In this document: positions 1 to 64,000 of the stretch, piece after piece
Position numbering within the stretch: position 1 is the stretch's first letter
Layout of the letters: each line of letters starts with the position of its first letter
DNA from: Nageia nagi
Lineage: Eukaryota; Plantae; Pinophyta
Assembly: GCA_050084985.1 (NCBI GenBank)
Contig: JBITNC010000002.1
Coordinates: 6,262,001-6,326,000 of the forward strand
Length of the DNA: 64,000 nucleotides
Reading direction: 5' to 3'
Made by a program: the position numbers and the translations under genes
The notes under the pieces: generated by a model
Database searches by the model: none
Told to the model about the DNA's origin: nothing
Seen by the model: only the letters and a program-made list of their open reading frames with translations

Positions 1-2275
1 GGTTTTGGGGTTGTAAAGCCTATATGCTTTCCTCTCATCACTGTATCCAATGAACACACATGGTTCACTCTTTGCATCCAACTTTTTCTATGCTCCTTTG
101 GCACATGAGCATATGCCAAACACCCAAAAACTCTGAAATGCCGAACAGTAGGCTTCTTATCATACCAAGCCTCATAGGGGGTCTTGCCATCAACGGCACT
201 AGTGGAACACCTATTCAAGATGTAGTTTGTTGTCTTTACTGCTTCATCCCAATACATGTAATGCAATTTTTTGGATTGCATCAAACATCTTGCCATCTCC
301 ATGAGAGTTCTATTCTTCCTCTCTGCCACACCATTTTGTTGAGGAGTATAGGCTGTAGTAAACTGTCTTTTGATGCCATTTTGCTTGAAAAACTTAGAAA
401 AAATAGTAGAAGAATACTCTCCTCCTCTATCACTCCTCACACATTTAATCTTATGTTCACATTCATTCTCAACCATCTCTTTGAATTCTTTAAAAAACTC
501 AAATGCTTCATCTTTATGCTTCAAAAAATAGACCCAACTCATTCTACTAAAATCATCAATGAAGGTGAGAAAATAAGAACTCATACCAAGACTTTTGTTT
601 TGCATTCGTCCACATAAATCAGTATGAACCAACTGTAGTGGGAATGAGGCCCTCCATGCTTTCCCATGATCAAATTTCTGCCTTGTTTGCTTGCCCAACA
701 CACAACCTTCACAAACTGATTTTGGATTTTCAACAAGAGGTAAACCATGAACTAGCTCATGAGATAGTTTCAAACTACTAAAATTTACATGTCCAAATCT
801 AAGATGCCATAACCAGGACTCATCTTTAACAGCCACATTTGCAAGAATATTATCCCCCTTTTCTCCAAGTTTCAATGGGAATAAATGATTTGGAGACATT
901 TTAACAGTAGAAACTAACTTATGCCCATGGTTCTTATCAAAAATTTCACACTTACCCTCATCAAAGACTAGCTTATAGTTATTTTCCAACATTTTCCCAA
1001 TACTCAACAAACTATGAGCCATATCCGGAGTGTGATACACATTATGCATCTTCTTCATCCCATGCTTGGTAGGCACCTCAAGCATGCCTTTGCCAGCCAC
1101 CTCAATTGTAGAATTATTACCAAGCTTGATACTTGACTTGTAGGAATGGTCCATGGATGAAAGTAGCTCCCCCTTATCGGTCATATGGTTTGAACATCCA
1201 GAGTCCAACAACCAAGTCTCCTCTTATTTTGTTTCAGCCATATTGGCTGTCTCCTCCATGGAAAGAAAGAGAGTTTCACCATACTCTTCTTCCTCTCCAA
1301 AATTTGCCACTTTTCCATCACCATTTGTCGCTTGTTTTGCTCTACACTCCCTCTCATAATGCCCATACTTGTTGCAATAGTAACATTGAGCATTACTCTT
1401 GTCACCATTGCTTCTACCTCTTCCTCTTATGCTGGAATAGCCTCCTCTTCCTCTACCTCTACCTCTCCCTCTTTGCTAGCCTCTACCTCTGCCTCTACCT
1501 TGTCCATTTGAGCTAGAATCACCTTCTTTTGTAGCAAAGGCTTTCTCCTCTTTACTGGATTGGACTGGTTCATCATCAACCATTTCTTCATGAGACATAA
1601 GGCAGCCAATGAGAGAATCTATCTCCATTTGAGAGAGGTCTTTTGTCTCCATCAATATCACAACAATGTGATGCCACTTCTTGGTAAGAGATCTCAGAAT
1701 TTTTTTGATTACAATGGCCTTCTCCAAGGTCTCTCCAAGAGTTAGCATTTTTTTCACAATCTCTTTCACTCTAACACAATAATCTAAAGCTTTTTCACTC
1801 TCCTTCATTTTAAATTCTCAAATTCTATCCTTAGAATCTGCAATTTTACCTCCTTCACTTGATCACTCCCTTGGAATCCTGCCTTCAACACAGCCCAAGC
1901 CTCTTTGGCTATCTTGCAGCCTGTAATTCTTGGAAAAATGCTCCTATCAAGAGCTTCTTGGAGATGAGACAAGGCAAGAGAGTTCTTGCTCCTACATTCC
2001 TTCATAGCTTTCTTATCTTCTGCTGAAAGAGAGCTCCAATCTGCTGGCTCTACATAGCCATCATCAACAACATCCCACAAATCTTTGCCAGTGAGCAAAG
2101 TTTGTATCTTGATGCTCCAATATCCATAGTCACTGCCATCAAACTCTGGAATGGGAATGGATGAGCTTGTGTTGCTGGCCATTATACCTACAAACAAGAA
2201 ACCAAAACACTACAAGCAACTTTTGCAATTGCTAGAAGCCACAGGCTTTCTCAAACCCAGCTTAGACCCAACAAA

Positions 2276-2287
2276 GCTCTGATACTA
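2276..2287 (-). promoter_or_regulatory. Primer-binding site complementary to tRNA-iMet
   Basis: Minus strand reads TAGTATCAGAGC, one mismatch from the canonical TGGTATCAGAGC, between the LTR end and gag. Confidence 0.85.
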
Positions 2288-2289
2288 AA

Positions 2290-2634
2290 TGAAGAAGTTT
2301 GACCATTACATAATATTGGAATATTAGATAACAAATTGCATTAACTGAACTTACTATAGAGCAAGATTACAATCTTGAGCTTCAAAAAACATTTCTGGAG
2401 CTCATCTGGAACTCGTCTGGAGCTAGTCTGGAGCTCATCTGGAGCTCGTCTGGAGCTCATCTGGAGTTCATCTGGAGCTCGTCTGGAGCTAGTATAAAGT
2501 CCCTTTTCTCATGCTCCACTTAAGTTGGTTTGCTATTAAAGTATTTATAGCTCTCATCCACTACACCACCGCGACTGCATGCAAGCGGAACACATACAAA
2601 CGTTACGTTGTCCGGTATGTTCCCAACTACTTCA
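2290..2634 (-). repeat. 5' LTR (345 bp) of the copia element
   Basis: Ends TG...CA with a 9/10 inverted repeat (tgaagaagtt 2290-2299 / aactacttca 2625-2634); lies 2 nt from the PBS; minus-strand TATA (ctataaatac, 2541-2550). Confidence 0.85.
2394..2492. repeat. 11-bp tandem repeat x9 (TCTGGAGCTCA/G) inside the LTR
   Basis: Nine consecutive units read directly from the sequence. Confidence 0.95.
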
Positions 2635-3149
2635 TCAGATTAAACAGTTTTAGCATATTCTTGTTGTAGCCTCCAATCATAGCAACCCATTAAACTATGT
2701 AAGAAGGAAAGAAAACACCTCAGCCAGGTGAAGTGGAGTGAAACGAATTTGATGCTGAGTTGTCTACAAGATAATACCCATTTTAAGTGATATATCCTAC
2801 TATATGTAAATGCAGGAAAAGAATTTGTAGCACCACATAGAGCTATGAACTGTTTTCCTACTACATACATTGAGACATGCACTAACCCCAAAAAAATATC
2901 TAAAATGTATTCAAAATTCTATTTGAAAAACTCCAATATTGTAATTTAGTTAGAGATGTTATAGAAAAAAACTAACTATTTAAAATGGAGAAACTATACC
3001 TATTTTGCTATTTATATATGTATCAATATTAATTTCTTATGCATAACCTATCATTCATAAAAACATAGGCATTTATGAATGGTAGTTGTATGAAAATATA
3101 TTCTATATGTGTATTGACAAGATAATTATGATGGAATTATACCCATATC

Positions 3150-3437
3150 AAATGACAAAACTAAGCCTATGTTGGATGATAAGGTTAAGAAAATTTTGAA
3201 TGATAAGGTAATAGCCATGTCAAATGATAAGGCAAAGGCCATGTTGAATGATAAGGCCAAGGCTTTTTTTTTTAAACCAAATATATGTGATATTAAGGTA
3301 TGAAAGATAAGAATAGTCTAACGATAATAAAAATTTAAAATTTGGACAAAATATTTTCTAAAAAAGGGATCTACAAGGATGTTTCAATCAATACTGAAAA
3401 TTATTAATATTTAATTATCCTTATCTTGCACATCTTA

Positions 3438-3477
<40 letters not shown>

Positions 3478-4140
3478 ATATATAATAATTACTATCCTTT
3501 ACCTTTTGATATTTGTAGAATTGAAATTCATTTGGAGATGTTGTAGTGAAAAATTACTATTTGAAATGAAAAAAAGCATAGTTATTTTACCTATTTATAG
3601 ATGTAGTAATAATTATTTTGCATGTATGAGCTACCATTAAAGAAAAAAATTATCATTATAATTTATAGTTATATGAGAAGATATCACACATGTATATAGA
3701 TAAGATAATTATTCCAATAGTATTCCCTTATTGTCTTACATAGCCTTGACCTTATCGTTCAAGATGACCTTGGCCTTATCGTCCAACATGGTCTTGGCCT
3801 TTTCATGAACAACATGATCTTGTCCTTATCATTCACTATGGCATTAAGCCTATTTTTTAATTTAGTGTTGGTCTTATCATTCGATATGGCCTTGGTCTTA
3901 TCATTCAAGATGGCCTTGATATTACTATTTGATATGGCCTTGGCCTTGTTATATTTGAAATGGCCTTAGCAATGTTATTCAATATGTTCTTAGCTTTATC
4001 ATTTAATATAACCTTAGCCTTTTTATTCTATATGACCAACAATAATGCTAAGGTCATGTCAAATGTCAAGGTTATTTTTATGTCAAACGATAAGAAAAAG
4101 ACCATATCGAATGATAAGGCCAAGAACATATCATTTGACA
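3150..4140. repeat. Degenerate ~21-bp repeat arrays (GCCTTGRCCTTATCATTCRAYAT-like) in alternating orientation, plus a ~200-bp direct duplication (~2945-3150 / ~3530-3730)
   Basis: gataagg...aggcc units at 3160-3265 and 4040-4140; ggcctt...ccttatc units at 3740-4020; the same units recur at ~6510-6600. Confidence 0.75.
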
Positions 4141-4549
4141 TGAGTAAATCCTTTTTTGTGAATATTTTCATAAAATATAGAAATATTTATGATCTATACA
4201 ATATAGAAAAAAATTACATTAAAATATAAGAAAAAATAAATAGATGAAAAATATAAATTGGTTGAAAATAAAAATTACTATAATGAAAATAGTTTGAAAC
4301 TAAAAATACTCATTAAGAAAAAATTTTGATAAAATCCATTAAAATTATAATACATGCTCAACTTTAAATATTAAGATATCTATTATTATAAAAAATTGAA
4401 TTTGAAACTTTGATGAAATTAGATACACTTAAACTACACGTGGTAAAAATAATAGGATAAATTTGACAAAATTTATAATACTTTTTCAACTCAAAATATC
4501 TATGATACCTAAAATAATTATAAAATTAAAATGAAATAGAAAATTAAAA

Positions 4550-6300
4550 TTCAATGTTTAGTAACTCCCAATATTGTTGCTCATCTTCATTATCAACATT
4601 ACTATGTCTAGTAGATGTTTATATTTATAATGTTTGTTTCTTTGAATATTAATTAACAAAGCCTAAATGTTCTAAGTTTATCGTATTATTAGTGATATCT
4701 CTTTTATTTGTAAAACTCTTTCATACTACTAAAATCCTTGTGTAAGGAAATTAGTTTAGATTATAATGTGAAATATACAAATTGTTAAATAATTTTTTTA
4801 ATTTTTTATCTAATATATTATAAAGTGTAGATTTTACAAAATTTAATTCACTAAAAACCCTTTCATCCTCTATAAATCTCAAGATCATTGTCTCACACAA
4901 ATTGGTTAGTGCAAAATATTTACTTATTATGTCATGTAAGATACTACTCATATCTAATTTCCTCCATAATCATATTATAGCACCACATTTTATATGATCA
5001 TTCATTAACTTGTTCCATCATTGTTAAAGTAAAAGAGTTGATTGAACCTTCAAATGTTCAACATTTAAAATAGTTTGAATCTTATTGTTATTTACCTCAA
5101 CCATTTTACATAAATGCTTAGCTAAAGAAATCAAACTTTTATTATACATAAACTTCATATTTTCTATTTTTTCTAGGGTTAAATGTCAAAAATTGGGGCA
5201 CACTATAGCCATGGCCATAAGCAACTCATCTCTTTCAAAATGGTCTCATATTTCCCTTGTTAAATATTGAGCAAATTTTTGAAACTCTACAAATATTTTT
5301 GGATCGTTGGAAATTAAGATGTATTCAATCCGTAAAATATTCAACATTTGCAAAATTGCTAAAATTACTAATGATTTTATATACAAAATTCATTCTATGA
5401 GTCATGCAATGCATAGGTATCATATGTGGTAAAATTGAAGTTTGAATTCAAACACATATAGTATTATTGTGACCTTTCATCATAACCACTCCACCAATTC
5501 TAACACAAATCAACTTAGTTGTTATTGCATGACCATCCATTCCAATTATATCTTTCAATCCTTTTACAAAAAAATTGAAAATTCTTTTTAGAATTACAAT
5601 TCTCCACCATTTTGTGTACTACAAATATTTTTAGAATGTTGAATACAATAACAAACTAAATAGTCTTGGACAATAGAATGGATTTCAAAAGTTTTCAAAA
5701 TTGAACAGAAATTGTATATCCCAAGAATCATTTTTTTATTCTTCTTAGCTTCATATTCCTTTGCATATTTTGGATAAAGGCATTCAAGATCATTCTTCTA
5801 CCTCATGATTATAATCTTGTTTCCATTTGACTAAGTTACTAACTTATACACTTTTTTACAATATTTTTCAATTGTATCTAGCTTGAGATGAAGTTAAAGA
5901 TGCTTCTCTAGTTTTCAACTATAAATGATGCATTGACATTCAATTAAAGGCTCATCAATACTTTGTAGCTCTATCAATTCAATAAAAATAAATTGTAATA
6001 ATCATTTAAGCTTAAAATTCCTTCCAAATGTCTATTTACATAGCTTCATCCTCTTCCAAATTTTTGTCTAACATATTGCAATGCATTTCTAGATTCTTTT
6101 GTAGTTCTCATATCTTGATTATGCTTTGATTTATTTTCAAATATTATTGGTGGGTATGTCAATCTGATTATGGTTGTCTTCCTCATAAGCAATGTCTTCA
6201 AGAAGTAGCATTTTAGCTTCTATTTGTATTTTTCATTTTCTATTGGTGTCTCTGCATGCAAGAACTTTTATCAATTTAAAATTTATACATAAAAATTTAA
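4550..6300 (-). mobile_element. Decayed hAT-family transposase remnant
   Basis: Minus-strand ILRFIEDERVFSELNFVKSTLYNILDKKL resembles the hAT C-terminal dimerisation motif (S.EDER.FS...K...RNRL); upstream LMAMAIVCPNF; many stops; flanked on both sides by the 21-bp repeats. Confidence 0.6.
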
Positions 6301-7573
6301 AAAAAAAACTCACTCTTTATACATTGGTACCTATGAATTTGATGGATTGTTAGTTAAAATATGATAAAATAATTTTTTTTTCTCTTCAATGTCAATTGGT
6401 TTGTTCTATTTCCATTAATAGAACCTATAATATTTTCTACAACTCAATAAAATTAAATAGATGTATGATTATAGTTATGGACTACATGAATGAAAGTCCT
6501 CATATATGGTTTCGACCTTGTCATTTGATATGCCTTCAGCCTTATAATTTGATATGGCTCTGACTTTATCATTCGATACAGCTTTAACCTTATTTCTTGA
6601 TATTTTTCATTGCTATAACAATTTTTAAAATTAAAATTTATCTATGGTGGGGCATACCTTGTCGTTATCTTATTGTGATGGAGATTTTTAACTATAAGAG
6701 GATGAGTTTGCTTCAAAATTGATTCTCACAACTAGTTGCTCTGGTTGTAGATCAAATCACTTTTTGAAATATTATATCGCATTTAATTTATATATGATGG
6801 GATACAAGTGACAATGTTTTCAAAATAATTGATATTTTCTAATTTCATGGTTAAATGGGTCAAAATTTATATTTTTAGAAAAGCTATTTATATTGTCAAC
6901 AAGTATACAACTATAATTATTATAAACCATTAGTAAAACTACTATGTATTTAATATTATTCCTTAAAATTACGATGAGAAGATAAAATGAAAATACATAA
7001 AACTTGTTTCCAAGGGGACATCGAACTCGTGAGGTCCATGGCTAAACGTTGGGAGGTCCCATGTTCAAATCACTCAATATGTTGTAGTACTTGTCATGAT
7101 ATATTGTAGTACTTGTCATGCATGCATGATTGATTTAAATGTAAAATGGTTACGAATTTCCAAAAAAATCTATCCTCTAACATTACCCAAATAAATATAT
7201 ATATATATATATATATGTATCACTAAAATGAAAATTTGTAAAATACTAATTTTTTTAGGGAATGTTTTAATGCTTTTCACAAGCGTAAAATTAAAGACAA
7301 AATTCTAACCTGAACACATCTTTCCCACCAAAACTAGTGCTACCTATTGACCAACTGTTGGGATTCTTGCACGGCCCACAAAATTTCAATTCCTAGGAAA
7401 AAACCTGGAATGCCCAATTTTTTGGGATAATCAATCGTGGAAAAAAGTATGAACAAATGCTGGTGCTTGTGCTGCTATGGTGATGGACGACAGCGGGTCA
7501 GGAATAAAGAATTAGACCACGCATAACATAAACCATTCACATGCTCACAGGACGGTGGAAGGAGACAACTCTA

Positions 7574-7588
7574 CGCGGTCTTATCTGG
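7574..7588 (+). promoter_or_regulatory. Conserved promoter element CGCGGTCTTATCTGG, copy A
   Basis: Identical 15-mer 134-152 nt upstream of all three bHLH start codons; contains a CGCG box and GATAAG on the opposite strand. Confidence 0.7.
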
Positions 7589-7707
7589 ACCTGGTTGTTC
7601 TTAAAGCTCTCGAATCCCTATCAAAACCGTCAGTAGTCTTTACAGGGAGGCGACTATCTGGATTCTGGGCATTACAGAGGTTTTTTCCAGTTTAAAGGAA
7701 TTAAAAA

Positions 7708-8178
7708 ATGGAATCGTTCGATTATCTGAACAGTGTAGCGCTGGAGGATTTGGAGATGAGTATGATGGAAGCGAGGAGCGGCCTCTATTCCATGAATGCC
7801 CTTCAACACTATTCTTCTTCTTCCAACAATAACACGAACGTTAGTGCGCTTACCAGTTCTATTCATGTCTGTGATGGGGACGCCGTGAGCTTTACAACTA
7901 GTGTGAATTCGAGTCACCAAGAACTGCACGGACTGTGGAAAAATGGGGATTCTTCCTCCGCATTTTCGTTCGAGATCGATGGCAAAAAAGGAGGAAAGAG
8001 GAAGGGGGTTGCGACTAAGGAAGAGGATGGCTGCTTTTCTGGGGAGAGCGATCGGTGCGAGGAGGGTATGACGAAGTGCGATGCGGCTGTTAAAAACTTG
8101 GTATCTGAGAGGAATCGCCGCAGGAAACTGAATGAGAGGCTTTACGCCTTGCGCTCTGTTGTTCCTTTCATCACCAAG
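7708..8178 (+). CDS. bHLH transcription factor first exon A (N-terminus + basic region + helix 1; 157 codons); no exon 2 of its own
   Basis: Intact ORF MESFDY...KNLVSERNRRRKLNERLYALRSVVPFITK followed by AAG|GTAAGA phase-0 donor; paralogous to exons B and C. Confidence 0.85.
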
Positions 8179-10544
8179 GTAAGAAAACAAAAAACCCATT
8201 TAGTCTGCAGATTCCAACTCTTCTCTCAAGGAAAACTAATCTAATCTGCATTCATATCAATACTTAATATCTAAAACTTTGACAGGGTAGATTTCTTTCG
8301 ATTTAGATGGAGATTACAGGGATTATTAGAGTCTCATCTGAATGTGAAATTCCAACCTGATTCGTACAAATAATCTGTGGAACTGTTAAAACTCAAACGC
8401 AACAGTAACTGTCCATCTATTCGGTATAATTTGATCTTCGTATGTTACACATTGCATAGTTCCTTTGCTGTCTTCTTAAATTATAAGAAACGCTACAGAC
8501 TTTCTAAATATATTATTTAGATTTTTACTCTATTTTTTTATTATGAGTTATAAATTTGTGTGGGGAATTGACATTTGTTATATGTTACATATCTACTGCA
8601 TACTATAAGGGAGAATTGAATATGGAATCTCTCGCTATCCACTTGAAAGTTTTCAACTAACCCTTTTTCCAACTCCACTACACATGTTAGATTTTGTTCT
8701 ACTTTTTCAAAAATTTAGTAATATTACTTTTAAAAAAAAATTGACCTTTTTTTTTTATAGAAATGTGATTTTATATAGAATTGATAAATATAGTAATAGT
8801 ATTGTAATATGTAAAAACAATTAAATATGTTTTTAAATAATTTTAATTATGATATTAAAATTTATTATTTTTATCATTCATATATATATATAGATAATTT
8901 TGACAACTTATTGGTATAGTAATGAACATCATTAATGTTATTTTTAAACTTTATTTTCAATTATCTTAGAAACATTTTTTTAGGTTATTGAAGAAAACAA
9001 ACTACAATGCTAAAACTTGTACATGTGAACTTGGTAAGCCCTTGTATATGTGAATTTGTATATGTAGTAAGATTTTAAAACTTGTTTATAAAGTTTAAGA
9101 GAGTGTTAGAAAATTTTATTGAATAGAAAATGCATTGCAAATGGGATGGGGGTTGGGTTTGACTGTTGGGTCAATTTGATGAAAGACAACCACCTAGATA
9201 TGAAATCTAGTTTAAAGGAAAAAAAAAATTCTTGAAGGATGATTTCCTCTCATACATACATATATATATATACTAAGCATGATTATTATGATGATAATGA
9301 ATCTCATAAAAATTATAGTTCAAAAAGGAAAGATATTTCTTATGAAATTGGATATTGAATACATATGTATTTAGTAAGGGAAAAAATTACAATTTCATAA
9401 AGTTTTATGGTAGAATATTTAGTTTTAGTGTTTGTCTTAAGAAAAGTATTTAGTTTAAAGCCTACCTTTTAATGAGAAACATTCTAGGGTAATTTTAAGA
9501 GATGCAAGGTCATTGTATGGAACATAGGACTATTTCAAGAAACATAAGACTAGTCCAAAATTTATATAGACATTGCAATATTTGGTTTTAAAGGATGATT
9601 TTGACTTTTATACTTAATTCAATTTTCTAGAATTTTTATTTTTTAGTTCAAAATTACTTTAAATGGTAAGTAGGTTAGATCTAAGATAAATGCATTATAT
9701 AACCCTTTAATATATAATACACATTAGTAATGAAACTCAACTCAAATTTTTAGGGTTTTAACCAAGGGTGTAGATGTTTTCTAGGTATGTGAAGGTAGTC
9801 TCCTCAAGGGAGTATTCTTGATTTAGCTCAAGGCTAGAGGATACACTACATAAAATAGTTTTGATATACTCCCTTATATATCCAAAAAATGTCAAGAGAT
9901 ATCATTCCTGAGGTGCCTATTCCATTTCTTGGTATTGCGAATTATGATTTCGAATTGTGCTATGTTTGATCCACCTAATAATATTTATATAGTTTTTAAA
10001 TAATTTTTTGAAATCTATTATTCTTTTTTTTTTTTAAATAATAATGTTGATTTATTTTTTTTTTAATATTGAAGCTTGACATACATACTCACATGTGACA
10101 TTTTGGCTCTCCACTCCACCCCCGACTGCAGTTATAAGAACCTCTCTCGATGTTAATGAGTGGTTGCTTAGGGCTAAGGTTTAGCTCAAGGCTAAAGGAC
10201 TCTCTCAATATACATTAGGAAATCTATTTGTTTTTAATATCTAAGGTTAAGAAAACAAAACTTAAAACTATTTTTTTATTCACCATATTACTCAAAATAT
10301 AAAGGAAAAATATTAATTATATTTAAAATTAAGAAAAATATCCAAAATACTTCTATAATTTTATATAATATCAAAATTTATTTTTATTTAAAAAAAAATA
10401 CAATTTCAAAAACTCTTTAGATCTATTAAATCATATAAGATGCAAAGCCAAAAGTATACTCTACTAATTTTATTATGCATCCATTACTAATTTTATTATG
10501 CATCCATTATCTTCTTTAAAATTTAAATTTTCATAATATCCTAA

Positions 10545-10761
10545 ATTATTAAACTTAAATTTATTAGCTAATAAATTATTACAATGATTTGTAAAGTAAG
10601 AAAGAGAAAGTATTGTTTGACTGAGTGATTAAATGCTTTTCACGTTCATAATACCCTCAATTATTAAACTAAAATTTAGTAGCTAATAAATTATTACAAT
10701 GATTTGGAAAGTAAGAAAGAGAAAGTATTCGTTCGACTGAACGATTAAATGCTTTTCACGA
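10545..10761. repeat. ~115-bp tandem duplication upstream of exon B
   Basis: aattattaaac...tagctaataaattattacaatgattt...aaatgcttttcacg occurs twice (from ~10545 and ~10659). Confidence 0.9.
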
Positions 10762-11046
10762 GCATATCATTAAAAACAAAAAATCAATTCTATACGTATT
10801 TTCCACCCAAATTAATTAATCAAGCGACCGACGGTGCGGGCCATTGCAGAACCCACAAATGTCCTTCCCGCGGAGAAAAGAATTTGAGAATTCCGAATAC
10901 CCGTCTTCTTGGGATGATCAATCATGGAAATGCTTCCAGTGAGACTGCAGGTAATGAATAAAGTAGTAGAGCACGAGAATCACGAGCAGATCAATCATTC
11001 ACAATCCACCAACCAGAGTTCTCAATACTCATATTAGGAAAGTCTA

Positions 11047-11061
11047 CGCGGTCTTATCTGG
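11047..11061 (+). promoter_or_regulatory. Conserved promoter element CGCGGTCTTATCTGG, copy B
   Basis: Identical to copies at 7574 and 26988. Confidence 0.7.
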
Positions 11062-11198
11062 GCCAGGCTTTTTCTTATAGCAAGTCGAATCCATAGCAAT
11101 GTTCCACTTTATCAAAGCCATCGGTTCCCTCTACCGAGTGGCGATTATATCTGGGTTCTGGGTATTACAGAACTTTGCTATTTTGAGGTAAAGCAAAA

Positions 11199-11678
11199 AT
11201 GGAATCGTTTGATTATCTGAGCAGCGTATCGCTGCAGGATTTGGAGATGAGCATGATGGAAGTGAGCAGCGGCGTCTTCTCTGTCAATGCCCTTCAACAC
11301 TATTCTTCTTCTTCCAATACCATGCCTACCACTTCTATTCATATATGTGATGGGGACTCCATGAGCTTTACAACTAGTGTGAATTCGGGTTACCAAGAAC
11401 TGCACGGATTGTGGAAGAATGGGGATTCTTCCTCAGCATTTTCGTTCGAGATTGATGAAGGAAAAGGAATGGCGAAAGGAGGAATGACGAAGGGCGTTGC
11501 GAAGAAGCAAGAGGAGGACTGCTTTTCTGGGGAGAGCGATCGTGGTGAGGAGGAAATGAAGTGCTGGAATAAGAAACGCATGACGGAGGGCAAGAACGTC
11601 GTCTGCGAAAGACAGCGCCGTAGGAAACTCAATGAGAGGCTTTATGCATTGCGCTCCCTTGTTCCCTTCATCACCAAG
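11199..11678 (+). CDS. bHLH transcription factor first exon B (160 codons); no exon 2 of its own
   Basis: Intact ORF MESFDY...KNVVCERQRRRKLNERLYALRSLVPFITK followed by AAG|GTAAGA phase-0 donor. Confidence 0.85.
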
Positions 11679-12587
11679 GTAAGAGGCCAAAACCCATTTA
11701 AATAATTCGAGACTTGGGAGTGTATATAATATTGCAGTCCGTAGCTGCAGATTTTATTTCAGTTATGGCTATGGGCATCTGCATAAAACATGCCATTCTT
11801 TCAGAATAGGAAAACTAATCCAATCTGCATTCATATCAATAGTTAAATATACAAGAAACAATAAGAATGCTTATAATCTATGATATTATGAGATCTATAT
11901 AAGTCATGGATCACTTCTAGCATTCTAGGCTGAAAAAAAATTACTTGGTGTTGTCTTGAGGGTCTTTGTTAGATTCAGGGACAAACTGATCTTATTGTGT
12001 CAGTGTGATCATCCTCATATTTCCTAGTCGAACATCTTTCAGGTTAGAAGAAGGATAAGATGAATCTAAATGTGGTGGTCTTCTTTGAACTATTGCTGAG
12101 TAGGACTTTCCTAAGATTGAATATTTCTTGATGAAAGGGATAATGCATCTTTAGTCTTTATAATTGATTCATGATTTTAATGTATAAATTATCTGAATAA
12201 GTAATAATATCTACCATGTATTTAATATATTTAATAGTAAACAAAGCAAATGAAAATAAAATGTTCTTTGGATTCTATCTTAACATTGAATAATCTACAG
12301 ATATACTACTTCTAAAAAAGTATTGATTTATTTCAATATGTAATTGATGAGAGTAAACTCTTAGCTGAACTAGAAGAAATCTGAGAATAAACAAAATGAA
12401 ACACAACCCACAAGAAAGTTAACTTTTAAGGTCCTTATTCTTACATGAATATGGAAATGGTAACTAGTATTACATTTATTTTGACTACTCATCCAAGTTC
12501 CAACTGAGGATAACCAGTATTTATTTTGACTAATATTCAACTGAGGATAACCATTTCGCTTTCCAGGTAGCATTTTCTGGTGCATCT

Positions 12588-12675
12588 TGAAGATTGTAGG
12601 GTTTATCAGAGTCTCCTCTGAACTTCCAATCTGAAGATTGTAGGGTTTATCAGAGTCTACTCTGAACTTCCAATT
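12588..12675. repeat. 44-bp tandem duplication within the conserved intronic block of copy B
   Basis: tgaagattgtagggtttatcagagtct(c/a)ctctgaacttccaat x2. Confidence 0.95.
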
Positions 12676-13149
12676 TAATTCGTACATAAATAATCTCTAA
12701 AACTGTTAGAAGTAGCCATCTTTCGTACATCAAATGCAACAGTAAACTGTAAATATGATTTGATCTTAGTATGTTTACGCATAGTATAGAGTCTTAAAGC
12801 ATAAAATAGTTTTTTTTTTTTTTTTTTTCAATTAAGTTGCATAGTTTCTATTTGACGGAATAGATACGCCATTAAAAGCAGTTTTTACATTTTTTTTTTT
12901 TGCCCTTATCAAAATAAATAAAAAGAAATTTATTTTAACATTCTTAAATTCAATTATTTGGAAGATCTATCAAAATTAATAGTATATATAATATTTATGT
13001 AATTAAATTGCTCTTTCTAAAAAATAAGATTCATAATAAAATAATTGAGTTTGGGATATTTATAAAAAAAAAACTTCATAAAGTAAGAAATTATAAAAAT
13101 GGTCTTGTATCATCTTAAGTCATAACTACATTTATATTGTTTGTTGGGC

Positions 13150-13645
13150 ATTTTTCATACTTTCTTCCCACAAGAAGAATAAACCACCTTCCACTATCCA
13201 CTTCGCATCCATGGTTGTACTTTGTAATGAGGGTTGTCTAAAAGAGGTTGCTTTGCAAAATATTCATGATATCATAGACTCCTATGTGTATGTCTCACTT
13301 ACAGTATGTGAAGAAAGCCTTGCCCATGATCCATACTCCCATTCTCAATGGCAATTAGTCGAATACATAATGTTCCTATGTTGCAATTTCCTAAATAAAT
13401 ATTCAACTTCCTTAACAAACATATTCTATACATATTCTGCAATCATTTTGTTGGTGTAAGGCTTTCTTCTAAATGTAGCACTATAATAGATAGACATATG
13501 TGGAGAAGTCTATTATGTCATGCACATTCTACAACTCATGCACAACCTCATTGAGATGATCCTTTGTACATAGTGCAACCATGGGGTGTGGAATGGGCAG
13601 AGTAGAGGTTGTTTATTCTTTGTATGGGAAAAAAGTGTGAGAGAC
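13150..13645. mobile_element. Fold-back / MITE-like element with ~150-bp imperfect terminal inverted repeats
   Basis: 13150-13300 (ttcccac...agaataaac...ccatggttg...gaggttg...catga...atagact) is the reverse complement of ~13490-13645. Confidence 0.7.
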
Positions 13646-15899
13646 ATCCATGAGACAATCTGAATGCAATCATGACTTAAGGTGAGAGAGGGTCATTTTT
13701 GTAATTTCTCAATTTGTGAGGGTTATTTTTGTAAATGTATCTTGTTTTAATTATATTTATTTAATATTTATAATAATATAATGTTAGATTTTAATTTTAT
13801 TTTTTAAAATATTTAATCAAATTATTCTAGTGATATTATTTTTATGTTCATCCATGTTAGAGGAGTTGGAAAGTAATGGAAACACTCTATGGGATGTCAA
13901 GGTTAAATCTTCCCACCCTAAGTGGTTAAACAAATAAAACCTTATAGAAAAATGAATTATGATCAAGGTCAATCTTGAGTAACTTTGATGGAATAAATAC
14001 CTCTAATTATGATATATCAATCAAAAGCAATCCCTATAAAGGAGTTATGTTTTATCCCACACACACATATATCGATAAATAGATGAACATATAATATTAC
14101 ATAGAATCAATATAAATTAATAATTGTATAGTAATGTAAAAATAATAAAATATATTTATTGATAATTGGTAAAACTTAGACATTTAATTATGATGAAAAC
14201 TTTAAACTTTATTAATTTTATACATTAAAATATGATATGTTTTAAAGTTAAAATTTAAAATATGTCATAATTCTTATTCATTAATATAAATGTTGTATGA
14301 TTTTAAAACTTTCTTAGAATATTGTATTCATGATATTAGTATCAAGAAAGGTATATGTTTTCTTAGTACAACTCATGCTCACAACCTTTAATTGGACGAG
14401 ATTCATAAATAATATTAGATACAAGGCATACCATGTAAACAAGCAAAACATATGTTAAATTTTGTGAATAAATATTATGCTAATGAGCTATTCTTCAATT
14501 ATATTTAAAGGAATAAAAATTTAATGCTTTAATTATAACAAGATTATTTTATTAGTCTTATGAGAGCCTATTTCACCCTTGTCCCTTATAGGTATAATTA
14601 TTGATCTAAGGCTGCTAAGTTTTCTTAATGGAATATGGCAACATCAACAAAGAATGATAAAAAATAAAATATATAAGAAGCAAAGAAAAATGAAAAAATT
14701 TAAAAAGGGAAAGGACATATGATTATTCAAAAGAATAATAGTAGATTACATTTAATTAAGTGAATAATATAGAATAAAAAAATGCGATACTAGAGCAAAG
14801 TATTGAAGTCTTTAAGAAAAGTGTAAGAACAAAGTGAAATATAATATAAGCAATCTCTAAGAAAATATGTGTGGGTTATGTTATTCCATCTCCCATTCAA
14901 GCTATACTCTTAAAGATATTTGTGGATCCAAATTTATACAACAATATCATGGTGAAAATTAGATAATTTTGATATGGACATTAAACTATTTCAGATGATT
15001 CAGCTTATGTAAAATATCCAAATATGATTATGTATCTTAATAGTGTATTATTAGTCACACAAGCCCACCTTCCTATTCCACTCTATGAGAAAAGATCAAA
15101 CTACAACAAAGGGATTAAACCTAAATTAGACCTAGTTGAAATTACTTGTTCAAATTTATGCACTAAGCATGAACTTCCACACATAATAATTATTCTTTAT
15201 GACCTTACTTAACATTTCATTTATTATGTTCAATTACAAATTTTTGAAACATAATTCTACAATTTTTCCTAATTTGACTTACCAAGGTTCAAAGTGAACC
15301 ACTTGCTCTATCAACAAGAAAAGGATAATACACCTAAATTCTAAGAGGATAATTTATTATCTCAAATCTATGGGAGGGTAAATAATTTGTATTAATTAAT
15401 CAATACCTACTATTCATTTCTTAAATAAAAGCATATTCTACAACATCATTTGAAAGCAATAAAATATATAAGAAACTACCTAATATTAAATTTAGTCTAG
15501 AGGTATATAATAACATTTATAAATATTTCATCCTTCCATACATTTAATAAATACCAAAACAATATTACTATAATAATGCCTACAACATTAAATTACTCTC
15601 TTGAATCTTAAACTTTTTATTAAAATCCTAGACAACTATTGATGTTCTTATTTGTATGCTTTACTTGTAATAACTTTTCTCCTTCTAAAACCTATGATGT
15701 GCAACCTCTCTTTGTACTAAATGATCTCCTCTTAGATATACTTTTGATTAGCTCCCTAAATGAGTGGAAATAACATTTATTTATAGGCTTCCTTGATGGG
15801 TACATTGATGTCATTCCCATTAATGGTGGTACTAAGGCAAGCATTCATAATAATGGTGGTAATTGAGATAGATTTGGCTCCATTCTTTGTAAATATTTT

Positions 15900-18800
15900 C
15901 CAATACATCTTTTAAAATATATAAAACTTATGTCTTCCAAAAGTGGCTGGTGTAGGTTCCTTTGGTTATATATTATCACATGTTTTATAAGAGCTAAATT
16001 GTATAGGTTCTATAATGTGTGGGTGCAAGTTTTACCTTCTAATCACTATTAGAAATTCTAAATATATATATATATATATATATATATAGATTATTTCCCT
16101 TTCAAAAATCATGGGTGTGAGCTCTCCATGTTCGTTATCATTGGTTTTACAAATCACAAAAATTTAGTCTTCCAAAATATGTAGGTTTGATATGAAGGAC
16201 TTGCTCAATTCTTTCACTATGATATATTTTATTAAGTATTAAAATTAGTTTTTTTTTTCCAAAACCATTAGGTATGAATTGATCTACTTACATTTATTTA
16301 TTAAAGGTTTTGCATTTTACAAATGACATTTTTCATATTCTACAAATTATACAATGTGTGTCTTCCAAAATTCACAGGTGTGATAAGGATTATGCATTTT
16401 AAATTTGTGTGAAATAAAACTTGTCCTTAACAATTTCTACTACACCATGGGTGTCATGCAATGCTCCTACATCAAACTCTTGGGGTACAAAAATATGCGA
16501 GCTTCTACTCATAGGTTCTCATTTCAAATGAGAAGCTTATTTAAATGAGAAAACTCAAGCTTCTAAATCCATGAATCTTCTTCAAGTCCTTATCCCTTCC
16601 AAAAGATAATGTATTCTTTGAACACTTTACCTTTTATTTTCTTAACTAATCTTTCTTGTGATGTCTTCTTAATTTTTTCTCTCTTTTTATTTTGTAGTTG
16701 ATCTATCTAATCTTTTACTCCTAGGCTTTCTCCTTTTGGTCATCCTTTATCTCTATGATATTCATTTTTACATATGGATGAAAGTTTAAAATATTAAATA
16801 TAGGAGATATATTTAATCCATGAGGTAATTCAACCTCAAGCAATATTTACTTTATTTTTACATAGTTTTATCTTCTTATACTTCAACTTGTTACAAGTCC
16901 CTTTTATAACCTCTCATTTTGCAATAATACCATCACTAAATCACCCACTAAGAATGACTACATACCCTTCTCTTGTCATCAATCCTCCCTTTGTACTTCA
17001 TATTTCTCTCCTAGATTTATTTTTTGTGATTACATTGTGGAACTGCTTCATATGCTCTATAAAGTCTTCAATAAATACATTCTTTATATCAACTACCACT
17101 TTCATTAAATCTATAAATCCTCTTGGTGATCTTCCATACATAATATGAAAAGGTGAAATAATTATCAACATATTCACTAAGTTGTTATAGGTAAACTCTT
17201 CTTGGTATAATATTATGCATCCCATTACTTTTGTTTATCTCCCCCTAGATATTTAAATAAGTTTTCTATAATCCTATTTATCACTTCACTTTATCCATAT
17301 ATTTGAGTATGATAGATTGAACTAAATTCCAATCTCATGCCCAATTTCTACCATAATATTTTCCTAAAATATCTTATAAACTTAGTGTATCTATTGGAAG
17401 TTATTCTTCTTGATAATCCATGCTATCTTACTACCTCTTGGAATAATAGTTTACAATATTTGAAGCATCACTAGTTATTTTGTATGGTATAAAGTCTTTT
17501 ATCTTCAAGAATTGATCCAACACTATGAAGATGCTATCATGGCCACTATGTGTTCTTAGCAATCCCAATATAAAATCCATGTTAATTTCTTCCCAAAGTC
17601 TACTAGAAATTGGTAAATTTTTATACAATCCCATATTTTTACTAGTCCCTTTTACTAACTAACATGCTCTACATCTAGCAACAAATTTCACTACATATTT
17701 TAGTAACCTATGATAAAAGCATTTCTTCATCCTTTTATAATTCCTTCATGTCATCTAAACCTACTACAACTTTTCTACCTAATGTATCAAATTTACCTTA
17801 TTTTGGCTATTTATGTTTCTCAAATCTTAGCAATGAGTTTAAAATACAAATTCCTTAGATAATTAATGCTTCAACTTCTTGAATGCCTATATGATGGCAT
17901 ATAACTTCTATTCATATTTTAAATATCTTTATTTTGACTCATTTAATTTTTGGTTAAAGAATGCTATTAGTTTCCCTTTTTGGCTTAATGTCATAGCCCT
18001 AATCTCTTTTCCTTTAGCATCATAATTAACTTGGAACACCTTATTGAAATTGATTCCCTTAATATTGACTTCTCCATTATCCTCTATTTTAATAATTTGA
18101 AATTCTCTTCTACCTCTAGGGTTCATATAAATATTTGCTTTTTCATGTAGGAAGTGAACACTCCATAAATCCCACTAAAGTTTGAAATAAACTTTCTATA
18201 GAAACTAGCCAATCCATAGAATATTTGAATTATATGATATTCCTTAGTATAGGCCACTCCTTGATCATATCTACCTTAGCTATGTTTTCATCTTCAATCC
18301 ATCTCTTGAGATCATAAATCCTAACAATATTGATTCTTTTTTAAGAAAGAGCACTTTTTAAGGTTGATCATAAATCTTTCTTACCTTAATCTTAATAATA
18401 CTTGCCTTAGTTGTTACAAGTGTTATTATTTACATTTAATATTTATAAGGATGTCATCTACAGATACTAAGATAAACTTTCCTGATAATGGTTCCATGAT
18501 ATCATTCACTAATATTCTCATAAAAGTACTTAAGGTTCTCATCAACCTAAAAGACATAACTAACCACTCATACAATCCAACTTTTTTTCTTAAAATCATT
18601 CTTACATTTATCCCCTTTTCAAATCCTAATGTGATGATACTCACTCTTTAAATCTAGCTTTTAAAAATATCTTGCTCCACATAAATAATATCATAGGTCA
18701 TCCATACAAGGTATGGGAAACTTATTTCTTGGGATCTAACACTAGTGGTACTACACATGGACTAAGGTTATCATTAATTATTCTTATTTATATCAATTCA

Positions 18801-20700
18801 ATTCAATTGTAATCTTCATGTCCACTCTATGGGGTATCTTCTTTAACAAACTAACTCCAAATATTAAGTCTATCTGGTGGGAGATCTTTTTCATTGATGG
18901 AGATCTTATTAGTAATTCTTGGGTAACTATATCAACATAATCATCAATTATATATTCCACTTCATTAGGTATTTTCTCTTCCTTTATCTTTTCCTATATG
19001 GAAATATAGAATAATAAATTTCATTTTCTTTAAAATCATTCAAGAATTTCTTACTTTATAACAAACTTATTTCGCTCTAATTGCTCTCTTCAGTTTTAAG
19101 TTTTAATGGTGTGAATTCAAAATTTTAACTATTCTTCCAAATGGAGAGTATATTCTTCTTTCAATGATGTATTACATTTATAACATACTACCATAGTCTT
19201 CCAAAGAACATGACAAGCATCCATGCATATAACATCACTCCAAAAATTATCAATATACACTCCAAGTACAAGATTTTTCCTATACCTTTAGGAAACCATA
19301 ACTTGATGTCCCTTATCTAAGCATGAGACTTTATGTGGTTATGGATGGGTATTATAAGTCTTCAAATTTATCTTATTAACCATCTATGTTAATATCATGT
19401 TCTTAGTATTTCCATTGTCCATAATCGCAATACAAACCTTTCCTTCACTTATGCACCTTATCCTAAAGATGCTTCTTCTATACCATTGCTCTTCTACTTT
19501 TCTATTTGGAGTGATCAAATTTCTCCTTACCATGAATTTTTCTCTAGCTTCAGTTGCAATAGGACCTTTATTATCTTCTTCTTCTTATTCTTTAGTGTAT
19601 TGGGCCATATTTATTGTATTATCATTATATATACCATCTCTCATTGGTTCCTTACATTCAAATGGCCTATGGTCTTGAGCTCCATACTTGTAACACTCAC
19701 TGAACTTATTAGATTTTTGGTCCCTTCATTTAGATTGATGTCCTTTTCCTCTATATGATTGATTTAATTTATTTCCCTCTTAGGGTTACTTGAACCATAA
19801 TCTTCTTCTTTCTTCTATGATTTATCATATTTTTCAAAATATAATCCTTTATCTTTTCTAATATTGGAATTCTAAATGGCTTTTCTTGCAAACTTATCCT
19901 CAATATTTAGTGTATAATAGTATGTCTCCTGTATTGAACATATGTTCAATATTCCTATATCACCCTAAATGTTCAATCTTAATTCATTTATGTACCTTTA
20001 AATTTTTTCCTCGATCTCTTTGGTAAGCCCTACTCTAATGATCAATTGATAAAATTCCTTGGTATAATCCTTTACACTCATCTATCTTTATTAGAGATTT
20101 TGTATCAATCTAAGTAAGCTCAATTCATACTTTTATAAAATAAATTTCTTCTTTAACTTTGTTAACATTCAATTCTAAGACTTGATGTTGGTTTTACCTT
20201 CCTTCACTCTTTTCTTTTAAGTTTATTCCCACCATAATGACACATTTTCTTTTAATGTTTTGAAAACAAACATAACCATTTTAGCATCTTTGATATTTTC
20301 AATATTAAAATATTTCTTTAATTTGAAGATATAGTCAATCAACTCTTTTGGGTTTAAGCTTCCATAATAGTTAGGAAAATGTATCTTTGGTTTACTTCAA
20401 TTCTTCACTATTACCTTAGCATGTCTCATTTCAAGAGAATATTCCTCTTCTTCTAAACCAGTATCTTCTTCATATTAATTGGATTCACTTTCTTCCAACT
20501 CAACATATCTTCTTCCTCTACGGTGGCCTCTTTCAGTAACTCAATGATTTACTTCTTCTACACCTACCAATAATTGTTTCATCTATCATAGTTCTTCCTC
20601 CATTGTTTCTTCCCTTGTATTGCATCTATTTGATCTTCATCCTCCTTTTTGGAATTCTCTAAGTTATTCACCAAATGATCTTGGTCACTACTACATTCTT
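15900..20700 (-). mobile_element. Decayed Ty3/gypsy retrotransposon, CRM-like chromovirus (gag-PR-RT-RNaseH-IN)
   Basis: Minus-strand relics: RT GLYEWLVMSFRL..TLSTFMR..VSVDDILI (18426-18644); RNase H FQVNYDAKG...LIAFFNQKLNESK (17929-18040); integrase GLYKNLPISSRLWEEINMDFILGLLRTHSGHDSIF (17431-17634); gag ~19900-20600; possible 3' LTR starting TGATG at 16474. Confidence 0.85.
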
Positions 20701-21249
20701 CTTCCCTAGATATGATAGGTATAAATTGCTACTATTATAGTTATGAATTATTATTTCTATAGTTATGAATCATGAATACAATGGTGATGAGCTATTAAAA
20801 TCTTATTATTGCTAAATTATTTCATTCAATACTCCAAAAAGATGAAGATATCTATCAAAATACTAAAAGGAAATTCAAATTTATGGTGGGAACAAGTCCA
20901 AAAGGAAAATTTTAAGGTAAAGCAAAGATTAAAATCTTGGAAAAAAAATGTTGAATAAGTTAAAGTAGAAGTTTGTTCCTACAAATTATAAATTTAATGT
21001 ACTTAGAAAACTCTGAAAATTTTGACAAAGGGAGATGAATATGAAAGACTATATGAAGGAATTTTATTAATTAACCATTATAATTAGACATACTAAGGAG
21101 AGCAAGGAAAATATTTTTAGATATTTCAAAGGATTGAGATTGTCCATTTCTACTATCCAAGTTGATAAGTCATGATAGATGAATTTCTCAAATAAGAATC
21201 ATAAGAGATTTGTTAGCAACTCCTTTCAAATATTTTTTAGGCTTGGCAA

Positions 21250-22870
21250 CTTTGATGAGGTTAGAGGAGGTATGCTCCTTGATTGGTCAAAATGAATTTT
21301 TTATCTTGGAATATTAGAGGCTTAATGGATCCAATCCGAAGATACATAGTCAAAGATGAAGATTTTTTTTATCTTAACCAATATGATTCTCCATGTTTGA
21401 TTTATCTCCAAGAAATTAAAATTGTTGACTTCAATTTGTAATATGCATGTTCATTTATTTTTCCATGTAGATAAATTTATACTACTAAGCATCCTCATGG
21501 TTGAGGGGGAAGCTATCATTCTCATTTTTTTCCAAACAAAAATTGAGTTTTGTTACTTGGGTGATAGGCCCTTCACATCAAGTAGTTTGGATATTGCTAG
21601 AAGTTAAGGGAATTTATTTCAATATTGTCAATATTTATGCATCTAATGATGCCCATGAAAGGACGTACATGGCCTTTGGAGATGGTGTACCCTTTCATTA
21701 CTACCTATGGTGATATAGGTGATGTGTAGGGATTTCAATATTATAGAAAAAGGCTTCAAATAAAATGGTTCATATCACATGTAAATGATCTATTAAGGTA
21801 AGAGAAGCTTGCATTTTATGAAAAATAAATTAAGACTATTATATCCTAATTCATGCTTTACAGCATATCAATTTCCTAAACACCTTTAGTATATGTGGTC
21901 CAATTATCAAGAAGATCATGCAAGAATTCTTAAATAAATGGATAGAACTATGTTGTTTAATCATAGAAAATTTAACTTTCATCAAACAATACCTTATGTA
22001 CCTATTGTAAAACCCATATTTAGCATGGTGTCTTTTGACCATGCTCTTATTATGTTCATAATGACTAGCACTTATTTTCCTTAGAGGCATTATAAATCTA
22101 TTTTTTTAATACTTATTTTCTTTAGTACCCCTCTATGATGATTTGTATTCAAATATTATAGAATCTAATCCCTAGGCCTATTAGCAATAAGGGATAGATT
22201 GAATGGTGTAATAACAATATAATTTGCATAATTATTTTTCTCTACATTATGGGTAAGAAGGTGGCTCAATTATGAAGGAATTCCATCTTGGTTTTTTTAT
22301 GGATAAGTTGTCCAAAGAAATTATATGAATTAAGGTTAGTCCTCTCATTCCTTCTCTTTAAGCTTATGTTGCTCATATCTTCCATAAACTTTAATTTATT
22401 GAGCTATATGAAGCCAAAGGAGCATAAATAAAATCCCAACTTTACTAGTTGAAGATTGGGGATACAATCATTAAGAAATTCTTCCAAAGGCTTTGACTCA
22501 CCTCCCCTCAATCTACTCAATTTAAATCCATTAAAGAAAAAAGGGTTAGACTTACTTTCATACCTAAGATTTCTAAAGCTTTGACTTTATATTATACAAG
22601 TTTTTTTTACCAAAGCTTTTACTACTAAGAGGGAATAAGTGCTTCTTAATGATAGGGATGTGACAAAATTCTCTTTATTTAGTATATAATTGATGGTCTC
22701 TCCTAGATGATGAATAAAAAAAAACAAGGTCTAGATGTTTGTCCTTATGAATTTTACAAAGCATACTAAGATTTTCTTGGCTCTAATCTTCATAAGGTAT
22801 ATCTTGAAGCCTTAAAAATTGGTTCTTTGGTACCAATTATCAACAAAGGTAATATCAAGTTTACTAAGGA
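21250..22870 (+). mobile_element. L1-type LINE ORF2 remnant (endonuclease and start of RT)
   Basis: SWNIRGLN (~21304), IVNIYASNDAHER (~21625), GDFN-like (~21730), G.D..PYEFYK (~22730), INKGNIKF (~22840); many frameshifts. Confidence 0.8.
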
Positions 22871-24739
22871 GAGACTTGAGGCATGGGGATGATTGACTAT
22901 CAAAGATAAGGTATAACCCTCCATGATAAATGTATAGTGCAAGTGGTGAAAGGCACAAAAACATGGAAAATTCTAATTATCACTTCATCTCTTATATACT
23001 TCCTCTCAATAAGTGAGTAAGGAAAGGGATAGACTTTCCTTCAATGGTTCTTACATCAATGTTTGTCAAAATCCCTAGTTCTTTTTTAATTAGAATCACT
23101 TGATGAGCTTAACAATAGATTATATTATGGATTAGATGGAAGGGAGTAAATTCCCATAAAGAATTTTTTATTAATTCCCTCAATATTTGGTGGTATTATA
23201 TAATTAATTTATTGTGTGCTCCTATAGCTTAAATGAAATGGGTTCATGCCAAGAAGTTCCTTAAATGAGGTATTATCCTAATTTAATATTTCATGCCCAA
23301 GCAAACTCAGGATTAGATTCCATGAAATAGCTTCAAATGCATGTTCAACCTAAATAATACAAACAAATTAACTTATGATATCATTATTGAGCTTACTTCT
23401 TTCTCTCTATTGTACAAAATTGGAGTGAGAATTCAAAATCCTTAGTGGAAGGATTGGTATTTTAATGTGGACATTCCACTTCTTAATTATTCATCCTAAC
23501 TTGGATATTCATGGATTTTTCCTATTTTTCATATGATTCCTTGACTCAATAAGTGTGATTTAATTTCCACTAAGTCTAGATGGAAATTAATGTTCCTCTC
23601 TATATGGACTCCTTATAATTAATGTTGAATACACTCACTTGGATACTTATGAACCAAATTCTTCCTATTGGTGACCACCTAAAATACTTAAGTGTTCCTA
23701 ACCTAAGGTATACTTTATGCAATGATTATGAGTCCTATATTCATATATTTTGGTCTTATATGTTGCTTATTTTTTTCCCCTTTTATGCTTGGTAATTTTT
23801 CTTGGCAACATGCTTTATTAGGCAACTCTTTCATCCATATCATGTCACTTCATGAAGTTCGATAGATTTTAATAAATAGTTTTCTCTTTCATATTTAAAA
23901 AGTTCATAATTGGACTATTTTCATATATTAACCTTCTATAGGATCCATTATTTTTGATAAAATAAAAGTGTTTAATTATATGTGTTTATAAATATGTACT
24001 CAAGCAGATAAAGTTGTAATGGATTTAGATCATATATACTTTGTTTGATTGTTAGGAGAATGCTTCTTGTTATATTAATTAAGTCATTATAGATAATTCT
24101 TTATAGGATCAAGCATGCAGGTCTCCATCACATTGGTATCCTCTATTGTATGTTTGATCCTAACCTACCAACTAACATTAGTCACAACCCTTGCTAGTGT
24201 AGAAGCAACTCCATGATGTAAACACTAGCTACTCATGAAAACAACATGGTGGGTGGATGCATCGCTTGAAATTTCTTAGCACATTATGGGGTACGATAAT
24301 AAGAGAATTAATGATATGATACTCCAAATCATATTGATGGTATATGGACTTCACACACCTTTGGTATTCACCACCTACACATGGCTAGGAAGATTTGGGT
24401 ATGGTAGTAAATGATGGCATACACAAAGGTGATGGATGGGACATTCAACCACTTATTTCTAATTAATGGTAGTACTTGATGAAAAATGAAGCACCTTTAA
24501 TAGATGCCTCCCATAAGGTTTGATGATCTCTCTTTTAATATTTTAACATGATGGGTTATTTGTTAAGATGATCATCTCAAGTCATTTTGTACATATTTTT
24601 TTAAATTTATCCTAACCTCAAGTTAGGGTTAGTGTGAACTCACTTTAGGGTGTGACTTATTCTACCTGATCTTCTTTTATTGTAAAGGAACTTAAATTTA
24701 TTAATTAAACTTTCTTTTTATCAAAAAACTATTTATCAT

Positions 24740-25570
24740 CAAAGATATATATAAATAATCAACCAGATTGATAGATGTATTGAGTATACACCATGTAGGT
24801 AGAAGGAATGAGTCTAAAATACACGAAGAATTCTTACAAGGAATATTTTTAGATCTCTTTGATATTTGGGAAGCATTCTAGGACCATAGAGTATGGAAAT
24901 GTTTCTTCATTCAGGAAGGATTCTATTTTAGTAATAAAAAATTATGGATTCCACAAGGTTCCATGAGGGAGAACCTTATTAGATAACTTCATGGGGGAGG
25001 TCTTGAAGGACACTTTAGAAGTTACAATACGTTGCTATAATTAAATAAAAGGTATTATTATCTAGGATTATGAATAGATATAAAGTATACAAAACTTATC
25101 CATTGGTAAAAGGAACTAGTAGGAATATAGGGTTATACAAACCATTACTATATCTTAATGGACCTTAAGATGATATTAGTGTAGATTTTATGTTGGGATT
25201 TCTTAGAATACATAAGAGAAATAATAACATCTTCACAAAATGGTACACTTTATACCTTTAAAAGGACTATCAATTCTTCACGCAATGCTTAGATATTCTT
25301 TCCAAGAAGTAGGGAAGAAATTATATGGATTACTAAGATTAAAATTAGAAATAGGGACACCAAGTTCTAATCCATTTCTATAAGAGGTTATGGAAAATAT
25401 TAAGCATGAGATATTTGGATTTGAGTTTAACAAATCATCCATAAATATATGGATAAACCAAAGTAATCAATAAGAGTTTGGGCAATCTATTGACCAAAAT
25501 AGTTGGACACCAAATTACTTGGCTAAGTTGAATTTGCTTGCAATAACTCTATAAATAGGAAAATAAAAGT
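24740..25570 (+). mobile_element. Ty3/gypsy (CRM-like) integrase fragment
   Basis: WIPQGSMRENL...LHGGGLEGHF, GLYKPL...DDISVDFMLGF, DTKF, GNLL relics with stops. Confidence 0.75.
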
Positions 25571-26987
25571 TATCAATATATTATTTGGAATCAGATACTT
25601 ACATCTATATCATGATAATACATTATTAGTAATTAGTATAGGGGTCGCTTGTGTAAGTATGTGCAAAAGATCCCCAAAACCCTAATTGATGCAGATGATG
25701 TATGTAAGGAAATCATTAGTAGTATTTCCCAAGTCTTTGTTGGGTTTGCTGGTGTTTATTTGTTTTTAGTCTTGATGATGGTTTTGACTATGCGAGCTAT
25801 GCATGCATACTAGATACATCTATTATAGGTCATCTTGACAATGGTCATGATTTGAATCATGCAAACCCTAATGCTTTCGAAAATAATCTTTTACACCCTA
25901 ATTTGGATGATAAAAGGAGATTTATCGCCCACTCAACACAACAAGATGGAAAGTGGTGTTGAAGCAACATTGGAGGTGTTGGGTAGTAAATGCATTATCT
26001 TTTACAATATATTTGGATTAGTCACATCAAGGTCATCTCCTTGAAGCTTTGGATGTTTGTGCAAAATGAAACTAGATGTACCAATTTCTTGTTATTTTTC
26101 TTCAAAGCTTTACAAATCATAATTCCCCTTAGGACAACGCTTGGAGCCCAAATTCTAATTACTTAAAGGATACTTCTTTCACTCAACATATAGACGTGTT
26201 AGAGCAACACGAGAGGTAAATGGGAGTGCTAAGCTCGTATATGGATCATATTTAAGGCTTGAGTGTTGGTGTTGAATGTCCCTCACTTCATACATTACTT
26301 TACGAGTAAGTGTATTTAGTCAATGACAATAGGTCCATCATCTTATTTAAAGACTCTTGGAATATGATTTATTTATTCTAAATAAAATAAATTAAATTAA
26401 AAACTCAAGACAAAATTGTGATTCGCCATATCACTCAAGGTGTAAGTGAAGACCATACTTTATATTTAAATTATATTTTGAAATTTACTTTTTTTAAGAA
26501 AAAGAAAACTATGATTCTAAAGACTCTCAAAAAAACTAAGAAAGATTTTTTATCTACCAAATCATTTAATATACTAATAAAAAATAAATTATATTAACAT
26601 CCACTTAAAACTATACACCACTAAGTTTTATTATTCATTAATTATCTCTTTTAAAATATATCATTTTCCTAATATATTAAATTAATTATCTAAATTTAAT
26701 TAGTTAAAAAAAAAATTCAAGTATAAATTTGAAAACAACATTTTGAACTCCACACATACTTTCCACCCAAAGTAGTGCTATGTTGGAAAATATTGGAATA
26801 TCCAACTTCTTGGGCTGATCAATCATGGAGAAAAATATGACTAAATGATGGTGCTCTGGCTTTCATGGTGATGGTGTGACAGCAGGTAAAAAATAAAGAA
26901 TCACGAGCCCACACATCACATAAATTAATCATTCACAACTACCCAATCAACGTCCACAGTACTGATATTAATAGGGCAACAACTCTC

Positions 26988-27002
26988 CGCGGTCTTATCT
27001 GG
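26988..27002 (+). promoter_or_regulatory. Conserved promoter element CGCGGTCTTATCTGG, copy C
   Basis: Identical to copies at 7574 and 11047. Confidence 0.7.
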
Positions 27003-27137
27003 GCCTGGTTTTCTTACACCAGTCAAATCCATAGATCCATGTTCTACTTTATCAAAACAGCAAATTCCCTTTTATAGAGTGGCCATTATCTCGATTGTGG
27101 GCATTACAGAGCTTCTTAAGTTTAAAAGAATCAACAA

Positions 27138-27581
27138 ATGGAATCGTTTGATTATCTGAGCAGAGTAGCGCTGCAGGATTTGGAGATTGGTATCATGGAA
27201 GCGAGCAGCGGCGTCTACTCTATGAATGCCCTTCTACAATATTCTTCTTCTTCCAATACCATTCCTACCACTTCTATTCATGGGGACGCCCTAAGCTTTA
27301 CAAATAGCGTTAATTCGGGTCACCAAGAACTGCACGGACTGTGGAAGAACGGGGATTCTTCCTCACCATTTTCGTTCGAGATCGATGATGGAAAAGGAGG
27401 AAAGATGAAGGGCGTTGCGAAGAAGCAAGAGGAGGACTGTTTTACTGGGGAGAGCGATCGAGACGAGGAAGGTATCAAGTTCATGACGGGTACCAAAAAA
27501 ATGGTATCGGAGAGGAAGCGCCGCAGGAAACTGAATGAGAGTCTTTATACCTTGCGCTCCCTTGTTCCCTTCATCACCAAA
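27138..27581 (+). CDS. bHLH transcription factor first exon C (148 codons), nearest to the shared exons
   Basis: MESFDY...KKMVSERKRRRKLNESLYTLRSLVPFITK followed by AAA|GTAAGA phase-0 donor; 2,352-nt intron to exon 2. Confidence 0.92.
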
Positions 27582-29933
27582 GTAAGAAAACAGAAACCCA
27601 TTTAGTCTGCAGATTCCAACTCTGATCTTATCTGCATAAAGCATGCCATTCATAATGAATAGAAAAATAACGTGTGTTCTTATCAATACGTAATAATTAA
27701 TACACTAAAGAAGAAGTCTTCATTTTCAATTTTTTTACAGGGTAGATTTCCTTCAATTTATGGTGAGATTATAGGGTTTATCAGAGTCTTCTCGGAATTG
27801 AAATTCCAACCCTATTCGTGCACACATCATTTGTGGAACAGTAGAACTGTTAAAAGTAAACATATTTCATAGATTATTATGATGGCCTGTCATCAGATGC
27901 AATTGTTAAACTGTCCATCTATTCAATATGATTTGATCTTGGCATTGACGTATGTTACTTTGGTGTCTTGTCTTGAATTATCAGAACAGGCTTTATGAGC
28001 ATTAGATTAGACATAAATTCTACTTTTTCTAAAGTTTAACCAAGTTTCTTTAGTAGGATTATTGTGAGGAATAAAGTTTTGAATTTTGATAAAGATGAAA
28101 TGACAAATAGAATTGACAAAGATATTAATAATGCGGTAAGGTAAAAATAATCAAATGATTATCTAAGTTTTTAAAGCTAAGAATTAGATATTTATTTATA
28201 AGGATAATATTAAAATTAATTATTTTTTACAATTGAAATTTGATATATTTTAGCATTAAAATTTAAAATATGAAATAATTTTTATTTCATGATATAAATG
28301 TAGTAAGATTTTAAAATTTACTTACAAATTTGGTATGGTGAAATGTATAAAGTTTTACTTTACAACTTCATTTTTATTAAATTTGGAGCTTGATTTTTTT
28401 CTCTTTAAATTTAGATGTTTTATTTTAGTTGCATTTAAAACTTTTAGTATTGTATATCGAACCTCTGCCTATGTGGTTTTGCTCATTGATGAGTAGGTTA
28501 GGAGGGTTTTGAGGGGTGGGAAGCCCCCATCGATAATGGGGTTTGGGGGCAACATCCCTAAAGCCAAAATACACATGGTTTTCTCTAATTATTTTCCATC
28601 ATTATTAGTGTAATTCAATGGATTTAAAGGATATTTTTCATTATTGCAAGTGCATATAATTTATTTGATATATCATTTTATTAGGGATATGATTTACATA
28701 TGAAATGAGACATTATAACATATAAGACTAGCATATTCATATGTTTCTAAAAGATGTTACTAAAGCACAATTCTTAAAGCTTACAGATAGGCCTATTAGT
28801 CCTCTCAACATGAAGAGGGAGACTCTTAAAATGGTGATGTTGATGCACGAGGGAAAAAAAATCAGGTCATATCTTATTAGGTGCTAATTGTAAGTACCAT
28901 CTATAATTATTTGATAGCCTATGAGTCATATATTTTTCGTAATATGATAGATAGAACATCTAACCAAATGAAAGACCATCATTCCCAACCATAGGAGCCA
29001 TGCACCATCATCACTAATGCACAAGACACTCATCTGTAGAACATAGGGCTAGCCTCCACTCCACCCTTGATCAAATGAAACCACTAGAGGTATGTGCCAT
29101 CTAGCCTTGCATTCAAGACTGTACAACATGGTCCCTTGGTGAGACTATGGTGATTCATCCAACCCAAGCTAGCTAGCTTGTTCAAGGCATGCAGCGAGGA
29201 ACCATGCTCGCATGCCAGCGCATGTGCATGTGTCCCTTGTCTCAATCGTGAGAGAAGGAGCATTCTTAGCCTTTATGATATGAAAATATCATGGTACTTT
29301 AGCTTTGTAATTTGTCTCTCCATTTTTTAAATCATCATGATGGATATTCATAAAGATAAAATATTGCATCACCTAGCCACATACATATTATCTATTAATA
29401 TATGATCATTTTGTATTCTCTACATGCATAAGGGAGATTTTTGAATATGGGTCTCTCAAATTTGAGAGTTTTCAACATTTGTTGCTTCGAACTCCCCTAA
29501 TATGAGTAGAATAATTTAACTAGCTTTATGTGGAGATTGATTTTTATAATAATTTATATCATGTTATTATGTTTTTGCATTGATATTTTATTTAGTATTT
29601 TGACGTTTCATTAACTTTTAACATACAACTCTTGATATATGTATCAAATATTCTTATTTTAAAAATACATCATACAATTTATTTTTGAAATAAAGTTTGA
29701 TTAATAATAAAAGTTAATAATATTAAAATCACTATTTCAATTTCAATTGATATAGTTTAATAAGAATTCCATTTTTAATACTATTTCTTGGGGAAGCTTA
29801 AAAGAAAAATATAGATTGAAAGATGAAAAAAACTCAAACAACTAGCTTCCCAAAAATAAAAATAAAAATTAAACCTTAAGAAAAACACTAACTTTATTAT
29901 AAATAACCGTAAGTTGTAATGTGGGTTTAACAG

Positions 29934-30185
29934 ATGGACAAGGCATCCATCATTGGAGATGCCATCAAATATATCCAAGACTTGCATAATCAGGCCAGAG
30001 ATATCAAGGCCGAGATTACAGCCCTGGAGTCCAACAACGACTGCTCTTCTTCAACAATAACAGCTGATGTGGATGACAACTATCATCAGTCTCAAGATAT
30101 CAAGTCTCACATGCCCAAACTCGAGCCCTCTATGACTTCAACATCAGAAAGAGAAGGATTTGGCCATGCCAATGTGGCTCTTCAA
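29934..30185 (+). CDS. bHLH exon 2 (helix 2 MDKASIIGDAIKYIQDLH + linker)
   Basis: ttaacAG|ATGGAC acceptor and CAA|GTAAGT donor, both phase 0; completes ...PFITK|MDKASIIGDAI, typical of FIT/bHLH27/bHLH35 (IIIa). Confidence 0.93.
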
Positions 30186-30265
30186 GTAAGTAAATGCCAG
30201 TAATTTGAGAACTCACTCAGGATGATGATGATAAGGTAGTGTGTAATGATCATATTCTTTACCAG

Positions 30266-30439
30266 GTCGACATTTCACAGATAGAACAGAGAACATTTCA
30301 CATTAGAATGTTTTGTAAAAAGGAGCCCCGTGTACTAGTCCTTTTGACAAAGGCCATGGAGTGCATTCAACATCTGGAAATTCACAATTCTAGTCTGACC
30401 TGCTTTGACAGCATCATCATCAATACTATTATTGCAAAG
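30266..30439 (+). CDS. bHLH exon 3 (ACT-like domain VDISQIEQRTFHIRMFCKKEPRVLVLLTKAME...)
   Basis: 80-nt GT-AG intron before it; ccAG|GTC acceptor, AAG|GTATGT donor, 58 codons; matches the C-terminal ACT-like domain pattern of group III bHLHs. Confidence 0.9.
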
Positions 30440-30520
30440 GTATGTCCATAGTCTGCTCTTTTCAGAAAAACAAGGAAAAGAAAAATCATTTTTGTGATGG
30501 CTGTTAAATTTTTGGAACAG

Positions 30521-30598
30521 ACAGAAATGGAGGTCGAATCTCTCAGAAATGCCATTATGGGGAGTGCTTCCAAGTACGGTTTCCATGCACCATCATAA
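30521..30598 (+). CDS. bHLH terminal exon 4 (TEMEVESLRNAIMGSASKYGFHAPS*)
   Basis: 81-nt GT-AG intron, in-frame acceptor, TAA stop; AATAAA at 30667-30672. The C-form protein is 315 aa. Confidence 0.85.
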   Translation, partial: TEMEVESLRNAIMGSASKYGFHAPS

Positions 30599-31399
30599 GT
30601 AAAAGCTTAACTTTCATATTATGGATAATACGACGTTAACCTCCAGTCGCAAAAAGAACTAACCTAAATAAAATGATGAAGAATCCTTTTAGCATGTATT
30701 GAATTTCCATATTCTCTCTGATCTTATTTCTTGTGGTAAGATTTGCATGATATATCGCAGGATTTCAAGCAACTCTTTTGGTATAAAATGTATTAACTAC
30801 TCTTATTGGGTTGGGAGTTCAGATTTGTGAATGGGAACATGGAAGACGTCAATTATGATTCTAAATGTAAATTAGTAATTAAATGATTTTATGAACATGA
30901 TATATTTAATTATTGTATTTTTTATTGATTAAAAAGTATAAGAAGTATTGATAACCTTGTGTGTTGTTAATGTGATATATAAGATATAACTTTTCTTTTA
31001 TTTGTTTAAGTCATCACAAAAGGTATCTATTCTCTCAAAACTTATCTCAAGTAAGATCCTACCATCTACTCGATAGGATTTTAGTATGTTTCAACTTTTA
31101 GGGGTAGAGAGTTTTGAACCTGGGCCTCCTATATGTAAGAGCTTTGAACTTATCTCTTCAACTTCCCTATCTATCAATTCAATTGTAAGATAGAAATTTC
31201 AAGATTGATTTTTTTTTTCAAATTAATGAAATAAAATATATAGTATTGTTATATTTTTTAAGATCTGAGAATGTCTTAAAAAATGAAACCTGTAATATAT
31301 TAGGTCTGTAAAATTTTATATATTTTATGTTTTAATTTTAAAAATAATTTACATAATTAAATATTTTTTTACACAAAATATTGATTCAATTAAATATGA

Positions 31400-32200
31400 T
31401 TCTAATATGCTTCCTAAATTATTTTCTCATAACTTAAAAGATAATGCATTAAAATGGTACTTTACTATTCTTGAAAAAAGTGTTAATAGTTATGAAAATC
31501 TTATTCATTTGTTTATAAAAGATTTCAAATATAATATTGCTGAGAAAGCTCAATACAAAGATTTGTGTAAGATTAAGCAATTAAGTAATCAAAGTTTGAT
31601 TGCTTTTGTAAGAGATTAGAAAAAAAAATGTAAATAAAATCATTGTTGATGAAAAATATTTGAAAGATATTTTTATTGCTTCTTTATTACCTCTGTTTAT
31701 ATTAGAAGTGATTGATCTTGATAAGGCAAGCTAATTGGTAGGCTACTTAAGAACGAATCTTGTATTGTTCAAATTTATCAAACAAAGATACACACACCAA
31801 AAACTAATAATGATACTGCTAAAAAATAAATTATTCCAATTATGAATACTAGTAGAAGACCACCAAGAAGAAAATTTGCAAAGTTACATGAAAGTGTAGA
31901 TAAATTTTTTGATGTTTTATTGCAAAAAACTTATTGAGTTACCCTTAATTATTCAATATCATTTCCCAAATGGTGTTCTTAAAAATTATCAATTTGAAGA
32001 ATTTTACAATTATTAGAAAACTTTAAGATACCTAACCAAAAATTATAGGGTTTTCAGGAACATCATTCAAGATTCATTGATCAAAAGGATATAAAGATAC
32101 ATGATGACCTACAATATGAGAAGCATTATGATGATGGTCTAGTACATCTTCATAATCAATAGATGGACATCTTCATTAACCCTTTACCATAATTGAATCA
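31400..32200 (+). mobile_element. Ty3/gypsy gag remnant (Retrotrans_gag-like)
   Basis: LPKLFSHNLKDNALKWYFTILEKSVNSYENLIHLFIKDFKYNI...IKQ...QSL..FV resembles the gypsy gag core; stops follow. Confidence 0.7.
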
Positions 32201-33168
32201 ACAACCCAAAGGATTAATTAGAATGGTAAGTACATGTGACTTTTCTAAGTATTGTTTTGTAACCATTTCAATTATGCAAAGGCCTTTCAGTCTCATGATA
32301 CGCTTAAGAGAAGTAATTGCTAAAGTATCAAAGGTGGATATCTCAAAACTCAATTTTTAGCTAGAGTGTTTGAGCTAAAGGGTCAACTACTATGAGTTAT
32401 GAAAGAAAAGGCTAAATTGAGTTTTGAGAGATCCTTACTATCCCAACCTTCAAAGGCTAAATAGTGTAATCTCCATCTCTACGGTAGTCACCCTAATGGC
32501 TAGGTCCTCTATAAATAAGCCAAATCATGACATTAGTACCTCAAATTAAATAAAATATAATAAAATTTGGACTATATTTTATATTATTAATAAAACTTCG
32601 AAGTATTTTTGTACTTATAAGTGAGGAAACCATTGGAATGGCTTCATGTGTGATGGTGATCCCCTTAATATCCATGCTAGGGGGGAAATGAAGGCTCTAG
32701 ATCCATCATGGGTACCTCCTCCTCCTCCTATTTCTCATCATTTGTATCAACAAATTCTTCATCTGAATACTTATTTTTGGAGACCTCCATCTCCTCCTCA
32801 CCCAACTTAGGGATACTAATAAGGGTAGGGTAGATGATCTCCCACCAAGCATCATAACTAGGCATCATGCTAGGGGAAACAAAGATTTCCATAACAACAT
32901 CTAACTCAATGAGATCCTCCTAGGTTAATCTTCACACTGGCATCATTTGGTCATTAGTGGGGCATCCCCCTCTACTATTTGTTGAAGATAATATATTAGG
33001 ATTTTTGGTATATCCTGCATAACTTTAAATTATCAAAGCACCCTAATAGGATAGTAAGGATCTAAATCCTTCCTTCGTGATTGAAGGAAGGAGTCTTAGT
33101 ATACCCAAACTAAGTGGTGGGTATTCTCATCCCACACATTTTCTTGATAGGCCACACATATGATGTCC

Positions 33169-34335
33169 CACTACAACACAAATTCCATTTAGCATCATCT
33201 AACAGGTGTTAAACTAGTCAAAAAATATGTATTGACATCATTAGCATCAGTAAGTGTCTAACATTGATTTTATGCAATTTTTTCATATTTTGACACTATT
33301 ATTGATGTTATTTCTAATGCTAATTATTGTTAGAATAACCTTGAAAAAAAGGTGGTATCACACATGGATCATGATCTAACCATCAATTAAATTATTTAAA
33401 ATCAATAGTTATACATACATCAAAGACTCTTTAAAAATAGTAGGACCACTCTCTATGCTCTTCAACATGTCTTCAATTCCTGCAATCCTACATTGCCAAT
33501 AATGCCCTTCTAAAGGGAAAGCTCCTTCATTCACTCATGCATAAGTTTCGATAAGACATAATTACCACATGTATGTCAAATGCAAAATTTTGGAAGACAC
33601 CTACAAATTTTTCCACTATATGAATAAATGAGACATCTTCTTATGGAAAATGATAATTTTAGGTTCCCAAATACATGGATTTACTCAACAGGTATTGACA
33701 CAATTTCACTAAAAGCAAAAAATAACAACAATAGTCCAACCAAATCATTTCATCCTTCCCATCATTTTCAAAGCATGCACCAAATTTGGAGATTTATAAA
33801 AAAGGTTTATACATAAATCAAATACTCTATATAATTGGATTTCCTTTCACTAAATGCAACAAACAACAACACTAGTCCAGACAAATCAATTCACCTTTCC
33901 CAACATCCTCAAAGCATGAACTAAACTAGGAGATTCATAATAGGATTTATATATACATCAAATACTTTTTAAAATCATATTTTATAGACTACAATGATCA
34001 CAAGATATGCATAAAATAACTAAATATAATTTTTTCCTAAAATTCTACATTCTGATGCAATATATAATGCCTAATGATGCAATACTTGATAGAATTAACA
34101 ATAAGTGATGCTATGATTGATGTAAATGTATTTTTATAATGCCTATTATGATGAAATATGGCATTATATGTGATGCAATATGATGCCATATCATATTTTT
34201 GATGATGCTAAAAGTGATGTGAATCATGATATGTATGTTAGCATCATCTTTAGTAGTAGTATTTTGGAAAAAAAAATTAAAATACATTAGCCTCGAATGT
34301 TCACCCTAATACTAAACCTAATTTGTGTTGTAGTG
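33169..34335. mobile_element. Non-autonomous CACTA (En/Spm) element, 1167 bp
   Basis: Perfect 16-bp TIRs CACTACAACACAAATT (33169-33184) / AATTTGTGTTGTAGTG (34320-34335); near 3-bp TSD (TCC/TTC); many TGATGC/GCATCA subterminal motifs; internal ~140-bp tandem duplication (~33705-33970). Confidence 0.9.
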
Positions 34336-35499
34336 TTCTTTAGTTGCAAGACATCTATATCATGTATGCTCACCTCTATCTCCTTAGTTTCCTTGTAGTA
34401 TTTCATATCTGATGTCAAGTAGGTGATGATTGGATCTATCTCATCCAACCACAATCACTCTAATCTAAAAGGCTTGAACATAGCTATGTGTTATATGTCT
34501 ACACTTGTAATAGTTTGACATGAGCCATGGTCACATTGCCCATAGTTAGAATGTGGTACAAATCCTAATAAAAATGATCAAGTATGCATGAAGCCTAAGA
34601 GAAGATGACTCACCTTGCATAGATCTCTTGAACTATCTAGATGAGCTTACACAAAAATGTAGAGTTATTCTTATTGGGGCATAAAAACATGGTAATAAGA
34701 GAAGCAACCAACAATCAAAGTTTATGACCATGAGGATCAAACTAGCATGTTGTGTCACTATTACCAAAAGGCCAATTTGCATCCTTTTTTGCATCTTAAA
34801 ATATGGAAAATAAAAATTGATGTTAATTTGCGTTGACATGCATTATTTTTTTCCATTTTTCACTTTTTTTATGTAAATTATGACACAAATTTTACATCAC
34901 ATTTCACTAACGAAAATATAAAACATGTTTTACCTATTCATCAATCAACCAATCGATGCCTCACATTCATTTCATCCTTCATCCATACCAAAAGTGATTA
35001 CCCAATAGCTAAATGCCCTCTCCTATCTATATTTATTAACAAACCCTCCATATAATTCTTACATTTCATACACTTTAGCTAATTTTTTTTCTTCCTTAGT
35101 TTTCAAGTTTCAATTGTAGCTATGGCACCTAAGGAAAATAAGAAGCCTATAGAGAATAATCCCATAAAAAAAACTCCATATTTGAAGAAAAGAAAAAAGA
35201 GAATAAGCCCATAGTTGTAGAAAAGAAAACTTCTTTGAAGGCCAAAAAAGAAGCAAGAAATAAAACCCTTACTGTATTATTTAGGAAAATAATATATAAT
35301 AAATTTAAATTTTTAAAACCTAAACCACTAAGCCCATTCTTGAACTAGTTTAATGAAACCTATGTCATTCCCCCAAGTTTGAGCTCTTTTTTTTTAAATC
35401 GCACAGAATTAAAAGATCTACAATTCTATGATATTTTCTTTTGAAATATTATGCAAAAGTTAACATAAATTATGAAAATTTGGCACAAAAATTTATGCA

Positions 35500-35716
35500 A
35501 ATAATAAAATTTTGATGCAAAAATCAACCTAAATTTTAAAAAATGATGCAAAAGGTGGCTTTAAGGATGCAAAAATGATGCAAAAAAGGATGCAAATTCT
35601 AGCATGATAGTTTGCATCAAAAATTGTATCGAAAAAATGAAAAAAAAAATATAAAAAAATTTACCAAAGCATTTCGAGTCAAAAAAAGGATGCAAATTGA
35701 CCTTTTGGTAGTAGTG
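35500..35716. mobile_element. Orphan right end of a second CACTA element
   Basis: Clustered GATGCAAAA subterminal repeats ending in ...TTTTGGTAGTAGTG; no matching left end found. Confidence 0.6.
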
Positions 35717-37609
35717 TGTGAAGGAATATCACTCGCTTGTACCAATCATAATTATGGTTTTTAGTAAACCAAAAGGAGAGATCATCTAATTATTGCTTCC
35801 CCCAATGATGGCATGCTCAACTAATCTCTTGTACACCATAACCCTCCATAATTAGTATACATACAATAATACTATCACCATCATTTCACTTATTGGGAGG
35901 GGAAAGGTATTTAAATTTAGATCCCATCTCTCAATTAGAGCCATCAAGAGTGAGAAATCTAGTTGTACATGCATGATGATAACTAGGTCATATAAATTAG
36001 CATCCTCAAGCAATGTGTTCTCATTATTTTATTAGATCCATTCATGTACCCTCTCCAACATGATGAACTGCATGGTAACCCCCCTTAATTAGCTTCTTAT
36101 GGACCTACAATGAGTATATATAACCATGCACTAATATTTTTAGGAAGAATTGAGCAACATGCATGAATCAATTTTTGTAAATGGATACCAAGACTTAGGT
36201 TTCTATACAAAATTTCAAAGTTGATGGAAATAGGGCCAACTCACCACATGATCCATTGGTAAAGTATGGATAAGCTTAGCCTTTTAACCCTATCAACATG
36301 CTAAGGGTGTCTTTTCCTATCTACACATGGGCTCACCTTTGTTCACCATGCAAACACATCAAATCATAAATAAAGTGGCTCAAAATAATCATGGTGGTTG
36401 AATCTGCAGAGAAAATCACCTTAGAACATTCCAACTCAACTCTAGAATTGCTAAGCAAGTAAGGTAAATGTCAAGTAAGTAAAGCAAATGAGTGAGGTAG
36501 GCAAATAAAAAATATTTATCTTTCATCTTCTTATGGCTTATAAAACTCCATTTCACCAAATCCTAGGGTTTTTAACCACTTTTGTGTATTTAAACATTTC
36601 TACATGCACCTTTTATTTTTAATATGTTAATGCAGTTCAAATTATATTAAGAGGCATTTATCAATTTTTGAAAAATAATTTTTTTTGCATTCATGATGTC
36701 CACACTGTGGGTCATCAATGATAAGGAGCATTTCATACCTAATATCTTGTATAAATTTCTATGGTATTTGTTATGTTTCTTCCTTGAAAATTTTATGAAA
36801 ATGCAAATATCAAATTTTATATTTCAGAACATATTATTACAATGTATATCATTGCTAACAAAATTATAGATGAATATTCTTGAAAATTTTACAAAATTAA
36901 GGTCGTTCACACCATGCTAAGTCTATAAACAAGATGTTCACACCTTTCATAACAATTTATATATTGAAAATCAAGTATCTCAAATGTAATACCACTTTTA
37001 TTTCACAAATATGGAATTATTCTCATGATTCACATTGATTTTACTTGTAATTATCTTATAAATGCATTACATGTTCTACTCACAATTTTTCCAAAAAGGC
37101 CATGAAACTCCCAAGAGCACATTTTTGTCAAAATGTATAGATCATAAACTCTTCTATGATCATGATTTAAATCCAAATCTTTGGGGCATAATTGATCTCA
37201 TTTACTTTGGAGTATTGAATAAACCATTATTCATAATGGTGATGAGTTTCACAATCAACATATTATATTGATTTCAACTTTTCTTCTATTTTGATTATTA
37301 TTTTAAAATATGTAATCTATGCAGGTATTATCATTTTTATTCCTACAAATCATTTTTACCCAAATTGAAGAGTAGAGCCAAAGGTATCATCAACCCTCCA
37401 ACTAAAAGATGAAATTTTGGCTTGATTCTACCATTGCAAGAAAATTGGGGTAATTAAAGACAAAAGGGGGTAGGAAGATACCATACTCAAGTATAGAAAT
37501 ATTTTAGAGAAATGCTCTTTACTATTGAAAATTTTTCATACTTCTCTATGCTTCTTTGGATTATGAAATTTGAAATGATTTTTCATGACATATTCAAAGA
37601 GGGGGAAAA

Positions 37610-38353
37610 TGTAGATGCCTAAAAATTATTTATTATTAATTAATAAATCATATTTTGTCATCTCAAAGGAATAAATAGCAATATCACATAAATTATGGCA
37701 AATGTGTTATTAATTAATATATTATGTATTAATTCCAATGTAATATCATTAATCATGAATTATTCTATAAATATATTGATATTACAAAGATTATATTCTA
37801 TTATTATAGGTTGTTTTTCACTCCTTTCTATGTCTTTGTAGGTTTTAAATGGAAGAGTTGGAAGTTGAGATTCCCTATCAAATCTCTCTAGTATATGGTT
37901 TTCCATACATCATACTATACTTATGATAACTTTCAATGCTATCTATTTGAGAATATTTTATAATCTATGCTTATGTTATTTGTTATCTTCATTATATGTT
38001 TTCATATTTCAAATCCCATAATGTGTATGGAGTGCAAGGAATAAAACTATTGTATCCACAATATTACTCTTTATGATCCATAGTGATAGATCTGAGGGAT
38101 ATCAAGCATAGATTTGGATCATTAAATATCCATTTTGCTTTATCATATATTCGATCCAATTATTTGCATAATTGCACCAAATCTTAAGGATTTCTAATTT
38201 CTCACATTAGGTACACACTTTCTTAATATTGGTCTAAAAAACTTGATAAGAGATTTGTACCATATTATTAGTAGATTTATAATTATTTTATTTCTTCATT
38301 ATAAACCATAATTACCAATGTATACCTCTTCCACTACCATTATCAATTCTACA
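37610..38353 (+). repeat. LTR (~744 bp) preceded by a polypurine tract (3' LTR of a decayed retroelement)
   Basis: AAAGAGGGGGAAAA PPT (37596-37609) directly followed by TGTAGA...; ends ...TCTACA (6-bp inverted repeat). Confidence 0.7.
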
Positions 38354-41300
38354 GGAGGGGCTTCACCTAGGTAACTATAAGCCATGGATTTAGCTATAAA
38401 AAATACCCTTGAGATCAACTCGTATATGCTAGGAAACCTAGATGCACATGAGATATTATGTATTGTGCATTAACTTGATCCTCTATGAGGATTTTAAGAT
38501 GATGAACCTCTAGAGAAATGATGTCAAGATAGACCTAAAACTAAAATAACATATTGGATTATATCTAACATTTAATATTAGTAAATATCTTTTTATATGT
38601 TATTTAAAATTGAAATGTGAAACACACGCTAGGGATTAACATGTTTCATAGCTATGTAAAGATTATCTCGCAAAATAACCAAGTGTTACGAAAAGGGTTC
38701 TAACCTAAAAGATCTAAACTGTCATCTATCAACCATCATTTTAATTATACTCTAGGATAAAATCAAAATAATTTTTTTTATATTATCTTTATACTTGCAA
38801 AAGGGACAACATGGGTTTAGAGTGCCTAAATGAACCAATGTATAATTAATTGGAATACTTAGTAAAGTATATATGATGCAAATTTGGCAATCTTGGTATG
38901 AACAATAGCCATTCAAATTATTTAAAACTTGGTGTTCTAGGTTTTATTGATAAACTTAAGTTTCCATTTTGTATTAAGTTTTTCTTACCATAAGAAAACA
39001 TGGCAAGATCCAAGCATCACCCTTATAGGGTTAGAATATACAAAATGAGGTGTCTAGGAATCATTTTCAATTTATCCATCAAGGTTAAGAAGAACAACAT
39101 CAATTATATAGTGATACATTAAGGGAAAATAATATACAACCACCTAGAAAGAATCAATATCTTGATTAGTTAATTTATATTTTATCTTGGCTTCAAGCTA
39201 AGAAATCCATTCACAAATTGATATTCAATGAAGATCAAATGTTATGTGTATCCCATGGTGAAACATTTTAGGTAGTGAATCTATGGTACATTAGTAAGAG
39301 GTAAAACTTGGTGGATTAATATATTCAACCACCAAAGTGATTATTAATAAATACATAAAATAATATGGAAGCAATTTTAATTCTAGATAATAAAAATATT
39401 AATGGATTTCCAAGATTTCCCAATGCTATTTTTGATAAAAGGACCTTAAATTTAAATCTATTCCTTGAAAATTAAAATGATTTGAATTCCAAGCCCTTTC
39501 TATACTTGTCTACCATAAGGAGTGCTCAAGCTAATGAAATTTCAAAGGAGGATCTTCCAAGTTTCTTGATCCTCAATGGAATGAATGATCAATTTGGAAT
39601 ATATAAACAAACTCTATCTCTAAATATCTACAAGATTTGGATTTTTAAAGTTATGTGGATAATAAGAAAAATCCTATTTCACTTAGTGAAAGTCATTTTC
39701 TTTCTTTGATAATGCCCAAATAGAGTCTCATATAATTTTTGGAAGATTTTGATAAGCAGGTTTTGAGGGTTCTCCATGATGAGTAATAACTTAGTAACTT
39801 ATGTAGTAGGTCAAAAATAATAATAAAACACACATAAAATCATACATAACATAAAATGTATAGTGGCAGAACTTCTCCACAATGGTAGAGAAGAAACATC
39901 CACTTATGCTTTCTATATCTTTTATTATTTTCAATATAATGTATAATAACAATCAAACTTATGTTATATTATTCTCTCATGTATGAAACTTGCTTGATAC
40001 TTATTACTCAAAAATATTACATGAATAACATTATACTTACATTAACTTACAATGTTGATTACTCTCACACTTGTATACTACAATGCTTGCTAGCATCAAC
40101 TTTGTCTAACTTAGTCTAGTAATTTCTATAGCCACATATGGTTGGTATATATAGAAGATATCTTTACTATTTCCTTGTAGATATATCATCTCCAGATGCA
40201 TTATCTAGTGTTTATATAATATCATCACTCAACCATAGCTTTATCAATACCTCTCAACTAGATTAGTCAATTTAAGCTTATCTTTTATGAAAAGTCATTC
40301 TCTTCACCAAATGGGTGTTAAGCCACATATGAGGCTAATCCCTCTTAAGTGTTTTAATTAAAATCTTGGTTGTACTACATATTATTAAGTTTATATTAAA
40401 TATATTTCTATTTTTATTTACTAATACCCAAGTAAATATTAGATATTTCAAGAATCCCCCTTAATATTTAATTGGAGATATGGAAATTACAAATAAAAAA
40501 TAGTTTTGACACTCCCCCTAAATATAAAAATAAGGATGTCAACTCTATAGGTATCACATACTAATCTTGTTGTATATCAAACCTTTTTTTAGGTATAGGA
40601 TTTTTAGAACAAAGATAAGAGGTATAAAATTATACAAGAGAGACTATTGAAGATCCATCACTAGAGTTGCCAATGCAATACCAAATATCATTTCCATAAT
40701 CAATTGCCAATGACATAAAAAATCAATTCCTAATGTAGTAGACTATCATTCTAAATAATCAATTACTAATGTAATATCCAAATAAATTATCATTGCAAAT
40801 GCTTCATATTTTCCAATGCAATATATGATAGCTACTTTTATATAAATGCATTTGGGATTGATCAGTAATAGTCATTAATAATATTCACTTGATAAATTAT
40901 ATTAAGATAATTATCATTACATTCATTGTATGTACACAATATAATGTATTTTGTATTTCTTATCATTGGCCATTGAAATAAAAACCTCTTTAAGTTCATT
41001 ATTGGTAAGATGTTGGCCACATGGAACCCCTTGATAGTAGGAAAGCTCACATAAGATTATTCCTATGCATTATTGCAATATAATATTTTCATTGATAAAT
41101 GATTTTGATCATTCTTTAAACACTTGTTGTTAGTATTTAATAAAGGCTTGAAGGATTTTAGGAAGAGTAGAGAGAACTTTATTCCCATTCACAACTACCT
41201 TTGATTTTCTTAGTAACCTAAGAGGCTTTTATTACTGTAAAATATTCTCTTATGATCTAATCTCCCACCTTTAGCTAAATGAGCTAAGATTTGATCTAAA

Positions 41301-42054
41301 CTTACTTCATATTATGATGATCAATGCTTTTCTAATGGAGCTTAGCCACCTTAAGCTATAGTATGGGAGAGAAAAATAGATGCAAGTTTTTTCAAATAAT
41401 CAAACATCATGAGATTTCTACACAATGCAATAATTGAATCAAGAATCCACAAAAATAACATATAATATATAAGTGGGATATTAAGCCTCATAATAATGTA
41501 TAAATTAATAATCATGCTCAAAGGAGTCACCAACATGTGTTACCATGTATTAAATAAATAAGGTGGAAGTATCCTATAAATAGGCATATGTGTTGAATTT
41601 TTAGCCTAATCAAAGTTTTTTATCATTATAAAATTGATATTTTGTTCTATAATAGGATATCATAGTTCTAACCCCTCAGAATACCAATCAACATTCTAAT
41701 CCTCAAACCAATTGGATGATCGATTAGTTGGATGATTGATCCAATATTTCTAACTATTTAGTATGATGCATACTAATTTGCACTATCTCATGGGAAAAGG
41801 ATGATTTTTCTTAGTTTTTTGTTGGTTTCTTAGCTTGGATTATTTTCATTTTTATATGGTTTGTTGTTGTAAACATCAATAGCATGTAGAAGTGTAGTTT
41901 AATGGTTTATTTCAACTTTCAGAAGGATTTTATTATGTTTATTGTAGATTTAGTTTAATATGACAATACCATTCTCAAAACAATAAAATTTATAATTTAG
42001 TTCCATTAGAGAACTATACATGTACCATATTTCATTTTTCAATGTAATTCAATG

Positions 42055-42260
42055 AGCATATTTCCAAGAATTGCCTCATGTACTATAGTAATAGAAGCAT
42101 AGAAGGCATTAGAGGATGGGTACCAAGGTGATGATCAAGTGAAGCAAATCAAGCTTCAAACCTTGAAGAGAGAATTTTGAGAACATCAAAATAAATGAAG
42201 GAGAGAATGTAGGAGATTTTTGTAAGAGTTAAAGTTTGTGTAAATAGTCATGTAATTCTT
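42055..42260 (+). mobile_element. Copia gag fragment related to the element at 1-2634
   Basis: SIFPRIASC...GYQGDDQVKQIKLQTLKREF versus SIFPRITGC...GFQGSDQVKEVKLQILRIEF. Confidence 0.8.
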
Positions 42261-42279
42261 GGGATATTCAACTAGAAAA

Positions 42280-44000
42280 ATGATGTCCCTTGCAAAGAGG
42301 AACTTCTTATTTACCTTTTTATAAACCTTATAACCCTTGGTAGTATATGAGTACCCAAAGAAAATACATTTCTAACTCTTGACATCAAGTTTGCATATTT
42401 GTTACTTGGGGACTAGGGCATAATAGGTGGAACAAAAAATCCTAAAATGTTGAACTAAAGGAAGAGAACCAAACTACATTTCATATGGAGTTTTGTTGTC
42501 AAGAGTATGATATGGATATCTTTTTCTGACATACACTACATATTGAACTACACTACCCTAAAATATAGTTTTTACATTATTGAAAAAAAACATTGCTTAA
42601 GTCATATTCAATAAGATTCTATTCATCCTCTCAACTACACCATTTTGTTGCAAGTTGTAGGGAATAATTATTTGATACTTGATTCTATGCTAACTACTAT
42701 AGTTTTTGAATTCATATTATGTGTATTCACCACCATTTTCATAATGAAGTATACCAATATGAGTGTGATCCTCTTTCTCAATCACTATATAATATTGTTT
42801 AAACTTTTCAAAATATTCAGACTTATTCTTCAACAAATATACCCATGATATCTTAGTATAATCATCAATAAGGATCATGATATATTTGTTTCTAATATCA
42901 GAAGGGATAGGTAATGGTCCACACAAATTAGAGTGTATCAATTCTAATTTTTTACATGCTCTAAATTTTGAATCAAAAAAGGTTATTTATTGTGCTTTCC
43001 AAGGGCACATGCTTCATAAGGTTTTATTTTCCTAGGAATGGTAGGAAATCCTAAAAGATCTCTCTTTTTCAACAAACAAAGATCATCAAAATTGATATGC
43101 CCAAATCTTGCATGCCACAAAATACTGATGATTGACATAGGTAAAATTCCTTAATTTGGAAGAACTCCCATGCATATTCAATAGCTTCTCATCCTCCCTA
43201 CCATTCATCACTAATTTATTATCAAAAGAACTCCTTATATCCACTTTACCATCGAACATATGAATGGATGACCTTATTATCAAATCAAAAAAAGATAGAA
43301 CAATTTCCTTCATAACTCAAGAAGGTAGAGAACATCACAAAAAAGCATATCTAAAAGGCTTGGAAACATAAATCTCATAGTACCAATACCCAAAGGTTTA
43401 ATATTGTATCTATCAGCAAAATATACTGCACCATCAATATTGGTATTCATATCCTCAAATAATTTTAACAAAATGATATGTGATATGTTGCAATAGTATT
43501 AAGCAAACAACCATCTTTCCAAGATGAAAATGTAGAATTACACAAATTTTTAATTGTAGTATTGCACTAAGAAATAACATAATGAGCAAAATCAAAATTC
43601 TTACTCTTTTCTTGCTCTCATTTTTCATTTCTTTAATTGATTTTCTCTGATGGAGTCTAACAAGTATTAGCTTCATGCCCTCTTCTATCGCATTTTGTAT
43701 AATGAAGATTGTTCCTCTCTTCATGGTCACCTTGATTAGATCTAACCCTACCTCTATAATTCCTCCTACCATGAACATAGTTGCTACTTTCACCTTGTGA
43801 AGAATCATATGCAACATTCTTCCCCTTTTGAGCAATACACAATGGTGAGGTGCTAATTCACCATTTAATTTATCAATCCAATGTTCAAGTATACTAAGGT
43901 TGTGTGCAATAATAGCCTGATGATTTTCTATGATTTGTAAAAACACTTGCAAGAATTGAAATATAAATGAATTAGAAATCAAATAATCAATTAAAAACTC
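42280..44000 (-). mobile_element. Decayed Ty1/copia gag-protease-integrase remnant
   Basis: Zn knuckle HYTKCDRRGHEANTC (~43660-43700), LWHARFGHINF (~43085-43120), IHSNLCGP...IDDYTKISWVYLLKNKSE...ENGGEY (42717-42941). Confidence 0.88.
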
Positions 44001-44680
44001 ACACATCTAATTCTAAGAAAGTAGGGAAATAAGAAAGAGTAGCTTTCTATCAATTGAATGGGCCATTCTCCTTCGAATAAAAGCACCCAAAAAGAACTCA
44101 AGGAATTAAAAAATCACTCTTAAATTTTATTCATATATTATTGTTGAAATGAAATGAATACAATGTATAAGAGAACACCACCTTATGTCTATTACATTCT
44201 AACTCACGATCCTCTAACCAGCTTAAAATATTTTTGAGATTAAGTATTTATAATATACTTCTATAACTATAATATACAACCATCAAATCATTAACACCCT
44301 AACTGGTAATAAATAATTACACCAATCAAATACATAATAATCTCTAAACTTGAATATGCCCAAAGTTTGTTCCACATATGCTAAAGAGTACAAATTGGAA
44401 TAGGAAAAATTTTAAATCATATGCAAGATATATTTAGCTTTCCAACACTTCATTTTTTTTTAATGTTATATCACATGTTACTAAAGATTTCCAACTGTAT
44501 GAATATGTGATCCATAACTCTAGCACAAAAGAGATAGTTATACTTTTGTTCTTGGATGTTTGCTGAAAAAACTCCATTTATAATCAACACATGGAATGGA
44601 GATGCAAGATTCCATAAGCTTTTCTTCTCCTCCATGAATCCTCTTCTTCCTCCTACAACCCATGAAAACTCCAAACCAAT

Positions 44681-45066
<386 letters not shown>

Positions 45067-46576
45067 AAGAATTATTTCTAAAGACTATAACTAAATTTTT
45101 TATTTCATCTTTGATCAAGAGGAGTGGTTCTCCATATGACCTTGTCTTTCAAAAGAAGGTAATAAAACATCCTTCAAAATGATAATTATTAATAACATAA
45201 AACCTCCAAAATATGAAATATTAGCAAATAACAAAATATTGTATATATATCTAATTGGACTAGTTAGCATAATAAATATATATTATTATTTACTAATGTA
45301 TCCTTTTGTGCATTCTTCTAATGGTAGTATTATGTTAAAATGAGGTTATTTTTATGCCTCATCGCTCAATGTATCTGAAGTAGGATCGCTAGATTTTTTG
45401 CCAAATGCTTCACAACCTTATCCACCAAAGCATCAAATGTTAGAGATTTCAAGTTACCACTAGCTTGCAAGGATTCAAGATAATTTTAATATTTTAGGTA
45501 CAATTCCTTATTCAAATATGGGAGAGCAATGTTAATCTTCATACCATTAGAGTTAATGTCATTTCTATAATCTCATAAATCAACGTCATGGGGTCATCAT
45601 TTTTTTAACTCTAGGTTAAAAAGTTTCAACTGTAATTGGATTAATTCCAATTTGGAATGAGAGTCAAATAAGTCTTTGAGTTTCTTTAATGCCTTTCAAG
45701 CACTACCAATTGAGCTAATATGGTGGTTAACCTCATCACTAATTGAATTAGCAATCAAAATATATGCCTTACTATTTTTCATGTTCCAAACTACAAGCTC
45801 CTTGACACCAGTTGATTTGGTAGGTTGGTTATCACCATCACACACTCCAATCCAAAAAACATTAAAAAAGGTATGATTAATTTTTATAGATCACTCCAGC
45901 CAATTATTTTTATCATTTAAAACAACACCTACAATGATCATAAGGGAATGTATCTTTTCAATAGAAACTTCAAACTTTATTTATTTTCTTAAACTTTTAT
46001 AGTTCAAAAAATGCATACACATTCACACTTCTAAAATGTCCATACAAAACTAAAATTTATTTTTACTCTTAAGACACCATGAGACAAAATACACCACACT
46101 AAAAATACAAAAAATAAGGTCTCAAAAGAGATTCATTACATCACATGTCTCATCTTATGAGGATAGTTCCTTCAAGGAGGTGGCATCTTATGAGGAGGGA
46201 CAAAGCAGAGGTAGAAGAAATATATGATATCTCAACATCATCATATTTATCTTCATTATCTTCAACATCTACCAAATAACCTTTTTCCAACTCTTTTCTT
46301 ATTTTTGTAGCTTCAATTGTGACAAGATACTCTAAGGTTCAAAATCCTTTAACTATTCCATATTCACCAAATTTGACATCAAATGTATGCGATATTTACT
46401 AATGTATTTTTTTATTGCACACCAATAATAGTATCCATCATCTAACATTATTAAATTCTATACTAAATTAAAAAAAAATAGTAAAAGCAAAGTTCATTTC
46501 ACCAAGTTATGACTAAAAATGTCTTTATAATTCAAAAAATACCAAAAAATTCAATTTAATATGTTGATTATGTAAA

Positions 46577-46640
46577 AATAGGTGATTGGGCAAGTAAACA
46601 GAGTCAAATAGGTGATTGAGCGAGTTAACAGAGTCAAACA
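46577..46640. repeat. 30-bp tandem duplication
   Basis: aaataggtgattg(g/a)gc(a/g)agt(a/t)aacagagtc x2. Confidence 0.85.
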
Positions 46641-47318
46641 TTAAGGTGGAAATCAAGTGAGGTAGTGGATTTGAATGCCCATGTGGCTCATGTGGCTAGT
46701 ATCAGGTAAAAAATTTAGCAAGTCTGGATTGCAAGTTGGGCAAGGGAGGCACATTGGGGTTTGATAAGGATTGTAGATTCAAATGAGCTAGCTCGTATTA
46801 TAGAGTTAGGGCATGGATCAAGTTAGGTCATCCAATGATTAGAGCTCCATGTAGGTTGCACATCAAGCAACAGGTGTTTCATAGAAGGTGGACAAAGGTA
46901 AAATGATGTGAGGGGTATTCCAATGTATGACATGGGCTTCTTTCGTATAGTTTGGGGTCCACATCATAATTGCAAGTTGGGTTGGTATTGGCTCCACAAA
47001 ATGCTTCAAGATTCTCCCAAAAATAAACATCACTTTTTCTAAAACTACCAAAATCATAAATTAAAAAACCACTAAAAAATCCAATCACATAATGCTCATA
47101 TAGCTACAAAACTTCAAACTTGAATAACTTATCATTTCTTCACGAAATCACTCTGTATAAAAACCAAACTTGTTCTCCTAAAAAAATGTTATTCAAAAAT
47201 GTAATCAAGAATAGGTTTTAGTGCATGGATTCAAAGAAATATGAGAGAAAAGTTTTAATATGGATTTGGGCAACATTTTTTATCATCTTTATGGAGTTAG
47301 AGATAAAAAAAATCATGA

Positions 47319-47330
47319 GCTTTGATACCA
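47319..47330 (-). promoter_or_regulatory. tRNA-iMet-type PBS of another decayed LTR element
   Basis: Minus strand TGGTATCAAAGC, 1 nt from a putative LTR end (plus-strand TG at 47332). Confidence 0.6.
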
Positions 47331-50300
47331 TTGTCAGGCCAATAATAAATAATAATAACTTCAATATATAAAAAAAAGCATTAAATTATTCCCACAAATT
47401 GAGTAAATACAACATGAAGATGATTCTATAGATTCACCTCACATGGTGACCTTTGAGATACACATTATCTCTTCTACATGACTCTTAACTTCTTAATTAC
47501 ATATGCAGCTAAATTTACTAAATATAGTAAATATATTCCTACTTAATACGAACACCATAATCCCTAAGGATTATGTATCTAATAAAATCTACTGATAAGA
47601 TATAAAAACTAACTAAATTTAGCTTAAAATACTAAAAATCCTATGATAGTTTGATCAACTCAGATAGGGTTGGCTAGGAAGGATCGACCAATATGATACA
47701 AATTAGTTATCAAAGTTGATTGGTATGATTCAAATTGATTGAATATTTTCTTAAAATATAGACTTCATACTTCCAAATATAGTTTTAAAAAGAGTGAATA
47801 TGAAACCCTGGAAAGAATAAAAGGTGCTAATACCAAAAACTACATGAAATAACAAAAGAAAGTCAAAGTAAAAATAACAAAAAAAAGAAGTTTAAAAAAT
47901 CCTTCAAAATGATGCCTCATGGACCAAGGGAGTTTATATCATGATCACAAATTTGTAAATGGCATCAATAAACTCGATATCTCAACACAACTTGAGCTAC
48001 AACACACCTTGTTAGTACACCAAAAGGTCCCAACAATGTTGTACAACAAGAGTATCCTATGATATGATGAGTAAATAATTAAAACATGATAAGAGACTAA
48101 GGATAAAGAGATTTTTCCTAATTTGGATACTTTAAATATGATCAAAGACTTGCAAATAAGATATTGTTAATGGGGATTTCAAGGTTTTATATCCTTAAAA
48201 GCCTAAAACCATGCCAAATGGGCTTTTACACCCTCTTATGAGATTATAAATCCACTTTCCTTGAATCAACAAGGCATTAGAACATAAAATAATTCCTATT
48301 CTGTAATTTTACATGGATTTAACTAATTTAAATGCTTTTCTATGCTCTATAGATGATAAACCATAGATGAAACTAGGTTAAAGTTACTAAATATGGTTAA
48401 AAATAACAAATATGGTTAACAATACAAGCTTAATATGAAATATGATAATACCCACAATGATTAAAATACTTAGTAAATGAGTTAAATATGTTGGTATCTA
48501 ACATGAAATATATTTACCCTAGTTCACCTGATTTGTATTTTGTCCAAATGTCTCCCCATGAAAAATGTAGTTGCACTCCCTTACAAATAGTCAACTTGCA
48601 AAATTTATTTCTTTTGATCCAGAGCTTTGTTTTGCATGTTATTAAAAGCCTTAGAAAGGTATGGATGTGTAGAATCTACATACAAAATTTCATCCCATTT
48701 GGAGTAGTATAGGACCTTATGTTTTCACCTACACTAAAATTTAGTTGTACAAAATATTTCCTTTATAAAGGATAAAACACATCCAACAATCTTCCACTTG
48801 TTGAATCCTTTGCAAAGGGATAAACCAATCCTAAAAACTCACCAGTACAACACACATATTTAGGCTTGAATATAAATTTCCTCAAAGCTCCTACTCCATG
48901 CTCAATCACCAATATGATCCAAATCAAACATTTGTAGCATTCATCCAAGGATATGGACACATGCCTTAGTAGATTCATAAATAATCTCCATTCTTAAATG
49001 ATTGTCCATCATTAAACCTTCCATATCCATTGCACAAGGTTCCCACTTAAACATAGATCTCCTTCAAAACTTAGATCCCCACTAGATCTAACATACCAAG
49101 ATCTAATCCTAGATCTTACATACCAAATTTGAATTAAACACAAAACTCTTGCAATAAAGGTGTCCCTTTATTTCCTGCAACCAAGCCTTAACATCATATC
49201 TTGGGATCAAATAAGAAATAGATTTACCCTACACCAAAATGTATATGTACAAAATATTTCCTTTACAAAGGATGAAACACACACAACAAAATATGCATAA
49301 CACAAACAAAATCCTAAACTAACCTAAGTCCTATAATTATATTAACCTAGAATATGTTTACATGCAAATAATGATAAGATACACTAAATATATGCTAAAA
49401 AGGATTCCTTGAGAAGAGCTTAAAGAGGCTACAAAAACCTTAATAAAATAACATTAGATCATATAAAATGCCAAAAACAAGAGTATACCTCAAGATTCCT
49501 TGCATACAAAATGGACAATGTAGGCATGTAGTATGAATAATTATGTGTAGCTCAAAAGTAAGTGCAAAATGATTAGAATGATGAAGGACACAAGTACAAT
49601 CTATGAGGAATGCTAAATAGAGATCAAATTTAAAAAGTATCATTGCAATAGTTGATTTAAAATATTTTAAATTTTCCTTTTATATTTTCTATTTACAGGA
49701 TCGATATACCAATTAAGGTTTACATGTTGATTGGTTGGCCAATTGCTAAGCTGATTAGCCAATTGGTATGCTATTTTAAACTTTAATATTATGACCAAAA
49801 TATATAAAGTACTAAAATTATTTTATGATACTAGTCCTCATATGTTGTCAAAGGTTTGATATGATCATGATAAATTGATCATAAATATGTCAAAATGCCT
49901 CTAGATCACCTAAGCAAGGTGAACATGCAATTTTGAGGTGTTTATATTTAAGCCTTAAATTCTTCATTTTTAGGTGTAAATAATTTTTTTTTAATCATTT
50001 GTAAGTAAATAAGGCTATTTAATTATTTATCTTAAGTTTTGGGGCTTTATTTTCTAGGCTATGAAAAGTGTCGAGATTGTGGTTCTCTACTCTTTACTAA
50101 AAAGTAGAAAATTTTGGAAATTTAGCAAAATCTAAAAATAAAGAATTCAAGGAAAATGATAAAAATACAAACAAAATCATAAAATAATTAAAATATATAT
50201 ATTTAGTTTCTTTCTTTAGCTTATAATTTATTTTTGTACACTTCATGCTCATTTAGATTAAAATTTTATTCTAAAATAGCATTTATATTTTATCTTTTGG

Positions 50301-51799
50301 ATTTGATTTGCTATAAAGCATTTGATCTTTTTACCTATTTTGTAAAGCATATTGGAATATATGTAAATGGGGTTATTGATAAGGGAATAACACAACCAAC
50401 TTATAGTTTTCCAGCCTACCTATCTTGAACACTTGATTAGTATATTGGCTAAGGGAAAGCTAATAAGATTAAAATCTACTTCACATCACTTATCAGAATG
50501 ATAAAATTCAAAATAATGAAAAGATTAATATATATAATTACATAAATTTCATATTGTACCCTTGTATAATAGATTAAGAATATAATCTTATGTGTTACAT
50601 CTTTATTTCAATATGGCTCACATTAAATAAAAACCTAGCTTAGGGGTCATTATTTGTTTATTTCCATGGAACAAATCTTCATTGCATGTCAAATATTCAT
50701 TGGGTTTATCATTGATGCATCTTAATTGAGAACAAATTAAGTGGGAAGTTATAATCACCTAGAAAGTCATGGATTTTGATCCATATGTCCACATGATTGA
50801 AATACATAGTCAAAATGCACTTCAAGGTTAGTCTTGACCTAGTATCCCTACTACTACTTGCACACATGAGTATTGGGAAGATAAATCTCATAAGTTTCTT
50901 CATGATTGATTGGCACATAAGGAAGAAAACTCCCCCATGCCTAGTAGTCTTAATCATTCTCATTATCATGATGAAGATATTGATTTAACGCATCAATACT
51001 TAGTTCATTTGAGAGTCCCATAAATGACATTTACATTAACACATAGTCACCTTCTTGAGCATGTCCATGTAATGGAAAATACCTTCTATGAGGATAATAT
51101 TAATTTTACATATGAAATGATTCTTGTTAGAGAATACTATAGTCTACCTATAGTCTATGATACAATTATTCCCTAATATACCCATCCTTGTAGTCATCTG
51201 CGTTCTATCGTTGCTAGTGTTCAAATTGCACCATATGTAAAGTTGAAAGAGAAAGTTTTATGTACTATTACTAATGGTGAATTAGGGTTTTATTATATAG
51301 ATAATATCAATCCCCATCCATTTCCCTCAACTTGATTGATACCATATTTAGAGTTGATCCTCTTCCATTTATACTCCTTCAGATTCCACTTATAATCTAA
51401 ATATAGTGAAATAATATTTTTTGCAATTATGTGAAATAATAAATTTTTAGTATAATTATCAATTGGTATACCCCAAATGACTATCCTAATAGATGTTCTC
51501 TTTGGCATTAATTAGATTTCTCCATGCCACACATAGTTATATGGGTGCTTTATAAAAATTTGAATATGATTGAAAAGCCTTATAATAAAATAGGGTACTT
51601 GCCTATGACATGGAATGTTTGGGAAATATAAGCATGATATTTCATGAAAAATAAGATTTTTATATTAGTTCTAAATTCTTATTTTCTTCCATTCAGGTTT
51701 CCTAAATATGCTTGGTTTATGTAGTCCAATTTGTAAGTTATACATGATAGGGTTTTGAAATGACTAGCTATGGTTATGCTTACAAAATACTCCATCTTT

Positions 51800-54000
51800 A
51801 CCTTTAATTGCTTTTCATCATACTTACCTTTTTCTTTGGCCATTCTTGATACCACTCCATTTTATCATGCTCCTATTCCATTTCATGTGGTTTCTATCTC
51901 TCCCCATCATTTTATCTCTTAATTTTATTTGGATGCATCTTTCCTCTAATACTCTATTGTGAAAGCTCATATTTATAGGATTTGGAATATTATACCTAGG
52001 CCTTTGGGTGTTTTAGTTTGGATTAAATGATGTAATAATGTAATATAATGTACAAATACACTTATTTGTATGCTAGGAGTGGAATTATTTAAGCATTAGA
52101 GGCATTCTAATGCTACTTTGAAAGTAAAATTGGATATGACCTCTATTTACAACTTCAAAGCTTTCGTTTTTAACTCCTCTCTTCAAGATCATGATGCTAG
52201 TTTACAACACAATATTTGAAAGATTAAGCTTCATTAAGCTTGATAATGCCAACGTCATGTGAGATTATATTGCCTTAAAGTTGGAGATAAGTTGTAAAAA
52301 ATATTTTTCAAAAGGTTGAGGCCTTCATCCCAAACTACTCAATTTTAGGTTATTCAAGTTGATGGAGAAATATTTACCATATTTTTATATCATTATGAAT
52401 TTTATGAATTATTATCAGAAATATTTTTCTCCTCAATTGCTTCCTTTAACTCAATAAAAATATTTGAAGAAGCTTACTGCTGAGCAAACACAGTTATATG
52501 ATAAGCCTTCAACTCTTGACGACCTCTCATATGATCTCTCTCATATAGGTAATGACAAAGCCCATTTTTTGGATGGTTTTCATTACATAATAGATGAAGA
52601 GTTATAGGATATGGTTTTCCTAGATATTATTAATGTCTATAACAAAATAATGGGTTTTGGTTCTTTATGGGTTATCATAAATAAATATATAAACATTAAA
52701 TTCATTCCCAAAACTAGTGATCTTGAGCTATTACTAATTGGAGCCTTATTACCTTACTCAATATGAGTTATAAGATTTTTGTTAAGGCCTTAGATCTCAT
52801 GCTTAGACTTTAGCTTCCCATTATTTTTTGACCTGAACAAACTAGAATTATTCGAAGTATGTACATTCTTAATAATGAGCTTGCAATTTGAAAAGGCATG
52901 GAATGGCCAAAAACTTCAAACTATGATATGTTATTTGTTAAGATTGATTAGTATTATATCCTTACCATGTTGCTTCAACTTCATTAATTATATCAATGTG
53001 CTTTTTAAGGATACTTTAATTATTCTTACTTTGAATAGTTATCAATTTAAAACTATTGGCCTTTTTCATTTAGTTAGGAAGGATTGTATATTGGCTCCAT
53101 CTTTGTTCATTATTACAACTAAAGTTTTTAGCTATTTAGGGTTGCTCATGGTTTCATTCAAGGTATTTTCCTTCCTAATTTCCAAAGCCATATTATAAAT
53201 AGTTACTTTGTTGATGACTCATTGACCATTCATGAAGATGAAGAGTCAGTAGTCTCAACCCAAGTGGTTAGATATTTTTATTTAGCTTTTGGTTCTAGTA
53301 TCCAGTGGAAAAAATCCTCCTAATTTATGAAAGCCTTAATGCCCCTACCTAGTTGGTTTTCTCAACATTAATAGCATTAGATTCAACCTAGTGAGATTTT
53401 CAAATTCCTTGGAATGCCCTTTGCATTCCATAATTGTTATGATCAAATATAGGATTTTGTGATCTAAAAAAAGAAAAGAAGTTTTCTTATTGGACAACCA
53501 ATAAGCTTTCTCTTGGAAGCAAATTCCAATTTTTCTTTATAGTCCTAAGCACGACTCACATCTACTACTCATGTTGGGTGCCTTCGAAAACTTGTTGCAA
53601 AAAGCTTTAAATTATATTAAGAGATTTTTTTTAGGCTAATATTTCTCAAAAAAAGAGGTTCCACATAGCTGCTTGGGATATATTTTATCTTTACAAGCTT
53701 TCTAGTGGTATGGGCTTTTTAATTGTTAGCATCAAGGTGTTTTCTTATATGCAAAATGGATCATTAAAGCTATTAAGATGTTGAAGGATTGGAAATATCT
53801 CATTCACCATTATTTTTCTAAAGGTCTTCCCCTTGGAAACAAGGTATGATGAGGTATCAATCTTCAAGCCCTCCTTACTATTCTTGTCACTTTTAAAATA
53901 AAAGGATCTTATGTTATTTAGAGAATTTGGTGATCTTAAGAATCTCTCAAACCTTGGCTTTGTTAGATGGGATAAGGAAACTGAAAATGAACCTCTATCT
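51800..54000 (+). mobile_element. L1-type LINE reverse transcriptase remnant
   Basis: DKAHFLDGF (~52555), PKTSDLELITNWSLITLLNMSYKIFVKAL (~52705-52790), RKDCILAPSLF (~53075), FVDD (~53208), LGMPF (~53410), GMG (~53705); frameshifted. Confidence 0.85.
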
Positions 54001-54864
54001 TCTCTTTCAATATTTGATGGTCTCTTGTTATTACTTTAGAAGATCCTTTGTTGGCTAAAAGAATCAAATCCATATTAAGTCTTTTAATATATGCATACTT
54101 ATCTCAAAGATATTACATGTAGCTTAATGACATGATGTATAATCTTTCATTTTTTTATTCATGAAATATTTTCCTCCAACATCTTACTTTGTAAAGAGGG
54201 GCATAATCATATCTTCTTAGTATTTGCACTTTATTACTCAAGAAGCATGATCCTTCTTACATTTATAGCATGCTTGAAATATCAATAGCATCTCTTTAGT
54301 ATTATTTAGCATGACTTATCACTCTTTGAGGACATGATCATAGGCTAAATATTGGTATTTAGAGATTTATTATTTCTTATCTTATAGTCTAACTAGTCTT
54401 TTATAACTTATGCTTCTCTTATCAAGTAGCACACCCAAGAGGGAAACAATGGTGTGTTTGTGGAGTTTCATTATGAGGAAGCCATTTATGTGCCTAAACT
54501 TAACTTTGGCCATCTTTTGACTAGTAGTAATTACACCATAGGCATCCTGTTAGCAAGCAAGAAGCAAAATTATGATCAAGGGTTAGAAGAGATTAGTTGA
54601 TGGTTAAACTAATCATAGCTGTTCATTTATGTATGTGAACAAAAGTTTCCCAATACTTGTTTTGCTGTCATAAGTAAGAACATACATGCATCAAAATACC
54701 ATCACATGCAAAAGAGAATGAATTAATGCAAGTTATTTTTGAGCTACTATATTATTTTATAAGTTGTTATTACTTAGAACTGTGCATAAGAGTTTGATGT
54801 GGTTGTCATGTTTAAGAAGTTAGACAACATGATGGGAGATTCGGATGTATAATGTTATGTACAA

Positions 54865-55160
54865 TGAAAATAATGTTGAAGATTTATATTATGAAGCATT
54901 TATGAGTGATGGATGAAAATCTTGACATTCTTGCAAACATTTATAATGCTAAAAATTTAGATTGCAAAGCATTTATGAGTGATGCCAACATAATTTGATG
55001 AAATTAACTTTTGATGGCTTTTAAATTTTACAAGATTTTTATTTGCATTTATAATGTTGAAGATTTAGATTGTGAAGCATTTATGAGTGATACCAACATA
55101 GTTTGATGAAAATGACTTCCAACGGCTTTTGAATTTTACAAGATGCTTATAAAATAAATT
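54865..55160. repeat. Degenerate direct repeat x3 (ataatg.tgaagattta.att..gaagcatttatgagtgat core)
   Basis: Core seen at ~54870, ~54942 and ~55050. Confidence 0.8.
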
Positions 55161-56359
55161 ACAAAAACTAATGTTACTTTTCATCTCAAATCCAAAGAAG
55201 AGAAGATTCACAATAGCACCAAAACTAATAGAAAGCATCAGGAGGAGGTATACAAGAGCTAACAAGATCAAGTAATTCTTTTTCTTTATGCCATTTGTTT
55301 AAATGAACAAGTCATTATTATTTGTGTAATTCTCTTTTTTTCATTCAAAACTATATTTGTAACAAACATTTCATATACATTAATTATGTCTATATAATAT
55401 GATAAAAAATGTATTCCTATATGTAATAATTCTTTTTCTATTATGCCCATAACCTTGGATAAGATGGACAAGCTTATACCAACAACAGCCTCCATAACTT
55501 GCACCATGAACCAACCCAAATTAAGCTGAACACATGTTACTCTTAAACTCAATTCACTCTATAAGACATAAAATATCACTGCTTTAAAATAAAATATTCT
55601 CTATTAGAATGTTGTCTGTCTCTTCTTATGGAGACTCCCCAAAATACCTCAATTTCATAGAAGCATACTTTTATATTATACATTTTTCAACATTAATTTA
55701 CCTAATCAAAAGTCTAGGATTGAAGTTGGCATTGAGGTTGAGATTATGGTGTTGATGATTATTTATCTTTAGCAAAATAAGTTAATGAAAATTTGAAGTT
55801 GCAACCCTTGTCCAAATTGTCACTAGTATAGTTTAGTCACATTTTTCATTATTTATCTCCTTTTTTTCAAATGATGCTAATATAAACACAACATGAAAAT
55901 GCAAAAAAATATATGGTTTTTAAGTAAAAAATCATCATTCAATTTATAATTTTATAGTTGTCTACAACCCTATTGACATTTGTGAGGGCATAAAATTTGA
56001 GCATTGGATGATGTTCATTCAACATCACCAACATCCCATTGGTCAAACTCACTACTACCACCATTATTTAATTTGAGATAATTTCCTTCTAAAGGAAACC
56101 CTATAGGCCTTAAAATTTGAATAAATTATCCCTTCTCTACATATCTACATCATAGGTTTGATCTTCTAAAACAACATACGCTATTATGTATTTGAAGTAG
56201 AGACCAAAAAATATATAAAATGCTACAAAACATCAACAAAATCTGGTTTTGCCATTGAGCCTATGCATTATGCATAACATTCACCAACTTTAGCATAATA
56301 AATATTTAAAAAGAAGACCATAATAAATAGTGATCTACAAGACTAAAAGTGCTTAAATT

Positions 56360-56500
56360 TCATTTTGTAACAATGCCTATTTTCAACTCTTTGGCATATG
56401 TCCATATGTTTTTCTAGAGCTCTCATGGTTTCACATGCTTGAAAGGATGCTGGTGAAAGTTGTAGAGTTAGCTTTAGCTTTACACTTGACATAGTCCATG
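56360..56500 (-). pseudogene. PPR (PLS-class) gene fragment
   Basis: Frameshifted K.NSTTFTSIL.ACETMRALEKHMDICQRV resembles the PPR motif KPNS.TF.SIL.AC...GALE.G.DIHQ. Confidence 0.55.
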
Positions 56501-56574
56501 AAGGGTCTGCAATCACATTTGTCAAACAACTCATGCCTCTATGAAAAAAATTAACTAATGACACTATTTGTAGA

Positions 56575-57135
56575 GTGTACTTCTAAAAGCCAATCACTTT
56601 TACATATAATATACAAAAGCATAATTGTTTGTATTGTTGTTCCACCTATCATGCTTGTCCAAATACCCTTCGATGTATAACAAAATTGTATGATGAAATG
56701 TTAAATGTTGTTCTATATCTTAGATAAAAAAATATATATTTTTAAAGGCAGGAGATAACATGCTCACCATCACACTCAAATGGTCAAGGTTACCAAGAAG
56801 AGCCCCAAGTGGTACCCAAACTAAGTAATAAGCTATCAAATTCACATAAGCTATTGTACCTTACTTTCTTAATCCCACCATTGCACTTGAATGTCCAAGA
56901 GGATTACTTTCTTTTGTCAAAAAGAAAAAATATAAGAGTGGATTAGAATGGAAATCAGACTTTCATCCATTAGAATCATATTGAGAAATTGTTCACCTAA
57001 AAAAATAGGTTGCACATTGTTAAGTAGAATGGTGTATGCTAATAGGATTGCCAATTTTGACATAACCTTTTGAATAATGGCAATGGCACTATCTGTGTAT
57101 AATGATGGAAAACTATCATGAAACAAAATAATAAA
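56575..57135 (-). pseudogene. MATE/DTX efflux transporter 3' fragment (three exon-sized pieces)
   Basis: FHDSFPSLYTDS...KLAILLAYTILLNNVQPIFLG; GTIAYVNLIAYYLVWVPLGALLG; GIWTSMIGGTTIQTIMLLYIICKSDWLLEV match the C-terminal MATE signature; stops present, 5' part not seen. Confidence 0.85.
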
Positions 57136-58219
57136 GATCTGAAGAACATTACTTTATATCTCCAATAATCGTCAGAAGAACATTCTTCATGTTTGAAATG
57201 CTAGAATGCCCATGGTGATTTGACAAAATGGTTGAGAAAGTTGCATGTAGCTCAAAAGTGTCTTTGCACTACTTGTCAAATCACCTAGTTGGTCATCCTT
57301 TGCTTGCCCACGGTTTCCCTTTTGCATTCAATTTCAAGGCATCTCCTTGGAGGAAACTGAGGTTCATATTCTATTAATATTTCCCATGTTTAGATTATTT
57401 ATTTATTGACTTTATATATGTATATTATAATTTATATAAAATAAAAATTGATGAATTCATAATGATGTTTTAATATAATTATTTAAAATTAAAAAATTCA
57501 AAATAATTAAATGCAAAAAAAAATGTATGTATTTATTTAATCAAGTAAGAGTTAATTATGATATTTAATTCTTATTTTTACTTGTGTTATTATTGTTAAA
57601 TAAATAATATAAAAATCTTATTATGTGTAGATTTTAAAATTTTATACGTTGTAAAATAATTTATTTATTTATTTGAACAATGTATTATGTTTACATTATT
57701 TATGTATTAGTTTGAAATGTTCTTAAAAATAAACATTTGATTATGTTTACGAAATTGCTTTTGATCCAATCCACCTGATTTCAATCATATGCACTTTATC
57801 ACATACATGTTATGAACCAATGATTGGTTAAATGAGCTCCCAAATCTCAATGTGGAGTACATGATTTTAACACATGTCTTCATTTCCTCTCCTATCTATT
57901 CCATTTTACCTCGTCAAATCCTTTACTAAATGACAACATAATTATCTATATATAGGGATTTACACTCTAAAAAACTAAGCATAGATCTTTCATAATAAAT
58001 GTTTAATTTTAAAGCCTTCTTTGACTATATTAACATAGTTGTATTATCGTAACAAGCACAACTCATTTATTACTTTCATTATTTTTAATGATTTGAATTG
58101 TAATTTATATTTGTAAATTGATAATTATGTTATAAATTATTTATATTTTATAGTATACCTAATGGTTATACTCAAATATTATTACCAGGCCATATCTTTC
58201 AACCTATTTCATTTTCACA

Positions 58220-58618
58220 ATGATTGATTTAACATCAGATGCAATTACAAGCGTACTTTCAAGCATCACTAGCCTTGACCCAATTTTGCAAATTATATCC
58301 ATAGACTCTATTCAATAACCATTAAATATCAAGTCCAGCTCTCAGATGGTTTGCATTCACACCGTGCTTTGCTTCATGTTGAATACAACACCTTTGTTAT
58401 CGAAGAAGCATTTAAGAAAGGAAGTCTTATTCATCTACAAGAATACACTTCTAAAAGATACAACAACTTTACGTATGTTCTTACTTCCCTTGCATTTTCC
58501 TTTATTATTTGTTTTGTACATACATCTACTTCCATAATAATTCATATCATTTAATTGTAGGGCCATTGTTATTAGTTGCATGGAAATAATTACAAATGAT
58601 TTTCCAATTGTTGGAGCT
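58220..58618 (+). pseudogene. RPA1: Replication protein A 70-kDa subunit N-terminal OB domain fragment, with one intron (58473-58560)
   Basis: MIDLTSDAITSVL...DPILQIISI, frameshift, KYQVQLSDGLHSHRALL...KKGSLIHLQEY, GT-AG intron, AIVISCMEII...IVG follows the RPA70N pattern (LT..AI...P.LQV...YR..LSDG...KGS.V.L.EY). Confidence 0.78.
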
Positions 58619-59112
58619 CAAAACTTAAGTTGTGACCTTTGAAAGTTGATAGTTTTCACATAAATTGAACTTCAAAACCATCAAAAAACATGCTCAGGAG
58701 AGCCCAAAGAGCACTCGTTAGCACAAAAAAATAGTGATTTTTCTCAGTAATAGAAGGTTTTCATTGAAAATGGACAATGAATTTATCCCCCTGTAGAATA
58801 GACACTATAACCAAGTCTTAGGTCATTTGGAACCAAAAATAGGACCTCCATTGTTCTTGCACTTGAGTGCAGAACTGCCCTCAATCCTGTCTTCTCAGAA
58901 TTTGTTGAAAAAAATTATACCATTGTATAGATTTCATAGAAAAAGCCCCAAAAAAAAAACGATCTTAAAACTCATCCTAGATCAAAAGTTGTCCTTTGGA
59001 AGTTGACAGTTTTCACAAAATTTCAATTCAGGGCTATTGTCAGTAGGTATACGAGTCTTGTTTACCTAGAATTTGCCGAAACAAAGTTCATCCTTGCATT
59101 GTGCTTGAAGAG

Positions 59113-59566
59113 CAAGGTTCCATCATGAGTTGGGAGCGACGGACCTTCCGGAGCGTGCTCGGGAATTCCAGAGCGGCGAAGATCATTATTTATAGGGAGC
59201 AGCTCCGATTTGACAAGCGGAGCAACTAGTATAAACTCCCTGTAGATTTTTTCTTGTTTATTGTTTCTAATTCATTACTACTATCAATTTCAAATATAAA
59301 TCAAGTATGAATTTAAATTACAAAACATAATGATAATATTAATCAAGTATGAATTTGAAAGGCATAACTGAGAAATCAAAACAAGCTATAATGTCATTAA
59401 ATCATAAACAAGTCTGAATCACTGTAGTACATAATATCATAAAATCAAAATGAGTTGCCGCTCTAGAACATCACCCCTTGCTCCCAAGCCACTCCAACGC
59501 TCTAGATTCGCCGGGGTTGCCGGAGCACCTCAGGGAAATTCCAGAGCACGCTCCAGTGGAACCTTG
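59113..59566. mobile_element. hAT-type MITE, 454 bp
   Basis: Perfect 10-bp TIR CAAGGTTCCA / TGGAACCTTG; inverted GC-rich subterminal motifs (ggagcgtgctc / gagcacgctcc); 8-bp flanks TTGAAGAG / TTGAAAAT (6/8). Confidence 0.75.
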
Positions 59567-59940
59567 TTGAAAATAGCTTTCCAATGGTGTAAAAATTCCT
59601 TAGAATTTGAAGATAGAGCCCAAGTTATGACTTCTAGAAGTTAATAGTCCAAATTTGAATCACTTTGGTAATATAAAGTTGAACAAAAGCAAGAAACATG
59701 CTTGAGGCATCTCAAAAAGCAACCATGACCATCAAACAAGGCAAAATAATAGGTAATCATGTTTGCATTGAAAATAGGAGCCTATGACAATGAAAGAAGA
59801 TGCTCTCTGAGGCCTTTTCAATGCACCTGAGGGGCAATTTTTGACCCTACCTTGTGGGAAAAATGATCATCTGCTTCAGCGTTTTAATTTCTCCTCATGC
59901 AACACAAACTTATGTCCTACAAGACAAAAAAATTATATCT

Positions 59941-60106
59941 CATAAATAGAAGTAGAAATTAGAAACTCAATGTAAGGTTCAGTATCAAGACAACCAGAGC
60001 AGGTCATAGTTTCAGTTTCAGGTCATAAATAGAAGTAGAAATTAGAAAATCAATGTAAGGTTCAGTATCAAGACAACCAGAGCAGGTCATAGTTTCAGTT
60101 TCAGGT
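59941..60106. repeat. 83-bp near-perfect tandem duplication
   Basis: cataaatagaagtagaaattagaaa...gtttcagtttcaggt x2, one mismatch. Confidence 0.95.
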
Positions 60107-62431
60107 CAATTTGAGCCAAAAATAGCACCACCACAGATAATTTCATAGGCTTACAGGATTGCCATCAATCCTGTTTTTCATGAATTTTGAGTTCAAGTTA
60201 GTTGGTGGTGCCATCTAGCTTCAAGATGCTTTCTGGATGGTTAGTTTTTCTGTTTGATCAGTTTTCAAGGAAGATAGGTATTTTTCAGTCCTGAAAAGTG
60301 TTAAGCAAGCAAGAACATATCAAGAGCTTATAAATCAGGTCAAATCCTACTAATAGAGAGAAAGTGTTAGAAAACTAGCTTTAGAATCAACATTACAACA
60401 GTGAAAGGAGACCTTGGGGCAAGTTTTATGTCATTTGGGGCTAGAAACAAGACTGTAAGCAGTCATGTGCCTCAGTGCAAGATTGTCATAAATCCTTTTT
60501 TTTTTAATAATTTTCAAATCAAATAAATTTCAGAGGATGCATGACAGGTTCAGAATGTCTTCCAGGTTATTTTCAGCTTAGAAAGATAAGTTTAAAGGTT
60601 AGAAAAGCTCCATTAATAATCATAAAACAATGCAAAAAATTAGAATGTCTTACAGGAGCCATGTAATCATCCATGCTCAGCCAAAAATCAGATTAGAGAG
60701 CTTCAAAAATACAGAAATTGGTAGAATAAACAGGTTTTAGATCATTTTTTTTTGCTTAATGAAAGGGGCAACTTGGGAGGTTCCCATGACATCTCTCAAA
60801 TTTTCTCATTTCTGTATATATTTCTCTTCCTAGTTCTTTTGCTCTTCAGGAAAAATAGTTAACAAACATCCAAAATTCAACCTATAAGGCCTACGTTTGA
60901 ATTCCACACTACAAAGGGGCATTTTGGGTCCAGTAGCCAAAAAGCAAAAAATAGGTATAACAATTTTTTTTTGTAAAAATTGCTCAAATATCATTGAAAA
61001 ATGTTGTTTCATGCTAAAATTGTTTAATATCAATGTTATTATCTCTATTATCTCAATTTGTCATGTTTCATCCATTTTGGCCTTTGGGGCATTAGAAGAC
61101 CCATCAAGGCAACTCCATGATGACATCATGTTAATCACCTCCTTGAGGTTATCATGCTTTTAGGAGTTGGCTAACATTTTAGGATTATGTATGATCATCT
61201 TAATGCACTTATTTGGGCTACTATCATCACCTTTTTGATCATTGGGACAACAAGGGACTTTTCATGGGAAGATCCATGATGTATTATTTTCCATTTGGTC
61301 TTTTGGGGCATTAAAAGGTTTGCCATGCAAGAGTGATGGTGATATCATTCAACCATCATAAATCCTTTGGGTAGATGTTCTATATCATAACCTATCATGT
61401 TTATATTTGATTATCATGCTTATCACTATATGAATGTTCATTTATGTTCATCTAACAAGGGAGGTGCTTGATAGTCATCGAGAATTGCTAATGTCTCCCA
61501 TGTAATCCAAGATAGGTGCCAGCCCTCCCAAGCATATTCTTCCTTGTAGGATCCTTTTTTCTTTTTAAGGTTTATTTTGAATCCCTTGTTTTAACCAAGG
61601 TTGACAAGCAATTCCAAACATAAGGGGAAAGAAGGTAGGCAAAAACAAAGCACATCAAACTCATGTCATTCGTCTTCATCGTCACTATAATTAGGGAAGT
61701 ATTATCAAAACCACTAATATCTTTTCTTTTCTCATTTTGGAAATATGGTATTAGGTTCATCGACTGCATCTTCAAACAGGGCAAAATTTAGACATCTAAA
61801 TTTGATTTTTATATTTAATTGAATACAAAATTTAGGTATATAAAAGATTTGTTATTTTGGAGGGAATAATAATAAAATGAATTCAAATTTTATAAGATAA
61901 GGTCGACTAATCCAGTTTTAAATCATAAGTATAAATAGCAAGCTCAAGGTTATTCCAAAATATCAAACTTCTTGACAAGAAAATATTCAAATTGTCATAT
62001 CTCTTGATGCACAAGCCCTATAAGCTCTCCATGATCATCAATTCAAAGGTTATTTCTTGAAGAAGATATTGCTACAATAATATGCGAAGTTGAAAGTCAT
62101 TTTATGCCAAAAATAGAGAGTTTCAAGCTAAACTGGGGCAACCTAACCCTAGAGCCGGAGTCTTGAGATCATCCAACACCCTCCACAACTTTCGGTGCTA
62201 CAAAATTCTCAACGAAAATGATTGCCATTGGTCTTGTCATCATCTTGTAGGATAGCCATCATTCCTATTTTTGAGGATTTTCAATCCCTAGAAAGTTCCA
62301 ATGGCTTATGGCTTTAGTTTTTAGGTATGTTGTGACATCAATTTGCTTGTTTTAGGTACCGAATGCATGTTTTGAGTCATTTCTATATTTTATTTTTGGT
62401 TTTGGTCCAGTAGCATACAAGATTTTTAGCT

Positions 62432-62870
62432 TTAAGTTCCCACAAAGTTATTGCTGAAGAGGATAAGGGTTTTTAGCTTTCCTTGCTTGCATAGACCTGA
62501 CGGAATGGCATCATTCAATTGATTTTCTGCAACATCCAACATTTTCAAGGCTGAATTATTCCCTAAATTCTGAGGAAGGTTATCAGATAATCTGTTTGTG
62601 AAGAGCTTTAACTCTGAAATATTTGGGGTGTTTGCAAGTACCTCGGGTATAAACCCTTCGAAACTAGTTTGGAACAAATTTAGAGATTCCAGCGGTAGGC
62701 TTGCAAGGCTCTCAGGAATAGATCCACTAAGGTTATTTATGGAAGCATCAATTTTTTTGAGCAAAAACATATCATACATGTTAAGAGGAATCGAGCTTGC
62801 TAAATTGTTGTCATAGAGCTCAATCTATACTGCACTTTTCAGCTTCGTTATGTTCTCTGGAATTGATTTG
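62432..62870 (-). pseudogene. LRR receptor-like kinase (HAESA/HSL-like, LRR-XI) ectodomain fragment
   Basis: SIPENITKLKSAV*IELYDNNL...LKKIDASINNLSGSIPESLASLPLESLNLF...ELKLFTNRLS..LPQNLGNNSALKMLDVAENQL..AIPSGLCKQGKL..LILFSNNFVG; internal stop, truncated at both ends, no kinase domain. Confidence 0.88.
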
Positions 62871-64000
62871 CACCACAATTCCATTAACTGGTTATCAAAT
62901 TCCGTTGGCAGCAATTGGGACTAGTATGAGAATCTCATACCTTGGTTTCCTTAAACTCTACAGAACTTCTTGTGTGAACTGTCAAATATAATTAATTATT
63001 GCTAGAAAATTTCAAATCTGCCAAAAGTTTTGTCATGTCGTAATAAAATGGTTGGCTTTTTAATGGCATGAAATTTTAAAAATGGGAGATGATGAATTCT
63101 TTCCTGTTTTCCAGATGCAAATGTCAAGAAACGATGCATTGATAAAATGGATTTGCTTAGTTTTGAATAGAAAACATTGGACCTTTGGCCATACTTGAAA
63201 ATTTAAGTTATTATTTTTGCAGTAAAATTGAGAGCTGATTCTGTCAAAGTTAATCAGTCATGTAAGGCAGTGATCAGGAACAACATTATTTACAACATCC
63301 ATTAGCATAGCAGGAAGTAAAAGGACACTTAGAGAATGGCTTGGGTAAAAAAGATTTTCCTGCTTTCAAATGACATAGCAAAGGCACCCATTAACTCTTG
63401 AAACTTTACATCCTGGCATTCTAATTCTTAGGCCTCTTGGGCCTGAACTCAGCACTAGATATAACTAATCACACATGAGAAAAGATCTTTTTGTGATATC
63501 CCTTTTGGATAATTGTAATTAATTGTGGGGTTCGAAAGGTTCCTCTTTGTAATATACTTTATTCATGTATTTACACTTCATAATTGTAACTTAGGATAGG
63601 AGACTTAATGGGTCAATGGAACCCACTGTGAGCTCCAAGTGGGACATCTCCCTCCTAAGTGGTAGACTAGGCATTATTGTATTGGAGATCCCAAATTGTG
63701 GGAATCCCAAGGTATATTTATGCACTAGAGTTATGGATGGCCACTAGCATGCTAGCGCCACATTGGGGAGGGCCCCATACCCCCACGTTGGCATTATGAG
63801 TGATCATGACCACCACGTTAGCACTTTAAGTGATTAGGCCCTCCAAATACCCAATGTTGGATTAGATGGGCCTGGGATGACTCCTAGGTGAGATCTGGAC
63901 ACAAGTAATGTATAAATAGACATTGGAGCTTCATTACTGGGCAATCATTATTGATCATTACTTCTATTATAGTCCTTTGGACACAAAGTCTTAGTGGTGC

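Follow-up and report, generated by a model that had tools for sequence, protein, structure and literature searches.

A bHLH35-like transcription-factor gene with three paralogous first exons that probably share one 3' half

Layout of the locus and the protein it encodes

Within the window, i.e., the whole 64-kb stretch of DNA analysed here, three paralogous copies of a coding first exon (1A, 1B and 1C) lie on the forward strand upstream of a single set of exons 2-4 (Table 1). The three copies start with MESFDYL, end in PFITK and are directly followed by a phase-0 GTAAGA donor, and their frames are open over 157, 160 and 148 codons, respectively. They are 83-87% identical at the nucleotide and about 70-72% at the amino acid level, which is far above chance (tblastn E 1e-58 to 1e-71), and every indel in their alignment is a multiple of three. 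Exon 2 has the acceptor ...TTTAACAG/ATGGAC and a GTAAGT donor, and exons 2-4 are all in phase 0. Joining of the A, B and C heads to these exons gives coding sequences of 975, 984 and 948 nt (324, 327 and 315 aa), with a first intron of 21,755, 18,255 and 2,352 nt, respectively. The initial annotation had described three open cassettes with in-frame indels and a common PFITK end at a phase-0 GTAAGA donor, together with these protein lengths and intron sizes; the re-derived frames and alignment bear out the former and reproduce the latter.

Table 1. Features of the locus, in window coordinates.
Feature	Position	Strand	Remarks
Cassette A upstream region	7260..7707	+	putative promoter and long 5' UTR; aligns with B and C upstream; 15-bp element at 7574-7588
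Variable exon 1A	7708..8178	+	N-terminal region, basic region KNLVSERNRRRK, helix 1; phase-0 GTAAGA donor; X1 contig
Intron 1 stub behind A, duplicated	8179..9095	+	homology to C intron stops at 9095 = C 28331
Cassette B upstream region	10739..11198	+	15-bp element at 11047-11061; weaker homology to C upstream back to about 10257
Variable exon 1B	11199..11678	+	basic region KNVVCERQRRRK; phase-0 GTAAGA donor; X1 and X3 contigs
Intron 1 stub behind B, duplicated, with insertions	11679..14324	+	homology to C intron stops at 14319-14324 = C 28327-28332; family D5
Ty3/gypsy pol remnant, degraded	about 16900..19000	-	reverse transcriptase and integrase pieces; B-C spacer, antisense to the gene
Cassette C upstream region	26700..27137	+	15-bp element at 26988-27002
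Variable exon 1C	27138..27581	+	basic region KKMVSERKRRRK; phase-0 GTAAGA donor; 2,352 nt to exon 2
Intron 1 proper	27582..29933	+	common with A and B stubs to ~28332; 28333-29933 unique
Constant exon 2	29934..30185	+	loop end, helix 2 (MDKASIIGDAIKYIQDL...), linker; sole copy in window
Constant exon 3	30266..30439	+	ACT-like domain
Constant exon 4	30521..30598	+	C-terminus ...SKYGFHAPS, stop TAA

The similarity among the cassettes extends upstream of the coding sequence. Inside about 450 nt of conserved upstream sequence, an invariant 15-bp element (CGCGGTCTTATCTGG) sits 120-138 nt ahead of each ATG and occurs exactly three times in the window, where none is expected. These upstream flanks are 67-71% identical, against 83-87% for the exons, and have indels of any length, whereas those of the exons are all in frame. 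Part of the A upstream region is transcribed, as indicated by an X1 contig that covers 7412-7591 with zero differences.

Judging from sequence comparison, the locus is a bHLH35-like transcription-factor gene in which helix 2 is joined to the heads in phase 0. Exons 1A, 1B and 1C each match positions 7/8-28 of the 53 positions of the Pfam HLH profile, which correspond to the basic region and helix 1, and all pass the cut-off (21.1-25.4 bits versus 20.7). The SER(N/Q/K)RRRKLNE stretch of the heads, with N, Q or K at basic-region position 11, aligns with SERKRRRKLNE of conifers and contains the conserved E9 and R13 residues of the ER.RR motif. The nearest proteins are those of Araucaria, Cryptomeria, Taxus and Ginkgo, as would be expected of a gymnosperm gene, and exon 2 (MDKASIIGDAIKYIQDL) aligns column by column with their helix 2. 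Exon 1 is 50% identical to the Araucaria protein A0A0D6R8W4, while exons 2-4 align strongly with the family. For the plant bHLH ACT-like domain PF22754, exon 3 scanned in isolation scores 23.9 bits (E=5e-5) against a cut-off of 27.6. The low score probably reflects the scanning of an incomplete domain, and homologues with PF22754 align well with the exon. In their bHLH parts, A and B lie nearer to the conifer consensus than C does: the consensus LNERLYALRS is kept in A and B and altered in C, the helix 1 of which has R>S and A>T changes.

Partial duplication of the 5' part

A second copy of exons 2-4, intact or decayed, was not found in the 64 kb (tblastn with E<=10 and word size 2; blastn), and the 18 nt that open exon 2 have no other match in the window when as many as 3 mismatches are allowed. 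Neither the 3-kb spacer between A and B nor the 15.5-kb spacer between B and C contains traces of these exons in the tblastn, blastn and 18-nt searches. The claim of a single exon 2-4 copy (29934-30598) with a phase-0 acceptor, and with no decayed copies behind A or B, is thus confirmed for the 64-kb window.

Behind exons 1A and 1B, homology to the intron downstream of exon 1C stops at a common point, and each stub is then followed by the upstream region of the next cassette. The intron is shared up to ~28332 and unique beyond, which places the right-hand breakpoint of the duplication at about 28330. On this alignment, the origin of the array is a partial tandem duplication that apparently occurred twice and comprised ~450 nt of upstream sequence, exon 1 and ~750 nt of intron 1. 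In the B-C spacer, the piece 17434-17634 (reverse strand) of a degraded Ty3/gypsy element matches residues 1157-1217 of Ty3 Gag-Pol (E=3.6e-6), and the piece 18429-18644 (reverse strand) matches Ty3 reverse transcriptase weakly (E=0.33) but collinearly; a Pfam search of the remnant pieces gave nothing significant. The long intron had initially been taken to be filled with transposable elements; this is partly borne out, by one degraded Ty3/gypsy element at ~16.9-19.0 kb.

Splicing of the heads to exon 2 and alternative explanations

Junction data come from Logan contigs (not reads) of X1, the run type of which is recorded as a guess at RNA. These contigs are 99.0-99.7% identical to A and B of the window, and their coverage, which consists of exon sequence plus 7412-7591 only, is the pattern of cDNA. 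Record 2 follows 7797-8178 with 1 mismatch and record 3 follows 11288-11678 with 4 mismatches, and both continue with the 18 letters ATGGACAAGGCATCCATC, which are 29934-29951, the start of exon 2. In X3, which represents a second species and a second study, a B contig also passes beyond 11678 into the same exon-2 letters. The A-exon 2 junction (8178->29934) is thus found in one species and the B-exon 2 junction (11678->29934) in both, with ~18-19 nt of exon 2 in each case. The splicing of exons 1A and 1B directly onto the single exon 2 is therefore supported, and these junctions, together with the lack of exon 2-4 copies behind A and B, support the reading of a variable exon 1 and constant exons 2-4 made in the initial annotation. 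Exons 1A and 1B are identical over exactly their last 12 nt and over a further run of 32 nt (7795-7826 = 11286-11317). At k=31, unitigs are predicted to begin at 7797 and 11288 and to stop 18 nt into the shared exon 2, and the observed ends are identical. Because the unitigs end exactly as k=31 predicts, a single library (X1) contains both the A-exon 2 and the B-exon 2 form, with comparable word depths of 9 for A and 11.7 for B. A contig joining A to B is not present among these short unitigs, which cannot show mutual exclusivity. In X2, which is another species, an A contig runs through the donor ~300 nt into the intron without branching, so that A is either unspliced there or its spliced form is rare. 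Both A and B are present in relatives that are 92-96% identical.

It is likely that we are dealing with one bHLH35-like gene, the 5' part of which was duplicated twice and the A and B heads of which are spliced to the single exons 2-4, giving mRNAs for three proteins; one locus thus probably makes three related factors. In the proposed mechanism, each duplicated copy would have kept its ATG, reading frame and GTAAGA donor while exons 2-4 stayed single, and transcripts beginning with 1A or 1B would be spliced over 21.8 kb or 18.3 kb to the sole exon 2. Cassettes located further downstream have no acceptor and would therefore be removed as intron. Splicing of any head to the single tail should then yield mRNAs for the 324-, 327- and 315-aa proteins, which are predicted to have helix 2, linker and ACT-like domain in common but an N-terminal region, basic region and helix 1 specific to each head. 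By analogy with the protocadherin (Pcdh) and UGT1A loci, each cassette may have its own promoter, with the cap-proximal donor being used. Head C would be used as well, the mRNAs would be full length and translated, and the N, Q or K at basic-region position 11 suggests that the heads may differ in DNA or partner preference.

Whether the heads have been maintained by selection bears on a different explanation, in which A and B are relics of the partial duplication that are still transcribed but produce minor or redundant isoforms, only C matters, and splicing to exon 2 is a by-product of the survival of the A and B donors. This explanation is rather unlikely, although the recent history of exon 1A is what relics would show: between the window and X2 there are 14 nonsynonymous and 5 synonymous changes (dN/dS 0.75, indistinguishable from neutrality), and divergence of the exon (4.0%) is not below that of the adjoining intron stub (2.4%). 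Over the long term, however, pN/pS is below 1 among the heads, in all pairs (Fisher versus 1: A-B p=1e-5, A-C 0.016, B-C 0.002). The value of 0.38 for A-B compares just the two 'orphan' lineages, and in the 29 bHLH codons of this pair pS is 0.57 versus a pN of 0.08. The open frames are by themselves weak evidence, as in a neutral simulation the probability of no stop is 0.23 for A and 0.32 for B, but the fact that every exon-1 indel is in frame and the closeness of the A and B bHLH parts to the conifer consensus speak against relics. Likewise, the unspliced X2 contig and the use of complete tandem genes instead of shared exons in conifer relatives fit with decay, against which stand the retention and transcription of A and B in at least two other species and the word depths of the junction unitigs, which are not those of trace signals.

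It is considerably less probable that the layout itself is an artefact or incomplete, i.e., that every exon 1 comes with a separate set of exons 2-4, collapsed in the assembly or located elsewhere in near-identical complete genes from which the junction contigs would derive. In its favour, the exon 2 part of the contigs is just 18-19 nt long, paralogues are highly similar in the MDKASII region, and complete tandem genes of this family do exist in conifers. Nevertheless, the exon-1 copies differ by 13-17%, so that sister copies of exons 2-4 would be too different to collapse, and the spacers are devoid of exon 2-4 traces. In addition, both stubs share a breakpoint and are followed by the upstream region of the next cassette, as a genuine partial tandem duplication would leave them, and it is A and B of the window itself that the X1 contigs match. 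Finally, that A and B are mainly stand-alone short genes, the intron-retaining mRNAs of which would produce proteins of 178 and 168 aa with the basic region and helix 1 but without helix 2, is hardly credible: the A and B frames do extend to 8244 and 11705 and the X2 contig does pass through the A donor, but the four-helix dimer of the bHLH fold is out of reach for half an HLH, the conserved donors are in use in X1 and X3, and the read-through tails are not conserved between cassettes.

Comparison with known first-exon systems

One gene with a duplicated 5' part and a single 3' half, as preferred here, resembles the vertebrate clustered protocadherins alpha/gamma and UGT1A, which Zhang, Haws and Wu reportedly described in 2004 under the term 'multiple variable first exons' in a paper cited by PMC3338513. 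As in those clusters, one set of constant exons is preceded by paralogous cassettes in tandem, each consisting of an upstream region with a conserved element, a coding first exon and a donor of its own; later cassettes are lost with the intron, and tandem duplication gave rise to the array. Unlike them, this locus has three cassettes only and encodes a plant transcription factor in which promoter choice is inferred. Moreover, whereas the variable exons there supply an entire ectodomain or substrate-binding domain, the one here supplies the basic region and helix 1, half of one domain, and no enhancer or insulator logic is known for this locus. It is possible, and proposed here tentatively, that a Pcdh/UGT1A-style device has been kept across species, with three independently regulated heads on one dimerisation/ACT module that differ in expression and/or DNA or partner preference. 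If true, a single locus would encode three bHLH factors differing in these properties, the DNA-reading half of the bHLH being exchanged while the dimerisation and ACT half is constant.

In plants, the type I alternative first exons described by Chen et al. are similar in that apparently mutually exclusive first exons are joined to common downstream exons and alter the N-terminus. The exons described here differ in being paralogous and all coding, in replacing part of a DNA-binding domain, and in being spread over 20 kb and conserved in related species; a text search of PMC2174465 for duplication or for first exons homologous to each other gave no hit. First exons used in a mutually exclusive way are already known in plants, and it is paralogous ones swapping half a bHLH that are new; in the literature searched, no description of such a design was found for any plant bHLH. 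Partial 5' duplication rescued by long-range splicing would be a route to expand a transcription-factor family without whole-gene duplication, given very long introns. It is also a warning for the annotation of gymnosperm genomes, in which gene prediction programs will label A and B as pseudogenes or orphan fragments and overlook two isoforms out of three.

The locus shares with other bHLH35-like genes the family and domain order, an exon 1 that ends in ...ITK/MDKAS, and the tendency to tandem duplication, as exemplified by the conifer arrays of Cryptomeria (SUGI_0662360/0662370/0662440) and Taxus (KI387_018324/018325). Each of those copies is a complete gene, and their C-terminal halves differ, whereas here the 5' part alone was duplicated and one 3' half is shared. 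Because the sister lineages Cryptomeria and Taxus have complete tandem genes of the family, the locus offers a natural comparison of 'shared tail' versus 'own tail' for the same duplication.

Three first exons and one set of constant exons

The bHLH35-like gene of Nageia nagi contains three cassettes (A, B and C), each consisting of an upstream region and a paralogous exon 1, that precede the constant exons 2-4, of which exon 2 encodes helix 2 and exon 3 an ACT-like domain. The three paralogous exon-1 copies are real. All of them start with MESFDYL, end with PFITK and are followed by a phase-0 GTAAGA, and all indels in their alignment are multiples of three, so that translations, donors and alignment agree with the initial annotation of three open, phase-0 copies differing by in-frame indels. 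Pairwise, these copies are 83-87% identical in DNA and ~70-72% in protein, and GC content is ~30% throughout. When heads A, B and C are joined to the constant exons, the models encode 324, 327 and 315 aa, respectively, with a first intron of 21,755, 18,255 and 2,352 nt, respectively; both the lengths and the intron sizes claimed earlier were reproduced on re-derivation. The claim that exons 2-4 exist as a single set also held, including against the possibility of decayed copies behind A or B: neither tblastn (E<=10, word size 2) nor blastn detected a second copy, intact or decayed, in the 64 kb, and the opening 18 nt of exon 2 have no second match in the window at up to 3 mismatches.

Table. 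Coordinates of the variable and constant exons and of the retrotransposon remnant between cassettes B and C.
Feature	Position	Strand	Length	Remarks
Exon 1A	7708-8178		157 residues	stop-free translation
Exon 1B	11199-11678		160 residues	stop-free translation
Exon 1C	27138-27581		148 residues	stop-free translation
Downstream exons (re-derived)	29934-30185, 30266-30439, 30521-30598			phase 0 throughout
Degraded Ty3/gypsy pol remnant	~16.9-19.0 kb	minus, antisense to the gene		B-C spacer

Protein and domain searches were run exon by exon, and for the joined models only frame and length were computed. All three exon-1 copies score above the Pfam HLH cut-off over profile positions 7/8-28, which correspond to the basic region and helix 1, and exon 3, scanned as an isolated piece, gives a sub-cut-off match to the plant bHLH ACT-like domain. 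The closest proteins are gymnosperm bHLH35-like factors, e.g., A0A0D6R8W4 of Araucaria cunninghamii, which is 50% identical across exon 1 and is the best match of exon 1C in the representative search. Other near relatives are Cryptomeria japonica bHLH35, Taxus chinensis KI387_018324 and Ginkgo Gb_26391. Exons 2-4 align with their gymnosperm relatives up to the C-terminus (SKYGFHAPS versus SQYGFHAP in Ginkgo). This alignment and the gymnosperm origin of the nearest proteins identify the window as gymnosperm DNA. The exon 1A protein search returned distant bHLH35 matches only (targets of 86-275 aa, shorter than the 315-327-aa isoforms). No protein of the source species was visible in the exon 1C representative search, in which 50%-identity clusters may hide one, and the source genome's own annotated isoforms were absent from the matches listed with the Araucaria protein as query. 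A 175-aa antisense ORF at 7672-8199 (-) overlaps exon 1A almost exactly, which may be due to codon composition.

Junctions of heads A and B with the shared exon 2

The initial annotation proposed that any of the three heads can be spliced to the shared exons 2-4. A word search with exon 1A retrieved four small public sequencing runs, the type of which is recorded as 'RNA? (a guess)', and the Logan contigs of these runs were aligned to 7300-13299. Within this interval, run X1 (99+% identical) covers 7412-7591, 7797-8178 and 11288-11678 only, leaving the introns uncovered. Its A contig shows 1 mismatch in 382 positions and its B contig 4 in 391, and both continue past the donor into the same 18 letters, ATGGACAAGGCATCCATC, which are 29934-29951, the start of exon 2. 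In X3, a run of another species from another study, the same 18 letters follow 11678, and the A contig ends exactly at 8178, as expected of a branch between two continuations.

The ends of these contigs are informative in themselves. The exon-1 ends of A and B have exactly 12 nt in common, and a single 32-nt stretch is identical in the two heads (7795-7826 = 11286-11317), so that in a k=31 graph the isoform unitigs are predicted to start at 7797 and 11288 and to stop 18 nt into exon 2. The observed ends coincide exactly with this prediction. Therefore, the A and B junctions coexist in one library, where they lead into the same exon 2 start at similar word depths (9 and 11.7, respectively). The exon-only coverage and the intron-less junctions of two different heads argue for the X1 contigs being cDNA and make genomic DNA or a retrocopy an unlikely source. 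Reverse transcriptase template switching is unlikely, as the contigs end exon 1 with G, as A and B do (C has A), and the exon 2 side offers no guiding homology. The joining of heads A and B to the shared exon 2 is thus supported by junction contigs that show 18 nt of exon 2, for A in one species and for B in two.

A different picture emerges in X2, a run of a third species from the same study as X1, in which an unbranched 818-nt contig extends from 7703 to 8479 across an intact A donor. In this run, A is either transcribed but unspliced or its spliced form is rare. The X2 contig also carries 40 additional nt in the A intron stub (the duplicated intron-1 start behind A) at 8228/8229, a block (ATCTGCATAAAACATGCCATTC...) that is kept in the B and C introns of the window and lost from its A intron. 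A B-type contig of X3 lacks, in frame, 72 nt (24 codons, EEDCFSGESDRGEEEMKCWNKKRMT) at 11513-11584. This gap, whose ends are not GT..AG, probably reflects a deletion from the genome of the species.

Conserved upstream blocks are common to all three cassettes, and separate promoters per cassette are plausible. An invariant 15-bp element, CGCGGTCTTATCTGG, is located 120-138 nt before every ATG (three occurrences in the window versus 0 expected). As it lies within the transcribed X1 contig 7412-7591, this element is, in A at least, part of a long 5' UTR and not upstream of the start site.

Origin and divergence of the cassettes

Homology between the cassettes begins ~450 nt upstream of the ATG and continues through exon 1 into the intron, where the homology of A and B to the C intron ends at a common point (A 9095 = C 28331; B 14319-14324 = C 28327-28332). 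The remainder of the C intron, 28333-29933, is unique to C. This common end points to the tandem duplication of only part of the gene, the right breakpoint being located in intron 1; two complete genes each losing exons 2-4 independently would not give an identical breakpoint twice. The third copy would probably have been added afterwards by unequal crossover, and the B-C spacer, which holds at least a Ty3/gypsy remnant, grew after the duplication. Two intron blocks are 95% identical, above the exon level: the first ~43 nt of the A and C introns (8179-8221 and 27582-27623) and a 39-nt block of A and B (8229-8267 and 11808-11846). A role in splicing control or an origin as conversion tracts could account for them.

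The gypsy remnant in the spacer was recognised solely via the PDB sequence search. An integrase-like piece at 17434-17634 (-) matches Ty3 Gag-Pol (E=3.6e-6), and a reverse transcriptase-like piece at 18429-18644 (-), with an xVDD motif, matches Ty3 reverse transcriptase weakly and in collinear order. Pfam scans of the spacer ORFs found no significant transposon domain; a weak ANAPC4_WD40 match at 17932-18126 (-) is most likely noise within the remnant. GC and AT skew are strongly negative around it (16-20 kb). Upstream of the cluster, two neighbouring ORFs at 1479-2197 (-) with Retrotran_gag_2 (copia-type gag; E 3e-11 and 5e-12) and DUF4219 domains identify, by domain content, a copia fragment. 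Minisatellites with a 24-nt period and ATGATAAGG-type units in both orientations occupy 3107-4148 and 6504-6593, upstream of A, and a 115-nt tandem duplication (10530-10760) lies directly upstream of cassette B. A 115-aa ORF with leucine-rich repeats (LRR_1 E=1.6e-9) at 62435-62779 (-), close to the window's far end, could represent one exon of an LRR gene.

Pairwise pN/pS is below 1 in all pairs of heads (Fisher p=1e-5 for A-B, 0.016 for A-C and 0.002 for B-C), including A-B, which contains the two 'orphan' lineages only and in which pS is 0.57 versus a pN of 0.08 in the 29 bHLH codons. Exon conservation lies ~15 points above that of the upstream flanks (83-87% versus 67-71%). In helix 1, heads A and B retain the conifer consensus LNERLYALRS, from which C departs by R>S and A>T; the basic regions retain E9 and R13 but vary at positions 5-8 and at position 11 (N, Q or K). 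In a neutral simulation, the open frames of A (P=0.23) and B (P=0.32) are only mildly improbable. Between the window and X2, 14 of the changes in exon 1A are nonsynonymous and 5 are synonymous (dN/dS 0.75); the exon diverges by 4.0%, no slower than the adjoining intron (2.4%). Codons 117-127 (8056-8087), directly before the basic region, hold 6 of these nonsynonymous and 0 synonymous changes in 11 codons; here X2 and X3 have common states, in part also those of B and C, that differ from the window, and X1 has all but one of the window states. A lineage-specific burst, by positive selection or as a conversion patch, could explain this.

Relation to other loci with variable first exons

In the vertebrate Pcdh alpha, Pcdh gamma and UGT1A loci, tandem paralogous cassettes of promoter and first exon are spliced to common constant exons, and the layout of the present locus works like these. 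Plant genes often have mutually exclusive first exons ahead of common downstream exons, known as type I AFEs; PMC2174465 gives 1,378 clusters of this kind for rice and 645 for Arabidopsis. Unlike these, the first exons of the present locus are paralogous, all coding and retained in related species, and they swap half a bHLH domain across 18-22 kb. In the literature searched, no case of a plant bHLH gene with paralogous variable first exons was found.

In contrast to the shared tail of the present locus, Cryptomeria SUGI_0662360, 0662370 and 0662440, as well as Taxus KI387_018324 and 018325, lie in tandem as genes that are each complete and differ in their C-terminal halves. On this protein-level comparison, conifer relatives handled the same duplication otherwise, as whole tandem genes. 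The exon 2 regions of the Taxus neighbours are almost identical and the genes divergent elsewhere, a pattern that hints at gene conversion.

Follow-up and report, generated by a model that had tools for sequence, protein, structure and literature searches.

A bHLH35-like gene of Nageia nagi that probably has three tandem first-exon cassettes and one set of shared exons

A 64-kb window of the Nageia nagi genome, by which we mean the whole stretch of 64,000 nucleotides analysed here, contains a gene that probably consists of three tandem copies of a cassette (promoter, exon 1 and the start of intron 1) lying before one set of exons 2–4. Judging by the names of its best hits, the gene is likely to encode a bHLH35/27-like transcription factor. 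In transcripts of cassettes A and B, exon 1 is followed at its donor by the beginning of exon 2; these transcripts are likely to specify two full-length proteins, of a predicted 324 and 327 amino acids. Cassette C, the nearest to exon 2, is transcribed but most of its transcripts are likely to end within intron 1. We hold the architecture, taken jointly with the rest of this explanation, with moderate confidence.

Results

Three homologous first exons precede one set of shared exons

Exons 1A, 1B and 1C (471, 480 and 444 nt) are tandem homologous coding first exons of the same frame and phase, spanning ∼20 kb from A to C (Table 1). Each is open from its ATG to a phase-0 GTAAG donor, and all three share the start aaATGGAATCGTT; a preliminary description of this DNA, made from the sequence, was thus right that they lack stops and frameshifts and preserve the start context. 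It had also called the donor preserved, which is true of GTAAG, but the sites are not identical, reading AAG/GTAAGA in A and B and AAA/GTAAGA in C. The encoded segments are 74–78% identical in protein sequence (∼25% diverged), and the three upstream regions have a 15-mer in common (A 7574–7588, B 11047–11061, C 26988–27002). Constant exons 2–4 (29934–30598) occur as a single set in the window by blastn, nhmmer and tblastn with four full-length homologues. A 175-aa antisense frame over A (7672–8199) was judged to be a shadow of the coding strand.

Table 1. Parts of the locus (window positions; the slash marks the exon–intron boundary).
Feature	Positions	Strand	Basis or remark
Cassette A upstream (duplicated promoter/5' UTR)	7260–7707	+	blastn homology to B and C upstream regions; shared-word search
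Low-depth X1 contig in cassette A upstream region	7412–7591		contig match
Exon 1A, 157 codons: N-terminal region, basic region, helix 1	7708–8178	+	donor AAG/GTAAGA
Cassette A duplicated intron 1 start	8179–8830	+	72–94% identical blocks common to B and C introns
Cassette B upstream region	10486–11198	+	homology/shared word; X2 contig starts at 10999
Exon 1B, 160 codons; best-conserved copy	11199–11678	+	donor AAG/GTAAGA
Cassette B duplicated intron 1 start	11679–14292	+	separate blocks 11777–11846, 12591–12730, 14131–14292
Cassette C upstream region	26620–27137	+	homology/shared word
Exon 1C, 148 codons	27138–27581	+	donor AAA/GTAAGA
C transcript read-through tail	27582–27794	+	stop 27603–27605; contig ends 27794, 27768, 27784
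Shared exon 2, 84 codons, loop/helix 2, MDKASIIGDAIKYI	29934–30185	+	sole copy in window
Shared exon 3, ACT-like domain	30266–30439	+	PF22754 match; spliced in 4/4 runs
Shared exon 4, coding part including stop	30521–30598	+	spliced contigs; homologue alignment

The boundary between variable and constant exons splits the bHLH domain in two, with positions 7–28 of the PF00010 profile falling in exon 1 and positions 37–53 in exon 2. Within the basic region, E13, R16 and R17 are present in A, B and C alike; position 15 is N in A and Q in B, which also carries C12, and position 9 is lysine in C; the four gymnosperm bHLH35-like proteins named below have K15 and N9. Helix 1 reads KLNERLYALRS in A and B and KLNESLYTLRS in C (R23S and A26T), exactly as previously quoted. 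When exon 3 was scanned alone, it matched the ACT-like profile PF22754 (E = 5.1e-05; 23.9 bits against a curated cut-off of 27.6), and this region is collinear with homologues. Collinearity over the whole protein is seen with Araucaria cunninghamii A0A0D6R8W4 (53% identity to exon 1A, 63–67% to exons 2–3) and with the bHLH35-like proteins of Cryptomeria japonica (XP_057862311.1), Taxus chinensis (KAH9323685.1) and Ginkgo (Gb_26391).

The W..RMT linker present in the Araucaria homologue is retained in exon 1B, and in tblastn B scores best to three of four outgroups and level with A for the fourth. A, B and C cluster together in a seven-row exon 1 tree at 94/98, a grouping that was not starred. 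Word-based protein searches matched 2 of 13 for part of A (two monocot proteins, one of them named bHLH35), none of 32 near-length proteins for B and none of 391 longer candidates for C, and an Atlas look-up returned generic plant bHLH clusters only.

Contigs join exons 1A and 1B to the start of exon 2

Splicing was followed in putative transcript contigs from four public runs, X1–X4, out of five that matched the locus; none of the five contains half of its sequence words. The runs are not recorded as RNA, and this status was presumed from the GT..AG joints of exons 2–4, found in all four, together with near-absent cover between the exons. The contigs are unstranded, show presence rather than absence and cannot place start sites; their depth, being a poor measure of abundance, cannot rank expression. 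A joint from the B donor to exon 2 (11678 to 29934, GT..AG, skipping 18255 nt) is present in X1, X2 and X3, which come from three studies and two organism codes. For A, an X1 contig (7797–8178; 382 nt, one difference) stops at the donor, 8178, and its 18-nt loose end is the start of exon 2, a string unique in the window. Splicing is thus seen for B in three of the four runs and for A in one, with overhangs into exon 2 of 18–23 letters. The preliminary description had regarded A and B as ‘orphan’ exons that would matter only if spliced to exon 2; the contigs give that splice direct support, and the label is wrong.

The overhangs fit a contig graph of k = 31, a value that we assume from the index description: they are 18 nt long in X1, whose A and B contigs merge over the 12 nt that end both exons, and 21 nt long in the two runs with a B but no A contig, X2 and X3. 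With a short side of 18–23 letters, the junctions do not reach the 31-letter threshold set for bridging records. Since the first 32 nt of exon 2 also occur in a paralog elsewhere (as a short piece whose depth is 45.4 in X1 and, in X4, 257.5), none of the contigs extends from A or B across the whole of exon 2; given this and the short overhang, the phasing of A and B to exon 2 rests on parsimony and depth balance. Summed depth over A and B against that over exons 2–4 was 20.7 versus 19.7 in X1, 17.7 versus 20.4 in X2 and 7.3 versus 8.2 in X3. The depth over exon 2 itself is fully explained in X1 by the listed pieces (9.41 versus 9.4), so X1 contains no further exon 2 that is 90% or more alike; the sums are unbalanced in X2 (11.2 versus 16.1) and X3 (3.1 versus 6.4), where pieces are unlisted.

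The spliced A contig of X1 is about as deep as that of B (9 versus 11.7), and a single conservative substitution, K123R, separates it from the window sequence. An A-like contig in X4 is unspliced and runs 300 nt into the intron, with no upstream junction among the contigs; none of the contigs of any run reads through at B. The four runs contain no joint at a possible internal acceptor common to the introns (near 8288, 12569 and 27740), and the contigs of A, B and C start at their 5' ends with neither a joint to upstream sequence nor a loose end. The three copies are not haplotypes duplicated by the assembly, because the single run X1 contains all of them, with an identity of about 99%.

Exon 1C is transcribed and read through

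C is transcribed in three of the four runs; the lack of cover in the fourth, X4, is not taken as a sign of silence. Its contigs in X1 and X2 pass unbroken through the donor into intron 1, and a joint from C to exon 2 is absent from those listed for the four runs, bearing in mind that contigs show presence and not absence. Against the usual donor consensus, the C site, with A at position −1, matches at six of nine positions and the A and B sites at seven; the donor of exon 2 also has A at −1, yet it is spliced. The read-through product is predicted to be 155 aa long, without helix 2. The preliminary description had implied that C is the ordinary exon 1, but the reverse is observed: the contigs show C in unspliced form only, and its dN/dS is indistinguishable from 1.

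Selection appears strong on B and weaker on A

Purifying selection had been proposed for A and B alike. Branch estimates of dN/dS were 0.19–0.24 for B (p < 0.001), 0.38–0.50 for A (p = 0.02–0.07) and 0.56–0.80 for C, and the differences between branches were not significant (p = 0.17–0.29). The ratio below 1 that had been anticipated is therefore found on the B branch and marginally on A, and the proposal appears to hold as strong selection on B, which is supported, and as moderate selection on A, which is weakly so. In a comparison of A in the window with the copy of a relative (X4, organism C), there were five synonymous and 14 non-synonymous changes (ratio 0.76–0.90), one of them in the otherwise invariant HQELHGLW motif, and here A looks neutral. 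Between the window and X1–X3, B had three synonymous and five non-synonymous changes and C at least two and at least three, all small counts.

Pairwise dS among the exon 1 copies was 0.22–0.41. Divergence was 0.14–0.17 in the exons, as against 0.28–0.34 upstream. All exon gaps were multiples of three in the pairwise alignments (5/5, 5/5 and 3/3, representing about four to five non-independent events), compared with 8 of the 52 gaps in flanking DNA (a rough Fisher p of 0.0003–0.001). Under neutral simulation at the branch dS, the probability of acquiring no stop while keeping ATG and GT was 0.03–0.12 for A, 0.015–0.075 for B and 0.11–0.17 for C. When the copies were considered as pseudo-exons, B did not behave as one, A was marginal, and C combined freedom from stops and frameshifts with a ratio indistinguishable from 1. 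C may be a mosaic that resembles B in the 5' part of the exon, and A from the 3' part into the intron (max-chi p = 0.0004–0.003), but this signal depends on poorly aligned intron blocks and we regard it as a hint only.

The three exons are CpG-rich, as had been noted, with observed/expected ratios of 1.01 (A), 0.87 (B) and 0.95 (C) against 0.22 for the window and 0.07 at 15.3–25.5 kb. CpG decay is without clear excess, TG/CA being found in another copy at 14 of 35 CpG columns versus 11 of 38 GpC control columns. From this CpG content the cassettes may be unmethylated; because the richness applies equally to C, it would mark transcription rather than protein function. Neighbouring transposable elements had been portrayed as CpG-poor and full of stops. 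The relic at 17500–18069 (12 stops in 190 codons) fits this portrayal, but a Copia element at 3–2209, though CpG-poor (observed/expected 0.10), keeps a 407-codon open frame.

Discussion

The three-cassette picture would be an artefact if A and B belonged to other complete genes, whose paralogous exon 2 is missing from the assembly or lies outside the window. The overhangs do sit inside the 32 nt that the paralog shares with exon 2, and B differs between the window and X2 at 10 of 680 letters when exons 2–4 differ at 0 of 710. Nevertheless, the window is without N and without trace of another exon 2–4. The depth of exons 2–4 follows that of A plus B in three runs, and these exons would otherwise require a further, unobserved first exon with an end like that of A and B. 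Moreover, the shared piece is deep in X2, which has no A contig, and an X2 contig with a related exon 1 end and its own different intron is what one expects of a separate paralog. We consider such an artefact highly improbable. It is also rather unlikely, if less extremely so, that all three exons are working first exons, with C spliced in another tissue or condition, or its junction lost by contig simplification beside the paralog-shared, high-depth piece. C is intact, CpG-rich and transcribed in most of the runs, keeps GTAAG, and has the same A at −1 that works in exon 2; contigs could have dropped its junction, as the X4 A-like read-through, of depth 21.2 against 22.3 for exons 2–4, would fit. 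Against this, X1 and X2 have contigs that cross the C donor without a break when B has no read-through contig in any run, a 41-nt X1 piece over the exon 1/exon 2 boundary shows no break at the point where a junction from C would join it, A and B together already equal the depth of exons 2–4 in X1, and the dN/dS of C is indistinguishable from 1.

A more serious contender, which we nonetheless think doubtful, is that B is the sole exon 1 that matters, A being spliced but drifting under relaxed selection, so that its low dN/dS reflects the past, and C decaying. B is spliced in most runs, has a dN/dS of about 0.2 and best keeps the ancestral features, whereas the test on the A branch is marginal, A looks neutral against the unspliced X4 copy, and X2 and X3 have no A contig, for what presence-only evidence is worth. 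Yet A has retained its frame, start and donor through a branch dS of about 0.17–0.2, an outcome with a simulated neutral probability of 0.03–0.06, while carrying an in-frame 15-nt insertion; it is spliced in X1 at B-like depth with a single conservative change; and it has the fewest basic-region and helix 1 changes from the Araucaria protein (three, the other two copies having four and five). The neutral-looking changes could, besides, sit on the side of the relative.

In the explanation that we prefer, with A and B both in use and C mostly read through, each cassette would probably have its own start site. Because the contigs show no acceptor in use at A or B, the downstream copies would go out as intron, of 18.3 kb for B and 21.8 kb for A; this skipping is seen as a joint for B and as a loose end for A. 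Helix 2 and the ACT-like domain, both absent from exon 1, would come from the shared exons, and selection on exon 1 would thus depend on the splice. The A and B proteins would differ in their N-termini and basic helices. The weaker donor of C would lead to read-through to a likely intronic 3' end near 27770–27795. An ambitious extension, which we put forward as speculation unlikely to hold in full, is that the locus is a plant counterpart, in a transcription factor gene, of the variable-exon clusters of vertebrates: an ancient array, kept by selection, of interchangeable DNA-binding front ends attached to a single dimerization/ACT back end. In it, promoter choice would change DNA specificity (N9 versus K9; N, Q or K at 15), relatives would differ in the cassettes that they use, and output would be throttled or switched when the nearest cassette is read through unspliced.

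In large conifer genomes, partial tandem duplications are usually taken as debris or split into gene models. Here the copies observed to be spliced, over introns of 18–22 kb, are those farthest from exon 2 and the nearest is doubtful, the reverse of what annotation would assume. The locus would show duplicated first exons surviving to ∼25% protein divergence, even in basic DNA-binding residues, with copies caught at differing stages of retention or loss, and would offer a small, testable case of the fate of exon duplicates.

Arrangements with duplicated first exons are already known in plants (PEP1) and animals (UGT1A, GCNT2). PEP1, the FLC orthologue of Arabis alpina, and similarly NcFLC of Noccaea caerulescens have a tandem duplication of part of the promoter, exon 1 and part of intron 1. 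Both exon 1 copies are spliced to a single exon 2, with weaker conservation of the upstream one (PMC3527215, PMC7686048). The PEP1 copies yield identical proteins, and PEP1 start sites and expression have been measured (PMC3527215); the present locus, known from sequence and transcript contigs, has instead three diverged copies, of which A predates the split from the relative in run X4, and a bHLH domain cut by the variable/constant boundary. Among vertebrates, variable-first-exon clusters include UGT1A, GCNT2 (three variable exons) and the protocadherins (PMC1885805), and 39 N-terminal substitutions by tandem exon duplication are given for human (PMC8373072). The vertebrate clusters resemble our locus in having in-frame tandem homologous coding first exons, a conserved upstream motif at similar distance and constant downstream exons; unlike them, it is a lineage-restricted plant transcription factor gene with one of three copies unspliced so far, and the resemblance is architectural, without homology between the genes. 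Drosophila hydra has nine tandem exon 1 copies, some but not all of them shown to be start sites (PMC1904467). Repeated duplication of exon 1 is common to both loci, but hydra is young and without known relatives, whereas the gene described here belongs to a conserved plant bHLH family.

Three first exons ahead of one downstream set

The locus is a plant bHLH gene with three homologous first exons, A, B and C, each with an identical ATG context and a phase-0 GTAAG donor, and each coding for an N-terminal region followed by the basic region plus helix 1 (PF00010 positions 7-28). Its closest named protein relatives belong to Araucaria cunninghamii (53% over exon 1A), Cryptomeria (a protein named bHLH35), Taxus and Ginkgo, which makes a conifer, perhaps one close to Araucariales, the likely source of the DNA. 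No second copy of exons 2-4 was found in the 64-kb window by blastn, nhmmer or tblastn with four full-length homologues. The duplicated unit exceeds the exon: ~450-700 nt of upstream sequence and blocks of intron 1 were also copied, and a 15-mer common to all three copies lies 134-152 nt 5' of the ATG. This 15-mer, which we read as a GATA-like half joined to a core of CGCG, falls within the B contig of sequencing run X2, and may therefore be located in the 5' UTR.

Coordinates of the bHLH gene and of other features in the window
Feature	Position	Strand	Remark
Exon 1A	7708-8178		Open from ATG to phase-0 GTAAG donor
Exon 1B	11199-11678		Open from ATG to phase-0 GTAAG donor
Exon 1C	27138-27581		Open from ATG to phase-0 GTAAG donor
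Exon 2	29934-30185		Remainder of protein begins
Exon 3	30266-30439		Remainder of protein
Exon 4	30521-30598		Remainder of protein
Invariant 15-mer	7574-7588, 11047-11061, 26988-27002		Upstream of A, B and C ATGs
Copia-type retrotransposon gag-pol pieces	3-2209	minus	CpG o/e 0.10; integrase core (Pfam) in frame open for 407 codons
MITE-like inverted repeat	13065-13730		125-nt arms, 74% complementary; short pieces of X1, X2 and X3 contigs fall inside it
Degenerate, very CpG-poor DNA	15300-25500		Within intron of B
Inverted match	17272-17658 / 25103-25475
Presumed Ty3/gypsy pol-like sequence	17500-18069	minus	No TE family match in Pfam
Retrotransposon gag fragment (PF03732)	31296-31616		~700 nt beyond bHLH gene stop
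(GA)n microsatellite	~44600-45100		Long; gives ER-repeat reading frames
CpG-rich patch	~59100-59200		Small
Leucine-rich-repeat fragment	62435-62824	minus	130-codon open stretch; resembles part of a receptor kinase gene

A and B run into the start of exon 2

The run data consist of contigs only, with their RNA status guessed, and four of the five runs (X1-X4) were compared with the window. In all four, exons 2, 3 and 4 are joined at GT..AG with 172-letter sides and cover is nearly absent elsewhere, so that these runs behave as transcriptomes.

The preliminary description called A and B 'orphan' exons, useless unless spliced to exon 2. The label was wrong, because both run from their donors into the start of exon 2. 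The joint between the B donor and exon 2 is present in X1, X2 and X3 (three studies) and skips 18,255 nt, including C; an X1 contig on A (7797-8178, one difference) breaks off right at the donor and then carries the initial 18 letters of exon 2. No contig on A was seen in X2 or X3. Overhangs into exon 2 measure 18 letters in X1, for A and B alike, and 21 letters for B in both X2 and X3, lengths that match a k=31 graph if A and B, whose last 12 letters are identical, merge ahead of exon 2; overhangs of 18-23 letters fall under the 31-letter bar for joint support. A paralog elsewhere, seen as high-depth short pieces, has the same first 32 letters of exon 2 and, judging from a 41-nt piece in X1, would also have the final 9 nt of the first exon. 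Its higher cover is seen in X1 and X4 (window 29932-29965). Because the overhangs are short and the 32 letters are shared, no contig takes A or B right through exon 2. In favour of the window's exon 2 as partner, it is the sole exon 2 in cis. The depth of exons 2-4, although contig depth is crude, also follows that of A plus B (A plus B/exons 2-4: 20.7/19.7, 17.7/20.4 and 7.3/8.2 in X1, X2 and X3). The pieces listed for X1 explain the full depth over exon 2; for X2 and X3, where some pieces fall outside the listing, the bookkeeping fails to balance.

Among the contigs of X4, which derives from organism C (distinct from exon C), no first exon feeding exons 2-4 was seen. One X4 contig (1109 nt, depth 87.7) carries only a 102-nt B-like piece (window 11564-11665) amid unrelated sequence; it has 9 differences, Glu-13 to Asp being among the 4 listed, and is possibly a decayed exon-1 fragment inside another organism C transcript.

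Evidence of purifying selection is clearest for B

As originally described, all three copies are free of stops and frameshifts. Gap lengths divisible by 3 make up 5/5, 5/5 and 3/3 of those in the pairwise exon alignments (~4-5 events), compared with 8/52 in the flanks. Exons A, B and C have a CpG o/e of 0.87-1.01, exons 2-4 one of 0.25-0.51 and TE-derived DNA one of 0.07-0.10, which bears out the description of CpG-rich exons beside CpG-poor relics; the description of relics full of stops does not hold throughout, because the Copia element retains its 407-codon frame. CpG decay among the three copies showed no clear excess. The donor is preserved as GTAAG in all three, but C differs at -1 (AAA/GT versus AAG/GT).

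Over all aligned codons (kappa 1-3), pairwise dN/dS was 0.34-0.46 for A-B and 0.43-0.57 for B-C, both below 1 as anticipated, but for A-C (0.51-0.69) the interval touches 1 at kappa 2-3. A three-branch codon model gave 0.33-0.45 overall (p <= 0.0004), with 0.38-0.50 on branch A (p 0.02-0.07 versus 1), 0.19-0.24 on B (p <= 0.0008) and 0.56-0.80 on C (p 0.34-0.70); the difference between branches in this model was not significant (p 0.17-0.29). In line with maintenance, the exons are about half as diverged as upstream DNA (0.14-0.17 versus 0.28-0.34). On the other side, A and a 96% identical A-like contig of organism C (X4) are separated by 5 synonymous and 14 non-synonymous changes; their ratio (0.76-0.90) is compatible with neutrality, although the changes may sit on either side. 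The original view that both exons are kept and spliced thus holds for B, where purifying selection is strong, and more weakly for A, where selection is weaker and neutral-looking against the organism C copy.

The organism C copy has 40 additional intron letters at window 8228-8229, resembling a segment kept by B and C and missing from the window's A; from this resemblance, cassette A is likely to be older than the split from organism C.

Exon C is read through

X1, X2 and X3 all contain transcripts of C, and none of the joints listed connects C to exon 2, in contigs that are unstranded and able to drop rare junctions. Unbroken contigs cross its donor in X1 and X2 (X3 is gapped there), and in the three runs the C contigs terminate at 27794, 27768 and 27784. 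Translation of the read-through would reach a stop seven codons on, for a 155-aa product lacking helix 2. The C donor has 6/9 matches to the general donor consensus, versus 7/9 for A and B. It is plausible that this weaker donor causes the read-through, but the donor of exon 2, which also has A at -1, works. An A-like contig in X4 likewise passes its donor unspliced.

Proposed working of the locus

Transcription of each cassette probably starts from a duplicated promoter of its own, and transcripts started at A and B would splice to exon 2, where the junction start is observed and full phasing is presumed, with predicted products of 324 aa (A) and 327 aa (B). B seems to be the principal first exon, because it is most often spliced, most constrained, has the top outgroup score and keeps the W..RMT linker. 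A would provide a second isoform under less constraint, and C probably stays unspliced for the most part, with weak or nil constraint.

In the basic region, numbered by our alignment to the published rule, Glu-13, Arg-16 and Arg-17 are present in all three exons. Position 9 is N in A and B and K in C; position 15 is N in A, Q in B and K in C. Four gymnosperm homologues have N at 9 and K at 15.

Comparison with known systems

Diverged variable first exons are described for the vertebrate UGT1A, GCNT2 and protocadherin clusters (PMC1885805), and 39 human N-terminal substitutions are of this type (PMC8373072). About 5% of expressed Arabidopsis genes have alternative first exons (PMC2174465); the available portion of that survey contains no word starting 'duplicat' or 'homolog'. 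A conifer or bHLH case was not found among literature titles and abstract openings, mostly outside subscription journals and supplements, nor was a closer case found in the available portions of PMC3338513, PMC2682935, PMC5306129 and PMC10487979.

The architecture is of a known kind with plant precedent. PEP1 of Arabis alpina carries a partial tandem duplication that covers exon 1 together with parts of the promoter and of intron 1; both exon-1 copies are spliced to a single exon 2 and each has its own start site, and the proteins predicted from the two copies are identical in accession Paj (PMC3527215). NcFLC is reported as a similar case (PMC7686048). The locus differs from this precedent in its three older, protein-diverged cassettes and in the splitting of the bHLH domain, and here it is the distal copies, A and B, that are spliced, whereas splicing of the proximal copy, C, is doubtful.
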